From positions 64,001-128,000 of the IMG/VR virus record IMGVR_UViG_3300027736_000020: a stretch of 64,000 nt of DNA. The stretch is one strand, 5' to 3'. The notes beneath the pieces are model-generated. The model did not search any database and had not been told where the DNA came from. It saw only the letters and a list, made by a program, of their open reading frames with translations. This DNA is from a virus. This document shows positions 1 to 64,000 of this stretch, one piece after another. The position numbers and the translations under genes were made by a program. The stretch's first letter is position 1; the number at the start of each line of letters is the position of its first letter.

Positions 1-1269
1 GGCAATTCCTGTTCCGAGGGAGGTGATGCCCGTTCCCCCGTTCGCCACAGGCAATGTGCCAGTAACTCCGGTTGACAGGGGCAACCCTGTTGCGTTCGTC
101 AACAATCCGCTTGCGGGAGTACCAAGCGCGGGAGTGACGAGTGTCGGGCTTGTCGCAAACACCAATGCGCCGCTTCCCGTTTCGTCACTGATAACTCCAG
201 CCAGTTCGGCAGACGTGGTTGCTGCAAAAGTACTCAACTTGTTTGCGACATAGGCAGCGGTTCCTCCCGTTCCAAAGGCCACGGAAGCAGCATTTGTGGC
301 CGAGAAGGTGAGCGTCTCGCTTATCGTGAGGGTCTTGCCATCAGCAACGGTGAGTGTTGAGCCTGATGCCGGTGTAGTAATCGTTACTTTGTTGATGGTG
401 GTGGCTGTGGCAACGCCGAGCGTTGGAGTCGTCAACGTGGGAGACGTGAGCGTCTTGTTCGTCAATGTTTGGGTAAATGTTCTTAGTACTATTTCATCAC
501 TTGCCGCACCCGGTAATGTAAATGTCAATGCATCTGTCGTTGCAGAAAGCGTTATGGAGTTATTAACCGAGAGCGTTTTGGCATTGGTAATGGTTAACGT
601 TCCGGTGGTGCTCGTAACTGTCAACCCGTTAACGGTCTTGCCCGTGAGGGATTCCGTACCAGCTAGCGTCGCAAGCGTCCCTGTTGTCGGAAGAGTGACC
701 GTTGTGGCGGCTCCAAGCGTCAAGGTAAGTGCATACGCTCCACTCGTTGTAAGATTTCCGCCAAGGGTAATGGTTTTTCCTGTATTGGCAACTCCCGTGC
801 CACCGTATGTCGGAGAAACGATAGTTCCCTGCCATTGTCCGGCGGAAATGATTCCCGTCGAGGCAAGGGAAAAATTTGGCGCAACACTACTATTGCCAAC
901 TTTTATCGACCCGCCCGTATACCAATTGCCGCTTGTGCTATTTAGGTCAGATACTGTTTGCGCAGCGGTCCAGTTGTTGGATACTGTGAGAAGACCAACG
1001 GGATCGAGAGGATATTCAGATGTTGATGTTCCGACGCGGTAATAGAGAACGCCAGTCTTGTTATAGATGACAATCCTGTTTGCTCCGGGAGCGTAGGAGC
1101 CAGCAGGAGAGATGGTTGAAAAAAGCAATGACCCCGCATTGACAGCGAGGTCTCCGGAGTTTAATGTAACTCCTCCTTCTGCGGTTATTCCTCCGGATGC
1201 TACTGTCAGGCCTCCTGCAACCGTTGCCATGCCAGAGGATGCAATTCGTAACCTTGGAATGTTTGCCAT
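1..1269 (-). CDS. Tail fibre/appendage protein, partial (runs off the left end)
   Basis: Absent from the ORF track because it has no stop in the window. I read the minus frame from ATG at 1269 (AAAAGGA RBS upstream) to position 1 without a stop: [13 protein letters not shown]...[38 protein letters not shown]...[46 protein letters not shown]-rich fibre-type sequence sharing a repeat unit with 10565..13045. Confidence 0.8.
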
Positions 1270-1293
1270 GAATTACAATCCTTTTGTGTTTAG

Positions 1294-1303
1294 AGTATAC
1301 AAT
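1294..1303 (-). promoter_or_regulatory. Putative -10-like element ATTGTATACT
   Basis: The identical 10-mer occurs at 6806..6815. Both are intergenic and lie just upstream of an RBS and start codon. No clear -35. Confidence 0.35.
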
Positions 1304-1336
1304 ATTGATGACAACGGGGCGAATAAAAAAAATATA

Positions 1337-1612
1337 TTAGCAATTCTTTGATTGAGAGAATGCAGAAAGCTCCTTGAGTTTTTCATACAGATGCGCAAAT
1401 AACATCGAATTCTCTATGTTCCCTATGGGGAACGTAAAATTACGTGTTTGCAAAGGTGAACACCCGTTGCGTCTCTGTTCTTCCGACGCATAGGTGTTCA
1501 CTTGCACTTCAATGGTTGTCCCCGGAGCCGCACACGATGCCCAAGAAATCTTGTGATATCCATTGACAAGGGTTATTCCATGAACGGTGAGAAATTTCTG
1601 CTCAAGAGCCAT
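1337..1612 (-). CDS. Small phage protein, probable fibre-associated/assembly protein
   Basis: 91 aa, MALEQKFLTVHGITLVNGYHKI...YEKLKELSAFSQSKNC. Resembles small proteins that commonly follow phage fibre genes; fits the operon spacing. Confidence 0.6.
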   Translation of the reverse strand: MALEQKFLTVHGITLVNGYHKISWASCAAPGTTIEVQVNTYASEEQRRNGCSPLQTRNFTFPIGNIENSMLFAHLYEKLKELSAFSQSKNC

Positions 1613-1928
1613 TGGGCGTACCTGAAGGCAACACAGCCGGAATCTTGCTCATTTCCTCAATATATGCATCATACGCAGCGGTTGAAGCAAAATCGCCGGG
1701 AAGAAATACATCTTCATCCGGCACATACCTATATCCAATACCAGCATACATCTTTCTGAAGTTGTTGTTATAGCTGGTCTGTACCCAGTTGCCACCGAGA
1801 AGGCTTTCACAGAAAGCCTTCCCTAGTGCTTCATTTTCTTGTCCGGTCGCATCCTTGAGGACATCGTTTGCCACGACGATGACTCGCTGGACAATATTAT
1901 TGTTATCTAATTCTGCAAAATGTGCCAT
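1602..1928 (-). CDS. Conserved phage hypothetical protein (MAHFAELD-type)
   Basis: Likely start at ATG 1928: MAHFAELDNNNIVQRVIVV...WVQTSYNNNFRKMYAGIGY. I recognise this family from fibre regions of aquatic phages. The track start at 1970 would overlap the upstream gene. Confidence 0.7.
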   Translation of the reverse strand: MAHFAELDNNNIVQRVIVVANDVLKDATGQENEALGKAFCESLLGGNWVQTSYNNNFRKMYAGIGYRYVPDEDVFLPGDFASTAAYDAYIEEMSKIPAVLPSGTPNGS

Positions 1929-1932
1929 TGTA

Positions 1933-2169
1933 CTATTTCTTCTCCGCCGGAATTTCAACAATTTCTTCAACGACAGGTTCTGGCACCGGAGGAAGCGGAC
2001 GGATGATCTCTACGTGCTTCCATTTCTCGATTTGCACGGGAACACCGACATACCATCCGTCTCCAAGTTCGACCATGCGGTGGTTGACCATGATGTCTTG
2101 CACATCTGCACTGGACAATGGGCCATAGATGTACGGATCATCAAATCGTTCGAATAATGTTGGCATCAT
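1933..2169 (-). CDS. Hypothetical protein
   Basis: 78-aa ORF filling the gap between two co-oriented genes; AAAAAGGAG RBS upstream. Confidence 0.6.
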   Translation of the reverse strand: MMPTLFERFDDPYIYGPLSSADVQDIMVNHRMVELGDGWYVGVPVQIEKWKHVEIIRPLPPVPEPVVEEIVEIPAEKK

Positions 2170-2180
2170 GCGCTCCTTTT

Positions 2181-3725
2181 TTAGCTCCAGAATACATAGG
2201 ACACAACAATTCCGCTTGTCCGTATATTCTTTGTGAATGTATTTGAGTTTATCACAATCAAGACCTGTTTGTCCGCTGCCATTGGATCATAATATAGCTG
2301 GAGGTACTTCCATCGGGGAAGAAGTGATGAGGGGCTTGTCAATAATTTTGGATTGGCCGAAATTGCATTGACATTTCCGGCGCGAGAAAAGAAATTCCTG
2401 AATCCCGGCGACGAAACAAGTGACCAAGGCTTCTGTGTCACGGGCGAAGCAGAAATTGCTACTGGATATTTTGCACTGCCAAAATTCGGCACTGCATAGA
2501 TTTTATTGTAAATGATTGAATTTGCAGTCAAGACAACGATTTGCGCACGATTGACGGTGTTCAAATTCTGTTGAATAACCTGTGCGTATTTGTATCGGGG
2601 AATCAATCCCGAGGGAAGCACGATTGGTTCAGCAGACACAATGAACGCATTGCTCTTGTATCGTCCAAAGGGATACCCGAATTTCGTGAAATTGTAGGCA
2701 GTCGATCTGGCGAGGGGCACGGGCAATCGTGCATACGAAGGAGGATTGCTGATTGCCTTGTACAAGGAAAGACTCGGGGCAATATTCTTGTAGACAACCG
2801 AATTGGTGGTCAAGGCAATGATTTGTTGCTTGTCAATGGAAGCGGAGTCATTTGTGATAACCTGTGCGTATTTGTATCGGGGCAGTGCAGAAAAACTCAA
2901 TGGTTGCTGCCAAGGTCGATAATAATAAAATTTTATTTTTAATGACACAAAAGCTTTAGAAATTGAAGGAAATTTTTGCAGACGCGAAAAACTATATGAC
3001 GAAGTGATGTTGTTTCCACCAAATGTTGCGTCATTTGATTGCACGACAAGTCCAGCAAGAAGATAGCGATACAAGTTCATGTCGGTTCCTCCCGTGGAAA
3101 CCGTCCATGACATTGTTGTCGCTACCGAGCTTGTTACCTTTGCGCTTCCCGCTGCCTCCCATGCTCCGTCTGCCGAGGTAGCCCATGGAGTCACAAGTGC
3201 ATTCTGACCTGATCCATATCCAGTGTTTGAAAATGTATTCCATCCCGCAATCGTGTTCACCGCAATGGAACCTGTGGAACTTGCGAGAGAGACTGAAGCC
3301 GTCTGACTTCCTGCCGGATAGATCAATCCTGAAGTAGACGCAAATGAGGCAAGCGGAGTGGTGGCATTGACACCCGAGAACGACCATGCCGCAGCTTGAA
3401 TGTAGTTTGCGGAAGCAAACGTCACGACAACGTTGTAGGAAGCTCCTGTGGGTGGATTCAAGTAATACCAGTACTCAATCCGTGGATAATCACCAGAAGC
3501 TTGAGAGACGCCACCGCCTGATGAACCAGACAGGGAAATGCGCGTCATTCCTACACCGTTGTAGGTAATGTTCGTGGGTGTTACCGAGTTGTCAATGAAT
3601 GTGACAACAACAAGGAGCAGCTTGGTTCCCGCTGCATATTGCGTCGAGCTTACTGTGTGGGCAAATGTCACCGAAGAGACATTTTGCCCACTTGTACTTG
3701 TCAATGCCCCAAATTGTACGGGCAT
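2181..3725 (-). CDS. Putative virion appendage protein (N-terminal beta-sandwich, three C-terminal PR(Y/W)KYxQ repeats)
   Basis: 514 aa. S/T/G-rich N-terminal half; the C-terminal half has three spaced repeats PRYKYAQVI, PRYKYAQVI, PRWKYLQL. Lies in the fibre operon. Confidence 0.65.
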   Translation of the reverse strand: MPVQFGALTSTSGQNVSSVTFAHTVSSTQYAAGTKLLLVVVTFIDNSVTPTNITYNGVGMTRISLSGSSGGGVSQASGDYPRIEYWYYLNPPTGASYNVVVTFASANYIQAAAWSFSGVNATTPLASFASTSGLIYPAGSQTASVSLASSTGSIAVNTIAGWNTFSNTGYGSGQNALVTPWATSADGAWEAAGSAKVTSSVATTMSWTVSTGGTDMNLYRYLLAGLVVQSNDATFGGNNITSSYSFSRLQKFPSISKAFVSLKIKFYYYRPWQQPLSFSALPRYKYAQVITNDSASIDKQQIIALTTNSVVYKNIAPSLSLYKAISNPPSYARLPVPLARSTAYNFTKFGYPFGRYKSNAFIVSAEPIVLPSGLIPRYKYAQVIQQNLNTVNRAQIVVLTANSIIYNKIYAVPNFGSAKYPVAISASPVTQKPWSLVSSPGFRNFFSRAGNVNAISANPKLLTSPSSLLPRWKYLQLYYDPMAADKQVLIVINSNTFTKNIRTSGIVVSYVFWS

Positions 3726-3728
3726 TGA

Positions 3729-6700
3729 TTATGCCCTCAATAACAGTCTGCCTGCATTACCTGCCTGAACATTCTGGAGCGTGTAGGCATTGTTTGAATA
3801 ATAGATATTCGCGCCATAAGAGAAAATAACACGAGGCCCATTCGTCACCAAATTGTTGAATGAATCACCCATGACGTTGGCATTGATGGCTTGTCCAGTA
3901 GATTGCTGCAAATACGTCGGATTCCCTGCTGTGGCATGTGTAGGATCATTCAAGAGCACTCGTGAATTATAGGTTGTTGTTGTTGACCGTCCCTTTGGAT
4001 AGATGTAAAACAATCCACGGAAAGGAACAACACCGAGATCTCCCAAGTAATCCGCATTATTTGCAACACGGTAGGACTGACAGCTGGTTGTCGATGCAGA
4101 AGTGTAGGAACTGCTTGCTGCGGACACCAATGCAGTAGTAACGCGATAGATGGTTCCGGTAGAAGCCGCAGAAATAATGCAGTAAATTGTTCCCGCAGTA
4201 GGGTCAATGTAGAAAGAAGTGGGATTGTATGATGTTGATGATGTGGTTGTGACAACAAGGTTTGCAACGTTGTACACGGAAGTTGCATTATCTGCAGTAT
4301 ACGAAACAAGACGCATGGTTTGTGCTGATGACGCAGTGCCGTTTTGCGTAGCTGCATACGTTGTTCCATTATAGTCAGGAATTGGAGTTCCAAATGCGGA
4401 TGCAAACGCCAGTGCAGTGGGACTCGTATACAATGCTGGCAACGCAACCGTTGCAACAGCGGTCAGGGAACCTGAATAGCCATATCCGCCCGAAATGATG
4501 ACTGGCGTTCCCGTCACCACGCCGCTGGTAACCGCTGCGGAGGCAATGGCAAGTCCCGTTCCTCCTGCAATCTGGAAAAACAGCGTCCCTGTCGTTGCGC
4601 CCAGATATCCCACACCACCGACGTTGATAGCAGCGGCAGTAACCACACCGGATGCAACCGTGGTGTTGACGGTAAACGACGCGCCGTAATTGAACGAACT
4701 ACCCATCGTTGCTGCCATCACGACACCAGATGCAACCGTTGAGGACTGACTCAAGGTATATGTTCCTGTGCCACCAGTGCCGGTACCAAACGCAGTAATC
4801 ACCGAACTTGCTGTCACCCCAGAGCCGGTGATCGTCTGCCCAATTGCAAGGTTGCCAATGGCTACCGCAGAGACAGTCATGGTGGTTGTTGAAATGGTGG
4901 CAGTAAAGGAACAATTCATGATGGCAAGTGAACAGACGGTTGGCTGCAGTGCAGCCTGTCTCTGTGTCACGTACAGGTATTTGTTATCAAGATTCAGATA
5001 GCCCCCGCCCATCATGACGGACGTTGCCAGCGCCGTCCCCGCGGTGTAGCCAGTTCCGCCATACACCACCGTTGCTGCACCAGTGGTGGCACCTGCTGTG
5101 GTCAGCGCGATGGAACACAGTGCGGGAAATCCCGTCTGTCCCGGTATGGTGAAAAACATCGTTCCAGTGATCTGATTGAGATATCCAGTTCCCGCAGCAG
5201 TTACCGTTGCTACAGTAACCGCGCCACCCACCACGGTTGTGGTAACGGTCAATCCTGATCCTGCACCATTTGGAAACGTGTAGCTTGTTGCTGCCAATGT
5301 TTCCGTATCGATCTTTACCACGCCGAAATATGTCGATGCATAAATGCTTCTCGCGCCGTCAAAGACAATATCAATGACCCCGAGGCTTACGCTGTTCGCG
5401 TACACCAGAGTGGGAGAAACCGTTCCCGCACTCATTGGCCACGTATAGACGCCTTCCTGAGCACAAGCCCAGACGTTATCACCGATCACGATCATCTTGG
5501 AGACGTTGGTGGTCATCGCATTCGTTGCTACGGGAGCGGACATCTTGTTCGCTCCATAGGTAATCGATCCGATTTCTGTTCCGCCATTCATCGGCAGGAT
5601 CACGCAATCAGCCGAAGTGCCCGTCGATGCAACCCAACCTCCCGTGGTATCGAGTGTCAGTGTGGTGGTATCGAGGAATGATCCGATCTGCTTGGTGGTG
5701 CTCAAGTTGTACGTCCGCCCAAACGGAATGGACTTGGAAATCGCGTCAATGGAGATCGGAGAAGCAAATGCCTTGGCCGTCGAAGTATCCCATCCATACG
5801 TCAGATTGTAATAACTGGCAAGATGCAAGAGATTGGTATCCACCGAGATGGCAAGGGTTCCTTGTGGATACGAAGGCGGGAACATACCACGGTTTGTCAC
5901 TGGCGCGTAAATCTGCGCTGCCGCAGCACCCGTGAACCCGTCCTGTGTCCTTGGGAATGCATACATGATCCTGCTGATGGTACCCGTCGTCTTTCCGTAG
6001 GGAGTGCCGATCATGACACTGTTTGTCCACGCAAAACACGGTGCACCGTTTCCAACGGTATCTTCAGGGACAACCCGTTCAAACTCGAACACTCCAGTCC
6101 ACATTCCCGGCTCTGACTTGATGAACGGCCACAGGACAAGATGCCTTGCCGTTGCGCCCACCCAGATGAAACAATCCTTGAGATCGTATTGCTGGGGAAA
6201 TGATCCCGCTCCGTTCCACGTCTCATTGGTTGCCACATGTGTCACACTGTTCCAATACTCGCAAACGGATGTGAAGAACTGCACCTTCGCAACATCCCAG
6301 CGCAAAATGAAATACTTCCATGTATACGGATAGGTAGCAACAGCGGTATTCGCAGTATAATTTGTGCCGCCAGAAACAATCGTGATCGTTCCCGCTGGCA
6401 CACCACTCGTCACGCCAATCGTGGCAATTGCCGGAACACCGCCACCAGCAATGGTGAATGTCAGCGTACCTGTTCCAGAGCTCAGGTATGCTGATCCGGC
6501 AGCGTTCAAGGTAGCCGCAGTGACCACACCGCTCGACACCGTCGTGTTGACCGTCAAGCCTGTACCCGTGCCATCATTATTCGGAGCACGATACACATAC
6601 GTGTAGATGGGAGAAAACGCACTGCTTGTCCCAGCACCCGGCACCGCATTCGTGACCGTATCGTAACTTGTCCACCCCAAGGCAGTAATTGCCGTGTTGA

Positions 6701-6788
6701 CGCCGGAAAGAATATTTGCCGACGACAGTTCATTCGTGATGTTCACACGGTAACTATTCGTGCTATATGAAGTGTTTGTTACGGTCAT
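3729..6788 (-). CDS. Tail fibre/appendage protein, paralog 1 (1019 aa)
   Basis: Long T/S/G/A-rich ORF with GGGAG RBS. The N-terminal ~400 aa clearly align with 6818..9589 (ATARHLVLWPF..EPGMWTGVFEFER..PEDTV.N.APC.AWTNSV.IGT). Confidence 0.8.
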   Translation of the reverse strand: MTVTNTSYSTNSYRVNITNELSSANILSGVNTAITALGWTSYDTVTNAVPGAGTSSAFSPIYTYVYRAPNNDGTGTGLTVNTTVSSGVVTAATLNAAGSAYLSSGTGTLTFTIAGGGVPAIATIGVTSGVPAGTITIVSGGTNYTANTAVATYPYTWKYFILRWDVAKVQFFTSVCEYWNSVTHVATNETWNGAGSFPQQYDLKDCFIWVGATARHLVLWPFIKSEPGMWTGVFEFERVVPEDTVGNGAPCFAWTNSVMIGTPYGKTTGTISRIMYAFPRTQDGFTGAAAAQIYAPVTNRGMFPPSYPQGTLAISVDTNLLHLASYYNLTYGWDTSTAKAFASPISIDAISKSIPFGRTYNLSTTKQIGSFLDTTTLTLDTTGGWVASTGTSADCVILPMNGGTEIGSITYGANKMSAPVATNAMTTNVSKMIVIGDNVWACAQEGVYTWPMSAGTVSPTLVYANSVSLGVIDIVFDGARSIYASTYFGVVKIDTETLAATSYTFPNGAGSGLTVTTTVVGGAVTVATVTAAGTGYLNQITGTMFFTIPGQTGFPALCSIALTTAGATTGAATVVYGGTGYTAGTALATSVMMGGGYLNLDNKYLYVTQRQAALQPTVCSLAIMNCSFTATISTTTMTVSAVAIGNLAIGQTITGSGVTASSVITAFGTGTGGTGTYTLSQSSTVASGVVMAATMGSSFNYGASFTVNTTVASGVVTAAAINVGGVGYLGATTGTLFFQIAGGTGLAIASAAVTSGVVTGTPVIISGGYGYSGSLTAVATVALPALYTSPTALAFASAFGTPIPDYNGTTYAATQNGTASSAQTMRLVSYTADNATSVYNVANLVVTTTSSTSYNPTSFYIDPTAGTIYCIISAASTGTIYRVTTALVSAASSSYTSASTTSCQSYRVANNADYLGDLGVVPFRGLFYIYPKGRSTTTTYNSRVLLNDPTHATAGNPTYLQQSTGQAINANVMGDSFNNLVTNGPRVIFSYGANIYYSNNAYTLQNVQAGNAGRLLLRA

Positions 6789-6805
6789 GTTTTTCTCCCT
6801 TGTTC

Positions 6806-6815
6806 AGTATACAAT
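6806..6815 (-). promoter_or_regulatory. Putative -10-like element ATTGTATACT
   Basis: Second copy of the 10-mer at 1294..1303, in the intergenic gap 18 nt before the ATG at 6788. Confidence 0.35.
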
Positions 6816-6817
6816 TT

Positions 6818-9589
6818 TTACGCCTTAACGAGTAGTCTTGCGGTAACTTCACCTTCAGTGCTGTGCATGCTGTAGATATTTTTTATGAGATGAATGGCAG
6901 TATACGATGATCCGGTTACACACATTCTTGGGCCATTAGTAAACATTCCAAAAAGGCTATACTGCTCCAACCAAAACTGGGACATTCCGGCACTAAAACT
7001 TGTGTGTAAATGTAAACCTGAAGTTGAAGCGCCAGCCGTAGCATTATTTGGATCCGAAAAAATTACTCGTGTAAACTGCGTAATTCCTTCATATACTCCC
7101 TTGAAATAAAAACGTCCTTTTATAAATCCTTGAAACCAACTTTGACCACCGTAGTTACCAGTAGAATCCAAAATCGTACCTTGATTTATACTCAAGTCAA
7201 ATGTCACGTAAGATATCGTTAAAACAGCGGTGGGATTTGCTGAGGAACTTACACGAGAAATTATTCCAGATGGATAATAACTAGCAGTAGTTGAAGATTT
7301 AAAATAATATATTGAACTTGTGCATGAATCCATATACAAACCATGAACACCAGATTGATAGGCATTTCCTGGATAATACGCTCCATTAATTGCAGTTATA
7401 TTACTATATGAAGTATTGCTGTTGGTTGTATGAGGAATTGGTGTTCCCGTGGCAGAAGAAATTGTGTGCACATAACTTGCTGAATACGATGGTGGAGTAA
7501 CATTATAACCCAATTGCAACGCATATACATGACCAGAATAATTAGTCATCATACTTAATCCAGAATTACCTGCATCTCCTCTCTGAACTGATGAGGTAAA
7601 TGAGCTTATTTGAGTAAAAGAAGCAAGATCAATTATTGCAATCATTGGGTACACTAATGTATTGGATGACGTTACATAAAGATATTTATTGTCAATTACC
7701 GGCATCTGAGACACGCTTGTAATTGTCGATGTAATAGTAGAAGCAGCCAAAGTTTCTGTATCAATTTTTATAACAGTTTGACCGGTAATTGTTGTTGCAT
7801 AAATACTTCTTTCGCCATCAAAAAGCATTTCTCCCACACCAGTAGTGTTTGCATAAATTTGTGTCCACGTTGGTGCTATTGGACTAATAAACGCGGCTGG
7901 AGTAAAAAAGGTGTTTAAAACGGTCGGAGTAATCTGGGAAGAAACATTCAATCTCCAAATTCCTCCGTTTGCCCCGGAAGCAAAACACGATGCGTATATA
8001 TAGTCTCCAAGTAAAAAAGATCGATAAAATTTAGCAGGAATGTTGATTCTTATGTTATGTAGCCTGTTATTTTGCGCTTGATGCGTGGAAGTAAATCCAC
8101 TAAAAAATGGCGGAAATACAGATCCGCCATTCATTGGAAGAATTACTGTATCGCCAGCACTTCCCGTGCTGCTGGCCCATCCTCCGGAGTTGTCAAGGGT
8201 TGTCTGTGTAACTTCCAATGCTGATCCAATAGGTTTTGTTACTGAAACGTTATACATTCGACCGAACGGCATGTTCTTGCCAATGGCATCGACAGAGATT
8301 GGAGACACAAATGATCGCTCAACCGGGCGGAAACTTGTATCACTGGCTGCTCCCGCCCATGCGTACTGTGAATTATATGCGGATGCAAGATGCAACAGAT
8401 GTGGATCCGCTCCCGAGGTCATTGGCACGTATAGATTACTGTTGTTGGCACTAACAATAAAATTTCCACATTGTTGAGAAATATTTAGATTGTACGTTCC
8501 CGTTTGTCCTGTTCCCGATCCAAAGGAAACAATTCTCGTTCCCGGTACTACTCCGGGACCGCGAATCAAACTTCCAACCGTTATTGTTCCTGCGTTCATG
8601 GTTTGCACGGTAAGAACAGTTGATGGAACACTTTCATTGTTGATCGTACCAATATAGCCCAAAAACGATGCACTACCGTGTGTCAACGTACCACTTGGAT
8701 ACGAGGGAGGAAACGACCCCCTGTTGGTAACGGGAGCATATGCTCCCGCTGCAGCTGCGCCTGTCAATCCATCTTGTGTTCGAGGAAATGCAAACATGGT
8801 CTTGCTTGGCGAAACATGCTGGGCAATAGCCCCGTCGGAAAACTGCGTTCCAATTATTACCGAGTTTGTCCATGCCCAACACGGTGCAGCGTTCGCGACG
8901 GTATCTTCCGGCGCAGAACGCTCAAATTCAAAGACCCCAGTCCACAATCCGGGTTCTCCGAGGATGAATGGCCAAATCACGATATGTCTTGCAGTGGCAC
9001 TGACCCAGATATAGGAATCCTTGATATCGTAGTTCTGAACGAATGATCCGTTATTGTTCCACGCAAGATTGGTCGCCACGTGATTGGTTGCATCCCACGA
9101 CTCGCATGTTCCTGTCCAGAATGCCTGCTTGCGAATGTCATACCAGATAATGCAATACTTGTAGGTAGACGCATCCGCGTTGATTGCACGGTAGACACGC
9201 AGGAACATTGGGGATGCGTTACTGGATACCACGGACATGGCCGTCGCAGAACCCACGGTGGAGGACTGGCTCAGGGTATATGCGCCAGTCAACTGGCTTG
9301 TGGGAGCCACGGTAATGACCGAGTTGCTGGTCACTCCCGATCCGACAACGGTCTGTCCTACCGCAAGTGCTCCTGCGGATACTGCCGAGACAGTCATGGC
9401 AGTTCCGGAAATCGTGGCCGTAAATGAAATTGGGCTACCCGGAATCCAGTTATCCACCGAATCCCACAGCGTCCATCCAAGCCCCGTAATGGCCGTATTC
9501 ATTTTTGTCAGGATATTCGTATACGTAACCTCATTGCTGATGACTACCCGGACACTATTGGTGGTATACGGAATGTTTGTTACTGACAT
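6818..9589 (-). CDS. Tail fibre/appendage protein, paralog 2 (923 aa)
   Basis: Paralog of 3729..6788 with a shared backbone through IDTETLAA and DNKYLYVT and a similar C-terminus (TNGPR...RLLVKA vs TNGPR...RLLLRA). Confidence 0.8.
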   Translation of the reverse strand: MSVTNIPYTTNSVRVVISNEVTYTNILTKMNTAITGLGWTLWDSVDNWIPGSPISFTATISGTAMTVSAVSAGALAVGQTVVGSGVTSNSVITVAPTSQLTGAYTLSQSSTVGSATAMSVVSSNASPMFLRVYRAINADASTYKYCIIWYDIRKQAFWTGTCESWDATNHVATNLAWNNNGSFVQNYDIKDSYIWVSATARHIVIWPFILGEPGLWTGVFEFERSAPEDTVANAAPCWAWTNSVIIGTQFSDGAIAQHVSPSKTMFAFPRTQDGLTGAAAAGAYAPVTNRGSFPPSYPSGTLTHGSASFLGYIGTINNESVPSTVLTVQTMNAGTITVGSLIRGPGVVPGTRIVSFGSGTGQTGTYNLNISQQCGNFIVSANNSNLYVPMTSGADPHLLHLASAYNSQYAWAGAASDTSFRPVERSFVSPISVDAIGKNMPFGRMYNVSVTKPIGSALEVTQTTLDNSGGWASSTGSAGDTVILPMNGGSVFPPFFSGFTSTHQAQNNRLHNIRINIPAKFYRSFLLGDYIYASCFASGANGGIWRLNVSSQITPTVLNTFFTPAAFISPIAPTWTQIYANTTGVGEMLFDGERSIYATTITGQTVIKIDTETLAASTITSTITSVSQMPVIDNKYLYVTSSNTLVYPMIAIIDLASFTQISSFTSSVQRGDAGNSGLSMMTNYSGHVYALQLGYNVTPPSYSASYVHTISSATGTPIPHTTNSNTSYSNITAINGAYYPGNAYQSGVHGLYMDSCTSSIYYFKSSTTASYYPSGIISRVSSSANPTAVLTISYVTFDLSINQGTILDSTGNYGGQSWFQGFIKGRFYFKGVYEGITQFTRVIFSDPNNATAGASTSGLHLHTSFSAGMSQFWLEQYSLFGMFTNGPRMCVTGSSYTAIHLIKNIYSMHSTEGEVTARLLVKA

Positions 9590-9592
9590 GCA

Positions 9593-10564
9593 TTACGTCC
9601 TTGTATACAAAAGAATGACTGCAGCATCGGCTGCGCCATTTGAAGCAGTTACGTCTATTGTAACATAGTCACTTGAAGTAAAGGCAACGTTGACTGCGGT
9701 GACACTTGAGGTATAGGAGCCTGCGGAAAGACTTGCAGTTGCTATTGTCGCGCCATTTTTTTCTACCGCAATTGAAAACGGTCCCGAAGTTGGCGCAGTA
9801 GAAGCATTGATATAGACACTCGTCACCGTGATTGATTGATCGGGATACCAACGCAATGTTCCGTTCTGTACACTAATCGGGCCGACAAAGTTGCATGTCT
9901 TTGTATACGTGGAACTTCCACCTCCACCACCGCTTGATCCGTTTGCCGCTCCGGTGATTCTTCCCTGCGCATCAATCGTGATATTTGCGCTTGTGTAATA
10001 TCCGGCAGTGACGGCAGTGTTTGCCAAGGCGATGGTTACTGCTGAAGAGCCATTGAAGCTTGTTCCCGACAGTCCTGTACCTATGGTGAGCGCGTTGGTG
10101 GTGGTGCCTCCACCGCCACTGCCGCTTGAGGCTGCAGTAATCCTTCCTTGTTGGTCTACGGTAATGCTTGCATTGGTGTATGATGCAGGAGTAACCGCAG
10201 TATTCGCCAATGCAATCGTGACTGCTGAAGAGCCATTGAAACTGCTGCCCGAAAGACCTGTTCCTATTGTAAGCGAATTTGTTGTCGTCCCTCCACCACC
10301 ACCAAAGGCAGTTTCCGCTCCAGATGCTCCATTCCTGTAATAGAATGATCCTGCGCGAGAATAAAAAATGGAAAGACCAGCTCCCGGTGCAGAAGGAGTT
10401 GATCCAAGATCACTTAACTTGAGAGAACCACTGGAAACGGTAACGTCTCCAGTGGCAACCATCAGTCCGCTTGTTACTTCCGTGGTTTGACCAATGGCCA
10501 ACCCACCAGTAATGACTTGGCTTCCAACAACATCCATGCTGTTGGAAGCTGTGAAACTAGGCAT
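9593..10564 (-). CDS. Tail fibre-like protein with internal duplication
   Basis: 323 aa, Gly-rich. Two copies of TTTN.LTIGTGLSG.SFNGSSAVTIALANTAVT..Y..A.IT.D.QGRIT and a small C-terminal beta domain. Confidence 0.75.
   Translation of the reverse strand: MPSFTASNSMDVVGSQVITGGLAIGQTTEVTSGLMVATGDVTVSSGSLKLSDLGSTPSAPGAGLSIFYSRAGSFYYRNGASGAETAFGGGGGTTTNSLTIGTGLSGSSFNGSSAVTIALANTAVTPASYTNASITVDQQGRITAASSGSGGGGTTTNALTIGTGLSGTSFNGSSAVTIALANTAVTAGYYTSANITIDAQGRITGAANGSSGGGGGSSTYTKTCNFVGPISVQNGTLRWYPDQSITVTSVYINASTAPTSGPFSIAVEKNGATIATASLSAGSYTSSVTAVNVAFTSSDYVTIDVTASNGAADAAVILLYTRT
9945..10305 (-). repeat. Two tandem 183-bp (61-aa) coding repeats
   Basis: gctgaagagccattgaa occurs at 10041 and 10224 (spacing 183), matching the protein duplication. 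Confidence 0.8.
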
Positions 10565-13045
10565 TTAGTTTGATCCTGACTCCGTTGTCTCAACTGAGGC
10601 TGTCCAGTTGATTGTGGTAGATGTCAACCCGGTAACCTTCAGTTCAATAGCGTCATTTGCAGTGTCTGCGGCAATCGAAACGGAACATGTTGCCAATCCG
10701 GATTCTGCCGAAGCAAGAACCATTGGATCACCAACGAGGACAGTTCCTCCTGCACTCTTGTTCTTCCTGAATATTCCGACAATTTGCCAAGCTGCTCCAA
10801 TATTATTCGTGCAATCATAGGCAGATATCTTTACCGTGACCCACCATGTCGCTCCCTTGGTTGATTGAGGAAGCTTCACAATATTCGATGCTGTCGCTGA
10901 TCCACCATCTGTGGTCAACGTTGTCTGTGCGTTTCCTGTAGTCTGGACATAAAGCATGTAATATCCAAGACGATGATAATTGGCAGTTGCCGCTGGATAC
11001 GCGAGCGCACTTGTTTGCGATCCGGCCACAAAGGAAAGTCCTGATGCGTCAGTCAGCAATGTTCCACTCGTCGGCAATGTAACTGATGTTGTTCCACTGG
11101 AAACAAACGTGATGGAATTCGCTCCACTGGTGATAAGGGATCCTCCGTTCGCAATGTTGAGCGTTGCAGTTCCGCCTGTTGTAACGGTCAATCCATTGAT
11201 GGTTTTGTTGGTAAGGGATTCCGTACCAGCCACAGTAGCCAGTGTTCCAGACGTAGGCAATGTGACACTCGTCGCTGCGGTAGATGTCAATGTCGTGCTG
11301 TACGCACCAGCCGTTACCAGCGAACCTCCGCTGACAATGGTTAACGTTCCCGTGGTGCTCGTAACTGTCAATCCATTGACGGTTTTGTTGGTAAGGGATT
11401 CCGTACCAGCCAGAGTAGCCAGTGTTCCTGATGTCGGAAGCGTGACACTCGTCGCTGCGGTAGATGTCAATGTCGTGCTGTACGCACCAGCCGTTACCAG
11501 CGAACCTCCGTTGACAACGGTCAACGTTCCCGTGGTGCTTGTAACTGTCAATCCATTTATGCTTTTATTGGTAAGGGCTTGTGATCCTGTCAGTGTGGCA
11601 ACAGTGGAGTCAATCGCAAGGGTGTTTCCGGTCTTGGTTAGACCTGTTCCAGCAAGAATTGATCCTGCACCGGAAAACTGTGTGAACGACAAGCCTGTTG
11701 TTCCTACAGTAATCGTTCCATTGGTTGTCAGCACCCATCCTGTATCCGCAGAAACGGTTCCTTCTTCAACGAAAGCAAACGCACCCGGCGTCACTTCCTG
11801 ACTGCTGTCAAAATCCGTTGCGCGAGTCCATGCGCCTCCTGAAACAACAACGTAAATACCGTTGTCTGCAGTGACAGTTTGATCCTTGACAAGAACACGA
11901 TCTCCAGCAATAACGGCAACACCGTCAATGGTCATTGTTGAATTAAGAGAGGCAATGTTTGCTGTTGTCGTGACGCGGACGGAATCCTTGACATCCAATC
12001 CTACTTTTACGGCATCAACATAGGCTTGAGTGGCAAGTGTTCCACTTGTCGGCAAGGTAACACTTGTTGTTCCGGTGGATACAAAAGTGATTGAATTTCC
12101 GCCCGAAGTAACAATTGAGCTTCCACTTGCCAGAGTCAATGTTCCATTTGTAGAAGTGATAGTCAATCCATTGACGGTCTTGTTCGTGAGAGCTTCCGTC
12201 CCAGCCAAGGTAGCCAGTGTTCCCGATGTAGGAAGCGTGACACTTGTCGCTGCGGTAGAAGTCAATGTAATGCTGTTTGCACCAGCCGTTACCAAGGAAC
12301 TGCTATTTGCCAGTGTCAGTGTTCCCGTGGTACTCGTAACTGTCAATCCATTGATGGTCTTGTTCGTGAGGGATTCCGTGCCAGCCAGAGTAGCAAGCGT
12401 TCCCGATGTTGGAAGCGTGACACTCGTCGCTGCTGTGGATGTCAATGTCGTGCTGTACGCACCAGCCGTTATCAGCGAACCTCCGTTGACAACGGTCAAC
12501 GTTCCCGTGGTGCTCGTAACTGTCAATCCATTGATGGTCTTGTTCGTGAGGGATTCCGTGCCAGCAAGCGTCGCAAGCGTTCCTGATGTAGGCAGCGTGA
12601 CACTTGTCGTGTTGGTAGAGGTAAGAGTCAGTGCAAAATTTCCGGAAGTCGTGAATGCATTGGCAGTGCTAACATTTCCACCAACGGTGATTGTGTTCGA
12701 ACCGTTGTTGATTCCTGTACCACCATAGGTAGCACCAATGACCGTGCCATTCCATGTACCGGCACTGATTGTGCCTAGTGATACGGCCCCAGTGGTATAC
12801 AGGGCATAATTGTTTGTTGCGCCGGTTGGTGCAGCAAGCACCAATCCATATGCAGCAGCAGGACTGCCTGTTACTGCATATGTCTTTACGGTTGCAACGG
12901 CATGACCAGTTCCAGAGAGTGAAGTGCCCCCCTGTCCGTCACGCTTCAGGATCAGTCCATCTTTGTAAGACCCATCAACTGTTGCGTCCATGCCTTCAAG
13001 TGGCACGCTGAAAAGAGATTTATTTGTGCCAACAAATGTAACCAT
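10565..13045 (-). CDS. Tail fibre protein with 60-aa tandem repeats
   Basis: 826 aa. Repeats of [38 protein letters not shown]... flank a common phage fibre domain (YVDAVKVGLDVKDSVRV...GDRVLVKDQT...NGIYVV...WTRATDFD...GAFAFVEEGTV). Confidence 0.85.
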   Translation of the reverse strand: MVTFVGTNKSLFSVPLEGMDATVDGSYKDGLILKRDGQGGTSLSGTGHAVATVKTYAVTGSPAAAYGLVLAAPTGATNNYALYTTGAVSLGTISAGTWNGTVIGATYGGTGINNGSNTITVGGNVSTANAFTTSGNFALTLTSTNTTSVTLPTSGTLATLAGTESLTNKTINGLTVTSTTGTLTVVNGGSLITAGAYSTTLTSTAATSVTLPTSGTLATLAGTESLTNKTINGLTVTSTTGTLTLANSSSLVTAGANSITLTSTAATSVTLPTSGTLATLAGTEALTNKTVNGLTITSTNGTLTLASGSSIVTSGGNSITFVSTGTTSVTLPTSGTLATQAYVDAVKVGLDVKDSVRVTTTANIASLNSTMTIDGVAVIAGDRVLVKDQTVTADNGIYVVVSGGAWTRATDFDSSQEVTPGAFAFVEEGTVSADTGWVLTTNGTITVGTTGLSFTQFSGAGSILAGTGLTKTGNTLAIDSTVATLTGSQALTNKSINGLTVTSTTGTLTVVNGGSLVTAGAYSTTLTSTAATSVTLPTSGTLATLAGTESLTNKTVNGLTVTSTTGTLTIVSGGSLVTAGAYSTTLTSTAATSVTLPTSGTLATVAGTESLTNKTINGLTVTTGGTATLNIANGGSLITSGANSITFVSSGTTSVTLPTSGTLLTDASGLSFVAGSQTSALAYPAATANYHRLGYYMLYVQTTGNAQTTLTTDGGSATASNIVKLPQSTKGATWWVTVKISAYDCTNNIGAAWQIVGIFRKNKSAGGTVLVGDPMVLASAESGLATCSVSIAADTANDAIELKVTGLTSTTINWTASVETTESGSN
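11055..11600 (-). repeat. About 3 tandem 180-bp coding repeats (C-terminal block)
   Basis: gtgacactcgtcgctgcggtagatgtcaatgtcgtgctgtacgcaccagccgttaccagcgaacctccg recurs with 180-nt spacing (about 11262 and 11442). Confidence 0.85.
12030..12620 (-). repeat. About 3.3 tandem 180-bp coding repeats (N-terminal block)
   Basis: cact(t/c)gt(c/t)g recurs at 12061, 12241, 12421 and 12601, a period of exactly 180 nt. Confidence 0.85.
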
Positions 13046-13085
13046 TTCTTTCTCCCATTATAGTGTTTGTTTTATTTTACCTTAG

Positions 13086-15494
13086 CTAGCTTATTTCTGT
13101 TGCCTCAATAATTGAAAGCCATTTTATTGCAGTGTTTGTCACACCAAGAACGGTGATGGATACTGCACCCAAGCTAGTGTTTGTGTCAACACTGACGTTT
13201 GCATTATCCAATGCAGTATCAGTCAGTTGTTCATACGTCAATGGACCAACAAAGGTGATTGTGCTTGGACCCAACGCGCGACGATAGATGCCTGAAATGA
13301 TAAATGCTCCAGCAGAAATACCTGCCGCATTTGCAATAATGGTCATTTTTACAAACCATGCAGTATTATTTGTCAAGATTGGCATGTTTGCAGAAGATGC
13401 GGTCAATCCATCCATGGTCATTGTGGCAATTTCATTTGAAGTGGTTGAAGTTTGAAGCATGTATGTGGTGAAATCGTACGAAGTTGATGCGGATACTGGA
13501 GGTACTGATTGGATGGGATAGGAGGAATATGCTGTAGAACTTGCATTATTGTATGCACCCTTTATGGTTACCACAGCTCCCCATGTTATTGATGTGGACG
13601 CAAGACCAATGACTGAAACGACCAATGATCCAAAAGCGGAATTTTCTATGTTGACATAGACTGCTGCACCTGCAAATGCGGAATCAACCGAAACAGTTGT
13701 GGCCATTGGAGTGCCAATGAATTGCGTCGAGGCAATGGTATTTCCTTTCTTGAGCAATCCATTGATTGTCCATCTGCCTCCGCTTGTTCCGGATTGCGCA
13801 TTTGCCACGACATCAACGACGAATGCCCAGACTTGATTGGAAGAAACCACTACATGATTTGTTCCAGACAAGACGCTTGTTGCATATGTTCCTCCGCTTG
13901 TCGTAAGATATGTCGTGTTTGTGTTGTCATTTGTTGTGGCAAAAAGAAGATAACTCTGGTCAGTTTGATTTGCGCGAATGATATTCTGAAGAGAAGTTCC
14001 ATTGATGTTCAATGTACCGGTAAGATTGATTGAAGAACCTGTAAGGTCCATTGTTCCGTCGGAATTCAAATTTATTGATGTTGAGGTATTTGATAATCCG
14101 GCATGAGTATGTGTTGCGGGTGTCCATGTACTTGGAGTGCCGTGTATATGATCCGCTCGCGCAAATGCCGTGGTTGATGATCCAGTGCCTGCTGTTGCAC
14201 CTATGGTGATATTTCCGGGTGTTGCAGACAAAGAAACAATATTCAATCCATGCGCATGATCTCCTCTGGCGACATTATTTGCTGTTCCTGCCACATTTGA
14301 TGTTGAGGAAACCGAAAGGATAGTTGATCCATACGTTACTGAACCAGCTGTGCTCAAGGCATCATGTGTATGGTCTCCATACGCCGCTGTTGTATGACTT
14401 GTACCAAGTTGCAAGTGTATGGTGGTATCAGCAATATGCGTGGAAAGATTTGTAGATACCGTATTGATGTTTGTTTGCAAGGAATTTGTTGCGGTAGTAA
14501 GATTTGCTGCAGTGTTTGTCTGCAATGTGTTAATGCTGGTATATATTGTGGCACTAGTGGAAAGAAGCTGGGCATATGTCGCCACTGTTGTGTCAAGTTT
14601 TGTAAGGGGAAGTGATCCATCTGCAATACTTGTTCCCGGAACAGTCAAGTTGACTGGCGGCGAAGTGGATCCAGACAATGATGGTAATGCTCCATTGTTG
14701 AAAACCGAAGAAATGGAATTGTTTATTTGTGATTGTGTGACATCAGAAAGGGAAACGCCATTAAAATATAGCGTTCCTGATGTGCGTATTCCATATGAAT
14801 CAAACACGGTCGTCTGGAATGCACTATCCTGATCATTTGATTTTGTCGTAACAGAAAACCCCTTGTTTCCCAGCGACAACGTATTCCCTTGTGAGGTGCC
14901 AAAAACTATTTTTCTTTCTCTGTCAAAGGGAATATTCCAAGGATTCGTGACATTGTAGGCATTCTTTGCTTCAAGATCATCGGGGATGTCGAGGCCATCA
15001 GCATCAGTGACGAGAAAATACGTCTTGTCTGGAAACACCATTTCGTATTTCCCAGTTGCGGTAAGTCGTTCGTAGACATTGCTGTAATGTCTATCTATCC
15101 GTGAGCCAGCTTCATTAAATGTTAATTCATTTAAACCCGGGGAAATGAATCCTACGCAAATTGGTATTGAAGAATTTCCTTCAACAAAACAAAGCATTGC
15201 GTATGCATCACGCGTTCCCGTGGGTTTTGCAAGCAAATTATCAGTTACCTGTTTGCTTGGATCAACAAGGGGAAGCCAATTTCTTCCTTCTTTTTGTGAA
15301 TAGACGGTGTTGAGGACAGGAACATTTTGCCATTGAATACCTTGCTGTGTGCCTTCTCCCACACAGTTTATTGTTGCCGTTTGCGTGTTTATGGAAACAA
15401 TTCTTGCAATGATGAAATTTGAGATAGGAGGTCTTGCAGTGATGTCAATATTTTGTATTGCAGATTGCCCATAATATGTTTCTAAAACAGACAT
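13086..15494 (-). CDS. Baseplate central spike (gp5/gpV-like N-terminus) fused to a fibre-like C-terminus
   Basis: 802 aa directly after the hub gene. N-terminal IIARIVSINTQTATINCV...WQNVPVL...YAMLCFVEGNSSIPICVGF is typical of spike OB folds. The C-terminus has His-containing fibre segments (HTTAAYGDHTH, ARGDHAH, ARADHIH) and two beta-sandwich copies. Confidence 0.6.
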   Translation of the reverse strand: MSVLETYYGQSAIQNIDITARPPISNFIIARIVSINTQTATINCVGEGTQQGIQWQNVPVLNTVYSQKEGRNWLPLVDPSKQVTDNLLAKPTGTRDAYAMLCFVEGNSSIPICVGFISPGLNELTFNEAGSRIDRHYSNVYERLTATGKYEMVFPDKTYFLVTDADGLDIPDDLEAKNAYNVTNPWNIPFDRERKIVFGTSQGNTLSLGNKGFSVTTKSNDQDSAFQTTVFDSYGIRTSGTLYFNGVSLSDVTQSQINNSISSVFNNGALPSLSGSTSPPVNLTVPGTSIADGSLPLTKLDTTVATYAQLLSTSATIYTSINTLQTNTAANLTTATNSLQTNINTVSTNLSTHIADTTIHLQLGTSHTTAAYGDHTHDALSTAGSVTYGSTILSVSSTSNVAGTANNVARGDHAHGLNIVSLSATPGNITIGATAGTGSSTTAFARADHIHGTPSTWTPATHTHAGLSNTSTSINLNSDGTMDLTGSSINLTGTLNINGTSLQNIIRANQTDQSYLLFATTNDNTNTTYLTTSGGTYATSVLSGTNHVVVSSNQVWAFVVDVVANAQSGTSGGRWTINGLLKKGNTIASTQFIGTPMATTVSVDSAFAGAAVYVNIENSAFGSLVVSVIGLASTSITWGAVVTIKGAYNNASSTAYSSYPIQSVPPVSASTSYDFTTYMLQTSTTSNEIATMTMDGLTASSANMPILTNNTAWFVKMTIIANAAGISAGAFIISGIYRRALGPSTITFVGPLTYEQLTDTALDNANVSVDTNTSLGAVSITVLGVTNTAIKWLSIIEATEIS

Positions 15495-15499
15495 GTCAG

Positions 15500-17449
15500 T
15501 TATACAATTTCTTCATTATTATTTGCCTTGAATTCATACTCATCAACGACACTATTGTCATATTGAATTTCTGCAACAACGGTGGTTTCTTCTTCTGGGC
15601 TTGAGGCTGTTTCGTCTGAAACAGTAGCGGGAGATGTCATGTACAAGTCAGCAAGCAAGGATTCTGCAGATGGAAGTGTAGTGACAAGACTTGTTCCGGC
15701 GATGGGAAGCCCTTCCCATGCCATACCCGGATCTGTTGTGATATCCTGAGACAATCCAGTCAAGGCATATGGAATTTTTGATCCTCTTGAAACCTTTACT
15801 GAAGTTTGAAAAGCTACTGATGGATGAAAAGTCCATGAATGGGAAACTGTCTCAACGTAATACATTTCATAGTCATCTTTTGTTGAACGCGCTTCGGCAT
15901 TTTTTCCTGCATCAGGCACAATGAATAATTCTTGACCAATGCGTATGTATGGATTTCCAATCATGGAAATCTCTCCTGCAAAGATGTTATGCTGCTGCGT
16001 AAACACATCATACATCCATTGATTTATATTATCAAGTATTCTTGTTATGGTATTTTTTTCGTCAATTTTTTCTGAATCTTTATAGAATCCTTGATTCCAA
16101 AATGGAACTGCAACAATCATTGGCTTGAATCCAAATCTTGACATCCCAAGAACATCATAGAGAGGATTAAACGCATCATTTCCATTGTTTAATGAACAAT
16201 TCAACAAACCGTAATTATCAGGGCCACTGGCATTTGTGAATTGAGGAGAACTACGGCAATCGAATTTTTTGCTTTCAGTTGGAAATTGACTTCCCGAAGA
16301 TGGATTTTCTTCAACAGCGTAATCCCTCCATTTTGTAAAGAAAAAAGTTCTTGTGTCATTGTCATGACGAACCAGTATTTTTGAGAGTATTTCATTCCTT
16401 CCAATGAATGCTCTGTTTCCTGCTTCAACAAATTTTGTCTCATTAAAAAATTTTGCATTGCTAGAATCTAAAGGGATGCTATTTGATGCTTCCACGTTGA
16501 CATTGTTTTCTGAAAGAGAGTCCGCAATGAATCTTCCTTTTGGTGGATAAATACCCCATTTGTTTCTGAATGGTGCCCATCGTAAATGAAAAAATGTTTT
16601 TCCCCTGTATTTTTCCGCAACGGTTGGATCATTCTTGTCGTAGTCAACGACAAGAAACTCAAACATGGGAGCGGGTATGAATGCGGATAACCATGTCCAG
16701 AGTGATCCTTGTGCTTGCAGAATGGTATATTGAGAATTTATTATGTATTCTTCTTGTCCGTCACTCATGGGAATGTTTATTTCGTATTGAATATCTCCAG
16801 CGGAAATTAATTGATTGATTGCATCAAATCCAAGAAATTTATCTGTCAAAACTTCTTTGAACATTTTACTCATAAACTCTGTATACCCAACAAGCGCTTT
16901 GACTGTCCCCTTTGTGTTAGACATTGACACGGGTGTCACAGTGGCATTTTCTGTTGATCGTATGATTGATTGAACACCAACATTTATGAACATTCTTTGT
17001 CTTGCCCTTGAAATCTCATTGATAAATTCAACGGGAGGAACAATGTTCTTTTCAGTAAATATTTTTCCAAAATCTCTTCCAGAGATTGTCACGGATCGCA
17101 CTGGAGATCCTCTTTGAATTGTTTCCGTAACTCTTACGGCATCAACAAGACCTCGCATGATTACGGGAGGATCTTTGATATCATCCCTGATTACGCCTAC
17201 TCGGATTTCACAAAGGTCATTGATATTGATGTCTCCAAGATTCACTACCGTGCCATTGAGAATCGAAGGACGCAGTTCAATCTCCCATTGCCCTGCAGGA
17301 TCAGCAACGGATTTTGTCGTTTTGCCTCGAAGAACAAATTCGGAAACATCATATTTGCCAATCGTGATGCGTTGAGATATTGTTCGAACCTTTTTGGAAG
17401 AATCAAATGAAGAGACTTCTTCTGTGGGACTCTTTCGAAAAGAAATCAT
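15500..17449 (-). CDS. Baseplate hub protein (gp27/Tal-like)
   Basis: 649 aa directly after the tape measure. Motifs TTKSVADPAGQWEIEL, INDLCEIRVG, IMRGLVDAVRV, VTISGRDFGKIF, GNPYIRIGQEL, YYVETVSHSW...TSVKVSRG. Confidence 0.75.
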   Translation of the reverse strand: MISFRKSPTEEVSSFDSSKKVRTISQRITIGKYDVSEFVLRGKTTKSVADPAGQWEIELRPSILNGTVVNLGDININDLCEIRVGVIRDDIKDPPVIMRGLVDAVRVTETIQRGSPVRSVTISGRDFGKIFTEKNIVPPVEFINEISRARQRMFINVGVQSIIRSTENATVTPVSMSNTKGTVKALVGYTEFMSKMFKEVLTDKFLGFDAINQLISAGDIQYEINIPMSDGQEEYIINSQYTILQAQGSLWTWLSAFIPAPMFEFLVVDYDKNDPTVAEKYRGKTFFHLRWAPFRNKWGIYPPKGRFIADSLSENNVNVEASNSIPLDSSNAKFFNETKFVEAGNRAFIGRNEILSKILVRHDNDTRTFFFTKWRDYAVEENPSSGSQFPTESKKFDCRSSPQFTNASGPDNYGLLNCSLNNGNDAFNPLYDVLGMSRFGFKPMIVAVPFWNQGFYKDSEKIDEKNTITRILDNINQWMYDVFTQQHNIFAGEISMIGNPYIRIGQELFIVPDAGKNAEARSTKDDYEMYYVETVSHSWTFHPSVAFQTSVKVSRGSKIPYALTGLSQDITTDPGMAWEGLPIAGTSLVTTLPSAESLLADLYMTSPATVSDETASSPEEETTVVAEIQYDNSVVDEYEFKANNNEEIV

Positions 17450-20400
17450 GTGGCTCTCACAATCTGCTTTGATGGATTCAATATTGCATAGTGACTGATT
17501 GCGGCCATGAGATCAACCTCAGTGCTTCCAAGAGAATCACCAGAGGAATTGACAAACTCTATGGTCATCTTGTGAGAGATGGATTGCTGTGACTGTCCTC
17601 TGTCATTGTTGAGACTATTCAAGAAATCATTGGGAAGTATGCGTCCGTTTCCACCCGGCACATAGACTTCCGGACCTTTCTCTCCAACAATGACAGGAGA
17701 GCGGCCAAGGACTTCTCCTCCAGCCGCTTTTTGAGCTAAATCTGAAATGACGTACAGATCATCTTTTGTCACAGAAGTGCCAGTGAAGTCTCTTGGCTTG
17801 CCACCTTCAAGCGTATATGCTTCTCGTACTCTGTCAAGCCAATCAAGTGTTGATTCTGGATTCTCATCGCTGAATCCCGGTGTACCCGACTTTGCGTATG
17901 ATCCATGCCAAAGAAGCAGCGTCTTGTCAATGGCATCGAACGACCGTTGTTTTCCGGAAATCATGCCTTGATTGTAGACAGTTGATCTGATAAGTTGTTC
18001 GTTTCCGTTTTCATCATAGGTGACTTTGTCAAACATGTTGATTTTTTCTGCAATCATTTTGCCTGCAATATCGGCACTGAAAACTGGATTATGGAATGGA
18101 TTCCGATCTTCCTTGGATTTGGAAGGCGCAAGAATTTGAAATAATCCAGTAGCTGATGAGACTGGATTTTCTGCATTGACATCAAAATGACTTTCTTCTT
18201 TCATGAGAGCAAACAGCAAGCGAGGGTCAACAGTGCCGGGGCCATATTTCCCTGAAGCGGCTGATGCTTGCATTGCGCGTTCCTTGAAGAACTCTATGCC
18301 TTCCGGATGACGATTGACAAAATCCACCTCATTGCTCTGCAATGGAACTTTGCTCATGCTATCCTTGAGATCTTTTGCGCTCACTACATAGGAATCGTAT
18401 TGAGGAATAAACGGATGTTCCTGATCAAGCGTGGAAGTCATGCCCCAAGAATTATCCTTTGAGACAAGTGCCTCGCCTGTTTGCATGGATGCCCGCATGC
18501 CTCGATACACAGGTCCACCAAAAGCACGTGCTTCTATGGGCTGAGCAATCATTGCTGTCCTTGCCTGAGGGATCGCGCCTGTATCGAATGCTCTTGCTCC
18601 TCCTGTTATCGCTGCATTTGCAATATCAGTAATCGCTTTTGTAGGTGCGACAATATTTCCTATGACTGCAGATCCAGCATCTGTTATTCCTTTTCCTAAA
18701 ATAATTGGACCTGTAATTGCAGTATTGACTGCAGCTCCTGCAAGCGAAGCAATAGGTTTGTCAATTGGCTGACCGAGCGAGATTGCTGTATATAATTTTG
18801 CAATTGCAGAAGAAAGACTATCTGCTCCAGTTTGAAAAGTGCTTGTAATGCTTGTTATGGCGGATCCAAGCATTTCATTTGCTCTTGTCAATTCTCCGCC
18901 TTCAACCATTGGAGACGTAAGCTGGTTTTTCCCTACCCTATCGGAAAAAATCTCTTGATCAGCCCCCGTTCGTTGATTGCCAGATGGATCAATTACTCTG
19001 CTTCGAATAAATTCATGAATTTTTCCGGCTTGCGCTTGTCGAATCGTATCTTCGTCTTGTCCCGCTTTCACTCCTGCGGAGCGAACATCTCCGAGTTGTG
19101 TGATTAATTCATCCTGAACTTTTTGATTCTTGAATATTCCTTGATTGTTTACCCATCCTGCCAATTCTTCGTCAAACGCTTTGCCTTCATTTGAAGAACT
19201 CAATATGGGAATAAGGGATTTCTGAAGCTGCATTCCCTTTTCTCTTTGTTCTTGCGTATTGGTATCGTTACTTTCAAAAACGCGGGTAAATTGATTCGGA
19301 TTATTATTGAGCGTTCTTTGCCTCGCTCTCTGCGCTTCAGGACTGTTGGTAGCCGCCCTTGCCTTGAGTATCTGCTCTACTCCTGCCGCTCCTGTCTCCA
19401 CTCCCATCTGTTGGGCAACAATACCGTAAACCATGTCATTTTCAAGACTGTCATCAATGATTCCCTTATCATCCTTGCCTGTAAATGATTTCACCATGGT
19501 TGCAATCATTTCATTTCGAAGGTTTGGATCTCCTCCTCGTAATGCACGATTGATTGACATGGGAGAAGTTGGTGCAGAATACGTTTTTTGTTGATCAATA
19601 AGTTTGGATTGTCGAGCTTCCAATTCTTCTTTTGCCGCTTGATCTTCTGCGCTGTTACTAAATTTAGTACCTTGCAATTGTTTTTCAACAGATTCCAATT
19701 CGCTATTTGTACGCTGAAGTAATCCTTGACGTGCTGAATCATATCCAGCAACCATCATCCCCGGAAGTTGTGTTGACCCTATGGCTCCACGAGACACAAG
19801 CGAAGCGTCAAATTTCTGGATTGCTTGTGTGCCAAAACCAATCATTGAGGCATCTCGTTGATTATTAAGCTGACCCATTCCCTGTGAAGCTTGGAATATT
19901 GACGTTTGTGTATCGATTGCATTTCCAATGGAAATATTGCGTCCACCTGATGCCACTTGACCAAGCGCACTGCTTGCTGCATTTTGCAGTGCTTGATCGC
20001 GAAGGGCACCAAATTGACCTTGGCCAATCGCTGCACCAAAATTCCTGTTGAAGCCTATCTCAGTGGCTCCATATCCCTGCCCTCTGCCAAATGTTCCAAC
20101 CAAACCTGAACCACGAAGAGCGTCAACAACTTGACCGTATTGGTTCAAGTTCATTCCAGTCATTCGCGCAGAAGCAATGGTGTCTCCTGCGGAAACTTGA
20201 GAACGAACAACTCTTGTTGATGCACTTATCGAATCAGTAAATCCTTGCAATTCGCGCATGGAAGAAGTCATGAATCGCGTATGTTCAGCAACACTGGTTC
20301 CCAAACCAGTGGATACTTGCTGCACCTTGGTCCTGAAATCAGTCAAGGACATGCCTATATCACGAATTTGCCTGCTGAATTGTCCAAGTTCGTAGTCATT

Positions 20401-20580
20401 ACCCTTTGAGTTAATGACTCCTTCACGAACTTGTCTTTCAAGCCCTTCTGGGGTAAGACCTGCAGTTGTTGCTTGCCATGATCCAAAAACAGAAGCACTG
20501 GAGAGCCCAGCTCCCAGCACTCCCTTCATGACCCCTGTACCCAAGCTTCCTAGATACGGTAAAAGACTCGGTCCGCCCAT
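17446..20580 (-). CDS. Tape measure protein with lytic transglycosylase (SLT) domain
   Basis: 1044 aa, A/G/Q-rich helical sequence after the chaperones. SLT motifs LLFALMKEESHFDVNAENPVSSATGLFQI at about 17820-18290; typical TMP C-terminal motif AAGGEV...VIVGEKGPEVYVP...GRILPN. Confidence 0.85.
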   Translation of the reverse strand: MGGPSLLPYLGSLGTGVMKGVLGAGLSSASVFGSWQATTAGLTPEGLERQVREGVINSKGNDYELGQFSRQIRDIGMSLTDFRTKVQQVSTGLGTSVAEHTRFMTSSMRELQGFTDSISASTRVVRSQVSAGDTIASARMTGMNLNQYGQVVDALRGSGLVGTFGRGQGYGATEIGFNRNFGAAIGQGQFGALRDQALQNAASSALGQVASGGRNISIGNAIDTQTSIFQASQGMGQLNNQRDASMIGFGTQAIQKFDASLVSRGAIGSTQLPGMMVAGYDSARQGLLQRTNSELESVEKQLQGTKFSNSAEDQAAKEELEARQSKLIDQQKTYSAPTSPMSINRALRGGDPNLRNEMIATMVKSFTGKDDKGIIDDSLENDMVYGIVAQQMGVETGAAGVEQILKARAATNSPEAQRARQRTLNNNPNQFTRVFESNDTNTQEQREKGMQLQKSLIPILSSSNEGKAFDEELAGWVNNQGIFKNQKVQDELITQLGDVRSAGVKAGQDEDTIRQAQAGKIHEFIRSRVIDPSGNQRTGADQEIFSDRVGKNQLTSPMVEGGELTRANEMLGSAITSITSTFQTGADSLSSAIAKLYTAISLGQPIDKPIASLAGAAVNTAITGPIILGKGITDAGSAVIGNIVAPTKAITDIANAAITGGARAFDTGAIPQARTAMIAQPIEARAFGGPVYRGMRASMQTGEALVSKDNSWGMTSTLDQEHPFIPQYDSYVVSAKDLKDSMSKVPLQSNEVDFVNRHPEGIEFFKERAMQASAASGKYGPGTVDPRLLFALMKEESHFDVNAENPVSSATGLFQILAPSKSKEDRNPFHNPVFSADIAGKMIAEKINMFDKVTYDENGNEQLIRSTVYNQGMISGKQRSFDAIDKTLLLWHGSYAKSGTPGFSDENPESTLDWLDRVREAYTLEGGKPRDFTGTSVTKDDLYVISDLAQKAAGGEVLGRSPVIVGEKGPEVYVPGGNGRILPNDFLNSLNNDRGQSQQSISHKMTIEFVNSSGDSLGSTEVDLMAAISHYAILNPSKQIVRAT

Positions 20581-20586
20581 GTTTTT

Positions 20587-21234
20587 CTAGCCTTCGTCGG
20601 TTTTTTCTTCTTCTTCCTTGACCCACTTCCAGAAGTCTTCATCATCAAGACCGAATTCGCTTTCCTCGTTCTTTACCATGCCTCCTTGTGATTTTCGTAT
20701 TGGTGTCTTGAGATGTGGAGGGATGTTTGGATTTATACTTTCTTCTGGAACAGAAAGTTCCTCTGAATCTTCTTCTTCAAATTCTTCTTGATTTCTTCTC
20801 TTTCCACTCTTCAGATCCGAATTGCTTACGGTGTTTGAATCAGTATACTGAAATCCATTCGGAGCAGGAAGAGCGCCTCCAAATTGTTTCAATAATATGA
20901 ACGATGGCATATTGAATTTTATATCTTTGTTTTTAAAATCACGTAATCCATATTGAATTTCATGATAATATTGTCTTCGGTAAAAATCCCTCATTGCCTC
21001 CTCTTCAGAAACTTGGGTAAACCGAGGATCATTTATTGAAAAATTGTATTGAATTCTATACCACTCAAGGATGTCCGAAGATAGAACATCAAGAAGTGCT
21101 TGTTTCTTGATGAATTCCTCACTTGCTGGGTCTGGAAACTCGAAAAGATCCCCTCCATGATTCCCACTCACGATAATAATGAGAAAGATCATCAAATTCG
21201 TAAATGTTTTCCAAGAACTTGTCAATATTTCCAT
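20587..21234 (-). CDS. Tail assembly chaperone, GT-type extension (probably translated from about 21141 via +1 frameshift)
   Basis: Lies between the chaperone and the TMP. WYRIQYNFSINDPRFTQVSEEE resembles the second chaperone of SPO1/K-like phages. The ATG at 21234 has no RBS and its first 31 codons lie inside the upstream gene. Confidence 0.7.
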   Translation of the reverse strand: MEILTSSWKTFTNLMIFLIIIVSGNHGGDLFEFPDPASEEFIKKQALLDVLSSDILEWYRIQYNFSINDPRFTQVSEEEAMRDFYRRQYYHEIQYGLRDFKNKDIKFNMPSFILLKQFGGALPAPNGFQYTDSNTVSNSDLKSGKRRNQEEFEEEDSEELSVPEESINPNIPPHLKTPIRKSQGGMVKNEESEFGLDDEDFWKWVKEEEEKTDEG

Positions 21235-21550
21235 TACAATACGCAGGAAGATATCCCGGAGCTTGTGTAACCATCTGAAGCATGATAGACATCCATGTCA
21301 TTTCATAAGTGCGTTGATCAACGGTGGATCCTTGCAACGCCAAAGCAACCGCTTTTCCTGCGGTTCTTTGAAGATTGAGATGTCCCCTGACCACACCAAT
21401 TGTTCCACATGGGCCGTCAATCTCGTGACACTTTGAAGGATCGTATGACACAGAGTCTTTTGTATACGCAGGCTTCGGAGGTTCTGATGCCTTTGCAATG
21501 ACAGCCGTAATGCTTTCCTTTTCAACGATGGATGTTGTTTCTTCGCTCAA
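21119..21550 (-). CDS. Tail assembly chaperone (gpG-like)
   Basis: Position between tube and TMP. Likely TTG start at 21550 behind AAGGAG, giving 143 aa (the track start is 21574). Confidence 0.75.
   Translation of the reverse strand: MSEETTSIVEKESITAVIAKASEPPKPAYTKDSVSYDPSKCHEIDGPCGTIGVVRGHLNLQRTAGKAVALALQGSTVDQRTYEMTWMSIMLQMVTQAPGYLPAYCNGNIDKFLENIYEFDDLSHYYREWESWRGSFRVSRPSK
21139..21154 (-). other. Putative programmed +1 ribosomal frameshift site AGG GGA TCT TTT CGA G
   Basis: Sits in the overlap of the two chaperone ORFs, and the downstream ORF is in the +1 frame. SD-like AGGGG 3 nt before TTT, TTT->TTC re-pairing possible, CGA in the A site. Confidence 0.65.
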
Positions 21551-21578
21551 TGTATTTCTCCTTGTGAAATGCATGCTC

Positions 21579-21587
21579 AGTATAACA
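21579..21587 (-). promoter_or_regulatory. Putative extended -10 promoter TGTTATACT
   Basis: TGn-TATACT immediately downstream of the tube terminator and about 29 nt upstream of the chaperone start. Confidence 0.4.
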
Positions 21588-21620
21588 TAAAAACCACCCG
21601 TAAATCCGAGTGGTTTTTAT
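21587..21620 (-). terminator. Intrinsic terminator after tail tube gene (possibly bidirectional)
   Basis: ATAAAAACCACTCG-GATTTA-CGGGTGGTTTTTAT inverted repeat (one G-U pair) with T tracts on both strands. Confidence 0.8.
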
Positions 21621-21643
21621 TTGCGTTTGCCACAAGAAAACTT

Positions 21644-22408
21644 CTATCCTCTGGAATACAAAGAGCTTTCCGCAGAATCCTTGTCTCTTGCATAAAATGT
21701 CACATTGTGCATGAGCACACGATTCGCATCAATGTTGAGATCTCCACCAGCAAAGAAACAATCCTTGTACTTGACAATGGTTCTTGGCCATCTGTTGACA
21801 GCCGGTGTGGAACCCGCTGCATCGACGTGAGAGACTGTTCCTCCTGCAGCGTTCTTAGTGGCTTCGTTACCAGTGTACAGCTGGGCATCCTTGACCTCTA
21901 TATCAAAAACCTTGGAATGGATCACTCTCCAGACTTGAGAAAAGTCTTTGGTTGCGTCCGGACCATTGATTACGTTTCTTGCGCTATTATCTGATGTGGG
22001 GAGCAAATCAAGATTGTCCGCCGCTGTGTCGGTACTAGATCCATATGGCTGAGCCTGCTTATTGTACATTGCGGCACCCGGATCCATTTCCATGTATCCA
22101 TCACCCAATGCATCCCTGCCTCCCCCTGACTTCAGCAGGCCAAAGGATCCAGCTCCCGTAGGCTCAAGTCCCAGCTTTGAAAGACTGATGTTGCGCAACA
22201 CAAGAACAGAAATGGTAATTTCGTGTCGTGCATGCATGGGAACATATTCAATGGTCTGGAGTTGACCAATCACGTTGACGGGTTCAAGTCCATAATCGTC
22301 ACGGAAACGTGCGGATTGTGCAAAGGCAATGGGAAAACCATCCATGTAGATGACGACCTTTCCTCCTGTCCGTACGCCTGTATTCCAAAGCTTCGCTGTT
22401 GTTGTCAT
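21644..22408 (-). CDS. Tail tube protein
   Basis: Follows the sheath. RTGGKVVIYMDGFPIAFAQSARFRDDYGLEPVNVIGQLQTIEYVP...KYKDCFF...NRVLMHNVTF matches the pattern of SPO1/K-like tube proteins, with two insertions. Confidence 0.85.
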   Translation of the reverse strand: MTTTAKLWNTGVRTGGKVVIYMDGFPIAFAQSARFRDDYGLEPVNVIGQLQTIEYVPMHARHEITISVLVLRNISLSKLGLEPTGAGSFGLLKSGGGRDALGDGYMEMDPGAAMYNKQAQPYGSSTDTAADNLDLLPTSDNSARNVINGPDATKDFSQVWRVIHSKVFDIEVKDAQLYTGNEATKNAAGGTVSHVDAAGSTPAVNRWPRTIVKYKDCFFAGGDLNIDANRVLMHNVTFYARDKDSAESSLYSRG

Positions 22409-22427
22409 GTCATTTTCTTCCTTTTCT

Positions 22428-25400
22428 TTACAAGATATGTGCGGTGATAAGCAGGTAATTTGCGGGAATTGCCGGACTTATGGAGAAGTCCACATAGATT
22501 GCATCACCAACGGTGCGCACATCAAGATCTTTGTACGCCGGATTGAATGCATTTCCCACAATCAGTCCTGCGCTATCTGCATAGATAAGAGTCGTATTGA
22601 CCCTTCTTGTAATCTCCTGAATGAGCGCTCCATCCAATCTCGACCCAACAAGATCTCGTACGGAATTCCTGACTCGTTTCATGACAATATCTGCACAACG
22701 CATCGTGCTGATTTCGCGTCTGACATAACGTGTATCACCGGTCCATGTCGTCAATGACTGGGCAACGACAAATCCGCGAGAAGCCTCATATTTTATTGCA
22801 AGAACTCCATTGGCCGCAAGATCGTCAATATCGGACGGTTTGGCAATTGTTTCCAAAGCCAACAGGTTGACAGTCTTGTTTGTAAGCGGAATTGATGGAT
22901 CCCTCTGCGCATAGAGAAGTCCGGCAATATATGGGGCAAGATAAACAGGAGACCATGTAATAAGGTTTCCATCTTCGTCATAATCCTTGATTCCCGGCCA
23001 GACAACAACGGCTCGTTTGTCATTGAATGAAGAGGCAAGCGTCTTGACATCTGTAACGCTCTGCCCTGAAGGACCACCAAAGACCGCAAAGCGTTCCTTC
23101 TTTCCAGTTGGAAGCGCCATGTTCTTGCAATGCTCAAGCACTGCAGACTGAATGACCGAGTTAGCGGTCATTGGACAGATAACTTCGACTGTTTCTGCGC
23201 TTTCCAGTTGCGTCAATGCATAGTCCCAGTGATAGGCAGTAACGGCACTCTGTACCGCACCAGAAAATCCATATGATCCGTTGGCGATGGATGATGCAGT
23301 GCCTGTTTTCACAACAGAGAAATGCGGAGAGTACACATCACCGAGGAGTGTCTGATAAATGCGATAGATGTTTCCCCGTAGAATAGTATTCGCAGTAGAG
23401 GAAGCCACAGCAATGGCAGAAGAACTTGGAACTGTTGTTTCAGCAAGAATGTCAAGATTTGTCGAAGAAAATCCAGCGTCTGTATTGCCAGATGCAAGAG
23501 ACAATTTCCAGCCAGTTCCGTTTGCAATATAGCCTTGATTTACTTTTTGAATGATTGAAGAAAGCTGAGGATATTTTGCCCACGTCAACTGGTCTGTTGT
23601 ATTATCAAGTCTGAAGTTTGACCCGGAAATGTCTGTGGGAACACTTGTGTAAGTAACCGTTCCTGTTCCCTTTCCTCCGGCAGCTGATGCGGTAAAACTA
23701 GTGCCTACTGCGTTAGGTGTTGTTCCGGAAGAACCCAACAGTCTGAAATCTGTTGCAAATGCGGTAGTGAATGTTACCTTGTCTGTAACCGCAGCAATGG
23801 GAGCAACAGGCGCAGTCGGAACTCCATATCCTGTTTGTCCAGCAACAGTGACAGTGATCGTGTACGCTGTACCGTTATCTGACACCGATGCAATGACAGG
23901 ATTTAGACCGAGGGAAGAAACAGGAGTTGCCGTTCCTGCCGTAGCAACTGCTGCGACAGTACTGGTATTTGCAATAGTAAACGATGTTCCTGAAATGCTT
24001 GTATTGACTACATGCGTACCGTTATACTCAGTAGGACTAAGACCAGCTAACTTTACCAACGTTCCCGGAGGAAACTGATATCCTGCACCATGAGTAACAG
24101 TCCAAATCGTTCCGTTTGTCGTAATTGCCCCTGTAGCAACAGTTGCAGGAGTGGTTGCTGCTACAGTTATGACAGAAGTCGGATTGATTATTCCATTGGA
24201 AACCAATGCGCCAGTAAGAGCATACGTCCATCCATAGGCTATGGAATACTGGCAGGATGCAATGGTGCCCGTTGAGTCTGTAAGAAGAGTCTGTGCATCT
24301 GTGACGCTGACAATTTTCGCAACAGTTGAAAAAGCTACCATTGTTGTTGAGACAACGGTCTGGCTTGTTGCAGCACCGTTTACTTGCACGGTGTAGGTGC
24401 CAACACCAGTTGTGCCTGTTCCCAATGCGCTGATTTTTGTTCCGGGAAGGACTCCAGTTCCGCCAATCGCCACATTGACGCCAAGAGTAGCTGTTGCAGC
24501 GGTGACGGTCAATGTTGTTCCAGAAATTGATCCAGTAAATACACCCCCATCTCCAAAGGTAATTGTTCCTTCGGTCATGATTCCAGAAAATCCAGTTCCT
24601 GTTACCGTATATCCAGCTCGCGATACAGTATTCACTGCTGTCGCAGGAATCACGCTTGTTCCTGCGGTGACTGTTCCAACGGTCATCGCTGAGTTGGCAT
24701 TTAATGCATTGCTGGTTAATGTTGCTGTTTTGACAACGTTAGCGGGAGCGGTGTTTTGCGAGATTGTGTAGTATCTTCCCTGTACAAGATTCCCTGCGGT
24801 TACCGTAGATGTCTCTGAAGGATTTCCCGATGTTGCTGTCAGCTCAATTCCTGTTCCTGTTATTCTTACCTTGGGAATAATCGATGCAAGGTTTGCCGCT
24901 GCATTGACATTACTAGCGCCATCATTGTTGATATACTCAACCTTGAGCAAATCCAATCCGACATTATCCGTGACAAAAGTCGCACCTCCATCACGAGTCA
25001 ATGTGATTTTCTTGTATCCGGTTTTTCCATTGGAGGCATTTGCAAGTGACAATAGCCAAGAATTTCCGTAGTAGCCATATTCCTTCGCTGTCAAGGTAAA
25101 AGGGGAAAATGAAGTGGTTGCTTGCGAAGCAGTCGCAGCAATTGACGAACCTGCTGCAGTGGTTGTGGTAATAGGACTTCCGATTCGTACGGCAATGACT
25201 CTTGGAGCGCCAGCATTGAACGCCTTCCTGAGACCAAAAACCAAAGGATTGGTTACGGGATCTGGGTCTCCATAATAGGCAAGTGCGGTATTGTAATTGC
25301 TGAAAGCCAACGGCTTGCCGGGTTCTCCTCGCACAGCTTCACCCATGATGACCATCTCTGGTCCAGTGCTTGGCGCTGCTGCGAATGATGCATTATTGTC

Positions 25401-25460
25401 ATCAATGTAGGATGCTACTCCCGGAGCGATCAATGTTACTCCATTAAATGAAACTGCCAT
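22428..25460 (-). CDS. Tail sheath protein with large modular insertion
   Basis: N-terminal PGVASYID...IMGEAVRGEPGKP...AGAPRVIAVRIG; C-terminal EHCKNM...RFAVFGG...FNDKRAVVVWPG...GVLAIKY...SLTTWT...EISTMRCAD...VDFSISPAIPANYLLIT. These are contractile sheath motifs; 1010 aa. Confidence 0.9.
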   Translation of the reverse strand: MAVSFNGVTLIAPGVASYIDDNNASFAAAPSTGPEMVIMGEAVRGEPGKPLAFSNYNTALAYYGDPDPVTNPLVFGLRKAFNAGAPRVIAVRIGSPITTTTAAGSSIAATASQATTSFSPFTLTAKEYGYYGNSWLLSLANASNGKTGYKKITLTRDGGATFVTDNVGLDLLKVEYINNDGASNVNAAANLASIIPKVRITGTGIELTATSGNPSETSTVTAGNLVQGRYYTISQNTAPANVVKTATLTSNALNANSAMTVGTVTAGTSVIPATAVNTVSRAGYTVTGTGFSGIMTEGTITFGDGGVFTGSISGTTLTVTAATATLGVNVAIGGTGVLPGTKISALGTGTTGVGTYTVQVNGAATSQTVVSTTMVAFSTVAKIVSVTDAQTLLTDSTGTIASCQYSIAYGWTYALTGALVSNGIINPTSVITVAATTPATVATGAITTNGTIWTVTHGAGYQFPPGTLVKLAGLSPTEYNGTHVVNTSISGTSFTIANTSTVAAVATAGTATPVSSLGLNPVIASVSDNGTAYTITVTVAGQTGYGVPTAPVAPIAAVTDKVTFTTAFATDFRLLGSSGTTPNAVGTSFTASAAGGKGTGTVTYTSVPTDISGSNFRLDNTTDQLTWAKYPQLSSIIQKVNQGYIANGTGWKLSLASGNTDAGFSSTNLDILAETTVPSSSAIAVASSTANTILRGNIYRIYQTLLGDVYSPHFSVVKTGTASSIANGSYGFSGAVQSAVTAYHWDYALTQLESAETVEVICPMTANSVIQSAVLEHCKNMALPTGKKERFAVFGGPSGQSVTDVKTLASSFNDKRAVVVWPGIKDYDEDGNLITWSPVYLAPYIAGLLYAQRDPSIPLTNKTVNLLALETIAKPSDIDDLAANGVLAIKYEASRGFVVAQSLTTWTGDTRYVRREISTMRCADIVMKRVRNSVRDLVGSRLDGALIQEITRRVNTTLIYADSAGLIVGNAFNPAYKDLDVRTVGDAIYVDFSISPAIPANYLLITAHIL

Positions 25461-25503
25461 ATCGTTCTCCTTTTATCGTTGTTTCTTTTTACTATTTTCT
25501 CAT

Positions 25504-25929
25504 TTATATGGGTTCATGCATCCAGCTTGTGAATTGATGCTCCCAAAATGAAGGGGGCGCGTAATACCATCCATTTCTTGCGGCTATGATCCTGAATCCA
25601 GCAAGCAAAGGGCGGGAATGATATTTCAATTCCTCTATCCATTCATCATATGAACAGGCTCTTTCTGCTTCCGGCTCCGGAGGAGGATCACCAACCCACT
25701 CAGCTAATGGCTGCACAGGAACAGGAACTCTTCCTCTTGTGAGGAAGAAGATGTGTTCGCGTAATGCTTCCTCTTCCTCTGCTTGCTGCAATGCAAGCGC
25801 TTCTGCGCTTGGTTCGACAACCGCTTCGGCCACTGGTTCTTCAGCTACAACTTCCTCAACAGGCGCATCTTCCACGATTGTCTCCTCGCTTGTCTCACCA
25901 ACAACTGGTGTTTTTCTGGACCTTGCCAT
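25504..25929 (-). CDS. Hypothetical protein (acidic N-terminus)
   Basis: 141 aa between the tail completion gene and the sheath; GGAG RBS. Confidence 0.65.
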   Translation of the reverse strand: MARSRKTPVVGETSEETIVEDAPVEEVVAEEPVAEAVVEPSAEALALQQAEEEEALREHIFFLTRGRVPVPVQPLAEWVGDPPPEPEAERACSYDEWIEELKYHSRPLLAGFRIIAARNGWYYAPPSFWEHQFTSWMHEPI

Positions 25930-25949
25930 TTTTGTTCTCCAATTTTATT

Positions 25950-26600
25950 TTATGTGTTTACCGTACCCAATTCAATGCTTGAGGCAAATCCATATTTACC
26001 AAAGGAGCTTCCTCTCCATTGATGAATGTAACTACACGTAACACTAAGTGTTCTGGCAAATGCAACATTAGGAAGAAAGTTTTGATCAGGACGAAGGTCT
26101 CCACCGGAATACGATAGATCCGTGATTCCCATTTGTTCATAGGGCACAATGTATGGCTCGTTGCTTGTGGGAGTTTCTCCCTCAGCAAGAGCCCGTTGAA
26201 TAACCAGATACATTGCGGTGATCATGTCTGAATTTGGAGCGACAAGAAAAAAATTGAATCTTGCCGTCTTTATCCTTCCATGCAAGTCATAGTGAGCAGT
26301 CTCAATACCCTTGGCATCATAGGAGGTATCCTGACCCATGTAATTGCCAAGTACCTGCTGCCTGTCCGATTCAATATCCATTGTCTGCGCAACGATGGGA
26401 GGAGTCTGGGTAAGCAGACTCCATCCCTTGCCAATCGTCCACTCGAATCGATCATCCATGAGCCATTTCTTGGTCATGACCTTGCTTTTCTCGTCAAGGA
26501 AGTAGAAGATCTCATCGAGTTTTTCGGGAAATTCCCCAGCACGCATTCGCTTGTAGAAATCATTGATCCTGTTGATGAACACGTACTCGGCAACAGACAT
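25950..26600 (-). CDS. Tail completion/terminator-like protein
   Basis: 216 aa upstream of the sheath. Alternating beta pattern (ARFNFFLVAPNSDMITAMYLVIQRAL...FARTLSVTCSY). Assignment is by position and fold-like pattern. Confidence 0.55.
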   Translation of the reverse strand: MSVAEYVFINRINDFYKRMRAGEFPEKLDEIFYFLDEKSKVMTKKWLMDDRFEWTIGKGWSLLTQTPPIVAQTMDIESDRQQVLGNYMGQDTSYDAKGIETAHYDLHGRIKTARFNFFLVAPNSDMITAMYLVIQRALAEGETPTSNEPYIVPYEQMGITDLSYSGGDLRPDQNFLPNVAFARTLSVTCSYIHQWRGSSFGKYGFASSIELGTVNT

Positions 26601-26604
26601 GATA

Positions 26605-26985
26605 TTAGCTTCGCACCGCAGAGAAATGAGCAGTTACATTCGATGCTGCAGTCAATCGGTAATACCTGAACGCAGTTGCCGTATTGAAATTAAATGTCTG
26701 TACCGTTGCTGCCGCAGTTGTACTGCAAATGGTTAGAAATGTCGATCCATCAAGAGATCCTTGCACATTAATTATTGTTGCTGTCTTACTGTCAACAACA
26801 AAACTATTTCGGCCCGGAAGATCATAAATATCACTTGCCTGCGACGCATTCAAGGCATTCAAGATAACCGTTGGTACTACAGACAAATACCAATACCTCA
26901 TTGCATCATTGACATCATCAATTACAAAGGATCCACTTGGCAATGTGGTAAGTTTTGCCAGTCTTGCTTGTCCTAGTGTAGCCAT
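26605..26985 (-). CDS. Hypothetical, possible small virion protein
   Basis: 126 aa, beta-rich C-terminus (INVQGSLDGSTFLTI...AFRYYRL). Confidence 0.6.
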   Translation of the reverse strand: MATLGQARLAKLTTLPSGSFVIDDVNDAMRYWYLSVVPTVILNALNASQASDIYDLPGRNSFVVDSKTATIINVQGSLDGSTFLTICSTTAAATVQTFNFNTATAFRYYRLTAASNVTAHFSAVRS

Positions 26986-27431
26986 CAGTTTTCCTCAACT
27001 CTCGCGAAATGATCCGGATACTTTTCAACCATGTAATCCACAGCATATTTGGGAAGCGCAATTGGTTCATGATTCCTGACAACAAAACTCATGATTTCAC
27101 CATTGGGATGACGTTCAAGAACGTCAAATTCAATCGACGATGAAGCTGAATACGCAGGAATCTCTTCGGGAATCCAACGAATGTGATGCATCATTTTTTC
27201 TTCCGGCAATATCTCTGGAGGACGCTGATCTGATTGATCAGAAAGTTGCACGGCAGATCGTGAAGATACGGACTTTGCCGCTTCTTCCGCAATCATGATT
27301 GCAAGTTTTGGATCAGCACCATTTTCTATGGATTGAATTGCCTGAAGAGCAATCTCCTGCTGCTTCTCACTTGAAATTCTCAATCTCTCCCTTGCTTCCT
27401 CTGCAAGCTGTTCTGCACTTTTTCTGGCCAT
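26985..27431 (-). CDS. Hypothetical protein downstream of major capsid
   Basis: 148 aa; GGAAAGAGGA RBS; stop/start overlap with the next gene. Confidence 0.65.
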   Translation of the reverse strand: MARKSAEQLAEEARERLRISSEKQQEIALQAIQSIENGADPKLAIMIAEEAAKSVSSRSAVQLSDQSDQRPPEILPEEKMMHHIRWIPEEIPAYSASSSIEFDVLERHPNGEIMSFVVRNHEPIALPKYAVDYMVEKYPDHFARVEEN

Positions 27432-27448
27432 GAAAATCCTCTTTCCTG

Positions 27449-27496
27449 AAAAAGAAAAACCGCCGGGAATGGTTACCCGTTTCCCCGGCGGTTTCT
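27449..27496 (-). terminator. Intrinsic terminator after major capsid gene
   Basis: GAAACCGCCGGGGAAACGGGTAACCATTCCCGGCGGTTTTTCTTTTT: GC-rich stem followed by a U tract, 25 nt after the MCP stop. Confidence 0.85.
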
Positions 27497-27520
27497 CAAC
27501 GCTATTGAAGTATAGCAGTA

Positions 27521-29266
27521 TTAGTTGAGCGCACCAACGTTCTTGAAGATGAACTGGCGCTCAGGCGACTTGAGAACAAGTGTATGATACAGAAGCAGCA
27601 AGTACTCAAACGTGGTGTTCGTCGGAGCGAGCGGCATCTTGAGCAGTGGCGACATCTGCGCGATACAGAGGTCAGCCGAATTGCGGCAGATCAGCGGCGC
27701 AATGTTCGTGCCACCACGGAAGTTGTTGTACAACTCCGGCGTGCCATTGCGATCCGTGAACGTACCAGCCGTTCCCGGAAGATGTCCGACATACTGCCAG
27801 CGATTGGCACCACTGCTGTCAGTAGCACCAAATCCCGGAGTCGCTTCTCCGGAAGCATTCAACTTGCAACGATAGATTCGGAAAGACTTCGCCTTATCAA
27901 CCGCAGGAACAGTAAGAATGACCGAATCTCCAGCAGCAACGCTCACCTCAGTTCGCGAAACTGTCGAAGTTACATTGGCAACACTATTCAGTGCAAGATC
28001 AGTAAGACCTGTAGCAGAAGCGATATTGGTGCCGGTAGTGCCAGATACTGCTACGCCATATATAACAGCCGTAGGTGCACTTTCACCTGCATCACTTACT
28101 GCCGAGATGCCATAGGCATAGTAGCCAACTTCCATGTTGGAAACAAAGCCAGATGAAGCATTATGCGCCGCAGTGATGACCAATTGACCACCAGACGCAG
28201 GAGCAGCAGGAACACCAGTTCCAGAATCACCAGTGGTAAGCGGGGCTCCACCTTCCACCGGCTCGGTGAAGATCGACCACTCGAAAGGAATGACTCCGAA
28301 CGATGTGGACTGTCCGACAATCGACAAACCGGCGAGAAGATTGGTTCGAGCCGAAGTCGAAAGATCAGAGCGATCAACACTGGTGCCCGGTCCAAACGGA
28401 ACGTTGGCAACGTTATTGATGCTTCCCAACTGTGTAGAGTAGCGCAGCTTGCCAAAATCCTCGATGTTCTGCGGGCTCATGAACAATGTGACATCCTGAA
28501 ACGAAAGAAGCTTGCCTTCCGTCACGAGACGGGAAGCAGTATTCGCCAGAACATCCATCGTGAGCGGCTTGCCCTTCATGTCAATGATGTTCTTCTTGCG
28601 TTTGGTTGTAAGCTGCTTGAGAAGACCATCATAGTTCGAATCCGAACCCGAAGCATCCAGAATCGCTTCGTCACCATACATGACGGCTCTTTCGATTCTT
28701 TGCATGAAATCCATGGTGCGGCCAAGCTGATCCTCAGCAACCGGATCGACGGACATTCCGCCAAGGATGTTGGTCAGCACTGCCGGATGAGTCACACCAC
28801 CGCGAGTTCCGAGGAACTTCACGTATGCCCCATTACGGCTCCACTGACCAGCTCCACCCGTAGGAGCGCCACCTTCGGCAAATCCGAAATGTCCTCTGGT
28901 CGAACCATAGGAATCACGACGGTTCCACTGATAGAATGGCTGCTTCGACGGCTCCTTGTGAAGGAAGCGAAAAATCTTGAGATGCTCGGCAGTCGCAAGA
29001 ACGCTTGTCATCGTGTTGTCAAGGTTCTCAAGACGCAATGCACTGCCTTGTCCAGCTCCCTGACCACCCGAGTTTGGGTAGACAGGACCATACTGATTCG
29101 ATCCAGCCGTGGTGACAATACCCGTGTTGAGAGCCTTGCGAATCTCGTCAACGATGTCATCTCCTCCGAACTGCTGACGGCTCCAGTCCCGGACAGTCAT
29201 ATCGAAGCTTTTGTTCAGGGGCTCCGGCCTGCGGTACCCCGAAGGGAATTCTGTTAAAAGCGACAT
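27521..29266 (-). CDS. Major capsid protein (HK97 fold, Herelleviridae-like)
   Basis: GSALRLENLDNTMTSV...FAEGG...VKFLGTRGGVT...DPVAEDQ...IERAVMYGD...YDGLLKQL...IIDMKGKPL, plus the FN3-like insertion (YAYGISAVSDAGESAP...FRIYR) typical of SPO1/K/A511-type capsids. Follows protease and scaffold. Confidence 0.92.
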   Translation of the reverse strand: MSLLTEFPSGYRRPEPLNKSFDMTVRDWSRQQFGGDDIVDEIRKALNTGIVTTAGSNQYGPVYPNSGGQGAGQGSALRLENLDNTMTSVLATAEHLKIFRFLHKEPSKQPFYQWNRRDSYGSTRGHFGFAEGGAPTGGAGQWSRNGAYVKFLGTRGGVTHPAVLTNILGGMSVDPVAEDQLGRTMDFMQRIERAVMYGDEAILDASGSDSNYDGLLKQLTTKRKKNIIDMKGKPLTMDVLANTASRLVTEGKLLSFQDVTLFMSPQNIEDFGKLRYSTQLGSINNVANVPFGPGTSVDRSDLSTSARTNLLAGLSIVGQSTSFGVIPFEWSIFTEPVEGGAPLTTGDSGTGVPAAPASGGQLVITAAHNASSGFVSNMEVGYYAYGISAVSDAGESAPTAVIYGVAVSGTTGTNIASATGLTDLALNSVANVTSTVSRTEVSVAAGDSVILTVPAVDKAKSFRIYRCKLNASGEATPGFGATDSSGANRWQYVGHLPGTAGTFTDRNGTPELYNNFRGGTNIAPLICRNSADLCIAQMSPLLKMPLAPTNTTFEYLLLLYHTLVLKSPERQFIFKNVGALN

Positions 29267-29287
29267 AGTAGTTCTCCTTTTTCCTTT

Positions 29288-30886
29288 TTAGTAAGACTGC
29301 GCCTTGTTCAAGATCCGCTCTTGCAACTTCGGAGGAAGCTGCTTGAACACTCCCACTGGACCAGTAGTCGGACTATCAGTCTCAGTTAACCACCGCAGGG
29401 CTTCTTTCGGCGAAAATTCGCCATCAAGAACAGATTGTTGAATGATGGAACCAACCAACGACTTGGTAAGACGTTGCTCAGTGTCCGTTCCATCGACAAT
29501 TGCACGACCTGTGTCATCGATCATGACGTTTGCCTTGCGAAGGGCCTGACCCTCAACAAGAACCCTGCCATTCATGAGCACTCCGGGGTTCATTTCGCGC
29601 ATGTCTTCGCCGCCATTGGCAAAGGACTTGTTCAATGTTCCACCGTTTTGTGCAAGCGCAGCTGTGGATTTCGCCATTCTTTCAAGACCCAAGGCAAGTG
29701 CGGCTTGAGACTTGACAACAGTGCTTACCGCATTGGCAAGCATTGCCGTGGACTGATACTGCTCTTCGCGAACTGCCTCCACCTGCTCGGAAATGTCAGA
29801 GAGGAAACGTCCGAAAACATTCACCATCTGAGCAAGTTCCTTGCTGGCTTCGACAACTTCGGCGACTCGGGCACCGTCAGGACCATCAACGAGAGCCTTG
29901 TGAATATCACCGAGTTGAACAGGCGAAAAGCTCTTCTTGGTCATCTTCTTCTTCGCTCTGGCACGGGCCATTGCTCGAAGACGTGAATCCTGCTCTTCAT
30001 CCTCTTCCTCGTCCTCATCATCTATGCCATCGCCATCCGCATCGTCCTCGTCGTCTTCTTCGTCATCGTCGTCTTCTTCGTCGTATTCGTCGTCTTCGTC
30101 GTCGTCATCGTCATCGTCATCGTCGTTACGACCGTATGCCTTACCCATGGGCATACCCTTGCCATCTTCTTCTTCTTCTGGGTCCATGTCATCATCGGCA
30201 CCCTGAGCACCATCACCGGCACCCATTCCGCCCGGACCACCCGGACCACCCGGACCACCCGGACCACCCGGACCACCCTGTTGGGATTGCATTCGGCGCT
30301 GCAGTTCCTGCATCACCATCTGCTTCTGTTCTGGGGTGAGCTTGGCCCACATGGCGGGATCAATGCCCGGAGGACAAGGAATGTCTCCGCCCTCGTCATC
30401 CTCGCCACCCGGAGGAGGTCCACCTTGAGGAGGTCCACCCATCGGTCCACCCGGAGGAGGCCCACCCATCGGTCCACCCGGAGGAGGTCCACCCATCGGT
30501 CCACCCGGAGGAGGTCCACCCGGCATGGCCTTGCCCATCTTGGGAAGAGCAGTGCTCTGCTGATTCTTGGCATGCTTGCCCCTGCGCTTGTTGCTGCTTC
30601 CTTCGACATTCTGCGCATTGGAATAGACACCCGCAAACTTCTCGGGATTGATCAGTCCACGCTTGCCCATTCTCAGGATGTCAGGCGATCCGCCATCGAT
30701 TTCCTTTCCAAAAGGCGAAGTCAGAATCTTACCCTGAAGATTTCCCTTGTCGGTGATCGTGCCACTCTTGGCCAGATCGATCAACCCGGAAACAGCTTTG
30801 TCCAAAACGGACAACGCATCAGGGATGTTATGCTGATTCAATTCCCTTTCTAACTTGGCACGAGCCGCGTTCATTTCATTAGCCAT
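29288..30886 (-). CDS. Putative capsid scaffold protein with low-complexity core
   Basis: 532 aa between protease and MCP. Helical ends, Pro/Gly/Met repeats, a long D/E tract and many K[S/A] motifs. Confidence 0.7.
   Translation of the reverse strand: MANEMNAARAKLERELNQHNIPDALSVLDKAVSGLIDLAKSGTITDKGNLQGKILTSPFGKEIDGGSPDILRMGKRGLINPEKFAGVYSNAQNVEGSSNKRRGKHAKNQQSTALPKMGKAMPGGPPPGGPMGGPPPGGPMGGPPPGGPMGGPPQGGPPPGGEDDEGGDIPCPPGIDPAMWAKLTPEQKQMVMQELQRRMQSQQGGPGGPGGPGGPGGPGGMGAGDGAQGADDDMDPEEEEDGKGMPMGKAYGRNDDDDDDDDDEDDEYDEEDDDDEEDDEDDADGDGIDDEDEEEDEEQDSRLRAMARARAKKKMTKKSFSPVQLGDIHKALVDGPDGARVAEVVEASKELAQMVNVFGRFLSDISEQVEAVREEQYQSTAMLANAVSTVVKSQAALALGLERMAKSTAALAQNGGTLNKSFANGGEDMREMNPGVLMNGRVLVEGQALRKANVMIDDTGRAIVDGTDTEQRLTKSLVGSIIQQSVLDGEFSPKEALRWLTETDSPTTGPVGVFKQLPPKLQERILNKAQSY
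30234..30278 (-). repeat. 5 x 9-bp tandem repeat (GGP)
   Basis: ggaccaccc five times in perfect tandem on the plus strand. Confidence 0.9.
30411..30524 (-). repeat. About 4 x 27-bp tandem repeat (GGPPPGGPM)
   Basis: ggaggaggtccacccatcggtccaccc repeated with few substitutions. Confidence 0.85.
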
Positions 30887-30897
30887 AAATTTTCTCC

Positions 30898-31944
30898 TTA
30901 ATGGATAGTTTGAGCCTTGAATAATCTGGAGTTCTTGGCAAGAACTTCAGCAGCCAACATTGGCTGTATTCCACAACAGTACACAAGATGATCTAATGCT
31001 CCTTGATATCCTTTCTTGAATTGTTCATTCATTTTGCAGTTATTATCATCCATGCAATCATCATACAACATGGAGATAATTTCTGTAAAATCGTCCATGG
31101 AATACAGCGATTTCTTAAGACGGGAGTTACCCACTGCTGCATCCATTTTCTTCCTCTGGGCAGTTTGAGAAACAAGATTTTCTGTTGTCAAAACAGCAGG
31201 CCCAGTTGATCCGGGCCCCATGTTTCCTGTATTGCCAAGCCCAAACGTTTTTTCAAAATACAAGGACTTCACAAGTTCGCCAAAGCTCTTGAAAATGAAA
31301 TGAGGAACATTATTGTCAAGGGTGTCAATCATCACTGAGTCCTGAACCTTGAATCCTTGGCTTTTCGCCATGACACAACGGGCTACCGCTTGGGCATTGA
31401 CAGGTTCATGTGTTGCCGCCATGTGACGAACCACTGTTTCAGCAAGAACCGTTCCCTGACGGACCCGAACTCCGCCTTCGACGGAGAACCCTAGGAAACG
31501 GTCTTCTCCAATCCCTGATGCATCCTCCAGAGCCTTGGAAAGACCCCAGACTGCTTCGGATCTTGGCATGCTTTCGAAAAGGAGTGCGCGGAAAAATGTG
31601 GCAGGAAGTCCATTTGGTGTATTTGGGCCACCCGGAAGCTTGATGACTTCAAGGGGCTTTCCAATCTGGTCTTCTGGAGCGTGACTATGATTCCAATTCA
31701 AATATCCTTTTTCGAGCAAATACGAGCAATCCATTTTGTCCTGAATGACAACCTCCCCTTGTTGATCCTTGTCTTCAGTAGACGCAATACCCTCGATGAT
31801 GCGACCTGTCTTGATATCACCGGTCTTGTTCGTATATTGACCAACAAATGCCTTGCTAAACATGAGCGGAACCTGAAATGTCGCAGTGACGCCCTCGCTT
31901 ACCAAACTTTGCCGATGTTGTTTCAGAGATTCAAGCTGATTCAT
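30898..31944 (-). CDS. Prohead (capsid maturation) protease
   Basis: IIEGIASTEDKDQQGEVVIQ...GYLNWNH...IGKP...LGFSVEG...AATHEPVN: HK97/herpes-type protease motifs including the catalytic His and Ser contexts. Confidence 0.9.
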   Translation of the reverse strand: MNQLESLKQHRQSLVSEGVTATFQVPLMFSKAFVGQYTNKTGDIKTGRIIEGIASTEDKDQQGEVVIQDKMDCSYLLEKGYLNWNHSHAPEDQIGKPLEVIKLPGGPNTPNGLPATFFRALLFESMPRSEAVWGLSKALEDASGIGEDRFLGFSVEGGVRVRQGTVLAETVVRHMAATHEPVNAQAVARCVMAKSQGFKVQDSVMIDTLDNNVPHFIFKSFGELVKSLYFEKTFGLGNTGNMGPGSTGPAVLTTENLVSQTAQRKKMDAAVGNSRLKKSLYSMDDFTEIISMLYDDCMDDNNCKMNEQFKKGYQGALDHLVYCCGIQPMLAAEVLAKNSRLFKAQTIH

Positions 31945-31961
31945 TGTTTTTGGCCATCCTC

Positions 31962-32021
31962 AAAAAAAACAGACCATCTTTATCACCGAGAATGCAATAC
32001 ATTCCTAGCGACGAAGATGGT
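31962..32021 (-). promoter_or_regulatory. Long imperfect hairpin plus U8 tract in the leader of the protease-scaffold-capsid unit
   Basis: ACCATCTT-CGTCGCTAGGAATG-TATTG-CATTCTCGGTGATA-AAGATGGT-CTG-TTTTTTTT, then GAGGA and the ATG at 31944. Confidence 0.55.
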
Positions 32022-32108
32022 CCTTTTGCAATCTGCAATAACCCTATTTCGTACTACTCATATAATACCTTTTTCATAACCGACAAAAGGCCTTGATGTT
32101 TTTGAAAA

Positions 32109-32714
32109 TTAGAAAGGGTTATCTTCCGTGTTCTTTGGCTGGGTCATGCTCTTGATCTTCGTGACAGCAGCTGCAGCCTCTTCACGGGACATGTTCTTTG
32201 CCTCGTCAAACGGAATGTCAAGTGCTGTGCTGATCTTTGTTGCGGCATCATCAGACATCCGCCACGTTACAGGAAGGGCAGGAACAACGTTTGCGCGGCT
32301 GATGGTTGCATTACGCTCCGCAAACACCTCCTCCCGGATATTTTCCTCAAGACCATCATTGCGGCCGAGTGCATCCATCCATGCACGCTTCTTTGCCCTT
32401 GACTCGGCAATGTGCATGTAGAAAGAAGGATTGGATACGCCATGAATGACATTGGCCCCGTTCTTGCGAGGGTACGCTGCTCCCATGGATGTGTAACGAC
32501 GATTAGGATCGCCTTCGCGCAATGGAGGCATGACCACCTCGGCCTTGATCACGCAAAGATACTCATTCGCGGGAGTTGGGGGCACTTCCATGGAAGTGTC
32601 GGTAGAAATCATTCCTGCGTTGCGGATTTCCTGAAGTACCTGATTGTACGATGGCCCGGAATCCCTTCCTCCGCCTGAGGAACGAAACCCACTGGATTGT
32701 GCGTATGCTGACAT
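32109..32714 (-). CDS. Putative Rad52/Sak-like single-strand annealing protein
   Basis: 201 aa, AGGAGA RBS. VIKAEV...RYTSMGAA...MHIAESRAKKRAWMDALG resembles the A-x-T/S-x-A-x-K-R-A-x3-LG helix of Rad52-like phage recombinases. Ends in acidic ..TEDNPF. Confidence 0.5.
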   Translation of the reverse strand: MSAYAQSSGFRSSGGGRDSGPSYNQVLQEIRNAGMISTDTSMEVPPTPANEYLCVIKAEVVMPPLREGDPNRRYTSMGAAYPRKNGANVIHGVSNPSFYMHIAESRAKKRAWMDALGRNDGLEENIREEVFAERNATISRANVVPALPVTWRMSDDAATKISTALDIPFDEAKNMSREEAAAAVTKIKSMTQPKNTEDNPF

Positions 32715-32737
32715 CGCCTATCTCCTAAGTAGTGCGC

Positions 32738-33418
32738 TTACCCCCAGTTGCTGGACGGCCATGGGAGGTGCGCCTTCCTCAATAATACACGAAGTCCGAG
32801 ATCCCTGCCTTTTTCCCACCGGGGAGCTGGGGGAGTCCATGACACGAACTCGAATCTTGGCTCATAGACAACGGCGTAGACTGTCTCGAATGCAGGAGAT
32901 GTTTCGTTGGAATTCCATAGCAAGGTTTTTCCCTCAGCTCCTCCAAGCACGTAATCTACATCCTGTTCCCATGTTGTTTCCGTTCCTGTCTCTGAGTTTA
33001 TTTGAGAAACACGAAGTATTTTTTTTACCGGAGTGTAAATCAGTTTGTCTTTTTTGCCGCGAATAAGCAATTCCCCCGGATACGGAAATCCTCTGCTCCA
33101 TGTAGGGATAATCTTGTCATAATCCTTGAATCTTCTTTGGCTATTAGGCAAGGGAGAACAGGACATGTCTTCAGGAAGCGCCATTCCAGTCTGCAACCAC
33201 ATCCTTCCTGTCCTGTCAGAATCAAGTCCAGTGATGATGGCAACAATCTTCTTGGGATTTATCCAGTACATTCCTAGACCATTGCAACGAACACAAGTGA
33301 TATTGGCATCTTCTGGTTTGCCCGTTGGGGAACAGGTACACAGTTGCCCTTGATAATGAGTAATGACTTCGCCATGCGACAATATCATCCGAGTGTGAAA
33401 GGGAATATGGATTGGCAT
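32738..33418 (-). CDS. Neck/head-closure protein (Zn-binding CxC...CxxC type)
   Basis: LCTCSPTGKPEDANITCVRCNGLGMYW matches the CPC...CxxCxGxG motif of SPO1/K-like head completion proteins. Confidence 0.65.
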   Translation of the reverse strand: MPIHIPFHTRMILSHGEVITHYQGQLCTCSPTGKPEDANITCVRCNGLGMYWINPKKIVAIITGLDSDRTGRMWLQTGMALPEDMSCSPLPNSQRRFKDYDKIIPTWSRGFPYPGELLIRGKKDKLIYTPVKKILRVSQINSETGTETTWEQDVDYVLGGAEGKTLLWNSNETSPAFETVYAVVYEPRFEFVSWTPPAPRWEKGRDLGLRVLLRKAHLPWPSSNWG

Positions 33419-34873
33419 TTACGCTCCTATGACACCCATGAGGAAACCACCCAGTTTGGATTTGATTCTCGGAATCTCCATCTGTATCCATTGCTCATGT
33501 GCCTGAATGGTTGTCGCATAGGGGCCACCCGGATTATAGGAAAGGCTGCTTGACAGGCCATCCCTTGACGCGGATTCTCCACCCACACCACCCTGATAGG
33601 CTCTTCCTGCCTCAGTAAGTATCGCACTCGTGGCAACCCGTGCAACAAGCTCCAGAACAACCGCACGGTCATTTTGCTCAAGATCAGGCAAGCCGAATGT
33701 TGCGGTGTAATTCCAGAATGAAGGCAGATCATTCCTCATGTAAAAAGGAGATAGCATTGGATTTGCAAATACTGTCCAGCTTACAAAACTACGTATTGAA
33801 GGGACAAGCGTGACAAAACTGCTCATCCTGTCAACCGTGTTGTTGTACCAGTCTCCATCAACCTCCACAAGTTTGTTTACCCCGAAATAGCCAACAAGAC
33901 GATGAATCTTGAGGCACCATTGCTGCGGGAATCGGAATCCCGGCCAATTGTTTGCGTTCCCACTGACGCGATAATCAACGGGCCTTCCGATCCTATCCCA
34001 ATGAAGTTCCTGTCGCATCTGACCCATGTGGTCATCTGCGTAACTGGGTGTTGCAGGAAGCGTCGTGTATATGTATGGCTCAATAGGAAACCCTAATTTT
34101 GATTCAACCGATCTTATTGAGTTTCTTATTCTTTCTTGTATCATTTCATCGTTCATCATTGACTCAGTGATGAGAATGTTTTCTGTCTTGTTAACGGTTG
34201 GCAGCAGAGATGAATCCACTGTAACAAGCATGTAATTTATTGTTGACTGATCAGTCATTATATATTGAGTATTGGTATTTGGTTCAATGATTATTGGATC
34301 ATCGTCTGACCATTCAAGTTTCCAATTGGGATTCAGATATGTCAATGTGAATAATTTTACGCCGGGAATGATTCCATAGGAAACTTCATCGATGGTCAAT
34401 CCAGTTATGACCTTTGGTTGAAATTTCGGCGCAAGAATTTCCTTTGCCTTGAGTGAAACACCAAACAACCATGATTCCTTTAATTTTTTTGTTGTCAACA
34501 AGGTAATGGTAACCTTGGATGTCATTTCCCAGTATTGAGATGCATCGACGGAATTTTCTACTGATACCCTGTATTTTCCAGAAATTGCCCGATTTATTGC
34601 ATCCTTGTCCAAGTCATCAGAACCGAGAAGAAAAGATACGGAGAATTTTCTGTCTGTCACAATTCCTGAAGTAACTATGACAGGCTTGCTCATTACGGTG
34701 CAAAATTGCTCGGGATAATTCAACGACGCAATTTTCTTTATTTTTACGGTAAATGATTCACCTGCCGTCACTGTTCCAGTAAATGATACAGAAACAACAA
34801 TGGTGTTCCTGTTTTCTTCGTACCTGCTATATTCAGTTGCATTGGCGCTTATTGACATAGCAGATATTTGCAT
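33419..34873 (-). CDS. Head-tail adaptor/neck protein
   Basis: 484 aa. The C-terminus (GESASRDGLSSSLSY...YATTIQAHEQWI...IKSKLGGFLMGVI) resembles SPO1/K-like adaptor proteins; adjacent to the closure gene. Confidence 0.6.
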   Translation of the reverse strand: MQISAMSISANATEYSRYEENRNTIVVSVSFTGTVTAGESFTVKIKKIASLNYPEQFCTVMSKPVIVTSGIVTDRKFSVSFLLGSDDLDKDAINRAISGKYRVSVENSVDASQYWEMTSKVTITLLTTKKLKESWLFGVSLKAKEILAPKFQPKVITGLTIDEVSYGIIPGVKLFTLTYLNPNWKLEWSDDDPIIIEPNTNTQYIMTDQSTINYMLVTVDSSLLPTVNKTENILITESMMNDEMIQERIRNSIRSVESKLGFPIEPYIYTTLPATPSYADDHMGQMRQELHWDRIGRPVDYRVSGNANNWPGFRFPQQWCLKIHRLVGYFGVNKLVEVDGDWYNNTVDRMSSFVTLVPSIRSFVSWTVFANPMLSPFYMRNDLPSFWNYTATFGLPDLEQNDRAVVLELVARVATSAILTEAGRAYQGGVGGESASRDGLSSSLSYNPGGPYATTIQAHEQWIQMEIPRIKSKLGGFLMGVIGA

Positions 34874-34874
34874 T

Positions 34875-35180
34875 TTATTTTTCCTGTTCTTTTTGATTAT
34901 CTATGCTATATCGTGTTCCACAAACACATTCTAGAACAAGTGATTTTCCAAGAATAAATACTTTTGTTTTTGAATTAATCATTACCGCTTTGTGAACAAC
35001 AGAATTTACCTCAAGAGTTGCGTTTGATTTTACCATTCTTGTCTTGCATTGCGGATTGGTGCAAACAAAATTTCCAGAGACAGACACATGTGGTTTTTGC
35101 AGGCTTTTTTGAAGTTTTTCAATGAGGGCAGATTGTTTTTCATCTTCTTGTGATCCATCGTTCATATTCTTCATCTTCAT
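34875..35180 (-). CDS. Small Zn-ribbon-like protein
   Basis: 101 aa with CTNPQC and ECVCG Cys pairs. Confidence 0.6.
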   Translation of the reverse strand: MKMKNMNDGSQEDEKQSALIEKLQKSLQKPHVSVSGNFVCTNPQCKTRMVKSNATLEVNSVVHKAVMINSKTKVFILGKSLVLECVCGTRYSIDNQKEQEK

Positions 35181-35688
35181 TGTTATCTTCTAAGGTCTTA
35201 ATTTCTTCATTATCTTGTTGATCCTGCTCTTCCACCACAATTGCTTGAAAGGACTTTATCACTTTTTCAACACAGGCGTTGGCATCATCAGTAATTTGCT
35301 TTCCCTCAAAATGAAAAACCTTATATCCTTTTGCCATTAACCATGAATCTTTGCGTCTGTCTTTCATCCTCGTTTTCATGTTGTTGTGCCAAAATTCTCC
35401 ATCGGCCTCAATGACGACATTGTGTTCTGGCAGAAAAAAATCAATTGACCATGGTCCTATGTCTGCTTGTTCAATAAAATTTATTCCTTTTCTTAGCAAT
35501 GCATATCGAAGTTGATTTTCTATGTTTGTTGCTTTTGCCGAAGAAGGAGAAGATGATATTTTTTTCTGGATATTCTTGGGAGGATCACCATAGTACCTTG
35601 ACCCTCTTTGACCGGGCAAAGAACTTATTGTTGTTTTCATGCCTGAATTTTTAATTGGCAATGATGAACTTGGTCCAACCCTTTTCAT
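35140..35688 (-). CDS. DUF559/Vsr-like PD-(D/E)xK endonuclease
   Basis: IENQLRYAL...FIEQADIGPWSIDFFLPEHNVVIEADGEFWH...DRRKDSWLMAKGYKVFHF is the characteristic DUF559 pattern. Confidence 0.85.
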   Translation of the reverse strand: MKRVGPSSSLPIKNSGMKTTISSLPGQRGSRYYGDPPKNIQKKISSSPSSAKATNIENQLRYALLRKGINFIEQADIGPWSIDFFLPEHNVVIEADGEFWHNNMKTRMKDRRKDSWLMAKGYKVFHFEGKQITDDANACVEKVIKSFQAIVVEEQDQQDNEEIKTLEDNNEDEEYERWITRR

Positions 35689-35691
35689 GAA

Positions 35692-36318
35692 TTATTTCCA
35701 TTTATCTAAGGCTTTTTCCAAACGGTTACGTCTTTCATGAGCAGTCTGTTCAGATTGAGACATTTTGAGTCTTTTCATCTTCCGTACCGACGAAGGTGCC
35801 AATCCTCTGGCATGTCCTCCTCCGGGAGAATTAGTCATGTATGTTCTAGAATATGCCGCAGCTCTGTTGGCTTTCTCAATGCGTTCTTTATCAAGATCTG
35901 TGTTGGCAATTTTACGCTTTTTTTCCTCCATTTTTTTCTCCTCTTCTTCTGACATTTCTTTACGGTGTTCTTTTTTGGCAATTCTGTACAGTCCATTGCC
36001 CATTTTTTCAAGAACGACAAATCTTCCATGAAGAGACGATTTCTTGTTATTTATTGGAACAATGACAAAAGTATTTTCTTTTGGCGCATCCCAATCAAAA
36101 CCTCCACCACCCATGATCATGGGCATGGGAATTGCTGTCTCAAATGAATTTCCGCTTTTTTCCAAACGGGCAAGACTATTTTCAATTTTATTTGTCAGAC
36201 TTCTTTCCATTGGATTCCTTGTCATCTTGTTTTTTTCATTATGGAGATTCAACAAAGCTCTTCTTTGTGCTTTGGCTTTTAATTTGGCTTCATATCTTTT
36301 TTGCGCTGATGTTTCCAT
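35692..36318 (-). CDS. Hypothetical basic protein
   Basis: 208 aa, K/R-rich; GGAG RBS; in operon. Confidence 0.7.
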   Translation of the reverse strand: METSAQKRYEAKLKAKAQRRALLNLHNEKNKMTRNPMERSLTNKIENSLARLEKSGNSFETAIPMPMIMGGGGFDWDAPKENTFVIVPINNKKSSLHGRFVVLEKMGNGLYRIAKKEHRKEMSEEEEKKMEEKKRKIANTDLDKERIEKANRAAAYSRTYMTNSPGGGHARGLAPSSVRKMKRLKMSQSEQTAHERRNRLEKALDKWK

Positions 36319-36344
36319 GATTGTCTCCTAAGTAAAAATTAATA

Positions 36345-37919
36345 TCAAGGAATTGGCTTTGGATTTGGAATAAAATTAACTCCATAAGTATTTTCATATG
36401 CATAATGCCAATGTGGATCTTTTGTTATTACTGACGGAGATTTCAATGATTCTGAAAACTTATTATTTACTCCTGTTGCAAATTGTCCTCTTGGATTTGC
36501 AGATTGAACTCGGCGTCCATTTCTGTCTAAAAACAGATTAGCAGGAACCATTTTTTCACCTGATGCGCTTGTTATGCCACGTCTAGCAGGATCATAATTG
36601 GACATCCAAAGTTTTTTTGCTTTGTCTATTTGTGCATCTATCAACTTTTGTTTATATAATTCTTCATTAGCGTCTTGGTGATGCCAATTATCAAGTGCAT
36701 TCATATTCCAAGTCATTCCCGAATTTGATGCTTCCCATATTTTTCTTTTTTCTTGCAAATTATTTGTCATGTCGTTCCATACAGGAGTATAACTTTGATC
36801 ATGATTTTGCATCTCATTTCCATATGTAGATCTTGCCCTGTCAATGAGAGAACCTAAATGTTGAGCGTAAGATGCCTGATATTTGTCAAATTCATTTTCG
36901 TGATTTTTCATTGCTCTCATTTGAGACTTTATTCTTGAGCCGGGAGTGTAAACTTGAGTTAGTGGATCAATATCGTCATAATAATTTTGCACTTGTGCAG
37001 TGGGAGCATTTCCATACGCAGATCTTTCCCATCCTGTTTGCTCGTATCCTCCGGTACTTGGATCGTACTTGCTTGTAGGCCTTGCCGCTCCCATGACATT
37101 GCTTGCTATGGCCCCTTTGCCTTGTGCAAAATTCTTAAAAGAATTAATAGGCAAAACGCCTCTTCCATAATGATTTGTTCCAAGCATTCCGGAAAGACCA
37201 TGATTGATAATATCGGCTCCATAAATACCAGCAAACGTCGTTGCATTTCCGATGGCCTGCAAGATGTTCCATCCAGCAGCGCTTCCTTTTCCTGAATAGT
37301 TGATTTTTTCAGGATTATCTGGATCAACCGTTCCTCCCCAAGAAGGGACAATACGCGGAAGTATTCCAAGTTGTTTTCTGTTAAGAAGATCCAGTGAATT
37401 TTGAGGCAAAACATTCCAAGAAGATCTTCCTCTTCCTGCATATCCTGCTTTTCTTTTGGCTTTGCTTAATGACTCATCAATGTTTTTTTTTGATTGAAAA
37501 GATTTTTTCAATGAATTGTCTTCAAGCAAAAATTCATCAGGGAGTCCTGCTCTTGCTATGGCTTTTTGTAGTGCCAACATTCTTCCTGATAATGCAATTT
37601 GCATTGCAGCATTGTATTTTTTGTTGTCGCCATTTTTTGCGCCAAATGCTGATTCGATTGTGTGATCTTCTACGGATGGAGAAAGAAGTTTCTCAAAATC
37701 CTCAGTTGTTACAAGTTTCCCAATGACGGTTTTGCCGCTCAATTTCTTTTTGGCATCATTGATCAGTTTTTCAGTATTTTCTGCAATTTTTTTGTCATTA
37801 TCTAGAGTAGTAGTATTTTCAACGATCTTATCGCTGAGCAACGAAAAATCCTTGTCATCTTTAGGCCAATACCAATTAATTGGCAGTATATCTTTTTGGG
37901 ATTTTTTTAACTTTTTCAT
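36345..37919 (-). CDS. Hypothetical protein, possible internal virion protein
   Basis: 524 aa; starts MKKLKKSQ and contains SLKKSF and SLSKAK; Gly-rich amphipathic middle section. Confidence 0.7.
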   Translation of the reverse strand: MKKLKKSQKDILPINWYWPKDDKDFSLLSDKIVENTTTLDNDKKIAENTEKLINDAKKKLSGKTVIGKLVTTEDFEKLLSPSVEDHTIESAFGAKNGDNKKYNAAMQIALSGRMLALQKAIARAGLPDEFLLEDNSLKKSFQSKKNIDESLSKAKRKAGYAGRGRSSWNVLPQNSLDLLNRKQLGILPRIVPSWGGTVDPDNPEKINYSGKGSAAGWNILQAIGNATTFAGIYGADIINHGLSGMLGTNHYGRGVLPINSFKNFAQGKGAIASNVMGAARPTSKYDPSTGGYEQTGWERSAYGNAPTAQVQNYYDDIDPLTQVYTPGSRIKSQMRAMKNHENEFDKYQASYAQHLGSLIDRARSTYGNEMQNHDQSYTPVWNDMTNNLQEKRKIWEASNSGMTWNMNALDNWHHQDANEELYKQKLIDAQIDKAKKLWMSNYDPARRGITSASGEKMVPANLFLDRNGRRVQSANPRGQFATGVNNKFSESLKSPSVITKDPHWHYAYENTYGVNFIPNPKPIP

Positions 37920-37921
37920 AG

Positions 37922-38695
37922 TTACATCACCACTCCGGATTGTACGACATTTGTATCAAAATTTTCGGCTTTTATGACTGGAAGATTTTCCAAAGGCATA
38001 GAACTCATATCTTCATCATCTATTTTGTGTCCCGCTTGATTCAAATAATACAATTGTAAATAATTATAAATAATTTTATTATGAAGATCTGTTGCATGAA
38101 TGACTTCCGGAGTTGCTCGTAAAATCTGTGGTATTCCTACCATGGGCAACAACAAATGAGAAGGTTTGTCGCAAATACCCAATGCGACTAATGACGCCCA
38201 TATGTATGCTGACTCATTCATTCCCATGGATTTCTGTTCTTCAATGAGATTTTCATCATATCCTGCTCGCCAATGAGGACACGTATCCATGCTTGAGGCA
38301 TACACAAGAAACTGAAAGTTTTTTATTTTTGGATTTAGGCATTTGCGTTTCAATGGATCCTTGCTGTTTTTTTCAGAAAGATATATGCATCCAATGCATG
38401 ATTTAAATTGTAAAAAATACCACCAAACGACGTGTTTGCCATTTGGCATTTTTGGAAGATCTACTCTTTCAACACCCAAGCATGCCATCATGTCAACAAC
38501 TTGTTCTGGACGAGACAGTATGTTCTGAGGAAGAGGTGAACGGTATGGTTCCAATTTTTTGGATAAGTCATCCATGAAAAATTTTGCCCAATCCCTATTT
38601 GCCGTATCAGACAATCTTGATCCAAATTGATTTTCGACGATGGATGGCACAGGTATTTTTACGGAAAAATTACTTGAGACTGTAGGATTATTCAT
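37922..38695 (-). CDS. Hypothetical protein with Cys cluster
   Basis: Likely start at 38695 (ATGA overlap with the upstream stop). Contains CIGC...KC...TCPHW. Confidence 0.65.
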   Translation of the reverse strand: MNNPTVSSNFSVKIPVPSIVENQFGSRLSDTANRDWAKFFMDDLSKKLEPYRSPLPQNILSRPEQVVDMMACLGVERVDLPKMPNGKHVVWWYFLQFKSCIGCIYLSEKNSKDPLKRKCLNPKIKNFQFLVYASSMDTCPHWRAGYDENLIEEQKSMGMNESAYIWASLVALGICDKPSHLLLPMVGIPQILRATPEVIHATDLHNKIIYNYLQLYYLNQAGHKIDDEDMSSMPLENLPVIKAENFDTNVVQSGVVM

Positions 38696-41600
38696 CTGGA
38701 CATATTCTTTTCTGGTTGTTCTTCCATTGGTTTGGCATTCCACACATTGTTTGACAAAAAGTGTGTGTGATTATTTGAAATGAATATTTCCGAATGATCA
38801 AGTTTTGGCAATAATACTTTTTCCTTGTTGCCCATAGGCAACAAGACAGAAATAGTTGCCGGATTATCTCCGTAATATTTTTCAGATGCCATGTCACTTG
38901 GAGCAACTTCTGAAGTATTTGCTCGAACCTCATACGCACCAATGATCGCTATTCTGCTTGAATCTGCACAAACTATTGTTCCATCATTATTGATAATAGT
39001 GGAATACCCCATGTGCAATGCTACTTTTTCCATGTCAAACATATCGTTGTTTGTCAATGTCAAAGAAAAAAGTGAACTTCCATTTTTTGATTGTTTCCAT
39101 TTTTTCCACGCCAAATATGTTTCTTCCAAATCTTTTTGCATTATTACTTTTCCCATATGATAATCAAATACAATCATGTATTTATCATCAACGATTTTTT
39201 CGTAATTATTTATTGAAGACATGATAGAAGCAATTGATTCTTTGTTTTTTATTGGAGAGTTCACCAGAGCATGCAATCCCGAATAAGACAATCCAAGATA
39301 ATTTTTCATACCAAGAAAAAACATGTTATTTACAGAATTTTTGTTTGTCCAGACAAAACATCGAGCAATTGAGCCTGTTGCTCCATCATAACTCATTCCC
39401 AAATCGCGAGCATAGGAAATTGCCGGATTTGTTTTTATCTGATTGATAACTGTTTTCATTTTTTTGAAGTATTGAGGATTATAAGAATGTAAAACAGACT
39501 CTCCATAAAACAATGGGATTCCATCATTAAAATCATTGACTTTTTGAACAAATTCACCCGAAAGTATTGTTTTCCTGTTTTGTGTAGGTATTTTTTTCCC
39601 AGCCATCATTGATTTTTCTGATTCCCAAATTTGTTCAATATTTACAGGAAAGAACTTATTTATTTGCATGTATTCACAAATCATTTGAAGAAGAATTTCA
39701 GGAGAAACAAAAGTATGTTCAGAAATTTCTTCAGAAACATTTTTCCCTTCTATTCCAAATTCCGGAATACTATCAACATCACAACGATAAACGTGATAAA
39801 GCATTTGCGCAGTGTGTTGATCGCCAGCAATTTTTGCAAGATGTGAAATCGCATCATCTACCGATCCTAATTTTCCTGTCTGAGCCTTGCCAAAAGCATC
39901 ATGATAACGAATTATTTTCATGAACATTTTTTTTTCTTCGGGATTGAAGAAAAATTCCGACGCAAATGATTCAGCAAGGATTGAAGAATATTTTGCATGC
40001 TCCTCTGAAACGCCGCCAACTCCTCCATCTTCACGAGAAGCTTTGCCAATGTCATGAAGTAGCGCTGCAACACGCAGGACGCGTATTGAGCGATCATTTT
40101 GAATCTCCTTGGCAGGACAATAGCCATTTGGTCTTGTGACATCAACAAGAGTGGCGCAATTTAACGAATGAGTCAATACGTCAATATTCTTGTGTCCCGG
40201 TCCTTGTTGCATTCCTTTCAATGAAGGAAACTGACGTGTCAGCCAAGATTTTACTGTCTCATATTGAGCAGACATCATGGTGTTATCTGGCAAGAATGGC
40301 ATTTCCCACTCAATGGTGTCTGTTTTGCTGGCAGAAAATAATTTTTCTGATGTTTTTGCGTAGCTTCCAGAAGAAATTCTCATATTTTTTTGAGCATTTA
40401 TTCCTTCAGTGTTAACCCAAAAAATAAAATCTGGAAGATATCCACAAACAATCATTTGCAGGCTTGAAAAAATGCTTACATTTCCAAATGCAAATTGCCT
40501 TTCTGGTTTGTATAAGAATATTGGATTTCCGTTATTGTCTGTGCAGGAAATTGAAAATGAATATATTTTTGAAAAGTCACTAGGAACGACTTTCTTTGTT
40601 TTGCTTGGAGAAGGAGTTTCTTTTGAGATTCTTTCAGCATGTAACCGCACGGAATACGAAAAATTAAATTTTTGATTATCAACTTTGATGAAGTCAAAAT
40701 ATGTTTTTTTGTCTGAAGCATTTGCCGGAATATCAAATTCGGTAACTTTGATCAAGCTTGGAACAAGCATCTTGTCCTTGGCGTTCATGGCAGTTGTATG
40801 CACTGCATGAATAATTGGAACAAAATTGATAAGTTTTACTGCAGATTCCTGATCTTTTATTTTTGATGATATTATTTGAGATTCATAAAAATTGGAAACT
40901 ATGGAAAAAAATTCTTTATAGTCTTGTATTGTATTGTTTTCAGGAGAAAGACTCAATAGTTCATTTTTCTCAAAAATACTTACATAATCAGTAAGATTTC
41001 CGTTTACTCTTTCCATGTTTCCATATTTAACAATGATAGAACTTGCATCATTTATCGAATACGATATGGGAACTGATGGAATGGTAATGGTTGCCGGAGC
41101 AACTCTTTTCCCAAGTATTGATTCTGATTTCATGTTTTCCAAAGAGGCTTCAAAAAGAATTTCATTGTTAACGGTATATTCAAAATCAGTAAAATCTGGA
41201 GCATTTTTAATTTTCATTGCTTTTGCCAATGCGACAAGACCAATGATATTTTCTCGATCTTCTTCTTCGGCAGCAATGAATATCTCTTGCACTTGCTCAA
41301 AAAAATTGTTAAAGAGCGTAACAATATGTCCTTTAGAAATATGTTGCCAATGAACATCTACATGAAAATTACTTCCCGGATATTCCACCCTGTAGGAATT
41401 TTCTGAAATCGCCTTGACAATTGCGCCTGTTAAAAATGTATGCCACCATATATTAGGGTTGAGCAACTCGTTTTTCATCTCGTGTGATTGCTTGTCCAAA
41501 ATATTTGCAATAGGATTCATGGATCTTGTGGGAAAATATGATGGAGCAATAATTGATACCTTGGAAGCAACTTGTCCTATTGAAGAAGAAGGAACATACG

Positions 41601-42783
41601 AAATATACCCCGAAAACCTCATCGCGCTCCAAGGATTTGCATTTGGAGCACAAACTGCTTTATGTGGCAAGGCCATGTTTCTTGCTGCAGAATACACATA
41701 CATTGCCAGTTCTGACATCATGTATGTAGAAATAAATGACGCACAAGGTCGTGCGACATGTTTAATAAAATGCATTTCTTGAAAATTTGTGGATATTTGA
41801 CCTATTTTTTTCCCATTCTTGTCGTATATTTCAATGATCCAGCTTTCATCAAGCCCTGTAATGCCCCTGAATGTTCTGCAAGCTATTGAAAAAATTTTTC
41901 TTTTTTGATTATTCTTTATCTCACATCGAAGCGTATGCATGTCTTTATTGACATATTTTTGCCAATTTGAAGATTCTTTTACTTGCTCAAACACATACAA
42001 AAATGAATTTTTCCTGTTTTTCTTTCTTTCGTCCTCAGAAATGAATCCATTTGAATCAAAAATTATGGCTTTTTCCAGAAATTCTGCTTCAGCAATAATG
42101 GTGCTTGTTGACATGTCATTTGCAAGAGACATTTCAAAGTCATGATGGGGATGACGCATTTTTTGCGAAAATGTTGCCCTCATGTTTGGCAAAAAATCCA
42201 TATCCTGCTTTTCATACGACCATACGCCTGTTGAAAGATATGAGCCATCACCCCAATGTTCAGAAGTCTCATTCTCATCTCTGGATGTCATATCGGGATT
42301 TTTTACATAAAAATTGAATTTTCCTTTCTTTTGATAGGAAGAAAGAATATTCATCAGAAGTTTGTATTTTTCTGATATTGCTTTTCCAAATTTCAATATT
42401 TGATCTTTTGTGTAAATGTTTGATATAAGAGAAAGAAGCAATTGAACATCTCCGCTTGGAATATTTTTTTTGTTGCAATATGCGTACAGTTTCATGTAGG
42501 AAAATAATTTTCTTGATATTTCCAACAAATCATTTTCGGAAAAAACCTGAGGAGGAAAAATATTTTTTAGTTCATGCGCAAAAATTAATTCTTGATTCAC
42601 AATTTGCGGATCCTTGTTCAGGAAAGAAGGCAAAACGGAATCAATCGGCAAATTAAAAAATACAGGATCAAGTTTCTTGAACACAGAAATACTGGGAGAT
42701 TGAGCCTTATGCAAAATCTCAGAAAAACTTTTTAATTTGTCTGGAATGGAAAAAAATGGAATTAATGATTGCTTGTTTTCCAT
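38692..42783 (-). CDS. Large multidomain protein with HD phosphohydrolase domain and degenerate PARP-like C-terminal region
   Basis: 1363 aa. HD motifs VLTHSLNC / AALLHDIGK / IIRYHDAFG / YRCD at about 39760-40200 are clear. The ART-like pattern at about 38920-39370 is weaker. Confidence 0.8.
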   Translation of the reverse strand: MENKQSLIPFFSIPDKLKSFSEILHKAQSPSISVFKKLDPVFFNLPIDSVLPSFLNKDPQIVNQELIFAHELKNIFPPQVFSENDLLEISRKLFSYMKLYAYCNKKNIPSGDVQLLLSLISNIYTKDQILKFGKAISEKYKLLMNILSSYQKKGKFNFYVKNPDMTSRDENETSEHWGDGSYLSTGVWSYEKQDMDFLPNMRATFSQKMRHPHHDFEMSLANDMSTSTIIAEAEFLEKAIIFDSNGFISEDERKKNRKNSFLYVFEQVKESSNWQKYVNKDMHTLRCEIKNNQKRKIFSIACRTFRGITGLDESWIIEIYDKNGKKIGQISTNFQEMHFIKHVARPCASFISTYMMSELAMYVYSAARNMALPHKAVCAPNANPWSAMRFSGYISYVPSSSIGQVASKVSIIAPSYFPTRSMNPIANILDKQSHEMKNELLNPNIWWHTFLTGAIVKAISENSYRVEYPGSNFHVDVHWQHISKGHIVTLFNNFFEQVQEIFIAAEEEDRENIIGLVALAKAMKIKNAPDFTDFEYTVNNEILFEASLENMKSESILGKRVAPATITIPSVPISYSINDASSIIVKYGNMERVNGNLTDYVSIFEKNELLSLSPENNTIQDYKEFFSIVSNFYESQIISSKIKDQESAVKLINFVPIIHAVHTTAMNAKDKMLVPSLIKVTEFDIPANASDKKTYFDFIKVDNQKFNFSYSVRLHAERISKETPSPSKTKKVVPSDFSKIYSFSISCTDNNGNPIFLYKPERQFAFGNVSIFSSLQMIVCGYLPDFIFWVNTEGINAQKNMRISSGSYAKTSEKLFSASKTDTIEWEMPFLPDNTMMSAQYETVKSWLTRQFPSLKGMQQGPGHKNIDVLTHSLNCATLVDVTRPNGYCPAKEIQNDRSIRVLRVAALLHDIGKASREDGGVGGVSEEHAKYSSILAESFASEFFFNPEEKKMFMKIIRYHDAFGKAQTGKLGSVDDAISHLAKIAGDQHTAQMLYHVYRCDVDSIPEFGIEGKNVSEEISEHTFVSPEILLQMICEYMQINKFFPVNIEQIWESEKSMMAGKKIPTQNRKTILSGEFVQKVNDFNDGIPLFYGESVLHSYNPQYFKKMKTVINQIKTNPAISYARDLGMSYDGATGSIARCFVWTNKNSVNNMFFLGMKNYLGLSYSGLHALVNSPIKNKESIASIMSSINNYEKIVDDKYMIVFDYHMGKVIMQKDLEETYLAWKKWKQSKNGSSLFSLTLTNNDMFDMEKVALHMGYSTIINNDGTIVCADSSRIAIIGAYEVRANTSEVAPSDMASEKYYGDNPATISVLLPMGNKEKVLLPKLDHSEIFISNNHTHFLSNNVWNAKPMEEQPEKNMSR

Positions 42784-42791
42784 TTGTAGTT

Positions 42792-43457
42792 TTACTCTTT
42801 CGTGTGTTCAAGAAATGCTAGGTTAGGAGAATTAAAAAATATATTGCTTTCATATACTGGCCAATACTCCAATGGACTTGCGTTAAACATGATATGATCA
42901 GGAGCATGCGTTATTATACCATTACCATGAATTGCCAACGAAGCTCTGTGATGTTCATGCGCCAGATATTCACCGGCAATTCGTAATGCTTCTTCTTTTG
43001 TGTCTTTTCCATATTTGGCAATTTCACACACTACAGGATGATGATTTGCTTCCCTCAGAATAATTAACGTTGTTCCATCATCATTGATAATTTGTACTTT
43101 TAAATTTGATGATCCAAATGTAAAAGTTTTGCAAGGAAGGTTGCCCATTGCAGAAGTTGATGATTCGTGATCTTGGTGTAATTTTTCTGTCATCTGTTTT
43201 GCAAGATCGTGTAATTTTCCGTGCTTTATTTTTTCATTGGATATTCTGTAGGATCCGTCATCATAATGTTCGGATTCCAATCCGTGAACAAGTACTTTTT
43301 TCAAATCTTTTATGTTTGATGTTGTTTCATGCAATTTTTTATGAGGATGAGAATCATGAAATGATCCAATCATGTAGCTAATTTTTCCGGAGGGCAGAAG
43401 ATTCCAATGTCCAAGAGCAGGACTCAATATGTTGGAAAAATTCATTATGGATTTCAT
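42792..43457 (-). CDS. Hypothetical protein (His-rich)
   Basis: 221-aa ORF tightly packed between two giant genes; AAGGA RBS. Confidence 0.7.
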   Translation of the reverse strand: MKSIMNFSNILSPALGHWNLLPSGKISYMIGSFHDSHPHKKLHETTSNIKDLKKVLVHGLESEHYDDGSYRISNEKIKHGKLHDLAKQMTEKLHQDHESSTSAMGNLPCKTFTFGSSNLKVQIINDDGTTLIILREANHHPVVCEIAKYGKDTKEEALRIAGEYLAHEHHRASLAIHGNGIITHAPDHIMFNASPLEYWPVYESNIFFNSPNLAFLEHTKE

Positions 43458-43470
43458 TTTTTTTCCTTGA

Positions 43471-46400
43471 TCACGAATTTGCGGAACTTATTTGAGTGCA
43501 AGCGTTAAAAAATGGTTCACTTTGGTCGCCATTGATATGTCCAAGTATTTTTTTTGTCCATTCCGTAAAAGACAAAGTTACTCTTGCTGGATCTTTAAAT
43601 ACATCGTCGGGTATTTGGTCAGTATTTTTGCCATAATTTGAAAACCCTCCCCTAAATATGTATTTTACTTTTCCTGTTTGAGTATCCATGTGTTCTTGAA
43701 GCTCTTGACTTATTTGTTGAGGCATTGAAATGCCCATGTTTTCTAAATATTTTTTGTAAACATCTCCTCCTGTTGATCCATCATATTCTGAAGTAAGAAA
43801 AGTTCTCCAAAACATTGCTTTCATCATGCGATTTTGTTCGTTTTCGTCATCTGTTTCTTCCCGAATTCTTGCAACCACATCTGCTCTTGTGATGGGTGAA
43901 TCCGGACTATCAGTTTCCAGTTTTTTTTCTTTTATTCCATCAAAAAGTTTTCTTCTTATTCCTTCAAAGTCAGAATTATTTGCCCAATTCTCATACATTT
44001 CTTTTTCTTTGCTGTACACGCCATAGAGAGCAAGTACTTTGGATGATTCATCGTCAAAAGTTCCTATTCCCGCAGGACGAGTGCCAGTATTGGGAGTAAT
44101 TCCAAAATTATCAAAAAGTGAATTTACCTTGGCATTTCTTTCATCTTGCATATCAAGAATAAAATTCCATGTGTTTCTGCCATTGAAATTCAGTGGATTG
44201 AATTGAATTTGACTTTGTCCTGCTGCTTCAGATAGTTTATCAATCCATTGATATTTTTGTTTTTTATTCAAGTCACTAAATTTTTTTCCTTCAACAGTAA
44301 TTATCTTGAAATCGGTTAATTGCAGTCTTTGTGACGATCCATTTGTGTAACTGGAAATTACTTTTTCTATTACACTACGCCTTGGCGTATAACCAATAGC
44401 GTCTCGCGTCAATGTCGAGTCTCTTTCGATTTTTTCTTTCGAAACATCCTCTTTCAATGATTTTCCCTGTATTGATGTTTGATTATTTGGACTATACGAA
44501 GCTTCACAATGTTTGTCAACAATAGCTTTGATTGATTTTATTACAGTATTATACGAACCTCGTTCAGTAACCGGAATATTAGTCGCGAAGTCATCAACTT
44601 CAGGAAAAGGAGCACTACCATTTGGATTTGTTTTTAGATAAACATATCTCATGTATGCTTTTGCAAAGAAAATTGCTTTTTTCTGTTTCAACAATAGTGA
44701 TGGATCTGAAGATGCTAGATCTGAATCCTGTATCCCTGCAACGGCGTCTACATATTTTTTCCCGTAAAGTTGGTCAGTAGCCAATGTCATCAAACCGTCT
44801 ATTTGTTCACTAAGTGGAACGACAGGTGAGGTTCTGTTATTTCCTATATTGTTTGCAAACCCAACATTTGCTGCCATTCCCATTGCCAGATACATATGTT
44901 CCATATCTTTACTGCGATTGCCTGTGGTGGTTGTTCCAATTACAACAAATGTAGAAGGCCTACGTTGTGTTGCCGTCTCAAAATCTTTTCCTTGAAAATT
45001 TACACTGGAAGAAAAACCCAATTCTTTGCTTTTGTCTATTGTTCCACTTTTCCCATTCAAAAGTTTTGTTTTCCATCCATCATCGGTATCAGTATCTTTT
45101 GTTTTAACTGTTGTGTCTTGAGAAGCTCGGGCTTGCGGCAAGAATAAAATGTCATTGGCATCCTTGCTACTTGAAAAAGTTACTGCTGGGACAACCATTG
45201 AAAGATCCTTGCCTGTTGTTGTAAGTGATCTGGTCGGTATGGGAGCAAACATCAATGGACTTTGAGGAACAAAGTAAAGCATTACATTGGATTTGGCAAG
45301 ATTTTTAAACCATTGTTCTGCAAGTCGTGATATTTGTTGCGGTTGGCCAAGAAGACCTGTTATTTCTCTTGCTCTTTGCACTCTTCCGGAATTTATTCCC
45401 GAAAAATCTTCAGAACCATATCCATTATTTCTTCCAAATAAAGTTTGCATGGGAGTAATAAAATTATTTGCTTTTAGTCCCCAAACATGGTTTTTGTTTT
45501 CGTCGAATATTTTCGACAAAAAATTTGATCCGGGAAATACAACCTTTGGTTTTCCCTTGTCGTCACTTATTAATGATTTTACTTGTCTTACGCTGGAATC
45601 TACGGCGTCATCTGTCCAAGGACAATTTATATGTACTTCATCTCCTTTTGAAACAACATTGCTTGTAGATGCAGAATAATCTTCAAATGCATCTTGCGGA
45701 ATATTTTTCTGTGAATCATCATAAGTAAATTCAGGATATTGATCATGAGCATATCCGTCAATGTGACGAGGGTCTAGAGGGCTTCCATTTGGTTCGATAA
45801 CAGGCCCTGTTGATTCCATCAATCCCCTTGCAGACCCATTTATTTTTACTTTGCTAGCAAGGATTTTTTTTCCTCCGGCAATATTTGCACTTGCCTGTTC
45901 TTTGGCAATTGATTGAAATCTTTGTCTTCTTGCCGTATATTCGGCAAGAATAATCATTGATTGCACTTTTCCTGTACTGTCAACATAATTATTGAATTTT
46001 TTTATACCATTTCCGCTTGACACATTTGAAGGATAATAATACGTGTGTTTTGAAATTACAAATTTTTTGCCACCTAATCCTTCTCGAAACATCATTATTT
46101 GCTGGAGCATTACTGGCACTGTTGTTTGACCACCTGTTCTGTTCGTAGTTGTGTATGCTCTTGTTTGTCTTTTTACTTCAATACGAATAGGACTTGATGG
46201 TGCGCCAAGAACATACGTTGAAGATTTTATTCTTGGATCAAATCTCATTCTTTTTAACGATGCAATTCCTATCTGTTTTCTGTCAGATACATTTTCTTCT
46301 TCAGACAAACTTATTCCGTTGTTAAAATCATGAATTTGCTTGTTGCCGCCATATTCCGTAGAATAATTTAAATCATCAACATTCCATTTCCAGTAATTTT

Positions 46401-49400
46401 TTGGTCCGTTTTGCAGCCAAATCCCATTATTGCTTCTTTTTGGAATCACGCCTTTTGCTAGTGCCAAAACTCCTGAATTTCCCGGAGAAGTATCATTTGT
46501 ATCGGCATATATTTTTTTGCCAATTGCCATGGCTCGAACAATTGCTGACATTTTTCTTGAAGAAAAATGCGTTTGAAAAAGAACCAACACATTTGAAAGA
46601 CTTTGCTGAAGCTGCATTGATGGACTGAAACCATTTCTTTTTGTTTCGTTTGAACTTGATGCGTATTGCCAGTCAATTTTAGGTTTCTGAAAGTTTCCGG
46701 GAATTGTTTGCGTTTGTGTTACGTAATCAAACGCTCTTCGAAGAACTTCTGGAGGATATGGTGAAATAACCAAGCTTGATCCATCTCGTTCTATGCCTCG
46801 TTGATAATAATTGTGTTCCCATGATTGACGGACATCTTCTTTCCTGTACGGCGCAATAAATTTTTCTAGAATTGTTCCTCCTTGTCTTGCCTCCTCAAGT
46901 TTTGGTTTTAAATCCATCATCCTTGAGACAAGATCATTGAAAGAAGCGGAAAAATCTCTTTTTCCATCTTCACCTACAGAATATTTTATGCCATATGCTC
47001 CGTTTTCCAGAATAATTCTTTTATTACCGGAAATCAAGATATCTGCAAGCTCTCTTTGTTCATCAGAATAACTGCTTGAGTTTTTATGCCAGCTTTCAGG
47101 ATCGATTGTTGCAAGAATTCTTCCTTGATGAGTGGTGCTTCCTGCTGTTCTCATTGTGCCGGTATCGTAAGTTTTTCCAATTCTTGTTTCCGGTGTCTCA
47201 AACGCAATTGTTCCCAACGACATTCCTGACTGAAGCCTGTTTCTTTTAAGAAGATAATCAGCTGACGGAGATTCTCCGGGAAGCCTTTCTGATATGATCA
47301 ATCCTCCATTTGCAAGTATTTCATTCATGAGAGTAGTTCTCGCAACATCTTTTGTTTGCGAAGCATTAAACAAAACAGGAACATTTTCTGCGTCAGAATT
47401 TAACCCTTCTCCAAGAATTGCAACGGTTTTTCCGTATCCTGAAGGAGTTTTTCCGTCTGGAGACATTGCAAATTTGTGACATATTGAATCTGTTCCGTGA
47501 GCTAATCCACTTATCATCACCCAATTGTTTTGAGCAAATTTTGCTGCAAGTGATGCGGCAAAAACAAATCCATTCCCAATTAATTGCGTACCTTTTTTGA
47601 GATTTGCACCACTCCAACTGCCCGGTTTGTCAGTCCCCATATTTCGCGTACCAACTCCTCCAACAGTTAATGCCTGCCCACTTGCAAGCGAATAAAGAAG
47701 ATTTTGGCCACTTGCTTCCTGTTCCGCATTCAAACCGTTATGACGGATAAATAATAGTTGCGGGGCATCTTCGCCAATGTTTCTCAAAAGCGCGGGATAT
47801 TTTTCCATTGATAATGGAGTGACTATTTCAGTGTTGGTTCTTGCAGCCCAAGCTTTGCAACTTTCTGCAAGATTTTTCAAAATTCCATCTCTTGCCATCG
47901 GTTGCAATGAATAATCTCGAATCATGGACTCAATACCATCATCTGTGATAGAAGAATTTACCTGTTTGATAAATTTTCTTACATCATTTCCCCCATCTTT
48001 AAAAAGTTTTGTTATTTTAGTGTTTAATGCGGTGTCAATCAATCTTTTTTCAAAATCATCCAATGATTCACCGTTAACAAAATTCATTTCTTTTGTTCCG
48101 TTGGTGTAATCCTCCGGGTCTCTATTGAAATCAAATGATTTTTGAGAATCTGGAATAAACAAAACAGGATTGTCAAATTCATTTCTGTTTTCATATATCA
48201 TTTCACTGGGATCAAATCCTGAATATCCTCCATCATACACTTTTGAGGTATTTTCAGGAATTATTGAACACAATAAGAACTGTTGTCCAAATTCTTTTGC
48301 TTTCTGAATTGCATCTAATTCTTTTTTTTCTATTGCCGGAACAATGTGTTCTTCAAATAACTGTTCTATTGTGTCTGCGTTGACATCTTTTACAGTTTGA
48401 TCTGCAGAAATTTCTCTTCTATTGTCTGTAGAGTTTCTAGATATTCTTTCTTTTTCAGCCGTATTATCATCAAGTATCTTGGAGCCTTCACTCCATATTT
48501 GTGTCCATCGAGGATTCGTCCAATGAAGTCCCAGTTTATCCAATGTCATTGCAAGGTTTGTCGCTGCAATTCTTCTTTCCATCTGGCTTTGCGTCAAGGG
48601 TTTTTCCTTGGAGAGAAATGTTCGGGTTCCTTGTTGAGAAGTATTGTCTCTTGAATTTCCGGACGTTACGGTGACCCTTTGCCCTGCGGGTCGAGGAAAA
48701 TCTTCTCCAAGGAATCCTCTTTCGTCGGCAAGCATGCTTTTTAGAACTTCGACTTGATTTTTTCGAAAAGAAGGAATGGGATCTCCAAGAACTGAAGCTA
48801 CACTTTTGGTCGAGGTTATTGCTCCTTTGTTTCCTTTCATGAAATAAACAAGCGGAGAACCTCCCTGTATTCCCTCGTTGTCTTTAACAGGACCAAGTCC
48901 GGGAATCAATCCAGTTATTGCATCAGGCAAATCGATTGAATTTGCAGGCACTATTTGAAAACCGAGCATGTCTGCTGTAATAGCCATTTGATGGGCTTTT
49001 TCAACATGGTTTGATAGTGCTTCTTCGGGATTTTTTTCGCCAAAATATGAAACTCCATTATTTGAAACATGAAGTTTGTGCTCTAATACAATTTTTAAAA
49101 AATCATCAAGTGTGATTGACTTTTCTTCTATTTTTGCACTTTCTCTCGAATCAGCATTTTCATTATATGTTAAGCCATTCAATTCCTGATGTTTTTTGGC
49201 CAATGTATCCATTAAAGCAAACAGTTTTGTTCCTTCTTTGTTTTCATTCAACCAATGGTTATCTTTTATAATATCAGGTCGTTCTATTGTATCTGTTGTT
49301 TGCAGCGGATCTTGTTCTGAATTATATGTATTTCTATTTATGTTATCTTGATCATTAATAAATGATTCTGGAGTCAGGCTTCTTATGTCATCATCTGGAT

Positions 49401-50139
49401 TTTCTTCATCTGCTTGTTTTTGTTCCAGCTCAAGAGTTTCAGGAACATACGGATCTTGTTCGTCTCGTTCATATGATGATGCAGGATCATCTCTTATAAA
49501 TACGGTTTTTGGAACAAGAGACATTATCTCCATTCTCATTTGCTGTATAACAAGCGCCTGTAAAGCCATAGGAATGTATGCTATTCCATCCTTGATTTGC
49601 AATCTTGCTGTTGTTGAGGGTGCATCTTCATTCTTTGGCGAATATTGGAGTTTTTCAGACAATGATCTTACAAAGTCTTCAATATTTCCATGAGTTTCTC
49701 CATTGAGGCCTACTGATTTCAAGTAGTCAAAATTACCTGAAGCGGCTGTTTCAACAGCGGACTTTGCGTTTATTTTTCCTGAACTGGTGACATGAGAATC
49801 TAATCCTCCAACGGTTATCTGTCCATCGTCGTGATAATACGTTGGAACTCCATAATGAAATGCTTCCTCTTCATCTCCGTCAAACTCTTGATCTTGTCTG
49901 TCTTCATGAATGTCAGGCGTGGTTGCATCTCCATGCATATCCGCAACAATTGCAGAGGATTTTCCTCTCTCCGTTGTGACGGATTCATTTTTGGTAATTG
50001 ATCCCGAACTTCTTCCATATACCCATTCCCATGCTTCTGATCCATCCTCATGACGTACGCGTTTCCAAAACCCTACTCCTCCCCTGCTTCCGGGATTTTG
50101 AATTCTTCTGTATGGCTGAGGAAACTGAGGGTTAATCAT
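43471..50139 (-). CDS. Giant polyvalent protein with DprA/Smf (SLOG) domain
   Basis: 2222 aa. At about 47090-47820: KYPALLRNIGEDAPQLLF, VGGVGTR, ISGLAHGTDSICH, GKTVAILGEGL, GGLIISERLPG, KRNRLQSGMS, GTMRTA...QGR, a complete DprA Rossmann core. Confidence 0.85.
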   Translation of the reverse strand: MINPQFPQPYRRIQNPGSRGGVGFWKRVRHEDGSEAWEWVYGRSSGSITKNESVTTERGKSSAIVADMHGDATTPDIHEDRQDQEFDGDEEEAFHYGVPTYYHDDGQITVGGLDSHVTSSGKINAKSAVETAASGNFDYLKSVGLNGETHGNIEDFVRSLSEKLQYSPKNEDAPSTTARLQIKDGIAYIPMALQALVIQQMRMEIMSLVPKTVFIRDDPASSYERDEQDPYVPETLELEQKQADEENPDDDIRSLTPESFINDQDNINRNTYNSEQDPLQTTDTIERPDIIKDNHWLNENKEGTKLFALMDTLAKKHQELNGLTYNENADSRESAKIEEKSITLDDFLKIVLEHKLHVSNNGVSYFGEKNPEEALSNHVEKAHQMAITADMLGFQIVPANSIDLPDAITGLIPGLGPVKDNEGIQGGSPLVYFMKGNKGAITSTKSVASVLGDPIPSFRKNQVEVLKSMLADERGFLGEDFPRPAGQRVTVTSGNSRDNTSQQGTRTFLSKEKPLTQSQMERRIAATNLAMTLDKLGLHWTNPRWTQIWSEGSKILDDNTAEKERISRNSTDNRREISADQTVKDVNADTIEQLFEEHIVPAIEKKELDAIQKAKEFGQQFLLCSIIPENTSKVYDGGYSGFDPSEMIYENRNEFDNPVLFIPDSQKSFDFNRDPEDYTNGTKEMNFVNGESLDDFEKRLIDTALNTKITKLFKDGGNDVRKFIKQVNSSITDDGIESMIRDYSLQPMARDGILKNLAESCKAWAARTNTEIVTPLSMEKYPALLRNIGEDAPQLLFIRHNGLNAEQEASGQNLLYSLASGQALTVGGVGTRNMGTDKPGSWSGANLKKGTQLIGNGFVFAASLAAKFAQNNWVMISGLAHGTDSICHKFAMSPDGKTPSGYGKTVAILGEGLNSDAENVPVLFNASQTKDVARTTLMNEILANGGLIISERLPGESPSADYLLKRNRLQSGMSLGTIAFETPETRIGKTYDTGTMRTAGSTTHQGRILATIDPESWHKNSSSYSDEQRELADILISGNKRIILENGAYGIKYSVGEDGKRDFSASFNDLVSRMMDLKPKLEEARQGGTILEKFIAPYRKEDVRQSWEHNYYQRGIERDGSSLVISPYPPEVLRRAFDYVTQTQTIPGNFQKPKIDWQYASSSNETKRNGFSPSMQLQQSLSNVLVLFQTHFSSRKMSAIVRAMAIGKKIYADTNDTSPGNSGVLALAKGVIPKRSNNGIWLQNGPKNYWKWNVDDLNYSTEYGGNKQIHDFNNGISLSEEENVSDRKQIGIASLKRMRFDPRIKSSTYVLGAPSSPIRIEVKRQTRAYTTTNRTGGQTTVPVMLQQIMMFREGLGGKKFVISKHTYYYPSNVSSGNGIKKFNNYVDSTGKVQSMIILAEYTARRQRFQSIAKEQASANIAGGKKILASKVKINGSARGLMESTGPVIEPNGSPLDPRHIDGYAHDQYPEFTYDDSQKNIPQDAFEDYSASTSNVVSKGDEVHINCPWTDDAVDSSVRQVKSLISDDKGKPKVVFPGSNFLSKIFDENKNHVWGLKANNFITPMQTLFGRNNGYGSEDFSGINSGRVQRAREITGLLGQPQQISRLAEQWFKNLAKSNVMLYFVPQSPLMFAPIPTRSLTTTGKDLSMVVPAVTFSSSKDANDILFLPQARASQDTTVKTKDTDTDDGWKTKLLNGKSGTIDKSKELGFSSSVNFQGKDFETATQRRPSTFVVIGTTTTGNRSKDMEHMYLAMGMAANVGFANNIGNNRTSPVVPLSEQIDGLMTLATDQLYGKKYVDAVAGIQDSDLASSDPSLLLKQKKAIFFAKAYMRYVYLKTNPNGSAPFPEVDDFATNIPVTERGSYNTVIKSIKAIVDKHCEASYSPNNQTSIQGKSLKEDVSKEKIERDSTLTRDAIGYTPRRSVIEKVISSYTNGSSQRLQLTDFKIITVEGKKFSDLNKKQKYQWIDKLSEAAGQSQIQFNPLNFNGRNTWNFILDMQDERNAKVNSLFDNFGITPNTGTRPAGIGTFDDESSKVLALYGVYSKEKEMYENWANNSDFEGIRRKLFDGIKEKKLETDSPDSPITRADVVARIREETDDENEQNRMMKAMFWRTFLTSEYDGSTGGDVYKKYLENMGISMPQQISQELQEHMDTQTGKVKYIFRGGFSNYGKNTDQIPDDVFKDPARVTLSFTEWTKKILGHINGDQSEPFFNACTQISSANS
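48657..48686. repeat. 30-nt dispersed repeat, copy 1
   Basis: ttccggacgttacggtgaccctttgccctg; 29/30 identical to 56975..57004. Confidence 0.9.
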
Positions 50140-50143
50140 TTTT

Positions 50144-50407
50144 TCATTCCTGATCTTCTAACATTTTCTCTTTTTTTATGGAATTTTTTGCATGATCAAT
50201 CTCTTCTTGTGAAGCATTTATTTTAAACAGATATTTTAAATAATTTTCAGCTTCTTCTAGATAAATATTTTTGTTATTTTGATAAAATAATTTTTTATGA
50301 AGTTTTTTCTTCTTGTTGTCCCTGTTTTTTCCTTCAAAATCTTCTTCAGTTTTCTTGGTGTTTTTCTTGCTAGAAATATTTTTTTGAAAAGACATTTTAT
50401 TCTCCAT
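50144..50407 (-). CDS. Hypothetical Lys-rich protein
   Basis: 87 aa; fills the gap between co-oriented genes. Confidence 0.55.
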   Translation of the reverse strand: MENKMSFQKNISSKKNTKKTEEDFEGKNRDNKKKKLHKKLFYQNNKNIYLEEAENYLKYLFKINASQEEIDHAKNSIKKEKMLEDQE

Positions 50408-50429
50408 TTAATTTATGAGCAAACATGCA

Positions 50430-51110
50430 TTAGTCATCGTCTTCAGGATAATTTTGGTCGTCTATTCCGTCTTCATCTTGAATTGACCCAACTGCTGGCG
50501 GTCTGTAATGATCCGCAGAAAGAGTATACCCTTCTGGAATTTTTGGTGTTACATCAAAACCAGTGTATGGGTTCAGTTCATTTGGATGAAAATGCTCCAG
50601 AGGATGTATTCCAAGAGGGTTCGATCTCTTTATCTTACCCCGTCTATCTGAGTGCCTACCTGCTGGAGTTCCTTCTATTCCGGGATATTCAGTGTGAACT
50701 CCAAAAAATCCCAATATTGAGTGAGGTTTTGTCTTTTCAGCTTCTGGTGTTATTCTAAGTCCTCTTGTTTGTATCTCTTGCAATTTCTTGTATTCCTCTG
50801 GACTTGGAACGACATTTTGCGAATTGCCAGATAACCGTGCACTTAATCTGGAAAATATTGAAAATTCTCCGGGTGACAATCCCAACAATTCTGGATTCAT
50901 TTCTCCTTTTTTCGCTTCCGTCGATGATGGATAATAAGGATTTATTGGACGGATTGTTCCAGTATCTATTGTACCAGTATCAATTACATTTTCTTCTACT
51001 GAATCGTTAAGAGCGTCGGAAGGTAGTGTTCGGCCTTGGCCTAAATCTTCATCATCATCGTAGTCGTCGTCTATATCTTCAGTAACTGATGATTTTTTAA
51101 AAAAGAGCAT
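50430..51110 (-). CDS. Hypothetical protein, possible internal virion protein
   Basis: 226 aa. Begins MLFFKKS, nearly the same as the MLIFKKS start of the 2566-aa neighbour. Confidence 0.7.
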   Translation of the reverse strand: MLFFKKSSVTEDIDDDYDDDEDLGQGRTLPSDALNDSVEENVIDTGTIDTGTIRPINPYYPSSTEAKKGEMNPELLGLSPGEFSIFSRLSARLSGNSQNVVPSPEEYKKLQEIQTRGLRITPEAEKTKPHSILGFFGVHTEYPGIEGTPAGRHSDRRGKIKRSNPLGIHPLEHFHPNELNPYTGFDVTPKIPEGYTLSADHYRPPAVGSIQDEDGIDDQNYPEDDD

Positions 51111-51128
51111 TTTTTAATCCTAGTCTTT

Positions 51129-54100
51129 TCATGAATTTTCTGTATACATAGATCTTTTTAGATTTATTTTTTCCAATAATTCCTCAAGAAAAGGAGACCT
51201 TCCGTTTGAAGCAGTGCATATATGCAATTCATTTTCCGCTCTTGTCATTGCAACGTAAAAAAGATTTTTTTCTTGTTCTCGTGCAATTTCGTAATCTTTT
51301 TCATCTTTGCTTTCTGAAATGCGACTGTGCGGCCACCTATCATCCGTTACATTGTACAAAAATACTGTTTCAAATTCAGATCCTTTTGATTGATGTGCGT
51401 TTATTACTACTACTCCGCTTTTCTGTTCTTCATCGTGAGGTTCACCCCCAAAGTCTTCTTGCATTTCTTGATACAAGGTCATATCTTTGGAAGATGGAGC
51501 AACTTCTATTTTTAAATTGTAAAGTCTTTTCCTGAGGTCTGCAGCTTCTTTATTGGTTCTGCAAATAATTGCCATTGGAGGAACAAACACCCCTGCTCCC
51601 TTGTCTGTCCAAGGTATACGAACTCGATCATCTGGCCGGGCTTCGGATCCAAATTTTTTTCTAATGATGCTTGCCATGTAATTATCTTGCTCATTCATGG
51701 ATGCTTTTCCACTTTTGCTTTTGGCATTGAAAATATTTACTGTCCCTGACGCAGATCCAATTGTATCCCCCATTTTTCCAGAAATCCAATTTCTGCCGTC
51801 AAAAATAGTTGCCAATTGTGCCAATATGTATCTTGCTCGATAATTTACGCCAAGCATGACATTTTTTACTTTTCCTCTTGTGGAACCATTAAATAATCCA
51901 TGCCATTTTTCAAAATTTGTCGCATCAGAGAATTCTGTATTTGCGCCTCTGAATCCATATATAGCTTGATGTTCGTCGCCAACAACGGTGAGATTTGCTC
52001 CGTTTGATGCTGTTACTGCCTTAATAAGTCTTCTTTGCATTAAATTTATATCTTGAAATTCATCAACCATTACATGACGATATCTCGCTCGTACGTTATT
52101 CCTATCGTGATTGTTGTTTTCAAGATGTTTTGCTACTTTTGATATTAAGTCAGAATAATCCAGTTGATTATTGCTAGAAAGCATTTCATTGTATTTATGC
52201 CATATTCTTTCCAAAACAGGATTTTCCTTAATTTCTGACATGTTTTCAGTATCTTTTGCAGCCTGTATCTTTGTTGCAATTGTGGAGGAAAGACTTCCTT
52301 CTCCGGTATTTAATGCTCTCAACGCTACTTGTTGAGGCAAAGTAAATTGATTTATTATTGCAGTAATCATCTCTTCTTGTTTGTTTGTTCCTACCAATTG
52401 CAAATCTGGATCAAATGCTTTCTTTGTTCCTGTTTTTGCATTGTAATTTATTCCATCTATATTTAAAGCATCTACACCAGTAATTAATGAAAGGGCAAAA
52501 GAATGTGTTGTTGCTATTGTTGGATTTGCTCTGTCATCATTTATGTTGCCTGTTTTGAACGATAAAATACCGTCTTGCTTGCTTTTGTCTCTTAATTCGT
52601 TGTCAGTAAGACCTTCTTGTGTCAAAAATGTTGCAAATTTTCCCTTTTCTGCCGTGAATGAATCTTTGACTCTTCTTCTTGCGTCCCGAGAAAAAGTCAA
52701 CATGAGTATTTGTTCTTGGGAAACTCCGTATAATGACGACAACATGAGCATCAAAGCAACCAATGATTTTGTTTTTCCTGATCCCGGAATTCCCTTAACA
52801 ATTGTAGGTCCTGTGTTGTCTTGTTTTATTGCTGCCAATTGCGTGTCATTAAGCATGTCTTCAAAATATTTCGTTATTGCAACTTCTCTTGTGGCCCCAT
52901 TTCTTCCCCTTATGGTTTGAGCAGCTGTAGTCAATGTCGGACTTTGTCTGTCTCCTGAATCTCTAACAGTATTAACGGGAATTCTTTCGTGATCTTCAAT
53001 TTTGGATCCATTAGTATTTTCTTGCATGAGATCCTCATATCCATCAGGATATCTTCCATTCTCAAAAGCATTTGTCCAATTTATTCTGTTTTTTGCTTCT
53101 CCTTGTTTTGCTATCCAAAACAGCCTTAAAACTTCTCTTGTCCTTTCTTCATCGTCTGCACTATCATCATTTATTGCTTTTAGTTTTTGTATCAATGGAA
53201 TAGATGTGTCAGTTTCCTTCAGTGCAATTTTAAGAATGTCTAAAGCGTCTTTTTTTGTATCATCATCTTGCATTGATTTTTCAACATAACTGTCGCACAA
53301 CTGCCAATACAAATCTGACAAAGGATTCTTTGATCGTGATCCCCAGAATATTGTTCCATCTGATGCTTTCCATGTTGTTTCTGCTCCATCTACAGCAGAA
53401 GAGCTTAATCCTTGACCGCCCGGAAGAGATTCTATTGAATTTTTGTTTCCTGAATGAATAACAATGTTTATTTTCAAAGATTTTAATATGTCAAGCAATT
53501 CCTTGCTAAAAGATCCAATGGTTTTTCTCATGTCTTGAGGAGAAATAGTCCAATAATCAGGTATGTCTGTTGTTGTTGCGCGAGAATAATGTTCTGGAAT
53601 AGTAAAAACATGATTTTTTAGAAACTCACCATGTTCAGGAAATTTGTCAAATATTCCATCTTCATTAATTCCTGCCCTCAATGGTGATGGACTTGATGTG
53701 ACATCATCAGCAATATTTTTTAGAATCCGCATTGAAGGAATTGTTGCTGCTTCAGAATTTATGATTGCTTGATGATTTCGAAGTAATTGATCCTGTGATC
53801 CGTTATTCAAAGAAGAAATAATTTTGAAAATATCCGTAATAGCATCTGTATATGAAGATTGTTCAGATTGCGGTGGAATTCTATATATAACATCACTTGG
53901 TGAAATCTTGTGAATTGCAAATTGTTTTTCAGTTTTTTCTATGCGGTCTTTTTCTTTTTGAGATTTATCAAACGCTTCATTTATTGCCGCTGTTCTTGTT
54001 TCCGGATCTTTATCATAGCTTCCATTGAACAATTGTTCGTTTTTACTAAATTCTTCAAATTCTGTTTTCAATGATAAAAGTGTAGTGGCTGCATCACTTA

Positions 54101-57100
54101 TTTCTTTTTTATCACTTCTTGCTAATTGTTCTAAATTTCCTTTTGAAAATGAGAATCCAAGACTATAGCCTTTTCTTTCGTCAAGAGCATACAATGTTCC
54201 TTCTGCCCTGTCTATGTCTTTTACTAGTGTCCATTTTTCGACATCTCTGGCATTTGTAAACGAATTTGTTGACTGATAAGGAAATCTCATGTTATCATCA
54301 TCAGGTTTTGCGTCTGTTTTAATTGCTATTTTAGATCCCGGCAATAACGATGCTCCATTCAAGATGGTGTTTGCGTTATGAGTATCTATAATTACAAAAT
54401 GAACAGCAGTTCGTCTTAATTTTTTTTCTTCGTCTTTTTTTAATTTTCTTCTCTGATCATAACTATTCGGATCTGCATCGTCCAATGCTTTTGGAGCGCT
54501 GAATCTACCAAACAACTCTTGTGCTCCACTCCATAATTTAGAAATTCTTCCTTGTTCTACTTCTTTGTCAAGATTTAATTTTTCGTTATTTTTTTTGCTG
54601 AAAAGTCCACTCATATCAAGATAAAGGCTTTTGGGGTCTGCAAGTCTTCCAAACATTTTTGAAAAAAATAGTGACGCATAATTTTTGTCTTTTTTGTCAA
54701 GAAGGGTTTGTTGATGCTGACTGTTTGGTTTGATTGCATCATCAGTATGATTGTCTTCGGATTCATAATCTGTATCTGAAACAACAGGTAACATTACAAC
54801 AGCAAAATTTCCTCTTGTCGCTACTATTCTCCCTATAGCACTAGGATTAACTCCTTCAGCTGCTAAGCTAGCCAAACCTTTTGTAAAAAATTCTTTTATT
54901 TCAGGATCAATGTTCCATCCAGTAAAGCTTTGCAACCTTTCAAGTTGTTGATTATTTGATAAATTAGCATTAATATTTCCATGATCTGCAATTTCTGAAA
55001 TTTGAGTTATTTCTGATGGCCGGAAAACGCCTAAATCTAACTGGGGAACATTTGTATTGCCCAATACTGCATCCAGCGTATTGTTTGCAGCACTTTTTAC
55101 ACTTGAAAAATTACTACTAAAAAGATTATTATCTGCTTTCATTTTATGCGACAGCAATTGCGCTTGATGTCTTATGGGTGTCATGTCAACCCAATATTTA
55201 GTATTGCCGTTGGCATCTTTTCCAGATATTACTTTCAATGAAATGCTTATTGAATTACCAGTGTTTGTGGTTGCCTGATTGCCATTTGCTGGATTTTCTT
55301 GATCTATCCTTTTTGTTCCAGAAAACGTCAATCCATTTATTGTAATAAATTTACCATTTGCCGAAAGACTAAACCCAAGATTTTGTCCTTCAGTCATTAT
55401 GACTCTGTCACCTACCTGTGCATCTGCATTGTCTGCAATAATTAATCCTTTCTTATTATTTATTTTATTTTTCAATCCATTTGTTACTATTTTCAAGAGC
55501 TCTGCTTTGCTGGTTATTGGTGTTTTTTCAGGTTGCTCGACCCCAAAAAAAGCAAGTGACCCATATTCGTCATTTACCAATGAATGTGGAAACACCCATT
55601 CATGTGCCAAGCTTGGCTTTTCTCCATAAATTTTTCTCTCATCATCGGTTACGGGAGAAACATTTAGAGCAGTTATTACGGATGCTACTTCAGCTGGCGG
55701 AACATCCTTGGGAAGAGCGGCAGGATGTGTAAATCCTGTTTGCAAAATTGTATTATCTTTTTCGGCTTCATTGATTTTGACCAAAATATCATCATTGTCA
55801 ATAAGCCTTCTTATGGTGACAGATGGATGTTCTCCGGCAGGAGAAACAATAGGACTAGCACTAATTTTTGCTTGTTTTGCGATAATCATTGAGGGACTAT
55901 CTGCTGGACCTACCGCGCCATTGAGCATCATTCCGTCTGCAGGTTCTTGTTGTATTAGATTTCCATTTACGTCAAGCATTTTAGGGGTTTCTGAATTTTT
56001 CAATGCAATTGCTGCAACAAAATGTTGATTAGCTGCATGTTGAGCCATCGTGTCTTCAACAATTGATAATGCATAATTATAAAGTGCTCTTTTTTGAGCA
56101 CTATCGCCGCCACGTGAAGCGATTTTTATTTTTTGTTCTGCGTTATACTCCTGTTTTGTTTTAGAAAGTGAATCAAGAATATTTTGTGAACTAATTGATG
56201 TTGAATCGAGCAATTCAATAAAATCTTTTTCTGATGGATTTTTTGGCTTTCCTCTTTTAAAAACTGTATATTTTGAATTTTCTCTTGTTTCTTTTATCCA
56301 TTTCTCAATTTTTTCTTGTAATTCTCCTGCAAGATTTCCTTCTTCGATTTTTCTTTTTAAAAGAACATACTTGTCACCATCACTATTGTGCTTTTCCCAA
56401 GCACTTATTTTTTTTCTATCTTCTATTTGATCTTTAAGTGCTCCATGATTTGTCCCTGAATTTGAGCGCAAAAATGACGCAATATATTCGTCATCGGTTG
56501 GTTCGTCATTCTTGAGTTCAAAATCAGGATTTTTTATTTCATCCGCTACTTCATATGTGACTTGCGATATGGGAGTTGGCGGAGCTTTTTTCCAAAATGG
56601 ACTAGTGGCAAAAAAACTTTTTTTCTGATCAGGATTCAGGCCATTAAGAGTATCGTCGAAATTTTTCGTTGATTTGTACAGTGATCCATCTGGATTTTCT
56701 TTGTATATGAGAACGTGCATTTTAGTAAAATCATTTTCAAATTTTACATGAGCAAACATTGTTTCAACACCTGTTGTTGGTGGCCTAAGTCTAAAGAATA
56801 AGCTGCCATTTTCCATTCGAATAGGGTCAGTTCCTAATTCCGGCGGTTCTGCAACGGAGAATTTTGACACATCAGAGGGAATGTCTCTATGAATATCTTG
56901 AAAAGCTCCTGCTGTTCCAATTGGTTCAGAACCATCTGGAAAATATTCGCGATCATTGCCTGCTATAGTGGTTATTCCGGACGTTACGGTGACCCTTCGC
57001 CCTGTTGCATCAACAGGAGCAACTATTCCGGGCTGCTCCCTCATGTATTGAAGTGCTTTCTTTTTGATTGTTTCAATATCTGCTTGTCCATTTCCATTAA

Positions 57101-58829
57101 AAGTCAAAAAATCTACAAGTTTTCTAGCATTTAATGTCCAAGTTCCACCTTTATGTCCAGACAAATTTCTGTTTTGAAAATCGCTCAAAGACTCCTGTTC
57201 TGTTCCCGGAGCAAAGATTCCATTATCTTCTGCATTTCCAAAAGCTTTTAATATGTCATTCCTTGTCTTGTCAGGAAGACTTGAAAATGCATCTTTCCAC
57301 TTTTGTTTTTCTTCGTCAGTTTCAAATAGTTTTCCAGGGGTAGTTTTCCATTTCGTATATAGTTCTCCAAAAGAAAGACTGCTGTTTCTTCGAGCAGCAC
57401 CTAGTTTTTTTATTACTTCTTGATGCCATCTTTCAATGTTTTTCTTAGCATTAGGCCATCCAAAAACCCCTCCAAATGGCAGTGCAACGCCAATGTTTCC
57501 ATTTAATCTTGTATCGGCTTCCGTTGCCATCATTGATTTGCTTACTGCTTGATTCCTTAATATTGATGCATTGCTCCAAGCTTCAGTAACTTTTCTTGCA
57601 AGATTAGATATGTCTTCTGAATCGCTATCCTTTGCCGGAATTAAATTGTCAAGTATTTCATTGAGATGTTCCTTTCTTAGAGACCCTTGTACCCATATAC
57701 CATCTTCGTTTTTTTCAAATCTATCAGCGTGAGAAAGTATTTTGTCCTTATTGTCATCAGTTAATGCTGCTGAGTCCAGCAATCTCTTAAAGTCTTCGTG
57801 CTTATACAGATCAGCAAGGTGCTCGCGAACGGTATTCGGGTCAATATTCGACCCTTCGGTTGCTTCTGGAAGAGGAGCCAACAAACTGTCATCATGCCCT
57901 ATAAAATGATGCAAAGGAATTCCCAACAGGCTTGTTGGTTTATACAAATGATCAGTTAACTTTTGATGGTTTAAACTTAATAAACCACCTTTACGTCCAT
58001 TTCCTTTTTCCCAACCAAAAAAAGTCTTGAGAAGTTTTTTGGTTCCATCAGTCATCGAATGCCAATAAATATGTTTTTCAACCTTGTCTTGATCGGTTCG
58101 TACTTGGGTTTTTTCTGGATCAAAGCCGTTAATTGGACTAAACCCAATAAGACCAGATGCAGAAACAAAAACACGTTCTAAAATGCCTTGACTTATTGTT
58201 TTCTTTCCAAGATCAATTATTTTTGTTGGGAAACCTTCCGAATGAATGAACTTCATTGGTTGTACTTCCATTAGTACGCTTCCACCAGCATGAGCAATGG
58301 ACTTGTCTGATTCTGGTCCGTGTGTGTCAATTGTTCCATCTTCAATCGGAGGATATGTTGTCTTGGGAAATTTTACAAATCTTTCAACTAGTCTTTTTCC
58401 TGTGTTAGTTATCCTGTTCCATATGCCACGTTGTTCCGCTTGTTCTGGATGAGCAAGTCCTATTTGATCTCTGGTTAGCTGTACTCCATCTGCGGAAATT
58501 TTAGTAACTTTTGGATGTAGTATTCTAGTCATAACATCGGTTTGTTGTGGCTCAGAAGCCAAATGAGTAACATGAATTCCAACTGTTTCTCCAGCAATGT
58601 TTACATGATTACCAATATGCGTTAGTAGTCCTTTGTTGGTATCAAGAGGATGAACAGGACCTGATAATTCAACGTTATGAATTGGAGCATCACTTTTACT
58701 AAGGTCATCTGCGTTCAGTTCCAAATCACTTGCTCTGTTAGGTATACTTTGTGATTTGAAAAATAATCCAAATTTTATTTTTTTTGAAGAGAAAAAATCT
58801 TCGTAGATGCTTTTCTTAAAAATCAGCAT
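51129..58829 (-). CDS. Giant polyvalent protein with C-terminal UvrD/Rep/PcrA-type SF1 helicase
   Basis: 2566 aa. At about 51150-52860: LNDTQLAAI (Q), GIPGSGKT (I), LTFSRDA (Ia), TTHSFA, VMVDEFQDIN (II), VVGDEHQAIYGFRGA (III), NYR (IV), ICRTN (IVa), AHQSKGSEF (V), FYVAMTRAE (VI). The N-terminal ~1990 aa are unrecognised. Confidence 0.9.
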   Translation of the reverse strand: MLIFKKSIYEDFFSSKKIKFGLFFKSQSIPNRASDLELNADDLSKSDAPIHNVELSGPVHPLDTNKGLLTHIGNHVNIAGETVGIHVTHLASEPQQTDVMTRILHPKVTKISADGVQLTRDQIGLAHPEQAEQRGIWNRITNTGKRLVERFVKFPKTTYPPIEDGTIDTHGPESDKSIAHAGGSVLMEVQPMKFIHSEGFPTKIIDLGKKTISQGILERVFVSASGLIGFSPINGFDPEKTQVRTDQDKVEKHIYWHSMTDGTKKLLKTFFGWEKGNGRKGGLLSLNHQKLTDHLYKPTSLLGIPLHHFIGHDDSLLAPLPEATEGSNIDPNTVREHLADLYKHEDFKRLLDSAALTDDNKDKILSHADRFEKNEDGIWVQGSLRKEHLNEILDNLIPAKDSDSEDISNLARKVTEAWSNASILRNQAVSKSMMATEADTRLNGNIGVALPFGGVFGWPNAKKNIERWHQEVIKKLGAARRNSSLSFGELYTKWKTTPGKLFETDEEKQKWKDAFSSLPDKTRNDILKAFGNAEDNGIFAPGTEQESLSDFQNRNLSGHKGGTWTLNARKLVDFLTFNGNGQADIETIKKKALQYMREQPGIVAPVDATGRRVTVTSGITTIAGNDREYFPDGSEPIGTAGAFQDIHRDIPSDVSKFSVAEPPELGTDPIRMENGSLFFRLRPPTTGVETMFAHVKFENDFTKMHVLIYKENPDGSLYKSTKNFDDTLNGLNPDQKKSFFATSPFWKKAPPTPISQVTYEVADEIKNPDFELKNDEPTDDEYIASFLRSNSGTNHGALKDQIEDRKKISAWEKHNSDGDKYVLLKRKIEEGNLAGELQEKIEKWIKETRENSKYTVFKRGKPKNPSEKDFIELLDSTSISSQNILDSLSKTKQEYNAEQKIKIASRGGDSAQKRALYNYALSIVEDTMAQHAANQHFVAAIALKNSETPKMLDVNGNLIQQEPADGMMLNGAVGPADSPSMIIAKQAKISASPIVSPAGEHPSVTIRRLIDNDDILVKINEAEKDNTILQTGFTHPAALPKDVPPAEVASVITALNVSPVTDDERKIYGEKPSLAHEWVFPHSLVNDEYGSLAFFGVEQPEKTPITSKAELLKIVTNGLKNKINNKKGLIIADNADAQVGDRVIMTEGQNLGFSLSANGKFITINGLTFSGTKRIDQENPANGNQATTNTGNSISISLKVISGKDANGNTKYWVDMTPIRHQAQLLSHKMKADNNLFSSNFSSVKSAANNTLDAVLGNTNVPQLDLGVFRPSEITQISEIADHGNINANLSNNQQLERLQSFTGWNIDPEIKEFFTKGLASLAAEGVNPSAIGRIVATRGNFAVVMLPVVSDTDYESEDNHTDDAIKPNSQHQQTLLDKKDKNYASLFFSKMFGRLADPKSLYLDMSGLFSKKNNEKLNLDKEVEQGRISKLWSGAQELFGRFSAPKALDDADPNSYDQRRKLKKDEEKKLRRTAVHFVIIDTHNANTILNGASLLPGSKIAIKTDAKPDDDNMRFPYQSTNSFTNARDVEKWTLVKDIDRAEGTLYALDERKGYSLGFSFSKGNLEQLARSDKKEISDAATTLLSLKTEFEEFSKNEQLFNGSYDKDPETRTAAINEAFDKSQKEKDRIEKTEKQFAIHKISPSDVIYRIPPQSEQSSYTDAITDIFKIISSLNNGSQDQLLRNHQAIINSEAATIPSMRILKNIADDVTSSPSPLRAGINEDGIFDKFPEHGEFLKNHVFTIPEHYSRATTTDIPDYWTISPQDMRKTIGSFSKELLDILKSLKINIVIHSGNKNSIESLPGGQGLSSSAVDGAETTWKASDGTIFWGSRSKNPLSDLYWQLCDSYVEKSMQDDDTKKDALDILKIALKETDTSIPLIQKLKAINDDSADDEERTREVLRLFWIAKQGEAKNRINWTNAFENGRYPDGYEDLMQENTNGSKIEDHERIPVNTVRDSGDRQSPTLTTAAQTIRGRNGATREVAITKYFEDMLNDTQLAAIKQDNTGPTIVKGIPGSGKTKSLVALMLMLSSLYGVSQEQILMLTFSRDARRRVKDSFTAEKGKFATFLTQEGLTDNELRDKSKQDGILSFKTGNINDDRANPTIATTHSFALSLITGVDALNIDGINYNAKTGTKKAFDPDLQLVGTNKQEEMITAIINQFTLPQQVALRALNTGEGSLSSTIATKIQAAKDTENMSEIKENPVLERIWHKYNEMLSSNNQLDYSDLISKVAKHLENNNHDRNNVRARYRHVMVDEFQDINLMQRRLIKAVTASNGANLTVVGDEHQAIYGFRGANTEFSDATNFEKWHGLFNGSTRGKVKNVMLGVNYRARYILAQLATIFDGRNWISGKMGDTIGSASGTVNIFNAKSKSGKASMNEQDNYMASIIRKKFGSEARPDDRVRIPWTDKGAGVFVPPMAIICRTNKEAADLRKRLYNLKIEVAPSSKDMTLYQEMQEDFGGEPHDEEQKSGVVVINAHQSKGSEFETVFLYNVTDDRWPHSRISESKDEKDYEIAREQEKNLFYVAMTRAENELHICTASNGRSPFLEELLEKINLKRSMYTENS
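56975..57004. repeat. 30-nt dispersed repeat, copy 2
   Basis: ttccggacgttacggtgacccttcgccctg; 29/30 identical to 48657..48686. Confidence 0.9.
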
Positions 58830-59317
58830 TTTCCACCTTCTTCAGGGACTTTCCCTTTGACTACTGCCCAATCAGGAATTTGAATGTTTTCTTCTTTTAA
58901 TATTCTATGAAGCATGCTATTTTCTTTTCTATATTCAACAAGCATTGTTCCCATTTCTTCTATTTGTTTCTTGAGTTCTTTTATTTCTTTTTCATAATCG
59001 TTTTTCATTAAATCCATTTTTACTTCGTAATGCAATGTCAATAATTGCATTTCTTTCTTTAAGTTCTCTAAATCCTTGCGTATTTCGTCTCTATAAGAAG
59101 TGTTTGCGTCAACAATGAAATTGATTTGATCATTAAAATTTTTATTTGATTCTTGTTCCTTTTTTTGAGAAATAATTAAATCAAGAGCATCTTTTTGTTT
59201 TGATTTTTTGAAGTATTCTCGAATCACATTCACCATAATTGTGATTAAGATTCCAGAAACCGCTGAAACAATTGAAACAATTTGTTGAGAATTAAAAGAA
59301 AAATCTTCATCAATCAT
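58823..59317 (-). CDS. Single-pass membrane protein with coiled coil (holin-like candidate)
   Basis: 164 aa. One hydrophobic stretch IVSIVSAVSGILITIMVNVI followed by a charged heptad-rich region. The holin role is a guess. Confidence 0.6.
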   Translation of the reverse strand: MIDEDFSFNSQQIVSIVSAVSGILITIMVNVIREYFKKSKQKDALDLIISQKKEQESNKNFNDQINFIVDANTSYRDEIRKDLENLKKEMQLLTLHYEVKMDLMKNDYEKEIKELKKQIEEMGTMLVEYRKENSMLHRILKEENIQIPDWAVVKGKVPEEGGKC

Positions 59318-59706
59318 GTGGGATTTTCATCTTTCAGCCTCATATTTTCATAACTAACTGGTTCTGATACATTTGACAGTCCTAATCGTTGCACCAATGG
59401 ATTTTTTTCAATTTCATTTGATCTTGTCGGAGCCCAAATATCTCCTCGACAAGGCATAGGCAAAGGGAACATTGCTTGTTCTTGTTGCGGTACAATTTGT
59501 CCAGCACTATTTCTTATAATAGAAGAAGGTTTCACTGGCATAGGCATCAATATGGATAATGATCGTATTGCGGACATAAGTATTGTACAATTATTTTTCT
59601 TGGCGCAATTTCCGCAAGACTTTTCTGGCATTTTTGGCTTTGATCCATGAATTATTATGTCAGGATCATCTTCTGGTTGGGAATAATTTGTCAGTTGAAT
59701 TCTCAT
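59314..59706 (-). CDS. Hypothetical protein with Cys cluster
   Basis: Likely start ATG 59706 (GAGTGGTG upstream); the track start at 59829 overlaps the divergent gene. Contains CGNCAKKNNC...PC. Confidence 0.55.
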   Translation of the reverse strand: MRIQLTNYSQPEDDPDIIIHGSKPKMPEKSCGNCAKKNNCTILMSAIRSLSILMPMPVKPSSIIRNSAGQIVPQQEQAMFPLPMPCRGDIWAPTRSNEIEKNPLVQRLGLSNVSEPVSYENMRLKDENPT

Positions 59707-59733
59707 TTGTTTCACCACTCGGCATGATGTATC

Positions 59734-59742
59734 ATCATAACA
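59734..59742 (-). promoter_or_regulatory. Putative extended -10 promoter TGTTATGAT for the leftward unit
   Basis: TGn-TATGAT in the divergent gap, about 28 nt upstream of ATG 59706. Confidence 0.35.
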
Positions 59743-59798
59743 CAGGAACATGTCAAACTCATGGCTTTCAAAAGATTCAGTGATATTCGGAGACAAAA

Positions 59799-60737
59799 AT
59801 GCCACAATCTTTACGATTAAAAAAAGCATTAAAAAATTTAAATCACAGTAATTTGTTGCTTGAAAACATTAATGAGCATTTAACAATTTCTGTTTCTGGT
59901 GAAGAAGATCTTGAAAAAAGCCTTGGCAAGAACAGGGCTCCACAAAAACGTCCGACAAAAATCACTTCTTCTGCAGCATTTGAGGGGCACATAGGAACTG
60001 GAGTTCGCCCTTCGGCAAAATCAACCATGGCGAACAAAATCATTTCCTCCCTTATGGGAGGATCATCCTCACCTGCCAACGGTTCCTCGCCATTTCCTGC
60101 GATCACTTTTTCTGGACCATCAAAATCCCTTGGAGAATCCAAGGAAGACTGGCAATCTCATCCTAACTGTTCCGTTGGATCATTTGCTTTTATTCAACAT
60201 CCATACAAGCATCAACAACCCGTTTGGACACGAATCATTTCAATAGGAAAGCATGGAATACAAGCAAATGAAACCAGTGGACATACGCACAATGTGCGAT
60301 GGCCACACATTCTGGATATTCAGCCTGTTATTGGTCATGGCATTCATCCTGCTGAAGACAAAGAAGTAGTCATTGATTTACACAAGATGGGGGCACCACT
60401 TGAGCACGATAGCAAATTGTCTCATGCAGATTTGATGCATGCTGAAGAATATCTTCGTCAATTGAATCTTCCAATAATATCAGATCTCATTCATGGAGAA
60501 TTGGAAGATTCAGGTTCGGCATACGATGAGTTAAGAAATATTCATGCTCCACTTGATCCAGTTTCCATGACTGAAGATACTAGTGGCAAGAACAGCGTAT
60601 TGCCTGCGCATTTGCAGGAACTCATTGATGAGCTTTCTTCCATGGGCAAACCCATTGACGTTGAAAAACTTTCCAAGCTTCCCAAAAAAGATATTTTAAA
60701 AGTTCTTGAATATTATTTTAAGGATTCAAATATATGA
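59799..60737 (+). CDS. Hypothetical protein with small SH3/KOW-like beta region
   Basis: 312 aa; GGAG RBS. VGSFAFIQHP...WTRIISIGKHGIQA...GHTHNVRW looks like a small beta barrel. Confidence 0.7.
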   Translation: MPQSLRLKKALKNLNHSNLLLENINEHLTISVSGEEDLEKSLGKNRAPQKRPTKITSSAAFEGHIGTGVRPSAKSTMANKIISSLMGGSSSPANGSSPFPAITFSGPSKSLGESKEDWQSHPNCSVGSFAFIQHPYKHQQPVWTRIISIGKHGIQANETSGHTHNVRWPHILDIQPVIGHGIHPAEDKEVVIDLHKMGAPLEHDSKLSHADLMHAEEYLRQLNLPIISDLIHGELEDSGSAYDELRNIHAPLDPVSMTEDTSGKNSVLPAHLQELIDELSSMGKPIDVEKLSKLPKKDILKVLEYYFKDSNI

Positions 60738-61156
60738 CATTTCAATCATTTATTGAAGAATGGGAAATAATGCTCCCTGATGGAACAATTATACGCGACG
60801 AAATACAATATTCCTATGCGATGAGTCCAATAGGAGTTGAGATTGTTCCTCAAAAAAATCGCAGAATAATAACTAGTCCTGAAGGAGAAGAGGAATATGT
60901 TCCTGTTCCTGAGGATTATGAACAAAATCGCGTTGATCTTTGTGAGATTAATGATAAATGGAAAAAGCAAAATGAAAAATATTTTGAAAAACATGAACAC
61001 AGAGAAAAGGATTATCTTGAATACAGCAAATGGATAAGTAATAATCTTAAAGATTCGTCTTTGACAAGTCTTTTGATGACATTTGCTCCAAAATCTTCAA
61101 GCGTTTCAGGAATTAGTGGATTATTGCTGCGTCACACACAGAAGGAACAAAAATGA
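60734..61156 (+). CDS. Hypothetical protein
   Basis: 140 aa; ATGA overlap with the upstream gene. Confidence 0.65.
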   Translation: MTFQSFIEEWEIMLPDGTIIRDEIQYSYAMSPIGVEIVPQKNRRIITSPEGEEEYVPVPEDYEQNRVDLCEINDKWKKQNEKYFEKHEHREKDYLEYSKWISNNLKDSSLTSLLMTFAPKSSSVSGISGLLLRHTQKEQK

Positions 61157-61323
61157 ACTGCTCACACTGCGGCGCAAAAGCACACACCCATGTTTTGTGG
61201 ATTATTCCCAAGGAAAATATTCTCCTGAAAGACAAAAGACTTATTTGTGAGGATTGCATTCCAGCCTTGAGAAGCATCTACGGAAAAAGAAGCGACAGGC
61301 AAATAGAAATTGAAAAATCTTGA
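61153..61323 (+). CDS. Small Zn-finger protein (56 aa)
   Basis: Below the track cutoff; read manually: MNCSHCGAKAHTHVLWIIPKENILLKDKRLICEDCIPALRSIYGKRSDRQIEIEKS. Two CxxC pairs, ATGA overlap, GAAGGA RBS. Confidence 0.65.
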   Translation: MNCSHCGAKAHTHVLWIIPKENILLKDKRLICEDCIPALRSIYGKRSDRQIEIEKS

Positions 61324-61356
61324 TCATGGCAAAGACATAGTTTATCTATAAAAAAT

Positions 61357-61365
61357 TGCTATGAT
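61357..61365 (+). promoter_or_regulatory. Putative extended -10 promoter TGCTATGAT
   Basis: TGn-TATGAT in an AT-rich intergenic gap ahead of the AAAGGT RBS and ATG 61382. Confidence 0.35.
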
Positions 61366-61381
61366 AAACAAAAGGTAGAAT

Positions 61382-61747
61382 ATGAACAGAGAAATAAGAA
61401 ATCTTGTTGAAAAATTGGCAAAATCCAATTTGAAAAAAGAACACGAAAAATCATTCGTACCAAAAGGAAGTATTCCTCGTGTCATGCACGTGGATTCATT
61501 TTCTGATAACACTCCTGATGTTTCTCATGTTCGCCATGGTTCCATGTTCATGATTACTGTTCATTTAAAAAATTCTCCTCTTTATGGAAAAACCTTGTTG
61601 CTTCAAAAATTAAAAAATGGATTTTACAAGTTAGTCACCGAAGACGGAGAAAAAGATTCACATGGTCCACAAAAAATTATTGTAGACATGGAAAAATCTC
61701 TTGTCAAGTATATGAATAAAAAAGGTGCAAAAAAATGGCAAGAATAA
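61382..61747 (+). CDS. Hypothetical protein
   Basis: 121 aa; contains LAKS, HEKSF and MEKSL motifs. Confidence 0.65.
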   Translation: MNREIRNLVEKLAKSNLKKEHEKSFVPKGSIPRVMHVDSFSDNTPDVSHVRHGSMFMITVHLKNSPLYGKTLLLQKLKNGFYKLVTEDGEKDSHGPQKIIVDMEKSLVKYMNKKGAKKWQE

Positions 61748-62199
61748 AACACGTAAAAATTCATGGAAAAACTCAACTAGTTAAATCTGAACCCAGTCTT
61801 CTTGATGTATATTTTTTCGATGGACAAGAAATCTTGACGAAAGCACAGGACCGTCCTCATGTATCTCCATCTGCAATGCAGATAGCGCAAACTCCCGCCT
61901 TTTTTCGAGGCAAAAAATCTTCACAGTCAAGAAAAACAAAATCTGTAAAAAAATCCATTGATGAAATCAGCCTTCTTGAAGTATTTTCCGGAGATGTCAT
62001 GAACAAATCAGAAATTACTGTTTCTCCATATATTTTGAATACTGCAGTAAATTCAACAACACTTATTCCAAAAAGCATGAGCGACAGAAATCTGTATGGC
62101 ACAAGATTAAGAAGAAGGAAAAAAAGGCCGGAAACTCAAGGACCTCAAATTCAGGATGCAACAGAGGACTCTATTGTTCCACCTGCGCCAATTTTCTAA
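61735..62199 (+). CDS. Hypothetical protein
   Basis: 154 aa; AAAGGTG RBS; several K[S/A] motifs (LVKS, LTKA, VKKS, MNKS). Confidence 0.65.
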   Translation: MARIKHVKIHGKTQLVKSEPSLLDVYFFDGQEILTKAQDRPHVSPSAMQIAQTPAFFRGKKSSQSRKTKSVKKSIDEISLLEVFSGDVMNKSEITVSPYILNTAVNSTTLIPKSMSDRNLYGTRLRRRKKRPETQGPQIQDATEDSIVPPAPIF

Positions 62200-62217
62200 A
62201 AAAGACTGGAAATCCAA

Positions 62218-64000
62218 ATGGACACAAGATTATCAAAGGCAAGAACAACAAGAAAACCTGCTCCTGCTAATGGCAAAAAAGACAGCACTAACAAAGCGGA
62301 TAAATCCAATGACAAGGTAACTACTCAGCCTTCTTTTATTCCTCCAATAACTTCTTCGGGAGAAAATACTGGGACAACAAGAGGACCGAATAACGACCCA
62401 GTGAATAACGCCATTCGCGCAGGACAGTCAAGTTTTTCCAATGGATCTTCTGTGTTCGCTGGTGGAATCCCTTTGGGAGATATTTTATCATTGCCGGGAA
62501 TTTTTTTAGCAGATACAGTCAGAAGAATGGTTGTTGGGAACAGATCAAAAAATCCCAAAGAAGTTGAAGTTCCTAAAACTGAAGTTGTTGGACCTGAAGC
62601 TCCTAAAACTGAAGTTCCTAAAGTTCGTGAAGCAGAAGCAGTAGCAAGACCACGAGGACCAACAGGAATTTCAGAACAACCTGTTGGAAAACCTCCTGCA
62701 AATTTGAGCCGTTACGAAGGAACATATGCCAGAGAATTGAATGAATTGGATTCAACAGTTAATCGAGGATATGTAGTGAATCCCGAAACAGGCGCATTGA
62801 CACCTCGCGGATTAGCACCAGTGAGAGAACCAGTGAGAGAACCTGTAAAACCCTCTAGTAAGCCTGCAGCTGCAAGTAAACCCTCTGGTAAGCCTGCTAA
62901 CTCCGCTAGTGCAAAAATGGAAGGTTTTTCCGGCGCTGGAGGAAAGGCCATAAGCGCTTTAATGGCATACGACATGGTTAATGCAATTACTGATATTAGT
63001 TGGAATACCATTCAAGATGCTTTAAACAATAAAACACCGGGAGACAGGTTAAATTGGGAGAGAAATAATATTGCCGCAAATGCTATTGATCTTGCAACAG
63101 GATTTGCTCGCGACACAATGGAAAACGGAGATCTGACACCGGGTCGTGAATCACGATATAGACAAGCGAGAATAGATCTGGCACAAAAGCAGAAACCTGT
63201 TATGGATGAAATTTCCAATCTTGCGGATATATACGAAAAGAGAGAAAGAGATCTTAGCTCTCCTACGTACAGGCAAGCTTTGGCTCTTGGCGGATACTTG
63301 AAAATTGACAAAGACGGAAAACCCATTCCTTTGGAATCCTATGTCAATTCGGAAAATAATAAAAATCCCATGGATCAACATTCACGGCAACAGGATTTGG
63401 CTGAAACTCCCGGAAATCATTTCATTGGCCCTGTTCCTTCGCCTTCAGAAATAAATCAAATGATTAGAGACGGAAAAATAACTGGAAATACTAAAGCTCC
63501 CGTTCGTCTTGTTCCCACAGAAGATGATCCCAATTTTCCCGGTTTTTGGGACAATATTCTGGCTGGAGATGTTCCCAAAGCGTTAAATGCAGCAATGGCT
63601 CCATGGTCTAGGGTTGGAAATGAGCTTGGAAAACCAGAAGTAACGAACGAAGGAAAAATAGTTCCAACAAACAGATCCGGTAGTACTCTTGCAATTGTTC
63701 CTAGGGATGTAGAAGATAAAAATAGTTTTCGTGGACTAATACCATTCATGAATAATATTACCGCAAAAAGAGATAAGAGAATCAAGCAAAATACATATTA
63801 TGATGGAATGAATTTAGGAGGAGATGCAGTAAAGGAAATGCTTCCCGGTGGACCTCAGGCTATTTCTCCTGTAGAGGCAAATACATTAAATTATATAGAA
63901 AGATTAAAAAGAAAAAATAAAATTGTTCCTAATTTGCCTGCAAGAGAAGGAATAGATGATTCATACGACTATCCTGATGATTTAAATCCAAATGAAGGGC
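62218..64000 (+). CDS. Large hypothetical protein, partial (runs off the right end)
   Basis: Not in the track. I read an open frame from ATG 62218 to the end (>590 aa): MDTRLSKARTTRKPAP...VREPVREPVKPSSKPAAASKPSGKP...GFSGAGGKAISALMAYDMVNAITDISW... The antisense ORFs in the track are its shadows. Confidence 0.75.
   Translation, partial: MDTRLSKARTTRKPAPANGKKDSTNKADKSNDKVTTQPSFIPPITSSGENTGTTRGPNNDPVNNAIRAGQSSFSNGSSVFAGGIPLGDILSLPGIFLADTVRRMVVGNRSKNPKEVEVPKTEVVGPEAPKTEVPKVREAEAVARPRGPTGISEQPVGKPPANLSRYEGTYARELNELDSTVNRGYVVNPETGALTPRGLAPVREPVREPVKPSSKPAAASKPSGKPANSASAKMEGFSGAGGKAISALMAYDMVNAITDISWNTIQDALNNKTPGDRLNWERNNIAANAIDLATGFARDTMENGDLTPGRESRYRQARIDLAQKQKPVMDEISNLADIYEKRERDLSSPTYRQALALGGYLKIDKDGKPIPLESYVNSENNKNPMDQHSRQQDLAETPGNHFIGPVPSPSEINQMIRDGKITGNTKAPVRLVPTEDDPNFPGFWDNILAGDVPKALNAAMAPWSRVGNELGKPEVTNEGKIVPTNRSGSTLAIVPRDVEDKNSFRGLIPFMNNITAKRDKRIKQNTYYDGMNLGGDAVKEMLPGGPQAISPVEANTLNYIERLKRKNKIVPNLPAREGIDDSYDYPDDLNPNEG

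Follow-up and report, generated by a model that had tools for sequence, protein, structure and literature searches.

A conserved UUU_CGN motif is the likely site of a +1 frameshift in the putative tail assembly chaperone gene of an uncultured contractile-tailed phage

Two overlapping open reading frames of an uncultured phage with a contractile tail, here called G and T, very probably constitute a single tail assembly chaperone gene, in which a +1 ribosomal frameshift at a UUU_CGN motif would generate a 143-aa protein (G) and a 320-aa fusion protein (GT). The stretch of DNA analysed (the window, 64,000 nucleotides) extends from base 64001 to base 128000 of a virus record of 184 kb, for which CheckV gives a completeness of 97%. 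The original prediction, which was made from the letters of the window, had already proposed a +1 shift in a G/GT-type chaperone, and at the level of sequence comparison this reading is now strongly supported: by the position of the two genes, by the constant +1 frame of T, by the absence of a start for T, by stop codons in relatives that confine the shift and by the apparent selection on the slip codon TTT.

The genes around G and T are all encoded on the minus strand. That the pair is located on this strand and that the downstream ORF lies in the +1 frame was confirmed by sequence and translation. Profile searches yielded the gene order capsid, sheath, tube, G, T and tape measure. The major capsid protein is encoded at positions 27521-29266 (minus strand). 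The tail sheath protein (1010 aa, 22428..25460, minus strand) matches phrog_279 (tail sheath, E 2.7e-36), and its score with Pfam Phage_sheath_1 is slightly below the cut-off of that family. The sheath gene is directly followed by the gene for the tail tube protein (254 aa, 21644..22408, minus strand), which matches phrog_985 (virion structural protein, E 6e-17); in a distant relative the equivalent position carries Pfam Phi812_tail_tube. On the other side of the pair, the ATG of the tape measure gene (17446..20580, minus strand) is located 7 nt past the stop codon of T. The encoded protein of 1044 aa contains a lytic transglycosylase domain (Pfam SLT, residues 783-872, E 1.7e-7) and shows a weak match to the tape-measure family phrog_5062. 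Between the tube gene and G we found a terminator-like hairpin (21587..21620, minus strand) whose 14-bp stem has an A-run on one side and a U-run on the other; its minimum free energy is -23.7 kcal/mol compared to -10.3 kcal/mol in shuffled sequences (z = -5.2). The position of G and T is the standard place of a tail assembly chaperone pair. The tape measure protein is presumed to be the client of G and GT, and the tube protein is the presumed partner of the T domain.

Gene G (21119..21550, minus strand) encodes a protein of 143 aa and 16.1 kDa. Its start is most likely the TTG at 21550-21548, which is located 6 nt downstream of a Shine-Dalgarno (SD) sequence, AAGGAGA (21557..21563, minus strand); the relatives have GGGAGA or AGGAG ahead of an ATG at the position aligned with this start. 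G stops at a TGA (21121-19). All 36 G homologues (62-93% identity) end with ...W.WR(N/G)SFR, followed by a short variable tail. The T segment (20587..21141, minus strand) consists of 184 aa in the +1 frame, with GAG (21141-39) as first codon and TAG (20589-87) as stop codon, and is conserved in the relatives from just past the shift site. The predicted GT protein combines codons 1-136 of G with the 184 aa of T and has a mass of 37.0 kDa; its junction would read ...WRGSF-EFPDPASEEFIKK, giving the junction peptide ...GSF-EFPDPASEEFIK (...GSF-EFPDP...). Translation reproduced the sizes given in the original prediction, 143 aa for G and 136+184 = 320 aa for GT. Two further elements of that prediction were found as described: T has no start supported by a ribosome binding site, with both ATGs in its frame (21234 and 21192) lacking an SD sequence, and the conserved EWYR motif as well as DPRF are located ahead of the first methionine past the overlap.

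Searches with G and T against Pfam and PHROG, with single sequences or with whole alignments, gave no match even at E <= 1, and T4_baseplate (PF12322) and the Phage_TAC families are no exception. Similarity to the catalogued chaperone families of Pfam and PHROG is likewise not detectable in either sequence. The AlphaFold model of G, calculated with 24 sequences, was poor (pLDDT 53) and unusable for fold comparison, and the Atlas leads for G, PF17388 and PF08890, are weak (0.88-0.89). The proposed identity as tail assembly chaperone rests on synteny, on the architecture of the locus and on these weak leads. A naturally fused single-ORF GT was not found among proteins of 252-2000 aa, which is weak evidence.

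In the G frame, the site reads TCA TGG AGG GGA TCT (21148-46) TTT (21145-43) CGA (21142-40) GTT. The core of the putative +1 site is TCT TTT CGA (21140..21148, minus strand), which would place UCU in the E site, UUU in the P site and CGA in the A site. The G/T overlap does not contain an XXXYYYZ heptamer, the slippery sequence for -1 shifts, and Rfam has no match at the site. A conserved RNA structure was not found at the site either: the consensus fold has only -3.3 kcal/mol, the fold of the window itself at the site has a z-score of +0.36, and a hairpin located 27 nt downstream lacks conservation. In the ORFs of this genome the in-frame motif TTT_CGN occurs 35 times, with 36.6 occurrences expected, so there is no genome-wide avoidance. 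Since it is seen elsewhere at the expected rate, the bare motif is not special, and the part that is above chance is its invariance at the exact position in the relatives. TTT_CGN alone can presumably give only low-level shifting, or it requires added context. The original prediction regarded CGA as a slow codon that stands in for a stop codon. The phage uses CGN codons at 3.9-8.3 per thousand and CGA itself at 7.0 per thousand, and the relatives have CGT, CGC and CGG at the same position. CGN is not rare in the phage, whose codon usage gives no support to the rare-codon explanation. The phage encodes a tRNA-Arg(UCU) but no tRNA reading CGN.

To find close relatives, three routes were used: the tube protein, the T-part alignment in viral contigs and the T-part alignment in metagenome contigs. 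The T part served as query to keep the search from favouring loci that have the shift site. Altogether, 27 related loci with 23 distinct G sequences were recovered; the close family comprises 28 loci, and after removal of near-duplicates 18 representatives remained, with a mean synonymous-codon identity of 0.48. In all 28 loci T is in the +1 frame relative to G. The sequence TC-N-TTT-CG-N is invariant in the 28 loci and thereby in all 18 representatives, among which the wobble bases of the serine and arginine codons flanking TTT take all four values. The arginine codon four codons upstream varies as well and is CGA, AGA or AGG in the relatives. As the G protein has an invariant S-F-R at this position, the conservation could partly be at the protein level. 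Variable positions follow the wobble positions of the G frame upstream of the site and those of the T frame from approximately 12 nt after TTT.

Stop codons in four of the relatives delimit the place of the shift. Loci L004, L015 and L029 have a stop codon in the T frame 13 codons ahead of TTT, and in L027 the stop codon of G follows directly after the arginine codon (TTT CGT TAA). This confines the shift to an interval that begins 13 codons ahead of TTT and ends one codon past it, and within this interval UUU_C is the sole place that allows +1 re-pairing of the P-site tRNA. L004 has in addition no ATG, GTG or TTG in the T frame ahead of the invariant EWYR motif, and an SD sequence ahead of a candidate T start was not found in any relative. 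More than 30 independent assemblies share the arrangement, which excludes a pseudogene or a sequencing error.

Neither a DNA search nor a tblastn search with G identified a match in cultured phages. A comparison of the G profile with 1.8 billion representative proteins resulted in seven matches, of which two are remote homologues (P0039 and P0041); further scans of genome and viral contigs for distant loci revealed none. P0039 is encoded on a contig with 75% G+C (L033), where the site reads AAG TCC TTT CGC GCT. The GC3 value of this contig is 98%, and the TTT of the site is the sole TTT among 11 phenylalanine codons. T is again in the +1 frame, with no ATG, GTG or TTG before the invariant W(Y/F)R motif, and the +1 product is homologous to T (hhalign 97.4%, E 1e-11), with the homologous part equally far from the site. 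P0041 is encoded on a contig (ENA ERZ1760229) with the same gene order as the window: a sheath gene and a tube gene of the Phi812 type come first, and the ORF that follows P0041 is in the +1 frame according to its coordinates. Seen at the protein level, this G homologue ends with ...SFE..., unlike the SFR of the others.

A tblastn search with T found a match in Aeromonas phage ST4. The +1 product of ST4 in turn matches seven more phages, which infect Pseudomonas (Dolphis, Jeremy and Touem01), Bordetella (PHB04), Yersinia (fHe-Yen8-01), Escherichia (ECML-606-1) and Enterobacter (phiT5282EW). Six records including ST4 were inspected, leaving out Jeremy and phiT5282EW. All six encode sheath, tube, G, T and a transglycosylase-bearing tape measure protein in that order. 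T is in the +1 frame in each of them, TTT CGN occurs in frame within the overlap, and GenBank labels both ORFs 'hypothetical protein' in every record. The sites are GAC TCC TTT CGC (ST4), CGG TCC TTT CGC (Dolphis), GGC TCC TTT CGA (PHB04), GAA CGA TTT CGA (fHe-Yen8-01), GAA ACA TTT CGC (ECML-606-1) and GGA TCT TTT CGC (Touem01). Thus, UUU is preceded by UCN in 18/18 representatives, in L033 and in four of the six cultured phages, the other two having CGA and ACA. CGC, the A-site codon of ECML-606-1, is common in E. coli. The use of TTT is as low as 3-14% of the phenylalanine codons in the cultured phages (PHB04 1/32, Dolphis 2/29, ST4 8/61), and the product of the TTT fractions across the six loci is approximately 1e-5. 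These data support the view that the TTT of the site is under selection at the nucleotide level in the GC-rich relatives. The homology of T between the family of the window and ST4 is supported (hhalign 95%, E 4e-8), and the distance between T and the site is almost equal in both. The G protein of ST4 is collinear with the G profile, and its SFR ends on the SFR of the profile, but the hhalign comparison was not significant (3%, E 0.014); homology of G between the family of the window and the ST4 group is therefore not claimed. A paper mentioning a frameshift in these cultured phages was not found in the literature. The original prediction asked for conservation at this position in related phages; TTT CGN is conserved there, from the close family to L033 and the six cultured phages.

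Directly 5' of the slip codon the window contains an SD-like element, GGAGGGGATC (21147..21156, minus strand), which includes AGGGG and is not followed by a start codon in any frame. With the 16S 3' tail it would form a duplex of -14.8 kcal/mol, which is in the top 0.3% of the coding 18-mers of this genome; the tail used is a generic sequence, which may not be that of the host. The E. coli prfB gene, which encodes RF2, shifts +1 at AGG GGG UAU CUU UGA C. The original prediction was modelled on this gene: pairing of AGGGG with 16S rRNA 3 nt before the P-site codon would drive the shift, and the slow CGA would replace the stop codon. In its strong form, in which there would be no useful shift without the element, this explanation is improbable. 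The strength of the pairing speaks for it, as does the fact that GGAGG is kept here though it is depleted within the genes genome-wide (213 seen, 274 expected). Moreover, the element arose by approximately five to six substitutions in an otherwise conserved stretch of 9 nt and was retained in a clade of three, and comparable runs precede the equivalent UUU by 5-6 nt in Touem01 (AAGGAGGGATCT, -16.7 kcal/mol), PHB04 (-12.7 kcal/mol) and Dolphis (-11.4 kcal/mol). A G-rich region is also found upstream of the FseA site (PMC4755241).

The distribution of the element argues against such a role. GGAGGGGATC is limited to the window, L001/L013 and L014, that is to 3/18 representatives, which form one clade (support 100/98), and AGG GGA TCT is a derived state of this clade. 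The remaining 15 representatives have CGA/AGA AAC/AAT TCN, with a pairing of only -4 to -8 kcal/mol, and L033, ST4 and fHe-Yen8-01 have no SD-like pairing at the site; all of these keep the +1 frame and UUU_CGN. An SD-assisted element as conserved determinant of the shift does not agree with this pattern. The spacing, said to reproduce that of prfB exactly, does so in part: if the two sites are aligned on AGGGG, the slip codon occupies positions 10-12 in both, but the best register for pairing uses GGAGG.GAUC and puts the core 6 nt from UUU instead of 3 nt, while the register with the 3-nt spacing of prfB (AGGGGA-UCU-UUU) is weaker and has a terminal mismatch. The site resembles prfB in the +1 slip in the P site and in an SD-like element close upstream; it differs in the sense codon in the A site, which is not a rare one in this phage, in the lack of an autoregulatory logic and in the absence of the SD-like element from most relatives. 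We conclude from these comparisons that the SD-like element probably does not constitute the mechanism but is an accessory that recurs and is optional. Since SD-like runs recur independently in some cultured relatives, a lineage-specific accessory boost is still plausible; that GGAGGGGATC raises the efficiency of the shift in this phage may be the case, although we rate the chances at slightly below even.

T might alternatively be a separate protein, made by non-canonical internal initiation or by re-initiation after the stop codon of G. Gene callers and GenBank do give a distinct downstream ORF in the cultured relatives, and some relatives have a GTG after the site. A mechanism other than frameshifting was proposed for the chaperones of T4-like phages (Vladimirov et al., 2022), as far as the account given in PMC12846349 conveys it. 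Several observations make this very unlikely here. L004 and L033 have no T-frame start ahead of W(Y/F)R, and none of the candidate starts has an SD sequence. The GTG is missing from the window and from L014, L011, L028 and L004. Initiation at the ATGs at 21234 or 21192, the alternative considered in the original prediction, is excluded in those relatives that have a +1-frame stop codon 13 codons before TTT. The starts annotated in the cultured phages remove the conserved FWYRRQY...NDPRF region, and a separate T leaves unexplained why the rare TTT is kept exactly at the site in GC-rich genomes. Least probable of all is a frame change by a -2 ribosomal shift, which reaches the same frame as +1 and reportedly has a precedent in phage Mu, or by RNA polymerase slippage on the T run, for which the window has four consecutive Ts: a step of 2 nt back would place tRNA-Phe on GUU, CUU or AUU, where it cannot re-pair, and neither can the neighbouring tRNAs, most relatives have only TTT between G and C, which is far too short for slippage, and the re-pairing from UUU to UUC is perfect.

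For the +1 shift at UUU_CGN we propose the following course. Most ribosomes would reach the TGA of G and produce the 143-aa protein. A minority would pause when UUU (21145-43), bound by peptidyl-tRNA-Phe, occupies the P site and the A site holds CGA; the tRNA-Phe would then move one base forward onto UUC, its better Watson-Crick match, GAG would be read next and translation of T would result in the 320-aa GT fusion. The conserved signal would be the short motif (UCN_)UUU_CGN without a downstream RNA structure, and GGAGGGGATC would be a lineage-specific addition that is dispensable for the mechanism. By analogy to lambda gpG/gpGT, many copies of G and few copies of GT might coat the tape measure protein, with the T domain recruiting the tube. 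The lambda chaperone pair is needed at a ratio of roughly 30:1 (PMC5009743), and a site with low efficiency and without a stimulator would suit a chaperone pair with a similar ratio. The anatomy of the locus, its frames and its conservation in protein and nucleotide sequence are shown here; that the ribosome shifts, how efficiently it does so and which partners G and GT bind is what we infer.

A conserved frameshift in the tail chaperone genes has been described for lambda, P2 (E/E+E') and Mu (gp41/42) (Levin 1993; Xu, Hendrix and Duda 2004; reviewed in PMC5009743). Almost all characterised frameshifted tail chaperones use a -1 shift. Like these three systems, the locus described here has an overlapping pair of ORFs between the tube and tape measure genes, and as with lambda gpG/gpGT the second ORF has no start of its own and a short, abundant and a long, rare form with the same N-terminus are predicted. 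The direction of the shift is different, being +1 here, -1 in lambda and P2 and -2 in Mu, and the XXXYYYZ heptamer is missing; sequence similarity of G and T to a catalogued chaperone family is also not detectable. The tail chaperone of HSTV-2, a haloarchaeal myovirus, has been proposed to use a +1 shift (PMC5009743). In both myoviruses the long form of the chaperone would depend on +1 shifting, but the host of HSTV-2 is archaeal, and the likeness is at the level of shift direction.

The motif itself is known from other systems. UUU_CGN is the +1 motif of influenza PA-X and of the amalgaviruses and is shared by chronic bee paralysis virus (PMC5009743, PMC5052127). The phage site and that of PA-X (UCC_UUU_CGU) have the zero-frame sequence UCN_UUU_CGN, the possible movement of tRNA-Phe from UUU to UUC and the lack of a downstream stimulatory structure in common, and as for PA-X and the amalgaviruses a low efficiency is expected. 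The differences are the bacterial ribosomes, the CGN codons, which are not rare in the phage, and the location in a structural module of a DNA phage. In bacteria, UUU_Ynn is prone to +1 shifting and is used by YopN-TyeA (PMC5009743, PMC4755241); FseA shifts +1 at UUUC with 4-13% and has a G-rich region upstream (PMC4755241). As in argI of E. coli, YopN-TyeA of Yersinia and FseA, the activator of ICEMlSymR7A, tRNA-Phe would shift +1 on UUU_C without a stop codon. The window shares with FseA the upstream G-rich region, which is conserved in FseA, and a tryptophan codon four codons before UUU (TGG at -4). The proteins are unrelated, and the shift in FseA gates a regulator, whereas that in the phage would set the ratio of two proteins. 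A general +1 motif was not known to the authors of PRFect (PMC10885494).

A much broader interpretation is possible but doubtful. UUU_CGN might be a universal, stimulator-free +1 site for bacterial and eukaryotic ribosomes, with a cause other than codon rarity, that is ancient in a superfamily of myovirus chaperones, and SD-like elements might have been recruited independently in the clade of the window, in Touem01 and in PHB04 to tune the ratio of G to GT. If this is true, these phages would provide a natural series showing the evolution of a prfB-style stimulator, and the cultured phages that infect E. coli, Yersinia, Pseudomonas, Bordetella and Aeromonas would include unannotated cases.

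Altogether, this gene very probably gives rise to a short and a long protein through a slip at UUU-CGN. The +1 junction is marked by one short motif even in lineages whose G halves no longer align, and this motif is identical to the site of influenza PA-X. CGN is kept after UUU though it is not a rare codon in this phage. The site is present in a phage of E. coli and in one of Pseudomonas putida, so that the shift should be measurable in cultured relatives. Annotation tools still handle +1 sites poorly, and the UUU_CGN pattern may serve as a simple annotation rule for chaperone pairs that are now labelled 'hypothetical protein'.

In the GenBank records of the six cultured myoviruses with a homologous downstream domain (L034-L039: Aeromonas ST4, Pseudomonas Dolphis and Touem01, Bordetella PHB04, Yersinia fHe-Yen8-01 and Escherichia ECML-606-1), the two chaperone ORFs appear as separate hypothetical proteins, and the second ORF is annotated from a start codon that truncates the conserved FWYRRQY...NDPRF region. 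The Touem01 record leaves the frame of the short chaperone form, G, without any annotation. The C-terminal half of G was also found in P0038, a called protein of 180 aa (JGI) on a contig of 1038 nt, following approximately 105 N-terminal residues that are unrelated, fibre-like and rich in Gly and Thr. This short contig is probably chimeric or misassembled.

The nucleotide alignment of relatives around the shift site (A4) contains a short possible stem between columns 5-9 and 32-36 (window about 21171-21167 with 21144-21140), in which CGNGAA, located about 25 nt 5′, pairs with UUCGNG of the shift site itself. Some covariation is visible, confined to one pair (AU, GU, GC), and the consensus energy of the region totals only −3.3 kcal/mol. 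The signal may be a mere reflection of the R-E and F-R codons.

Codon-pair bias is strong among the coding ORFs of the whole phage genome (G000). TTT-AGR pairs are avoided (8 observed versus 28.7 expected), TTT-ANN overall reaches 0.6 of expectation, and TTC-AGR is enriched (33 observed versus 12.7 expected). Outside the window, eight tRNA genes are clustered at 136834-141234 of G000:C1 (Gly-UCC, Arg-UCU, Asn, Thr-UGU, Leu-UAA, Gln-UUG, Lys-UUU and Met). Since these clustered tRNAs read A/U-ending codons, they suggest a host with a G+C content above the 43.6% of the phage.

The tail sheath gene (22428-25460, minus strand) is unusually long, encoding 1010 aa. Its profile match is limited to residues 646-1008, and thus the approximately 640 N-terminal residues would constitute extra domains. 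The window has one tube gene versus two tandem paralogues in the relatives L002 (5271-6678) and L003 (5263-6666). The minus strand at 43471-58829 carries two very large ORFs (2222 and 2566 aa) in a part of the window with a lower G+C content, 35-37% versus 42-51% in the structural module.

The tube gene is separated from G by a terminator-like hairpin (21587-21620, minus strand) with a 14-bp stem, an A-run on its 5′ side and a U-run on its 3′ side. It folds strongly (−23.7 kcal/mol, z = −5.2) and is absent from the output of the consensus scanner. The probable effect of this hairpin is that the chaperone and tape-measure genes are transcribed less than the sheath and tube genes.

Follow-up and report, generated by a model that had tools for sequence, protein, structure and literature searches.

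Giant helicase, DprA and HD genes at the front of a phage head-gene block: a possible hypervariable capsid cargo cassette

Why do three giant genes, each with a single recognisable enzyme domain, stand at the front of the head-assembly gene block of an uncultured 184-kb phage? The question arises from a 64,000-nucleotide stretch of DNA analysed as a whole, called here the window. The initial annotation had described three giant co-oriented genes, and both the open reading frames (ORFs) and the Pfam matches agree with that description: all three lie on the minus strand and carry a UvrD/PcrA helicase, a DprA Rossmann domain and an HD domain, respectively. The features are given below in the direction of transcription (aa, amino acids; an arrow marks a predicted cut).

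58823..59829, minus strand: two ORFs of 171 and 164 aa that open the minus-strand block, adjoining a divergent plus-strand unit
51129..58829, minus strand: UvrD giant, 2566 aa; ORF with Pfam, PHROG and NCBIfam helicase matches
50430..51110, minus strand: 226-aa acidic protein, pI 4.6, which starts MLFFKK↓S
50144..50407, minus strand: basic, Lys-rich protein of 87 aa; ORF between the two largest giants
43471..50139, minus strand: DprA giant, 2222 aa; Pfam DNA_processg_A
42792..43457, minus strand: 221-aa His-rich protein; alignment and synteny
38692..42783, minus strand: HD protein, 1363 aa; Pfam HD
37922..38695, minus strand: 257-aa protein (273 aa from a GTG at 38743); alignment and synteny
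36345..37919, minus strand: 524-aa basic protein that begins MKKLKKS; a slot of variable size
35692..36318, minus strand: 208-aa protein with a small conserved core and a charged tail; alignment
35140..35688, minus strand: DUF559/Vsr-like endonuclease, 182 aa; family match and synteny
32109..34873, minus strand: three conserved ORFs (484, 226 and 201 aa) that separate the cassette from the protease
30898..31944, minus strand: head maturation protease, 348 aa; phrog_1028, E 7e-26
29288..30886, minus strand: acidic scaffold-like protein, 532 aa; motif counts and composition
27521..29266, minus strand: major head protein (MCP), 581 aa; phrog_752, E 3e-38

From 59829 to 32109, 16 genes form a 27.7-kb block in which every gap is below 50 nt, and the block is followed by the protease, the scaffold and the MCP, after which a strong hairpin with a T-run occurs. 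Neither a terminator nor a gap was found between the giants and the head-associated genes, and it is from this tight packing only that their co-transcription and co-expression with the head genes would be expected. The giants had been placed directly upstream of the head genes; they do belong to the same block, but eight ORFs (37922-32109) lie between them and the protease, and the portal is encoded ~78 kb away, so that the locus is not a classical portal-adjacent cargo locus. Replication genes (DnaE-like, SSB, RNR) are clustered elsewhere in the genome. The GC content of the giants is the minimum of the genome (0.35 versus 0.44). In composition they are ordinary globular proteins, free of repeats and low-complexity stretches.

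In the largest giant, a UvrD/PcrA-type SF1 helicase occupies the C-terminal part (UvrD-helicase, AAA_19 and UvrD_C at aa 1993-2541, E 4e-41; window 51207-52853), and alignment to PcrA (1pjr) reveals intact GSGKT, DEFQD, VGDxxQxIYxFRGA and TRA motifs. The protein begins with the tag MLIFKK↓S (aa 1-7, motif at residues 3-7), a second FFKS follows at aa 23-26, and the ~1,960 residues between the tag and the helicase belong to no recognisable family. The tag is also borne by a 90% homologue. The more distant G003 orthologue starts MVVVFRKS, a looser hydrophobic-x-K-S form (VFRK↓S), and the remaining N-terminus cannot be aligned.

The second giant carries its DprA domain at aa 858-1032 (E 4e-22; window 47044-47568), with the signature SGxAxGxD..H, LPG and RNR intact, between an acidic stretch of the first 800 residues and ~1,190 unrecognised C-terminal residues; no SAM or C-terminal winged-helix domain was detected in this protein. 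The best solved relatives of the domain are DprA 8zva and the ShosA antitoxin 9vzo (both E ~4e-7), and ShosA binds ssDNA (PMC11961720). Moreover, the orthologues in two relatives, G003 (4272 aa) and G002 (4486 aa), contain a NADAR domain after DprA. This fusion, together with the ShosA match, suggests that counter-defence is at least as likely as the loading of RecA on the entering genome, a role that is not favoured here.

The third giant has an HDIG-type domain spanning aa ~860-1010 (Pfam HD at aa 871-983, 27.5 bits against a cutoff of 22; aa 871-1004 correspond to window ~39772-40173). Its six His/Asp positions, H...HD...H...H...D, do not vary among 7 homologues, and among 12 each is fixed or at least 90% conserved. 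The N-terminal 790 aa gave a confident structure model that matched no known fold, and the conserved C-terminal ~260 aa were likewise matched to none. A search for the ART-like domain previously proposed for this protein gave no support. Among 1.84 billion proteins, the family has 9 representatives, which measure 1315-1374 aa, apart from a pair of fragments (144 and 190 aa). Beyond the three enzyme domains, ~5,000 residues of the giants, searched in tiles of 400-860 aa, had no Pfam, PHROGs or NCBIfam match even at E<=5.

The small genes that accompany the giants are largely conserved in place. The 226-aa acidic protein, for which no family match was found, bears the same tag as the UvrD giant, and one ENA relative has an 83-aa ORF at the position equivalent to the 87-aa protein. 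The His-rich protein, with invariant GHW, HPH, NxHPV, EYLAHExHR and APDHI, always separates the HD protein from the last giant; the 257-aa protein, with its invariant Cys and Trp residues, always follows the HD protein. The slot of the 524-aa protein ranges from 330 to 1848 aa in relatives and is occupied by pentapeptide repeats in G002, while the core of the 208-aa protein reads PMPM..DWDAP..PINNKKSSLHGRFVVL. The DUF559 nuclease had been reported correctly; it keeps its place in all HD-bearing relatives (47-87% identity) and is thus not a sporadic homing endonuclease. The upstream 164-aa ORF has a membrane helix and a coiled coil, and the 226-aa ORF before the protease matches the virion structural family phrog_1004. 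Finally, the candidate previously called Rad52-like corresponds to the 201-aa ORF (32109-32714) immediately upstream of the protease. It gave ESM-Atlas leads (score 0.88-0.89, TM 0.39-0.40) and no Rad52-like match in Pfam, NCBIfam or the PDB profile, and so would be a weak lead to a single-strand annealing protein (SSAP).

The neighbourhood described in the initial annotation recurs in at least eight related contigs: G001 (partial), G002, G003, two from ENA, L039, L041 and L042. Loss of these genes from homologous phages had been named as an argument against packaging, and it was found in part, since the giant slot of L041 holds a single unrelated protein of 2359 aa and in G005 the corresponding place contains no giant. 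Between G003 and G002, head and tail proteins are 72-92% identical, the HD protein 46% and the giants 26%; between G000 and G001, the values are 88% for the MCP, 61% for the HD protein and 24% for the C-terminus of the DprA giant. The giants therefore diverge far faster than the head genes and can be swapped. Such extreme divergence and replaceability resemble the signature of an arms race, and the NADAR fusion, the pentapeptide repeats and the ShosA match appear to give the cassette of relatives a counter-defence flavour. The MCP itself is nearest to those of SPO1-like, Bacteroides DAC and Thermus phages (22-25% identity).

The evidence that links the giants to the capsid comes from a short motif. 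The scaffold contains 11 copies of hydrophobic-x-K-[S/A] where 1.3 would be expected (~8-fold, z 8.1, top of 167 ORFs), and the head maturation protease has 7, again with 1.3 expected (~5-fold, z 5.4); the sites in both proteins are kept in relatives. The scaffold contains Pro/Gly and poly-acidic stretches, and its conserved C-terminal domain carries most of the 11 motifs. In addition, LNKSF is common to the scaffold and the N-terminus of the capsid protein, 17-21 residues in, where the alignment shows a conserved PLNK↓SFD at aa 16-22. This enrichment and position indicate that the motif is likely the site of the head protease. Family placement of the protease beyond phrog_1028 was not found, so that its specificity is read from motif statistics only.

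The genome contains 13 copies of a strict form of the motif, defined as two hydrophobic residues followed by [KR]K[SAT], and 10 of these lie within the first 40 residues of a protein (binomial p 8e-8). The resulting tag is hydrophobic, ends in [KR]K[SA], is often followed by acidic residues and stands 3-35 residues from the initial Met; it is also present on a NADAR protein encoded elsewhere in the genome. Inside the giants, observed motif counts about equal expected ones. The DprA giant has no tag (0 of 4 homologues), and the HD family shows a weak version, K-S near residues 5-9 in 4 of 7 homologues, which is absent from this phage's protein and from that of G001. In the partial contigs of relatives, the strict motif was near the N-terminus in 1 of 14 cases, the G003 UvrD giant, against 1.4 expected. 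The enrichment in scaffold and protease, together with the LNKSF common to scaffold and capsid protein, gives strong, though indirect, support to the suggestion of the initial annotation that K[S/A] motifs mark packaged proteins, while its interpretation as a whole appears partly supported.

The helicase giant's tag, which resembles a signal for loading into the capsid followed by cutting, and the position in the head block suggest that the giants are probably injected with the phage DNA. Built on directly observed ORFs, domains, intact catalytic motifs, gene order, divergence, motif statistics and tag, the preferred reading, held with about even confidence, is that the stretch represents a hypervariable capsid cargo cassette of the P1 Dar or T4 internal-protein kind, directed against host defence or acting on the entering DNA. 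Packaging, ejection, cleavage at the motif and the target of each enzyme are inferred. From the promoter-proximal end of the head-assembly gene block, the giants and their small conserved partners would be produced together with the head proteins. The hydrophobic N-terminal tag, a short peptide that closes with [KR]K↓[SA], would then bring into the prohead, at a minimum, the UvrD giant and its 226-aa acidic neighbour. There the head maturation protease would cut the tag off, just as it would cleave hydrophobic-x-K↓[SA] sites in the scaffold, in the capsid protein and in its own chain. The cargo would be retained in the capsid and enter the cell along with the DNA, and the helicase, DprA (with NADAR in relatives) and a binuclear HD hydrolase would go to work during the opening minutes, more probably against host defences than on the incoming DNA. 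For the DprA giant and the HD protein, entry into the head would have to depend on something else, for example an internal site or helper proteins of the kind that P1 DarB requires in Ulx and DdrB (PMC9024508).

A different explanation, unlikely but deserving serious weight, regards the giants as an ordinary, unpackaged intracellular module for replication, recombination or concatemer processing before packaging, whose proximity to the head genes would reflect timing only. Every recognisable domain acts on DNA, and five functions (helicase, DprA, HD, Vsr-like nuclease and a possible SSAP, the last a weak lead from the ORF upstream of the protease) also fit intracellular recombination or repair, which counts against the cargo reading. 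The DprA giant without a tag fits such a module too, as do the DUF559 endonuclease and the 201-aa ORF, conserved at 47-92% identity like housekeeping phage genes, and jumbo phages keep free-standing DprA/Smf and UvrD-type helicases (PMC7824862). However, phages normally conserve their replication and recombination enzymes comparatively well, whereas no genes here evolve faster than the giants (24-26% identity, as against 75-88% for the MCP), which are also replaceable; the replication genes proper are grouped elsewhere. Furthermore, ~80% of each giant is unrecognised and surplus to such enzymes, the tag of the UvrD giant is found on unrelated proteins and matches the scaffold and protease motif, and the NADAR domain and pentapeptide repeats of relatives are not recombination functions.

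It is improbable that the giants are chiefly architectural components of the head interior (inner body, core or DNA-organising proteins) with secondary or vestigial enzymes. The head-operon location, the protease-type tag on one giant, the large size with mostly unrecognised sequence and the fast divergence typical of inner-body proteins would all suit this role, and SPN3US heads are reported to enclose ejection proteins totalling >40 MDa, which the prohead protease processes (PMC7411985, PMC10052503). Nevertheless, the catalytic motifs are intact in all three giants and are the sole parts conserved across distant relatives, which argues for selection on activity; the ordinary globular composition, the absence of a giant in G005 and the single one in L041 also speak against an architectural function. 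Equally doubtful are early, unpackaged counter-defence proteins expressed from the divergent promoter region at ~59.8 kb, with a tag serving, for example, translation efficiency or turnover: the giants come first after the divergent junction, their GC is like that of accessory regions, the NADAR and pentapeptide themes of relatives do not require packaging, and the extended -10-like promoters of several tagged genes in other places could indicate early expression by host RNAP, but an effect on translation initiation would not explain a tag of varying position that matches the scaffold, protease and MCP motif, and the giants run on to the head-associated genes uninterrupted.

The preferred reading, that of a capsid cargo cassette, can be set beside several known systems. 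With bacterial DprA/Smf and ShosA, the second giant shares a Rossmann-type domain with its signature residues, here embedded mid-way in a 2222-aa protein. The ejection or inner-body proteins of phiKZ-like phages (SPN3US, phiKZ) include many large, fast-evolving, head-internal proteins; the prohead protease trims them at a short motif, and they reach the cell by ejection. However, that capsid lineage and motif are different, and no virion RNA polymerase subunits were recognised here. Phage polyvalent proteins (Iyer, Burroughs, Anand, de Souza, Aravind 2017) are likewise very large and carry conflict-related enzyme domains; their genes stand among those of the virion, and both packaging and injection have been predicted for them (PMC5512222). 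They have 2-15 recognisable domains, whereas the giants have one each, and two (DprA and NADAR) only in relatives; MuF, portal-fusion, MPTase, ART and the methylase-SNF2 dyad were not found. A few plasmid polyvalent proteins carry UvrD-like helicases, and DprA is not listed as a polyvalent-protein domain, being mentioned once in another context (PMC5512222).

The gp21 protease of T4 has an LxE motif, and the ip genes of T4 are plastic between relatives. As in T4, where internal proteins carry a cleaved capsid-targeting sequence (PMC9024508), as in IPI-III and Alt, a short N-terminal peptide here ends in the putative head-protease motif, which is common to otherwise unrelated proteins and abundant in the scaffold, and the candidate cargo genes are hypervariable between relatives. 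The T4 motif is (L/I)xE↓, in contrast to hydrophobic-x-[KR]K↓[SA] with its predicted cleavage here; moreover, the cargo candidates are 10-30 times larger than T4 cargo, and the tag is on one of the three giants.

In P1, Dar proteins have no sequence homology to these giants and no consensus tag, whereas here a consensus tag is common to other proteins of the genome. DarB combines a methyltransferase with an SF2 helicase, in contrast to the SF1 UvrD-type helicase, DprA and HD distributed here over three giants, and the P1 order ulx-darB-prt(portal)-pro(protease) places the portal adjacent (PMC9024508), not distant as here. The likeness lies in a giant enzyme-bearing protein encoded immediately upstream of head-morphogenesis genes: DarB (251 kDa) has a helicase domain, depends on small partner proteins, is packaged, being targeted by its N-terminal 30 residues, and is assumed to accompany the DNA into the cell (PMC9024508, PMC5512222).

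Judged by its sequence, the stretch is most likely a cassette in the head operon that encodes hypervariable cargo. The IMG/VR record to which it belongs has 184,088 bp and an estimated completeness of 97%, and a very long minus-strand gene run starts at 59829. From there to 32109 (27.7 kb), 16 ORFs follow one another with every intergenic gap below 50 nt. A 164-nt gap separates these from the protease, after which come an acidic protein resembling a scaffold and the major head protein (MCP). The giants share a tightly packed block with protease, scaffold and MCP, which is a virion and packaging gene context.

51129-58829, minus strand: giant 1, UvrD, 2566 aa
43471-50139, minus strand: giant 2, DprA, 2222 aa
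38692-42783, minus strand: giant 3, HD, 1363 aa
30898-31944, minus strand: head maturation protease (phrog_1028, E 7e-26)
29288-30886, minus strand: acidic scaffold-like protein
27521-29266, minus strand: major head protein (phrog_752, E 3e-38)

The portal gene is present on the same strand, about 78 kb beyond the head genes, which means that the head module is split. Directly past the capsid gene (27432-27520), a strong GC-rich hairpin with a T-run is likely an intrinsic terminator or attenuator separating head genes from neck and tail genes. Consensus scans for promoters and terminators gave matches at chance level and are uninformative on timing. The GC content of the giant-gene region (34000-60000) is the lowest of the genome, at 0.35-0.37 versus 0.44 overall and about 0.50 in MCP, scaffold and protease. 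Recent foreign insertion was considered as the cause of this dip and rejected, since the same relative dip occurs at the giants of the related phage records G002 and G003, and it thus belongs to the locus itself. Immediately past the divergent junction, the plus strand encodes a fourth giant of 1935 aa (genome 126218-132025, L043:2519-8326, window 62218-64000 and beyond), which lacks both a Pfam domain and an N-terminal tag of the kind described below and is followed by a class II ribonucleotide reductase. At the ends of the record, the first 350 bp (genome 1-349) recur 3-5 times with 94-100% identity in the last 3 kb (181-184 kb), and these copies may mislead inference on genome ends.

The initial annotation had described each giant as one recognisable enzyme domain in long unrecognised sequence, and searches of Pfam, PHROGs and NCBIfam agree, with one domain in each. 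The UvrD giant carries a C-terminal helicase (Pfam UvrD-helicase, E 4e-41; UvrD_C, E 1e-15), while its NCBIfam pcrA match (E 2e-36) is far below the equivalog cutoff. Aligned with PcrA (1pjr), the helicase has the corresponding motifs I, II, III, V and VI (GSGKT, DEFQD, VGDxxQxIYxFRGA, HxSKGxEF, TRA), and these motifs place the protein among the UvrD/PcrA/Rep SF1A helicases with 1A/2A RecA-like domains. The segment between motifs III and V spans about 140 aa versus about 265 aa in PcrA, and the 2B region accordingly looks shortened by about 125 residues, a 'minimal' form. In the DprA giant, a Rossmann domain lies in the middle of the protein (Pfam DNA_processg_A, PF02481, E 4e-22, covering profile positions 60-207 of 212). 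TIGR00732 matches it at E 2e-15, which stays under the equivalog cutoff. The DprA signature SGxAxGID..AH / GxG / E.PPG / RNR is present, PDB comparison matches DprA and ShosA equally (both E 4e-7), and Pfam finds neither a SAM nor a winged-helix domain.

Domain dissection, which had been proposed as a check, yielded three domains that could be aligned or profiled and nothing in the remaining residues, about 5,000 in number. These gave no Pfam match even at E<=5 on ten tiles, and nothing in PHROGs, NCBIfam, PDB sequence or PDB profile searches; aa 1-1980 of the UvrD giant had no usable ESM Atlas match. The unrecognised sequence is of ordinary composition, without internal repeats, and this 80% of the giants may conceal more domains. 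The only close relatives found for the giants are 90-92% copies, with no IMG/VR match for the UvrD N-terminus, and in cultured phages the UvrD and DprA domains occur as free-standing genes. The list of domains fits an ordinary intracellular recombination and repair set, and so does the tagless DprA giant described below; such a set nevertheless seems somewhat unlikely, as the size of the giants, their divergence, their exchangeability and the tag do not fit it.

The third giant scores 27.5 bits against the Pfam HD profile (cutoff 22) and 20.8 bits against HDIG in NCBIfam, below the 27.6 cutoff. Its residues H872, H910-D911, H929, H961 and D1002 do not vary among 7 homologues, and among 12 each is kept in all or nearly all (>=90%), so that the H...HD...D metal ligands of HD phosphohydrolases are present. 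An AF2 model of the C-terminal half from 5 sequences resolved only the HD core (pLDDT 63-89). In the VIA search the best match of this core was 3wfo_A (Z 16.2, rmsd 3.7, 197 aligned), from a tRNA A-adding enzyme whose HD-like half it resembles; PhnZ (Z 10.3) and GppA (Z 10.0) came next. The ART-like part that had been suggested for this protein gained no support: aa 1010-1363 have no Pfam, NCBIfam or PDB-profile match, and the AF2 model there has pLDDT <35, too low to judge the fold by. The N-terminal half, modelled from 12 sequences, reached pLDDT 70. Its best Foldseek match in PDB had E 0.019, and some weak matches of PUR-alpha/Whirly-like type had probabilities of 0.66-0.69; the best VIA-wide match had Z 6.7, the best in BFVD was an uncharacterised protein of Erwinia phage phiEa2809 (E 3.5e-5, TM 0.12), and Atlas matches stayed at TM <=0.23. 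As the model is long and multi-domain, these weak matches are no proof of a new fold. An exhaustive HMM search with this half found 9 representatives only among 1.84 billion proteins, 7 of them full-length (1315-1374 aa) and 2 short pieces, and tblastn (E<=1) found no match to the HD protein in cultured phages. Two orphan families always flank it:

42792-43457: His-rich orphan of about 220 aa, with invariant GHW, HPH, EYLAHExHR and APDHI
37922-38695: Cys-rich orphan of about 260 aa, with four invariant Cys

Neither orphan has a library match, and the His-rich protein looks like a metal enzyme by its conserved residues.

Two smaller genes of the run had also been named at the outset. The DUF559 nuclease (PF04480) proved real, at 47.7 bits versus a cutoff of 20.6, with Vsr at 28.8 versus 27; a mobile homing endonuclease was rejected as its explanation, given that it occupies the same position in all relatives. 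The Rad52-like protein can be traced to a 201-aa ORF (32109-32714), for which ESM Atlas offers weak leads (a Rad52_Rad22-containing cluster at 0.89, Sak at 0.88). Structure comparison is also weak (TM 0.40 to Rad52, 0.39 to ERF), and searches of Pfam, NCBIfam and PDB profiles gave no match to Rad52, Sak or ERF. This ORF is 59-90% identical among relatives and stands directly upstream of the head protease in every one of them, including G005, where no giant lies at the syntenic place. The site just before the head protease is an odd one for an annealing protein.

A possible link between the cassette and the head comes from short sequence motifs. The N-terminal tag, defined as a pair of hydrophobic residues before [KR]K[SAT], was searched for in 167 crude ORFs of the whole genome (58,396 residues). 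It occurs 13 times, and 10 of the 13 occurrences lie in the first 40 residues, where 1.5 are expected (binomial p 8e-8). The residue past K is S, A or T, often with acidic residues next. Carriers include the UvrD giant (MLIFKKS) and the adjoining 226-aa ORF (50430-51110, minus strand; MLFFKKS), so that at the sequence level both possess a tag of the sort found on CTS-type cargo. The 90% homologue of the UvrD giant also has the tag, and the orthologue in G003 begins with MVVVFRKS, a looser hydrophobic-x-K-S, its other N-terminal residues (about 2,000) being unalignable. DprA giants have no tag at the N-terminus. The HD family is an ambiguous case: 4 of its 7 members have K-S at residues 5-9, but the protein of this genome does not. 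Genome-wide N-terminal enrichment was not reproduced in the partial contigs of relatives, because the regions with the other tagged genes lie outside them.

The related motif hydrophobic-x-K-[S/A] occurs 11 times in the scaffold versus 1.3 expected (z 8.1, the genome maximum), mostly in its conserved C-terminal domain, and 7 times in the protease versus 1.3 expected (z 5.4). These sites are kept in relatives, LNKSF is common to the scaffold and residues 17-21 of the capsid protein, and the giants show no internal enrichment. A T4-like prohead protease, breaking down the scaffold, trimming itself and cutting a short propeptide off the capsid protein, would be expected to show such a distribution. 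Since the motif is found in scaffold, protease and MCP N-terminus, it is plausibly the cleavage site, and the tag plausibly a cleavable targeting peptide. The protease has no family assignment beyond phrog_1028; it may be HK97-like, to go by its appearance (GIAS..D..GE...NWNH...IGK, GFSVEG). In HK97, gp5 is cut after Lys103. A predicted complex between the core of the protease and residues 1-45 of the UvrD giant scored 0.05, which speaks neither for nor against.

Elsewhere in this genome (146595-160274, locus L035) there is a cluster of large tagged ORFs of 849, 696, 617, 705 and 1271 aa, the first of which has a NADAR domain; some of them are preceded by TGATATAAT-like extended -10 elements. 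Early, non-packaged counter-defence proteins would be in keeping with these elements upstream of some tagged genes and with the position of the giants beside the divergent junction. That reading is very doubtful, however, as it does not account for the tag being identical to the motif of scaffold and protease.

Relatives of the capsid protein in IMG/VR are 57-88% identical, and their contigs show how the cassette varies. The recurring order is UvrD giant, two small ORFs, DprA giant, His-rich protein (about 220 aa), HD-family protein (about 1350 aa), Cys-rich protein (about 260 aa), a variable ORF, an ORF of about 200 aa, DUF559, ORFs of 484, 226 and 201 aa, protease, scaffold and MCP. A search for the neighbourhood in related contigs had been proposed as a check, and the order was seen in G001 (partial), G002, G003, two ENA contigs, L039 and L042, with three informative departures. 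In L041, whose phage type occurs in 62 blocks of the assembly collection, the giant slot holds one protein of 2359 aa, in which Pfam finds no domain and which has no BLAST match among the giants here, and in G005 the syntenic place has no giants and no HD protein, although this record is 41% complete and their absence there does not mean absence from the genome. The giants of G003 measure 4202 and 4272 aa, those of G002 >3965 and 4486 aa. A NADAR domain lies just past DprA in the DprA giants of both, so that, set against the at least two different conflict-related domains per polypeptide that define polyvalent proteins, these have DprA plus NADAR and each giant here has one recognisable domain. 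The variable ORF of G002 (L025:10998-16544), counterpart of a 524-aa ORF here, encodes 1848 aa with pentapeptide repeats (E 2e-37), a fold known for DNA mimicry.

Between G003 and G002, head and tail proteins are 72-92% identical and DUF559 82%, with 46% for the HD protein, 44% for the His-rich protein and 26% for the giants. Between this genome and G001, the values are 88% for MCP, 61% for the HD protein and 24% for the DprA-giant C-terminus. The scaffold contains (G)PPxGG repeats, a poly-Asp/Glu run of about 80 residues and a conserved C-terminal domain; its centre is unalignable between relatives, and its C-terminal 210 residues are 58-97% identical. Among distant relatives the giants can be aligned in their enzyme domains only, and a mainly architectural inner-body role is highly improbable, being a poor fit to such selective conservation of catalytic motifs.

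If the stretch is a cargo cassette, its proteins would be produced together with those of the head and loaded into the prohead. The tag would bring in the UvrD giant and its small neighbour at least, and the others would perhaps enter via conserved small partners. The head protease would then trim the cargo, which would be delivered with the DNA. After entry, a role in counter-defence or takeover is favoured over genome circularisation or repair. This leaning is based on the NADAR-DprA fusion of relatives and the DNA-mimic-type pentapeptide protein in the cassette, on the DprA domain matching ShosA, an antitoxin that binds ssDNA, no less well than bacterial DprA, and on the locus evolving like an arms-race locus. 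The enzymes may instead act on the phage's own entering DNA. A bolder and distinctly unlikely proposal is that a whole capsid-borne DNA-handling kit (SF1 helicase, DprA-type ssDNA/RecA mediator, binuclear HD nuclease or phosphodiesterase, and dedicated small partners) enters before or with the genome and seizes the host's RecA/RecBCD-centred response to linear DNA, the slot being an arms-race locus that exchanges whole giants between related phages. If true, the virion would deliver a system of recombination mediators, and no such class is known to have been described.

Should the giants be packaged, three enzyme types (UvrD helicase, DprA and HDIG hydrolase) would join the known or predicted injected phage proteins, together with several orphan families, including the 1363-aa protein with its 9 representatives. 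The motif hydrophobic-x-[KR]K|[SA], with its matching protease, would then be a second sequence-defined "load and cut" tag, usable for loading foreign proteins into capsids. Cargo that evolves fast beside a nearly frozen head module could serve as a marker for counter-defence genes in uncultured phages. Without packaging, the giants would be no more than unusually large, rapidly diverging recombination enzymes of modest interest.

Cargo targeted to capsids is a known kind, and so are giant proteins that are injected; new here are the domain set (UvrD, DprA and this HD family), the Lys-Ser type of tag and motif, the orphan conserved partners and the documented turnover of whole giants. Polyvalent proteins (PMC5512222) are the general class for these giants, and the 2017 survey of them recorded UvrD in a few plasmid polyvalent proteins only, with DprA and this HD family not recorded as domains (PMC5512222). 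The literature search found no paper tying DprA to virions. The internal proteins and Alt of T4 follow the same tag-plus-protease logic as proposed here. The closest precedent is ulx-darB-prt-pro of P1, which has the same logic as the cassette: DarB, a 251-kDa protein with a helicase domain, is packaged by way of its N-terminal 30 residues and depends on small helpers (PMC9024508).

Follow-up and report, generated by a model that had tools for sequence, protein, structure and literature searches.

Does a UvrD-type helicase at the tip of a giant phage protein lack the 2B subdomain, and what would a motor in this form be used for? The question is raised by a gene for a protein of 2566 residues (P0001), found in a 64,000-nt stretch of viral DNA (the window; positions 64,001 to 128,000 of a virus record of 184,088 bp that is rated 97% complete). 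In the model of the UvrD family, 2B silences monomers, and activation proceeds via 2B-2B dimers or via partners that bind 2B. The initial annotation of the window took the helicase to be naturally de-repressed and suited to working alone right after ejection. The background on which it drew, that 2B autoinhibits monomers and that Rep lacking 2B is active, agrees with the literature: autoinhibition is exerted by 2B, the Rep monomer is activated when 2B is deleted (PMC13238157; PMC6158625), and both dimerization and activation by MutL, PriC, and RepD act via 2B (PMC13238157). A conserved natural enzyme without 2B, present as one copy per huge carrier, would be a ready test of the bare 1A-1B-2A core.

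Results

The helicase motifs are intact

The Pfam UvrD-helicase profile (PF00580) matched residues 1993-2300 of the giant (E 4e-41), and the UvrD_C match was confined to profile positions 280-349 of 350 (residues 2466-2541), with positions 1-279 unmatched. The features of the SF1A UvrD-like superfamily (PF00580 with PF13361/PF13538) were all present, including the Q motif and motifs I-VI, and the tandem RecA-like 1A and 2A core, with 1B inserted in 1A, was found in the AF2 model (Table 1). All positions that were invariant among 70 UvrD-like sequences, catalytic as well as ssDNA-contacting, were kept in the giant (module numbering: Q48, GxGKT, TF of motif Ia, T158/H160, DExQD, D336/Q339/Y342/R345, N380/R382, R475, H530/K533/G534/E536, and R581). 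Pfam, the motif search, and the 70-sequence alignment were thus in agreement with the initial annotation, which had reported all SF1A motifs as intact at the tip of a 2566-residue protein; its coordinates for RTN of motif IVa (51552-51560) and AHQSKG of motif V (51381-51398) were exact.

Table 1 Features of the giant gene, its helicase module, and neighboring genes (positions in the window)
Feature	Position	Strand	Basis
Tail sheath	22428-25460	-	Annotation of window ORFs
Major head protein	27521-29266	-	Annotation of window ORFs
Head maturation (prohead) protease	30898-31944	-	Annotation of window ORFs
Third giant, 1363 aa, HD domain at aa 871-983	38692-42783	-	Pfam, E 4e-6
Neighboring giant, 2222 aa, central DprA domain (DNA_processg_A) at aa 858-1032	43471-50139	-	Pfam, E 4e-22
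Acidic 226-aa protein between two giants	50430-51110	-	N-terminal tag MLFFKKS
Gene for the 2566-aa giant (P0001)	51129-58829	-	One open frame
C-terminal SF1A UvrD-like ATPase/helicase module, aa 1993-2566 (1A, enlarged 1B, 2A, predicted without 2B)	51132-52853	-	Pfam PF00580, AF2, structural alignment
Shortened pin region past motif VI	51189-51239	-	Motif VI to S-P/R-F motif, 17 residues vs. 23-27 in most relatives
Motif VI, VAMTRAE, aa 2526	51234-51254	-	R581 and A582 (module numbering) invariant
Motif V, AHQSKGSEF, aa 2478	51372-51398	-	H, K, G, E invariant
Linker of ~34 residues replacing 2B, aa 2439-2472, charged, one short helix (TLYQEMQED)	51414-51515	-	Spacing, model, family alignment
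Motif IVa, CRTNKE, aa 2423	51546-51563	-	C, R, T invariant in six giants
Motif IV, VNYRA, aa 2328	51834-51848	-	N380 and R382 (module numbering) invariant
Motif III, VGDEHQAIY(GFRGA), aa 2283	51957-51983	-	Motif search and 70-sequence alignment
Motif II, VDEFQD (Walker B, DExQD box), aa 2255	52050-52067	-	D, E, Q, D invariant
Motif Ia, aa 2044		-	Motif search
Motif I (Walker A), GIPGSGKT, aa 2013	52770-52793	-	G, G, K, T (near-)invariant in 70 sequences
Block outside the helicase with the strongest conservation, aa 1789-1830 (IVIHSG ... TTW ... DGTIF.G)	53340-53465	-	Invariant columns, conservation profile
N-terminal heptapeptide MLIFKKS	58809-58829	-	Common to other proteins of the phage, kept in six giants

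The module is predicted to lack 2B

The distance from R2424 (motif IVa) to A2478 (motif V) was 54 residues, in line with the approximately 50 residues first reported for this interval. When counted in the 70-sequence alignment, the IVa-to-V interval was 56 residues in the giant, 53-60 in five related giants, and 24-60 in 15 other short forms, vs. 175-219 in 49 canonical UvrD/PcrA-like proteins. In a phmmer comparison with the PDB, query position 417 was paired with UvrD 320 and query position 513 with UvrD 543; from these pairings, approximately 127 residues are absent relative to UvrD.

The AF2 model of residues 1950-2566 (pLDDT 86.7, pTM 0.88) contained a sole helix (503-511) between the strand 470-474 and helix 477-489 of motif IVa and the strand 524-528 of motif V. 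VIA-align of this model gave a similarity far beyond chance to UvrD (2is4_A, Z 30.2, rmsd 3.2, 462 of 646 residues aligned), Rep (Z 29.6), and PcrA (Z 29.5), with an identity to solved structures of merely 22-26%. The part of UvrD left unmatched was approximately the size of 2B. The canonical insert of approximately 170 residues in 2A, between motifs IVa and V, was not found in the giant; among the giants, the linker in its place was conserved in length and variable in sequence. Comparison with PcrA and Rep and the AlphaFold model, the two checks proposed with the initial annotation, thus confirmed that the C-terminal module, as aligned and as predicted, lacks the 2B subdomain.

Gating helix and GIG motif were both lost together with 2B. 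Past motif VI, the last UvrD residue to be aligned was 617, immediately ahead of the pin hairpin's tip; the giant was approximately 10 residues short relative to UvrD 618-627, and the model had a single long strand (582-591) and no hairpin at this place. Given the alignment end, the single strand, and the 17-residue stretch from motif VI, the pin is shortened, and the full-length beta-hairpin pin of canonical UvrD/Rep/PcrA was not found. Other intervals were longer in the giant: 148 residues vs. approximately 127 for 1B (Ib-II), 94 vs. approximately 72 for IV-IVa, and 58 vs. approximately 24 for Ia-Ib, the last in a region of low model confidence that varied among giants.

Sequence upstream of the helicase

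Pfam, PHROGs, and profile searching of the PDB gave no match for the approximately 1950 residues upstream of the module, nor did a screen for shorter homologs, and a search of the ESM Atlas with residues 1690-1960 gave no usable match. The tether to approximately 1990 residues of unrecognized sequence, as originally described, therefore stands with regard to relatives in Pfam, PHROG, and PDB sequences. The block most conserved outside the helicase (residues 1789-1830) may be a second domain. AF2 did not give a usable fold for residues 1620-1960 (11 sequences, pLDDT 47.8), and the complex prediction for the helicase module with residues 1690-1949 (score 0.00) gave no answer and says nothing either way. 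The upstream region could regulate or cap the motor.

The N-terminal heptapeptide followed the consensus M-L/I-x-F-K/R-K-S in the giants. Related N-terminal tags were present in the acidic protein of 226 residues (Table 1), a protein of 524 residues (36345-37919, MKKLKKS), and a tail-region protein of 649 residues (15500-17449, MISFRKS).

Three giants are packed upstream of the head genes

Minus-strand ORFs were co-oriented from 59829 down to approximately 2181. From 59829 to the major capsid gene at 27521, all ORFs were on one strand with a single gap of more than 30 nt, and genes of the giant module were separated by 0-26 nt or overlapped. Past the giants, the packed run extended across the neck region as far as the genes for protease, scaffold, and capsid, and it included an acidic, scaffold-like protein of 532 residues. 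The tail sheath, the head protein, and the protease in this co-oriented run indicate a phage of the myovirus type; its capsid protein was only approximately 23% identical to the counterparts of Bacillus SPO1-like, Bacteroides DAC, and Thermus phages. The helicase giant was the sole carrier of a UvrD-type domain in this 97%-complete genome. Domain scans gave no family match for the 226-residue protein. When 24 kb were compared with phage and plasmid collections by megablast, nothing matched, and tblastn of the giants of 1363 and 2222 residues against cultured phages found ordinary DprA genes only and no giant relatives.

A family of giants with the same gene order

A homolog scan of 1.84 billion representative proteins gave full-length relatives of 2240-2616 residues, forming six 90%-identity clusters from independent metagenomes. 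The giants with a C-terminal helicase were P0003 (2565 aa, 94% identity), P0124 (2505 aa, 44%), P0125 (2616 aa, 37%), P0128 (2240 aa, 31%), and P0131 (2255 aa, 29%). They matched P0001 in one unbroken stretch, or in two in the case of P0131; the six giants were homologous along their entire length and formed one clade (support 99). No giant relatives were found in IMG/VR, where the matches were to the helicase domain only (approximately 25% identity), and no relative carrying the giants was found among cultured phages. These proteins are phage giants of a family not described before, with an SF1A motor, predicted to be 2B-less, as the C-terminal module.

The gene context of the relatives, which rests on one metagenome locus (L045), showed the same order as the window though the proteins were only 22-32% identical. 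In this locus, two small ORFs were followed by a helicase giant of 2240 residues, a DprA giant of 2236 residues, an ORF of 230 residues, and then a homolog of the 1363-residue HD giant (32% identity). Both the 2236-residue protein, homologous to the 2222-residue DprA-domain protein of the window, and the HD homolog were in the corresponding places. The giants with helicase, DprA, and HD domains are thus a conserved module, tightly packed upstream of the head genes.

Loss of 2B is recurrent

Short spacing between motifs II and V was found in 21 of the 257 relatives in which both motifs could be located, including free-standing proteins of 450-490 residues and proteins of 700-830 residues with a large 1B insertion. 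On the best maximum-likelihood tree, which was built without the linker columns, the 2B-less state required seven changes, and at least two were forced by strongly supported branches. Because the state changed several times on the tree, loss of 2B is recurrent. Among loci fetched by pattern, short spacing was observed in 9 of 40 helicases on viral contigs vs. 2 of 68 on metagenome contigs, one of these two being a giant relative itself, in a sample that was small, pattern-biased, and inclusive of near-duplicates. Several of the short-spaced viral helicases were helicase-IV-like (Helicase_IV_N, UvrD core, and zinc ribbon), and phage helicase-IV-like proteins in IMG/VR had a II-to-V spacing of 173-174 residues. 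A library of viral structures held many compact UvrD-like helicases (409-545 aa) that, judging from their length, would be without a full 2B. Absence of 2B is, therefore, real yet a known and recurring natural variant. GajB was considered as another natural example and ruled out, since it retains a small 2B.

Discussion

A proposed packaged motor and its alternatives

The best explanation, to which we give about an even chance, is that giants carrying a reduced SF1A motor are made late, enter the head, and reach the cell along with the DNA. The last ~575 residues are an SF1A DNA-dependent ATPase motor of the working type in a reduced form (1A, 2A, and an enlarged 1B), and this 2B-less form is the ancestral state in a small group of giants from uncultured, freshwater-type myoviruses. 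The helicase gene comes first in a series of three giants, presumably co-transcribed, that lies directly upstream of the genes for neck, protease, scaffold, and capsid. The giants are most likely late products that are loaded into the head and brought in with the genome. Once delivered, the motor may be a tethered single molecule moving 3′ to 5′ on ssDNA, its polarity, monomer activity, and substrate being presumed, and it may either unwind duplex DNA or only translocate. It would be without autoinhibition by 2B and barred from 2B-2B dimerization and from the 2B-binding partners of cellular UvrD/Rep/PcrA. Since a motor without 2B cannot use 2B controls, it would be either always competent or controlled otherwise.

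Circumstantial pointers to packaging are the size of the giants, their tight co-orientation with head genes, the conserved three-giant module, and the shared N-terminal tag, and a tight operon with head genes fits a packaged protein. The virion RNA polymerase of N4 and Alt of T4 are precedents for packaged enzymes. It is plausible that the protein is delivered in the virion and that it acts as a helicase in the form of a lone monomer. In the initial proposal of a de-repressed helicase suited to ejection, the absence of 2B and the intact motifs are upheld; the loss of 2B as an adaptation to ejection is not. Many UvrD-like helicases are naturally 2B-less, and they evolved repeatedly (TgaH, described below, is another example), so the absence of 2B is no special ejection adaptation, and because free-standing 2B-less helicases are common in cells and phages, the loss need not relate to ejection at all. 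With 2B deleted, Rep is faster at unwinding naked DNA but poor at displacing bound proteins, and it cannot serve as an accessory helicase in vivo (PMC6158625); this poor displacement would limit some of the roles proposed for early infection.

The giants might instead be enzymes of the infected cell, with the helicase giant as a late recombination, repair, or replication-restart factor acting with the DprA and HD giants, and the position by the head genes would then reflect transcription timing only. DprA and HD domains suit DNA metabolism, this is the only UvrD-like helicase of the genome, and many phages carry free-standing UvrD/PcrA/Rep-like helicases for their own DNA metabolism. We nevertheless find this somewhat unlikely: the great size, the long unrecognizable regions, and the co-orientation with head genes fit packaged cargo better (PMC5512222), the N-terminal tag is common to likely virion proteins, and genes for replication enzymes usually belong to modules of the early or middle class. 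Another function is suggested by the shortened pin and the missing 2B elements, which would also be expected of an ATP-driven translocase or switch that does not unwind and that moves on or clamps DNA or another macromolecule. It might pull or thread the incoming genome or remodel a nucleoprotein complex; HelD and GajB likewise use this core without classical unwinding. GajB, which is without the same elements, did not unwind DNA (PMC10681800), and HelD, which shares the core (Z 21.2), acts as a remodeler. However, the ssDNA-binding motifs lost in HelD are all kept in the giant, Rep performs better as a helicase when 2B is removed (PMC6158625; PMC13238157), and a 2026 review doubts the wedge role of the pin (PMC13238157), which makes a motor without unwinding unlikely.

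It is distinctly unlikely that the motor is not de-repressed and is controlled by an upstream domain, or by the conserved acidic linker lying in the DNA groove, until proteolysis or ejection. The strongly conserved block 160-200 residues upstream of the helicase, the charged linker of conserved length, and the prohead protease encoded in the same run (30898-31944), by which head proteins are often processed, are consistent with such control; the upstream domain was folded poorly (pLDDT 47.8). A packaged, delivered motor remains our preferred reading. An extension of it, which we regard as improbable, is that the three giants are a virion-delivered kit for the first minute of infection, in which a constitutively active, monomeric 2B-less helicase, a DprA-type module for ssDNA and RecA loading, and an HD hydrolase act on the ends of the incoming DNA by opening, protecting, or recombining them, or disarm a host defense, before phage expression. 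If true, the kit would represent ejected phage enzymes of an undescribed class.

The module of helicase, DprA, and HD giants by head genes may widen the list of enzymes carried by phages. Because loss of 2B is recurrent and, in the small sample available, commoner on viral contigs, 2B-less helicases are a natural category worth a systematic survey.

Comparison with known systems

Canonical UvrD, Rep, and PcrA have the SF1A core fold and all motifs in common with the giant module (Z 29.5-30.2). The closest designed counterpart is engineered Escherichia coli Rep lacking 2B, in which, as in the module, 2A is continuous and a short linker takes the place of 2B. Unlike this construct, the form found in the giant is natural and conserved, has a shortened pin and extra insertions in 1B and 2A, and is fused behind approximately 1990 residues.

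Helicase IV/HelD has a UvrD-like 1A-2A core without the 2B insert, as in the giant, and HelD matched the model with Z 21.2; the absence of 2B in HelD is taken from the published domain description (1A-1, insert, 1A-2, then 2A) and from our own spacing counts. HelD has a characteristic N-terminal domain and arms, and a continuous 2A, and it has lost the ssDNA-binding motifs Ia, Ic, IV, and V, whereas the giant keeps motifs Ia, IV, and V. The Helicase_IV_N domain (PF12462) was not matched in the giant by Pfam.

In GajB, the gating helix, the GIG motif, and the separation pin are absent, and no unwinding was observed in vitro (PMC10681800). GajB is UvrD-like, is without these three elements, and matches the giant in sequence; it differs in keeping a small, divergent 2B (residues 306-416) and in having a partner nuclease, GajA. 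No gene like GajA (OLD-family nuclease) adjoined the giant, the neighbors being phage giants and head genes. PADLOC matches to the GajB and RTasHel profiles were rejected as uninformative, since they reflect generic UvrD similarity and all controls matched alike.

For giant multi-enzyme proteins encoded beside virion genes, the polyvalent proteins, packaging and injection are presumed (Iyer et al. 2017, PMC5512222). UvrD-like SF1 domains have been reported in giant polyvalent proteins of actinomycete plasmids, where they are close to cellular ones and in conjugative contexts (PMC5512222). The likeness here is that of a giant (2566 aa) that bears an enzyme domain and whose gene lies amid virion genes, co-oriented with protease, scaffold-like, capsid, and sheath genes. 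Only one known domain per giant was recognizable here, and Pfam and PHROG searches found no MuF, portal, or polyvalent-specific domains in the giant.

TgaH, a UvrD-family helicase associated with DarTG in Liu-DS3, is predicted to be without 2B (bioRxiv 10.64898/2025.12.08.692795; PMC13069673). Compared by its description only, it is likewise a natural UvrD-family helicase without 2B in the predicted structure. DarT and DarG had no match among the neighboring ORFs that were scanned. TgaH is a free-standing component of bacterial defense beside DarT and DarG, whereas the module described here forms the C-terminal end of a phage giant whose gene is in an operon with head genes. The novelty is thus the setting, a giant carrier and a set of helicase, DprA, and HD giants by the head genes, rather than the missing 2B.

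Base composition and the divergent start region

GC content was 0.43-0.52 over the tail and head genes (1-34000) and 0.34-0.39 over the giant-gene module and beyond (34000-62000), with the drop located at about 34000. The late operon may be made up of two halves with different histories. Mechanical ORF calls gave a head-to-head overlap of 31 nt at 59799-59829, where the giant operon's first ORF, on the minus strand, starts at 59829 and the first ORF on the plus strand starts at 59799. At least one of these starts probably lies further downstream. The 59799-59829 interval is a divergent switch region.

Sequence elements of the giant proteins

The heptapeptide M-(L/I/K)-x-(F/L)-(K/R)-K-S formed the N-terminus of four proteins of the window (see table), and further genes elsewhere in the genome encoded looser variants. 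Approximately 15 residues after the first copy, the giants had a second one resembling L-F-F-K-S. The N-terminal heptapeptide may serve as a signal for sorting or processing.

A GC-rich 30-mer occurred in two copies (29/30 identical), one inside the gene of P0002, the neighboring 2222-aa giant (48657-48686), and one inside that of P0001, the 2566-aa giant (56975-57004). Read on the coding strand, it encodes the peptide G-(R/Q)-R-V-T-V-T-S-G (approximately aa 609-618 of P0001 and aa 486-495 of P0002), apart from which the two proteins are unrelated. This motif was partially conserved across the giant family. Upstream of the helicase module of P0001, a block at aa 1789-1830 (53340-53465; IVIHSG ... 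TTW ... DGTIF.G) showed the same degree of conservation among the giants as the helicase motifs did; it matched no known family, and AF2 modeling of the 341 aa around it gave a model of poor quality. The N-terminal 650 aa of the third giant showed 32% identity to its positional counterpart in L045, a metagenome locus of a P0001 relative.

Coordinates of proteins and N-terminal heptapeptides (window positions unless a contig is named).
Feature	Position	Remark
Third giant, 1363 aa	38692-42783	HD phosphohydrolase domain, aa 871-983
Heptapeptide, P0001	58809-58829	
Heptapeptide, 226-aa acidic protein	51090-51110	
Heptapeptide, 524-aa protein	37899-37919	
Heptapeptide, 649-aa tail-region protein	17429-17449	
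Phage helicase-IV-like protein	L005:901-3678	
Phage helicase-IV-like protein	L006:6742-10071	
Phage helicase-IV-like protein	L026:8315-11152	

Phage helicases without the 2B subdomain

Three IMG/VR contigs (L005, L006, and L026) carried phage-encoded helicase-IV-like proteins of 926-1110 aa, composed of Helicase_IV_N, a UvrD core, and a C-terminal topoisomerase-type zinc ribbon. The motif II-to-V spacing of their UvrD core was 173-174 residues, corresponding to the absence of 2B, the subdomain inserted between motifs IVa and V in UvrD, Rep, and PcrA.
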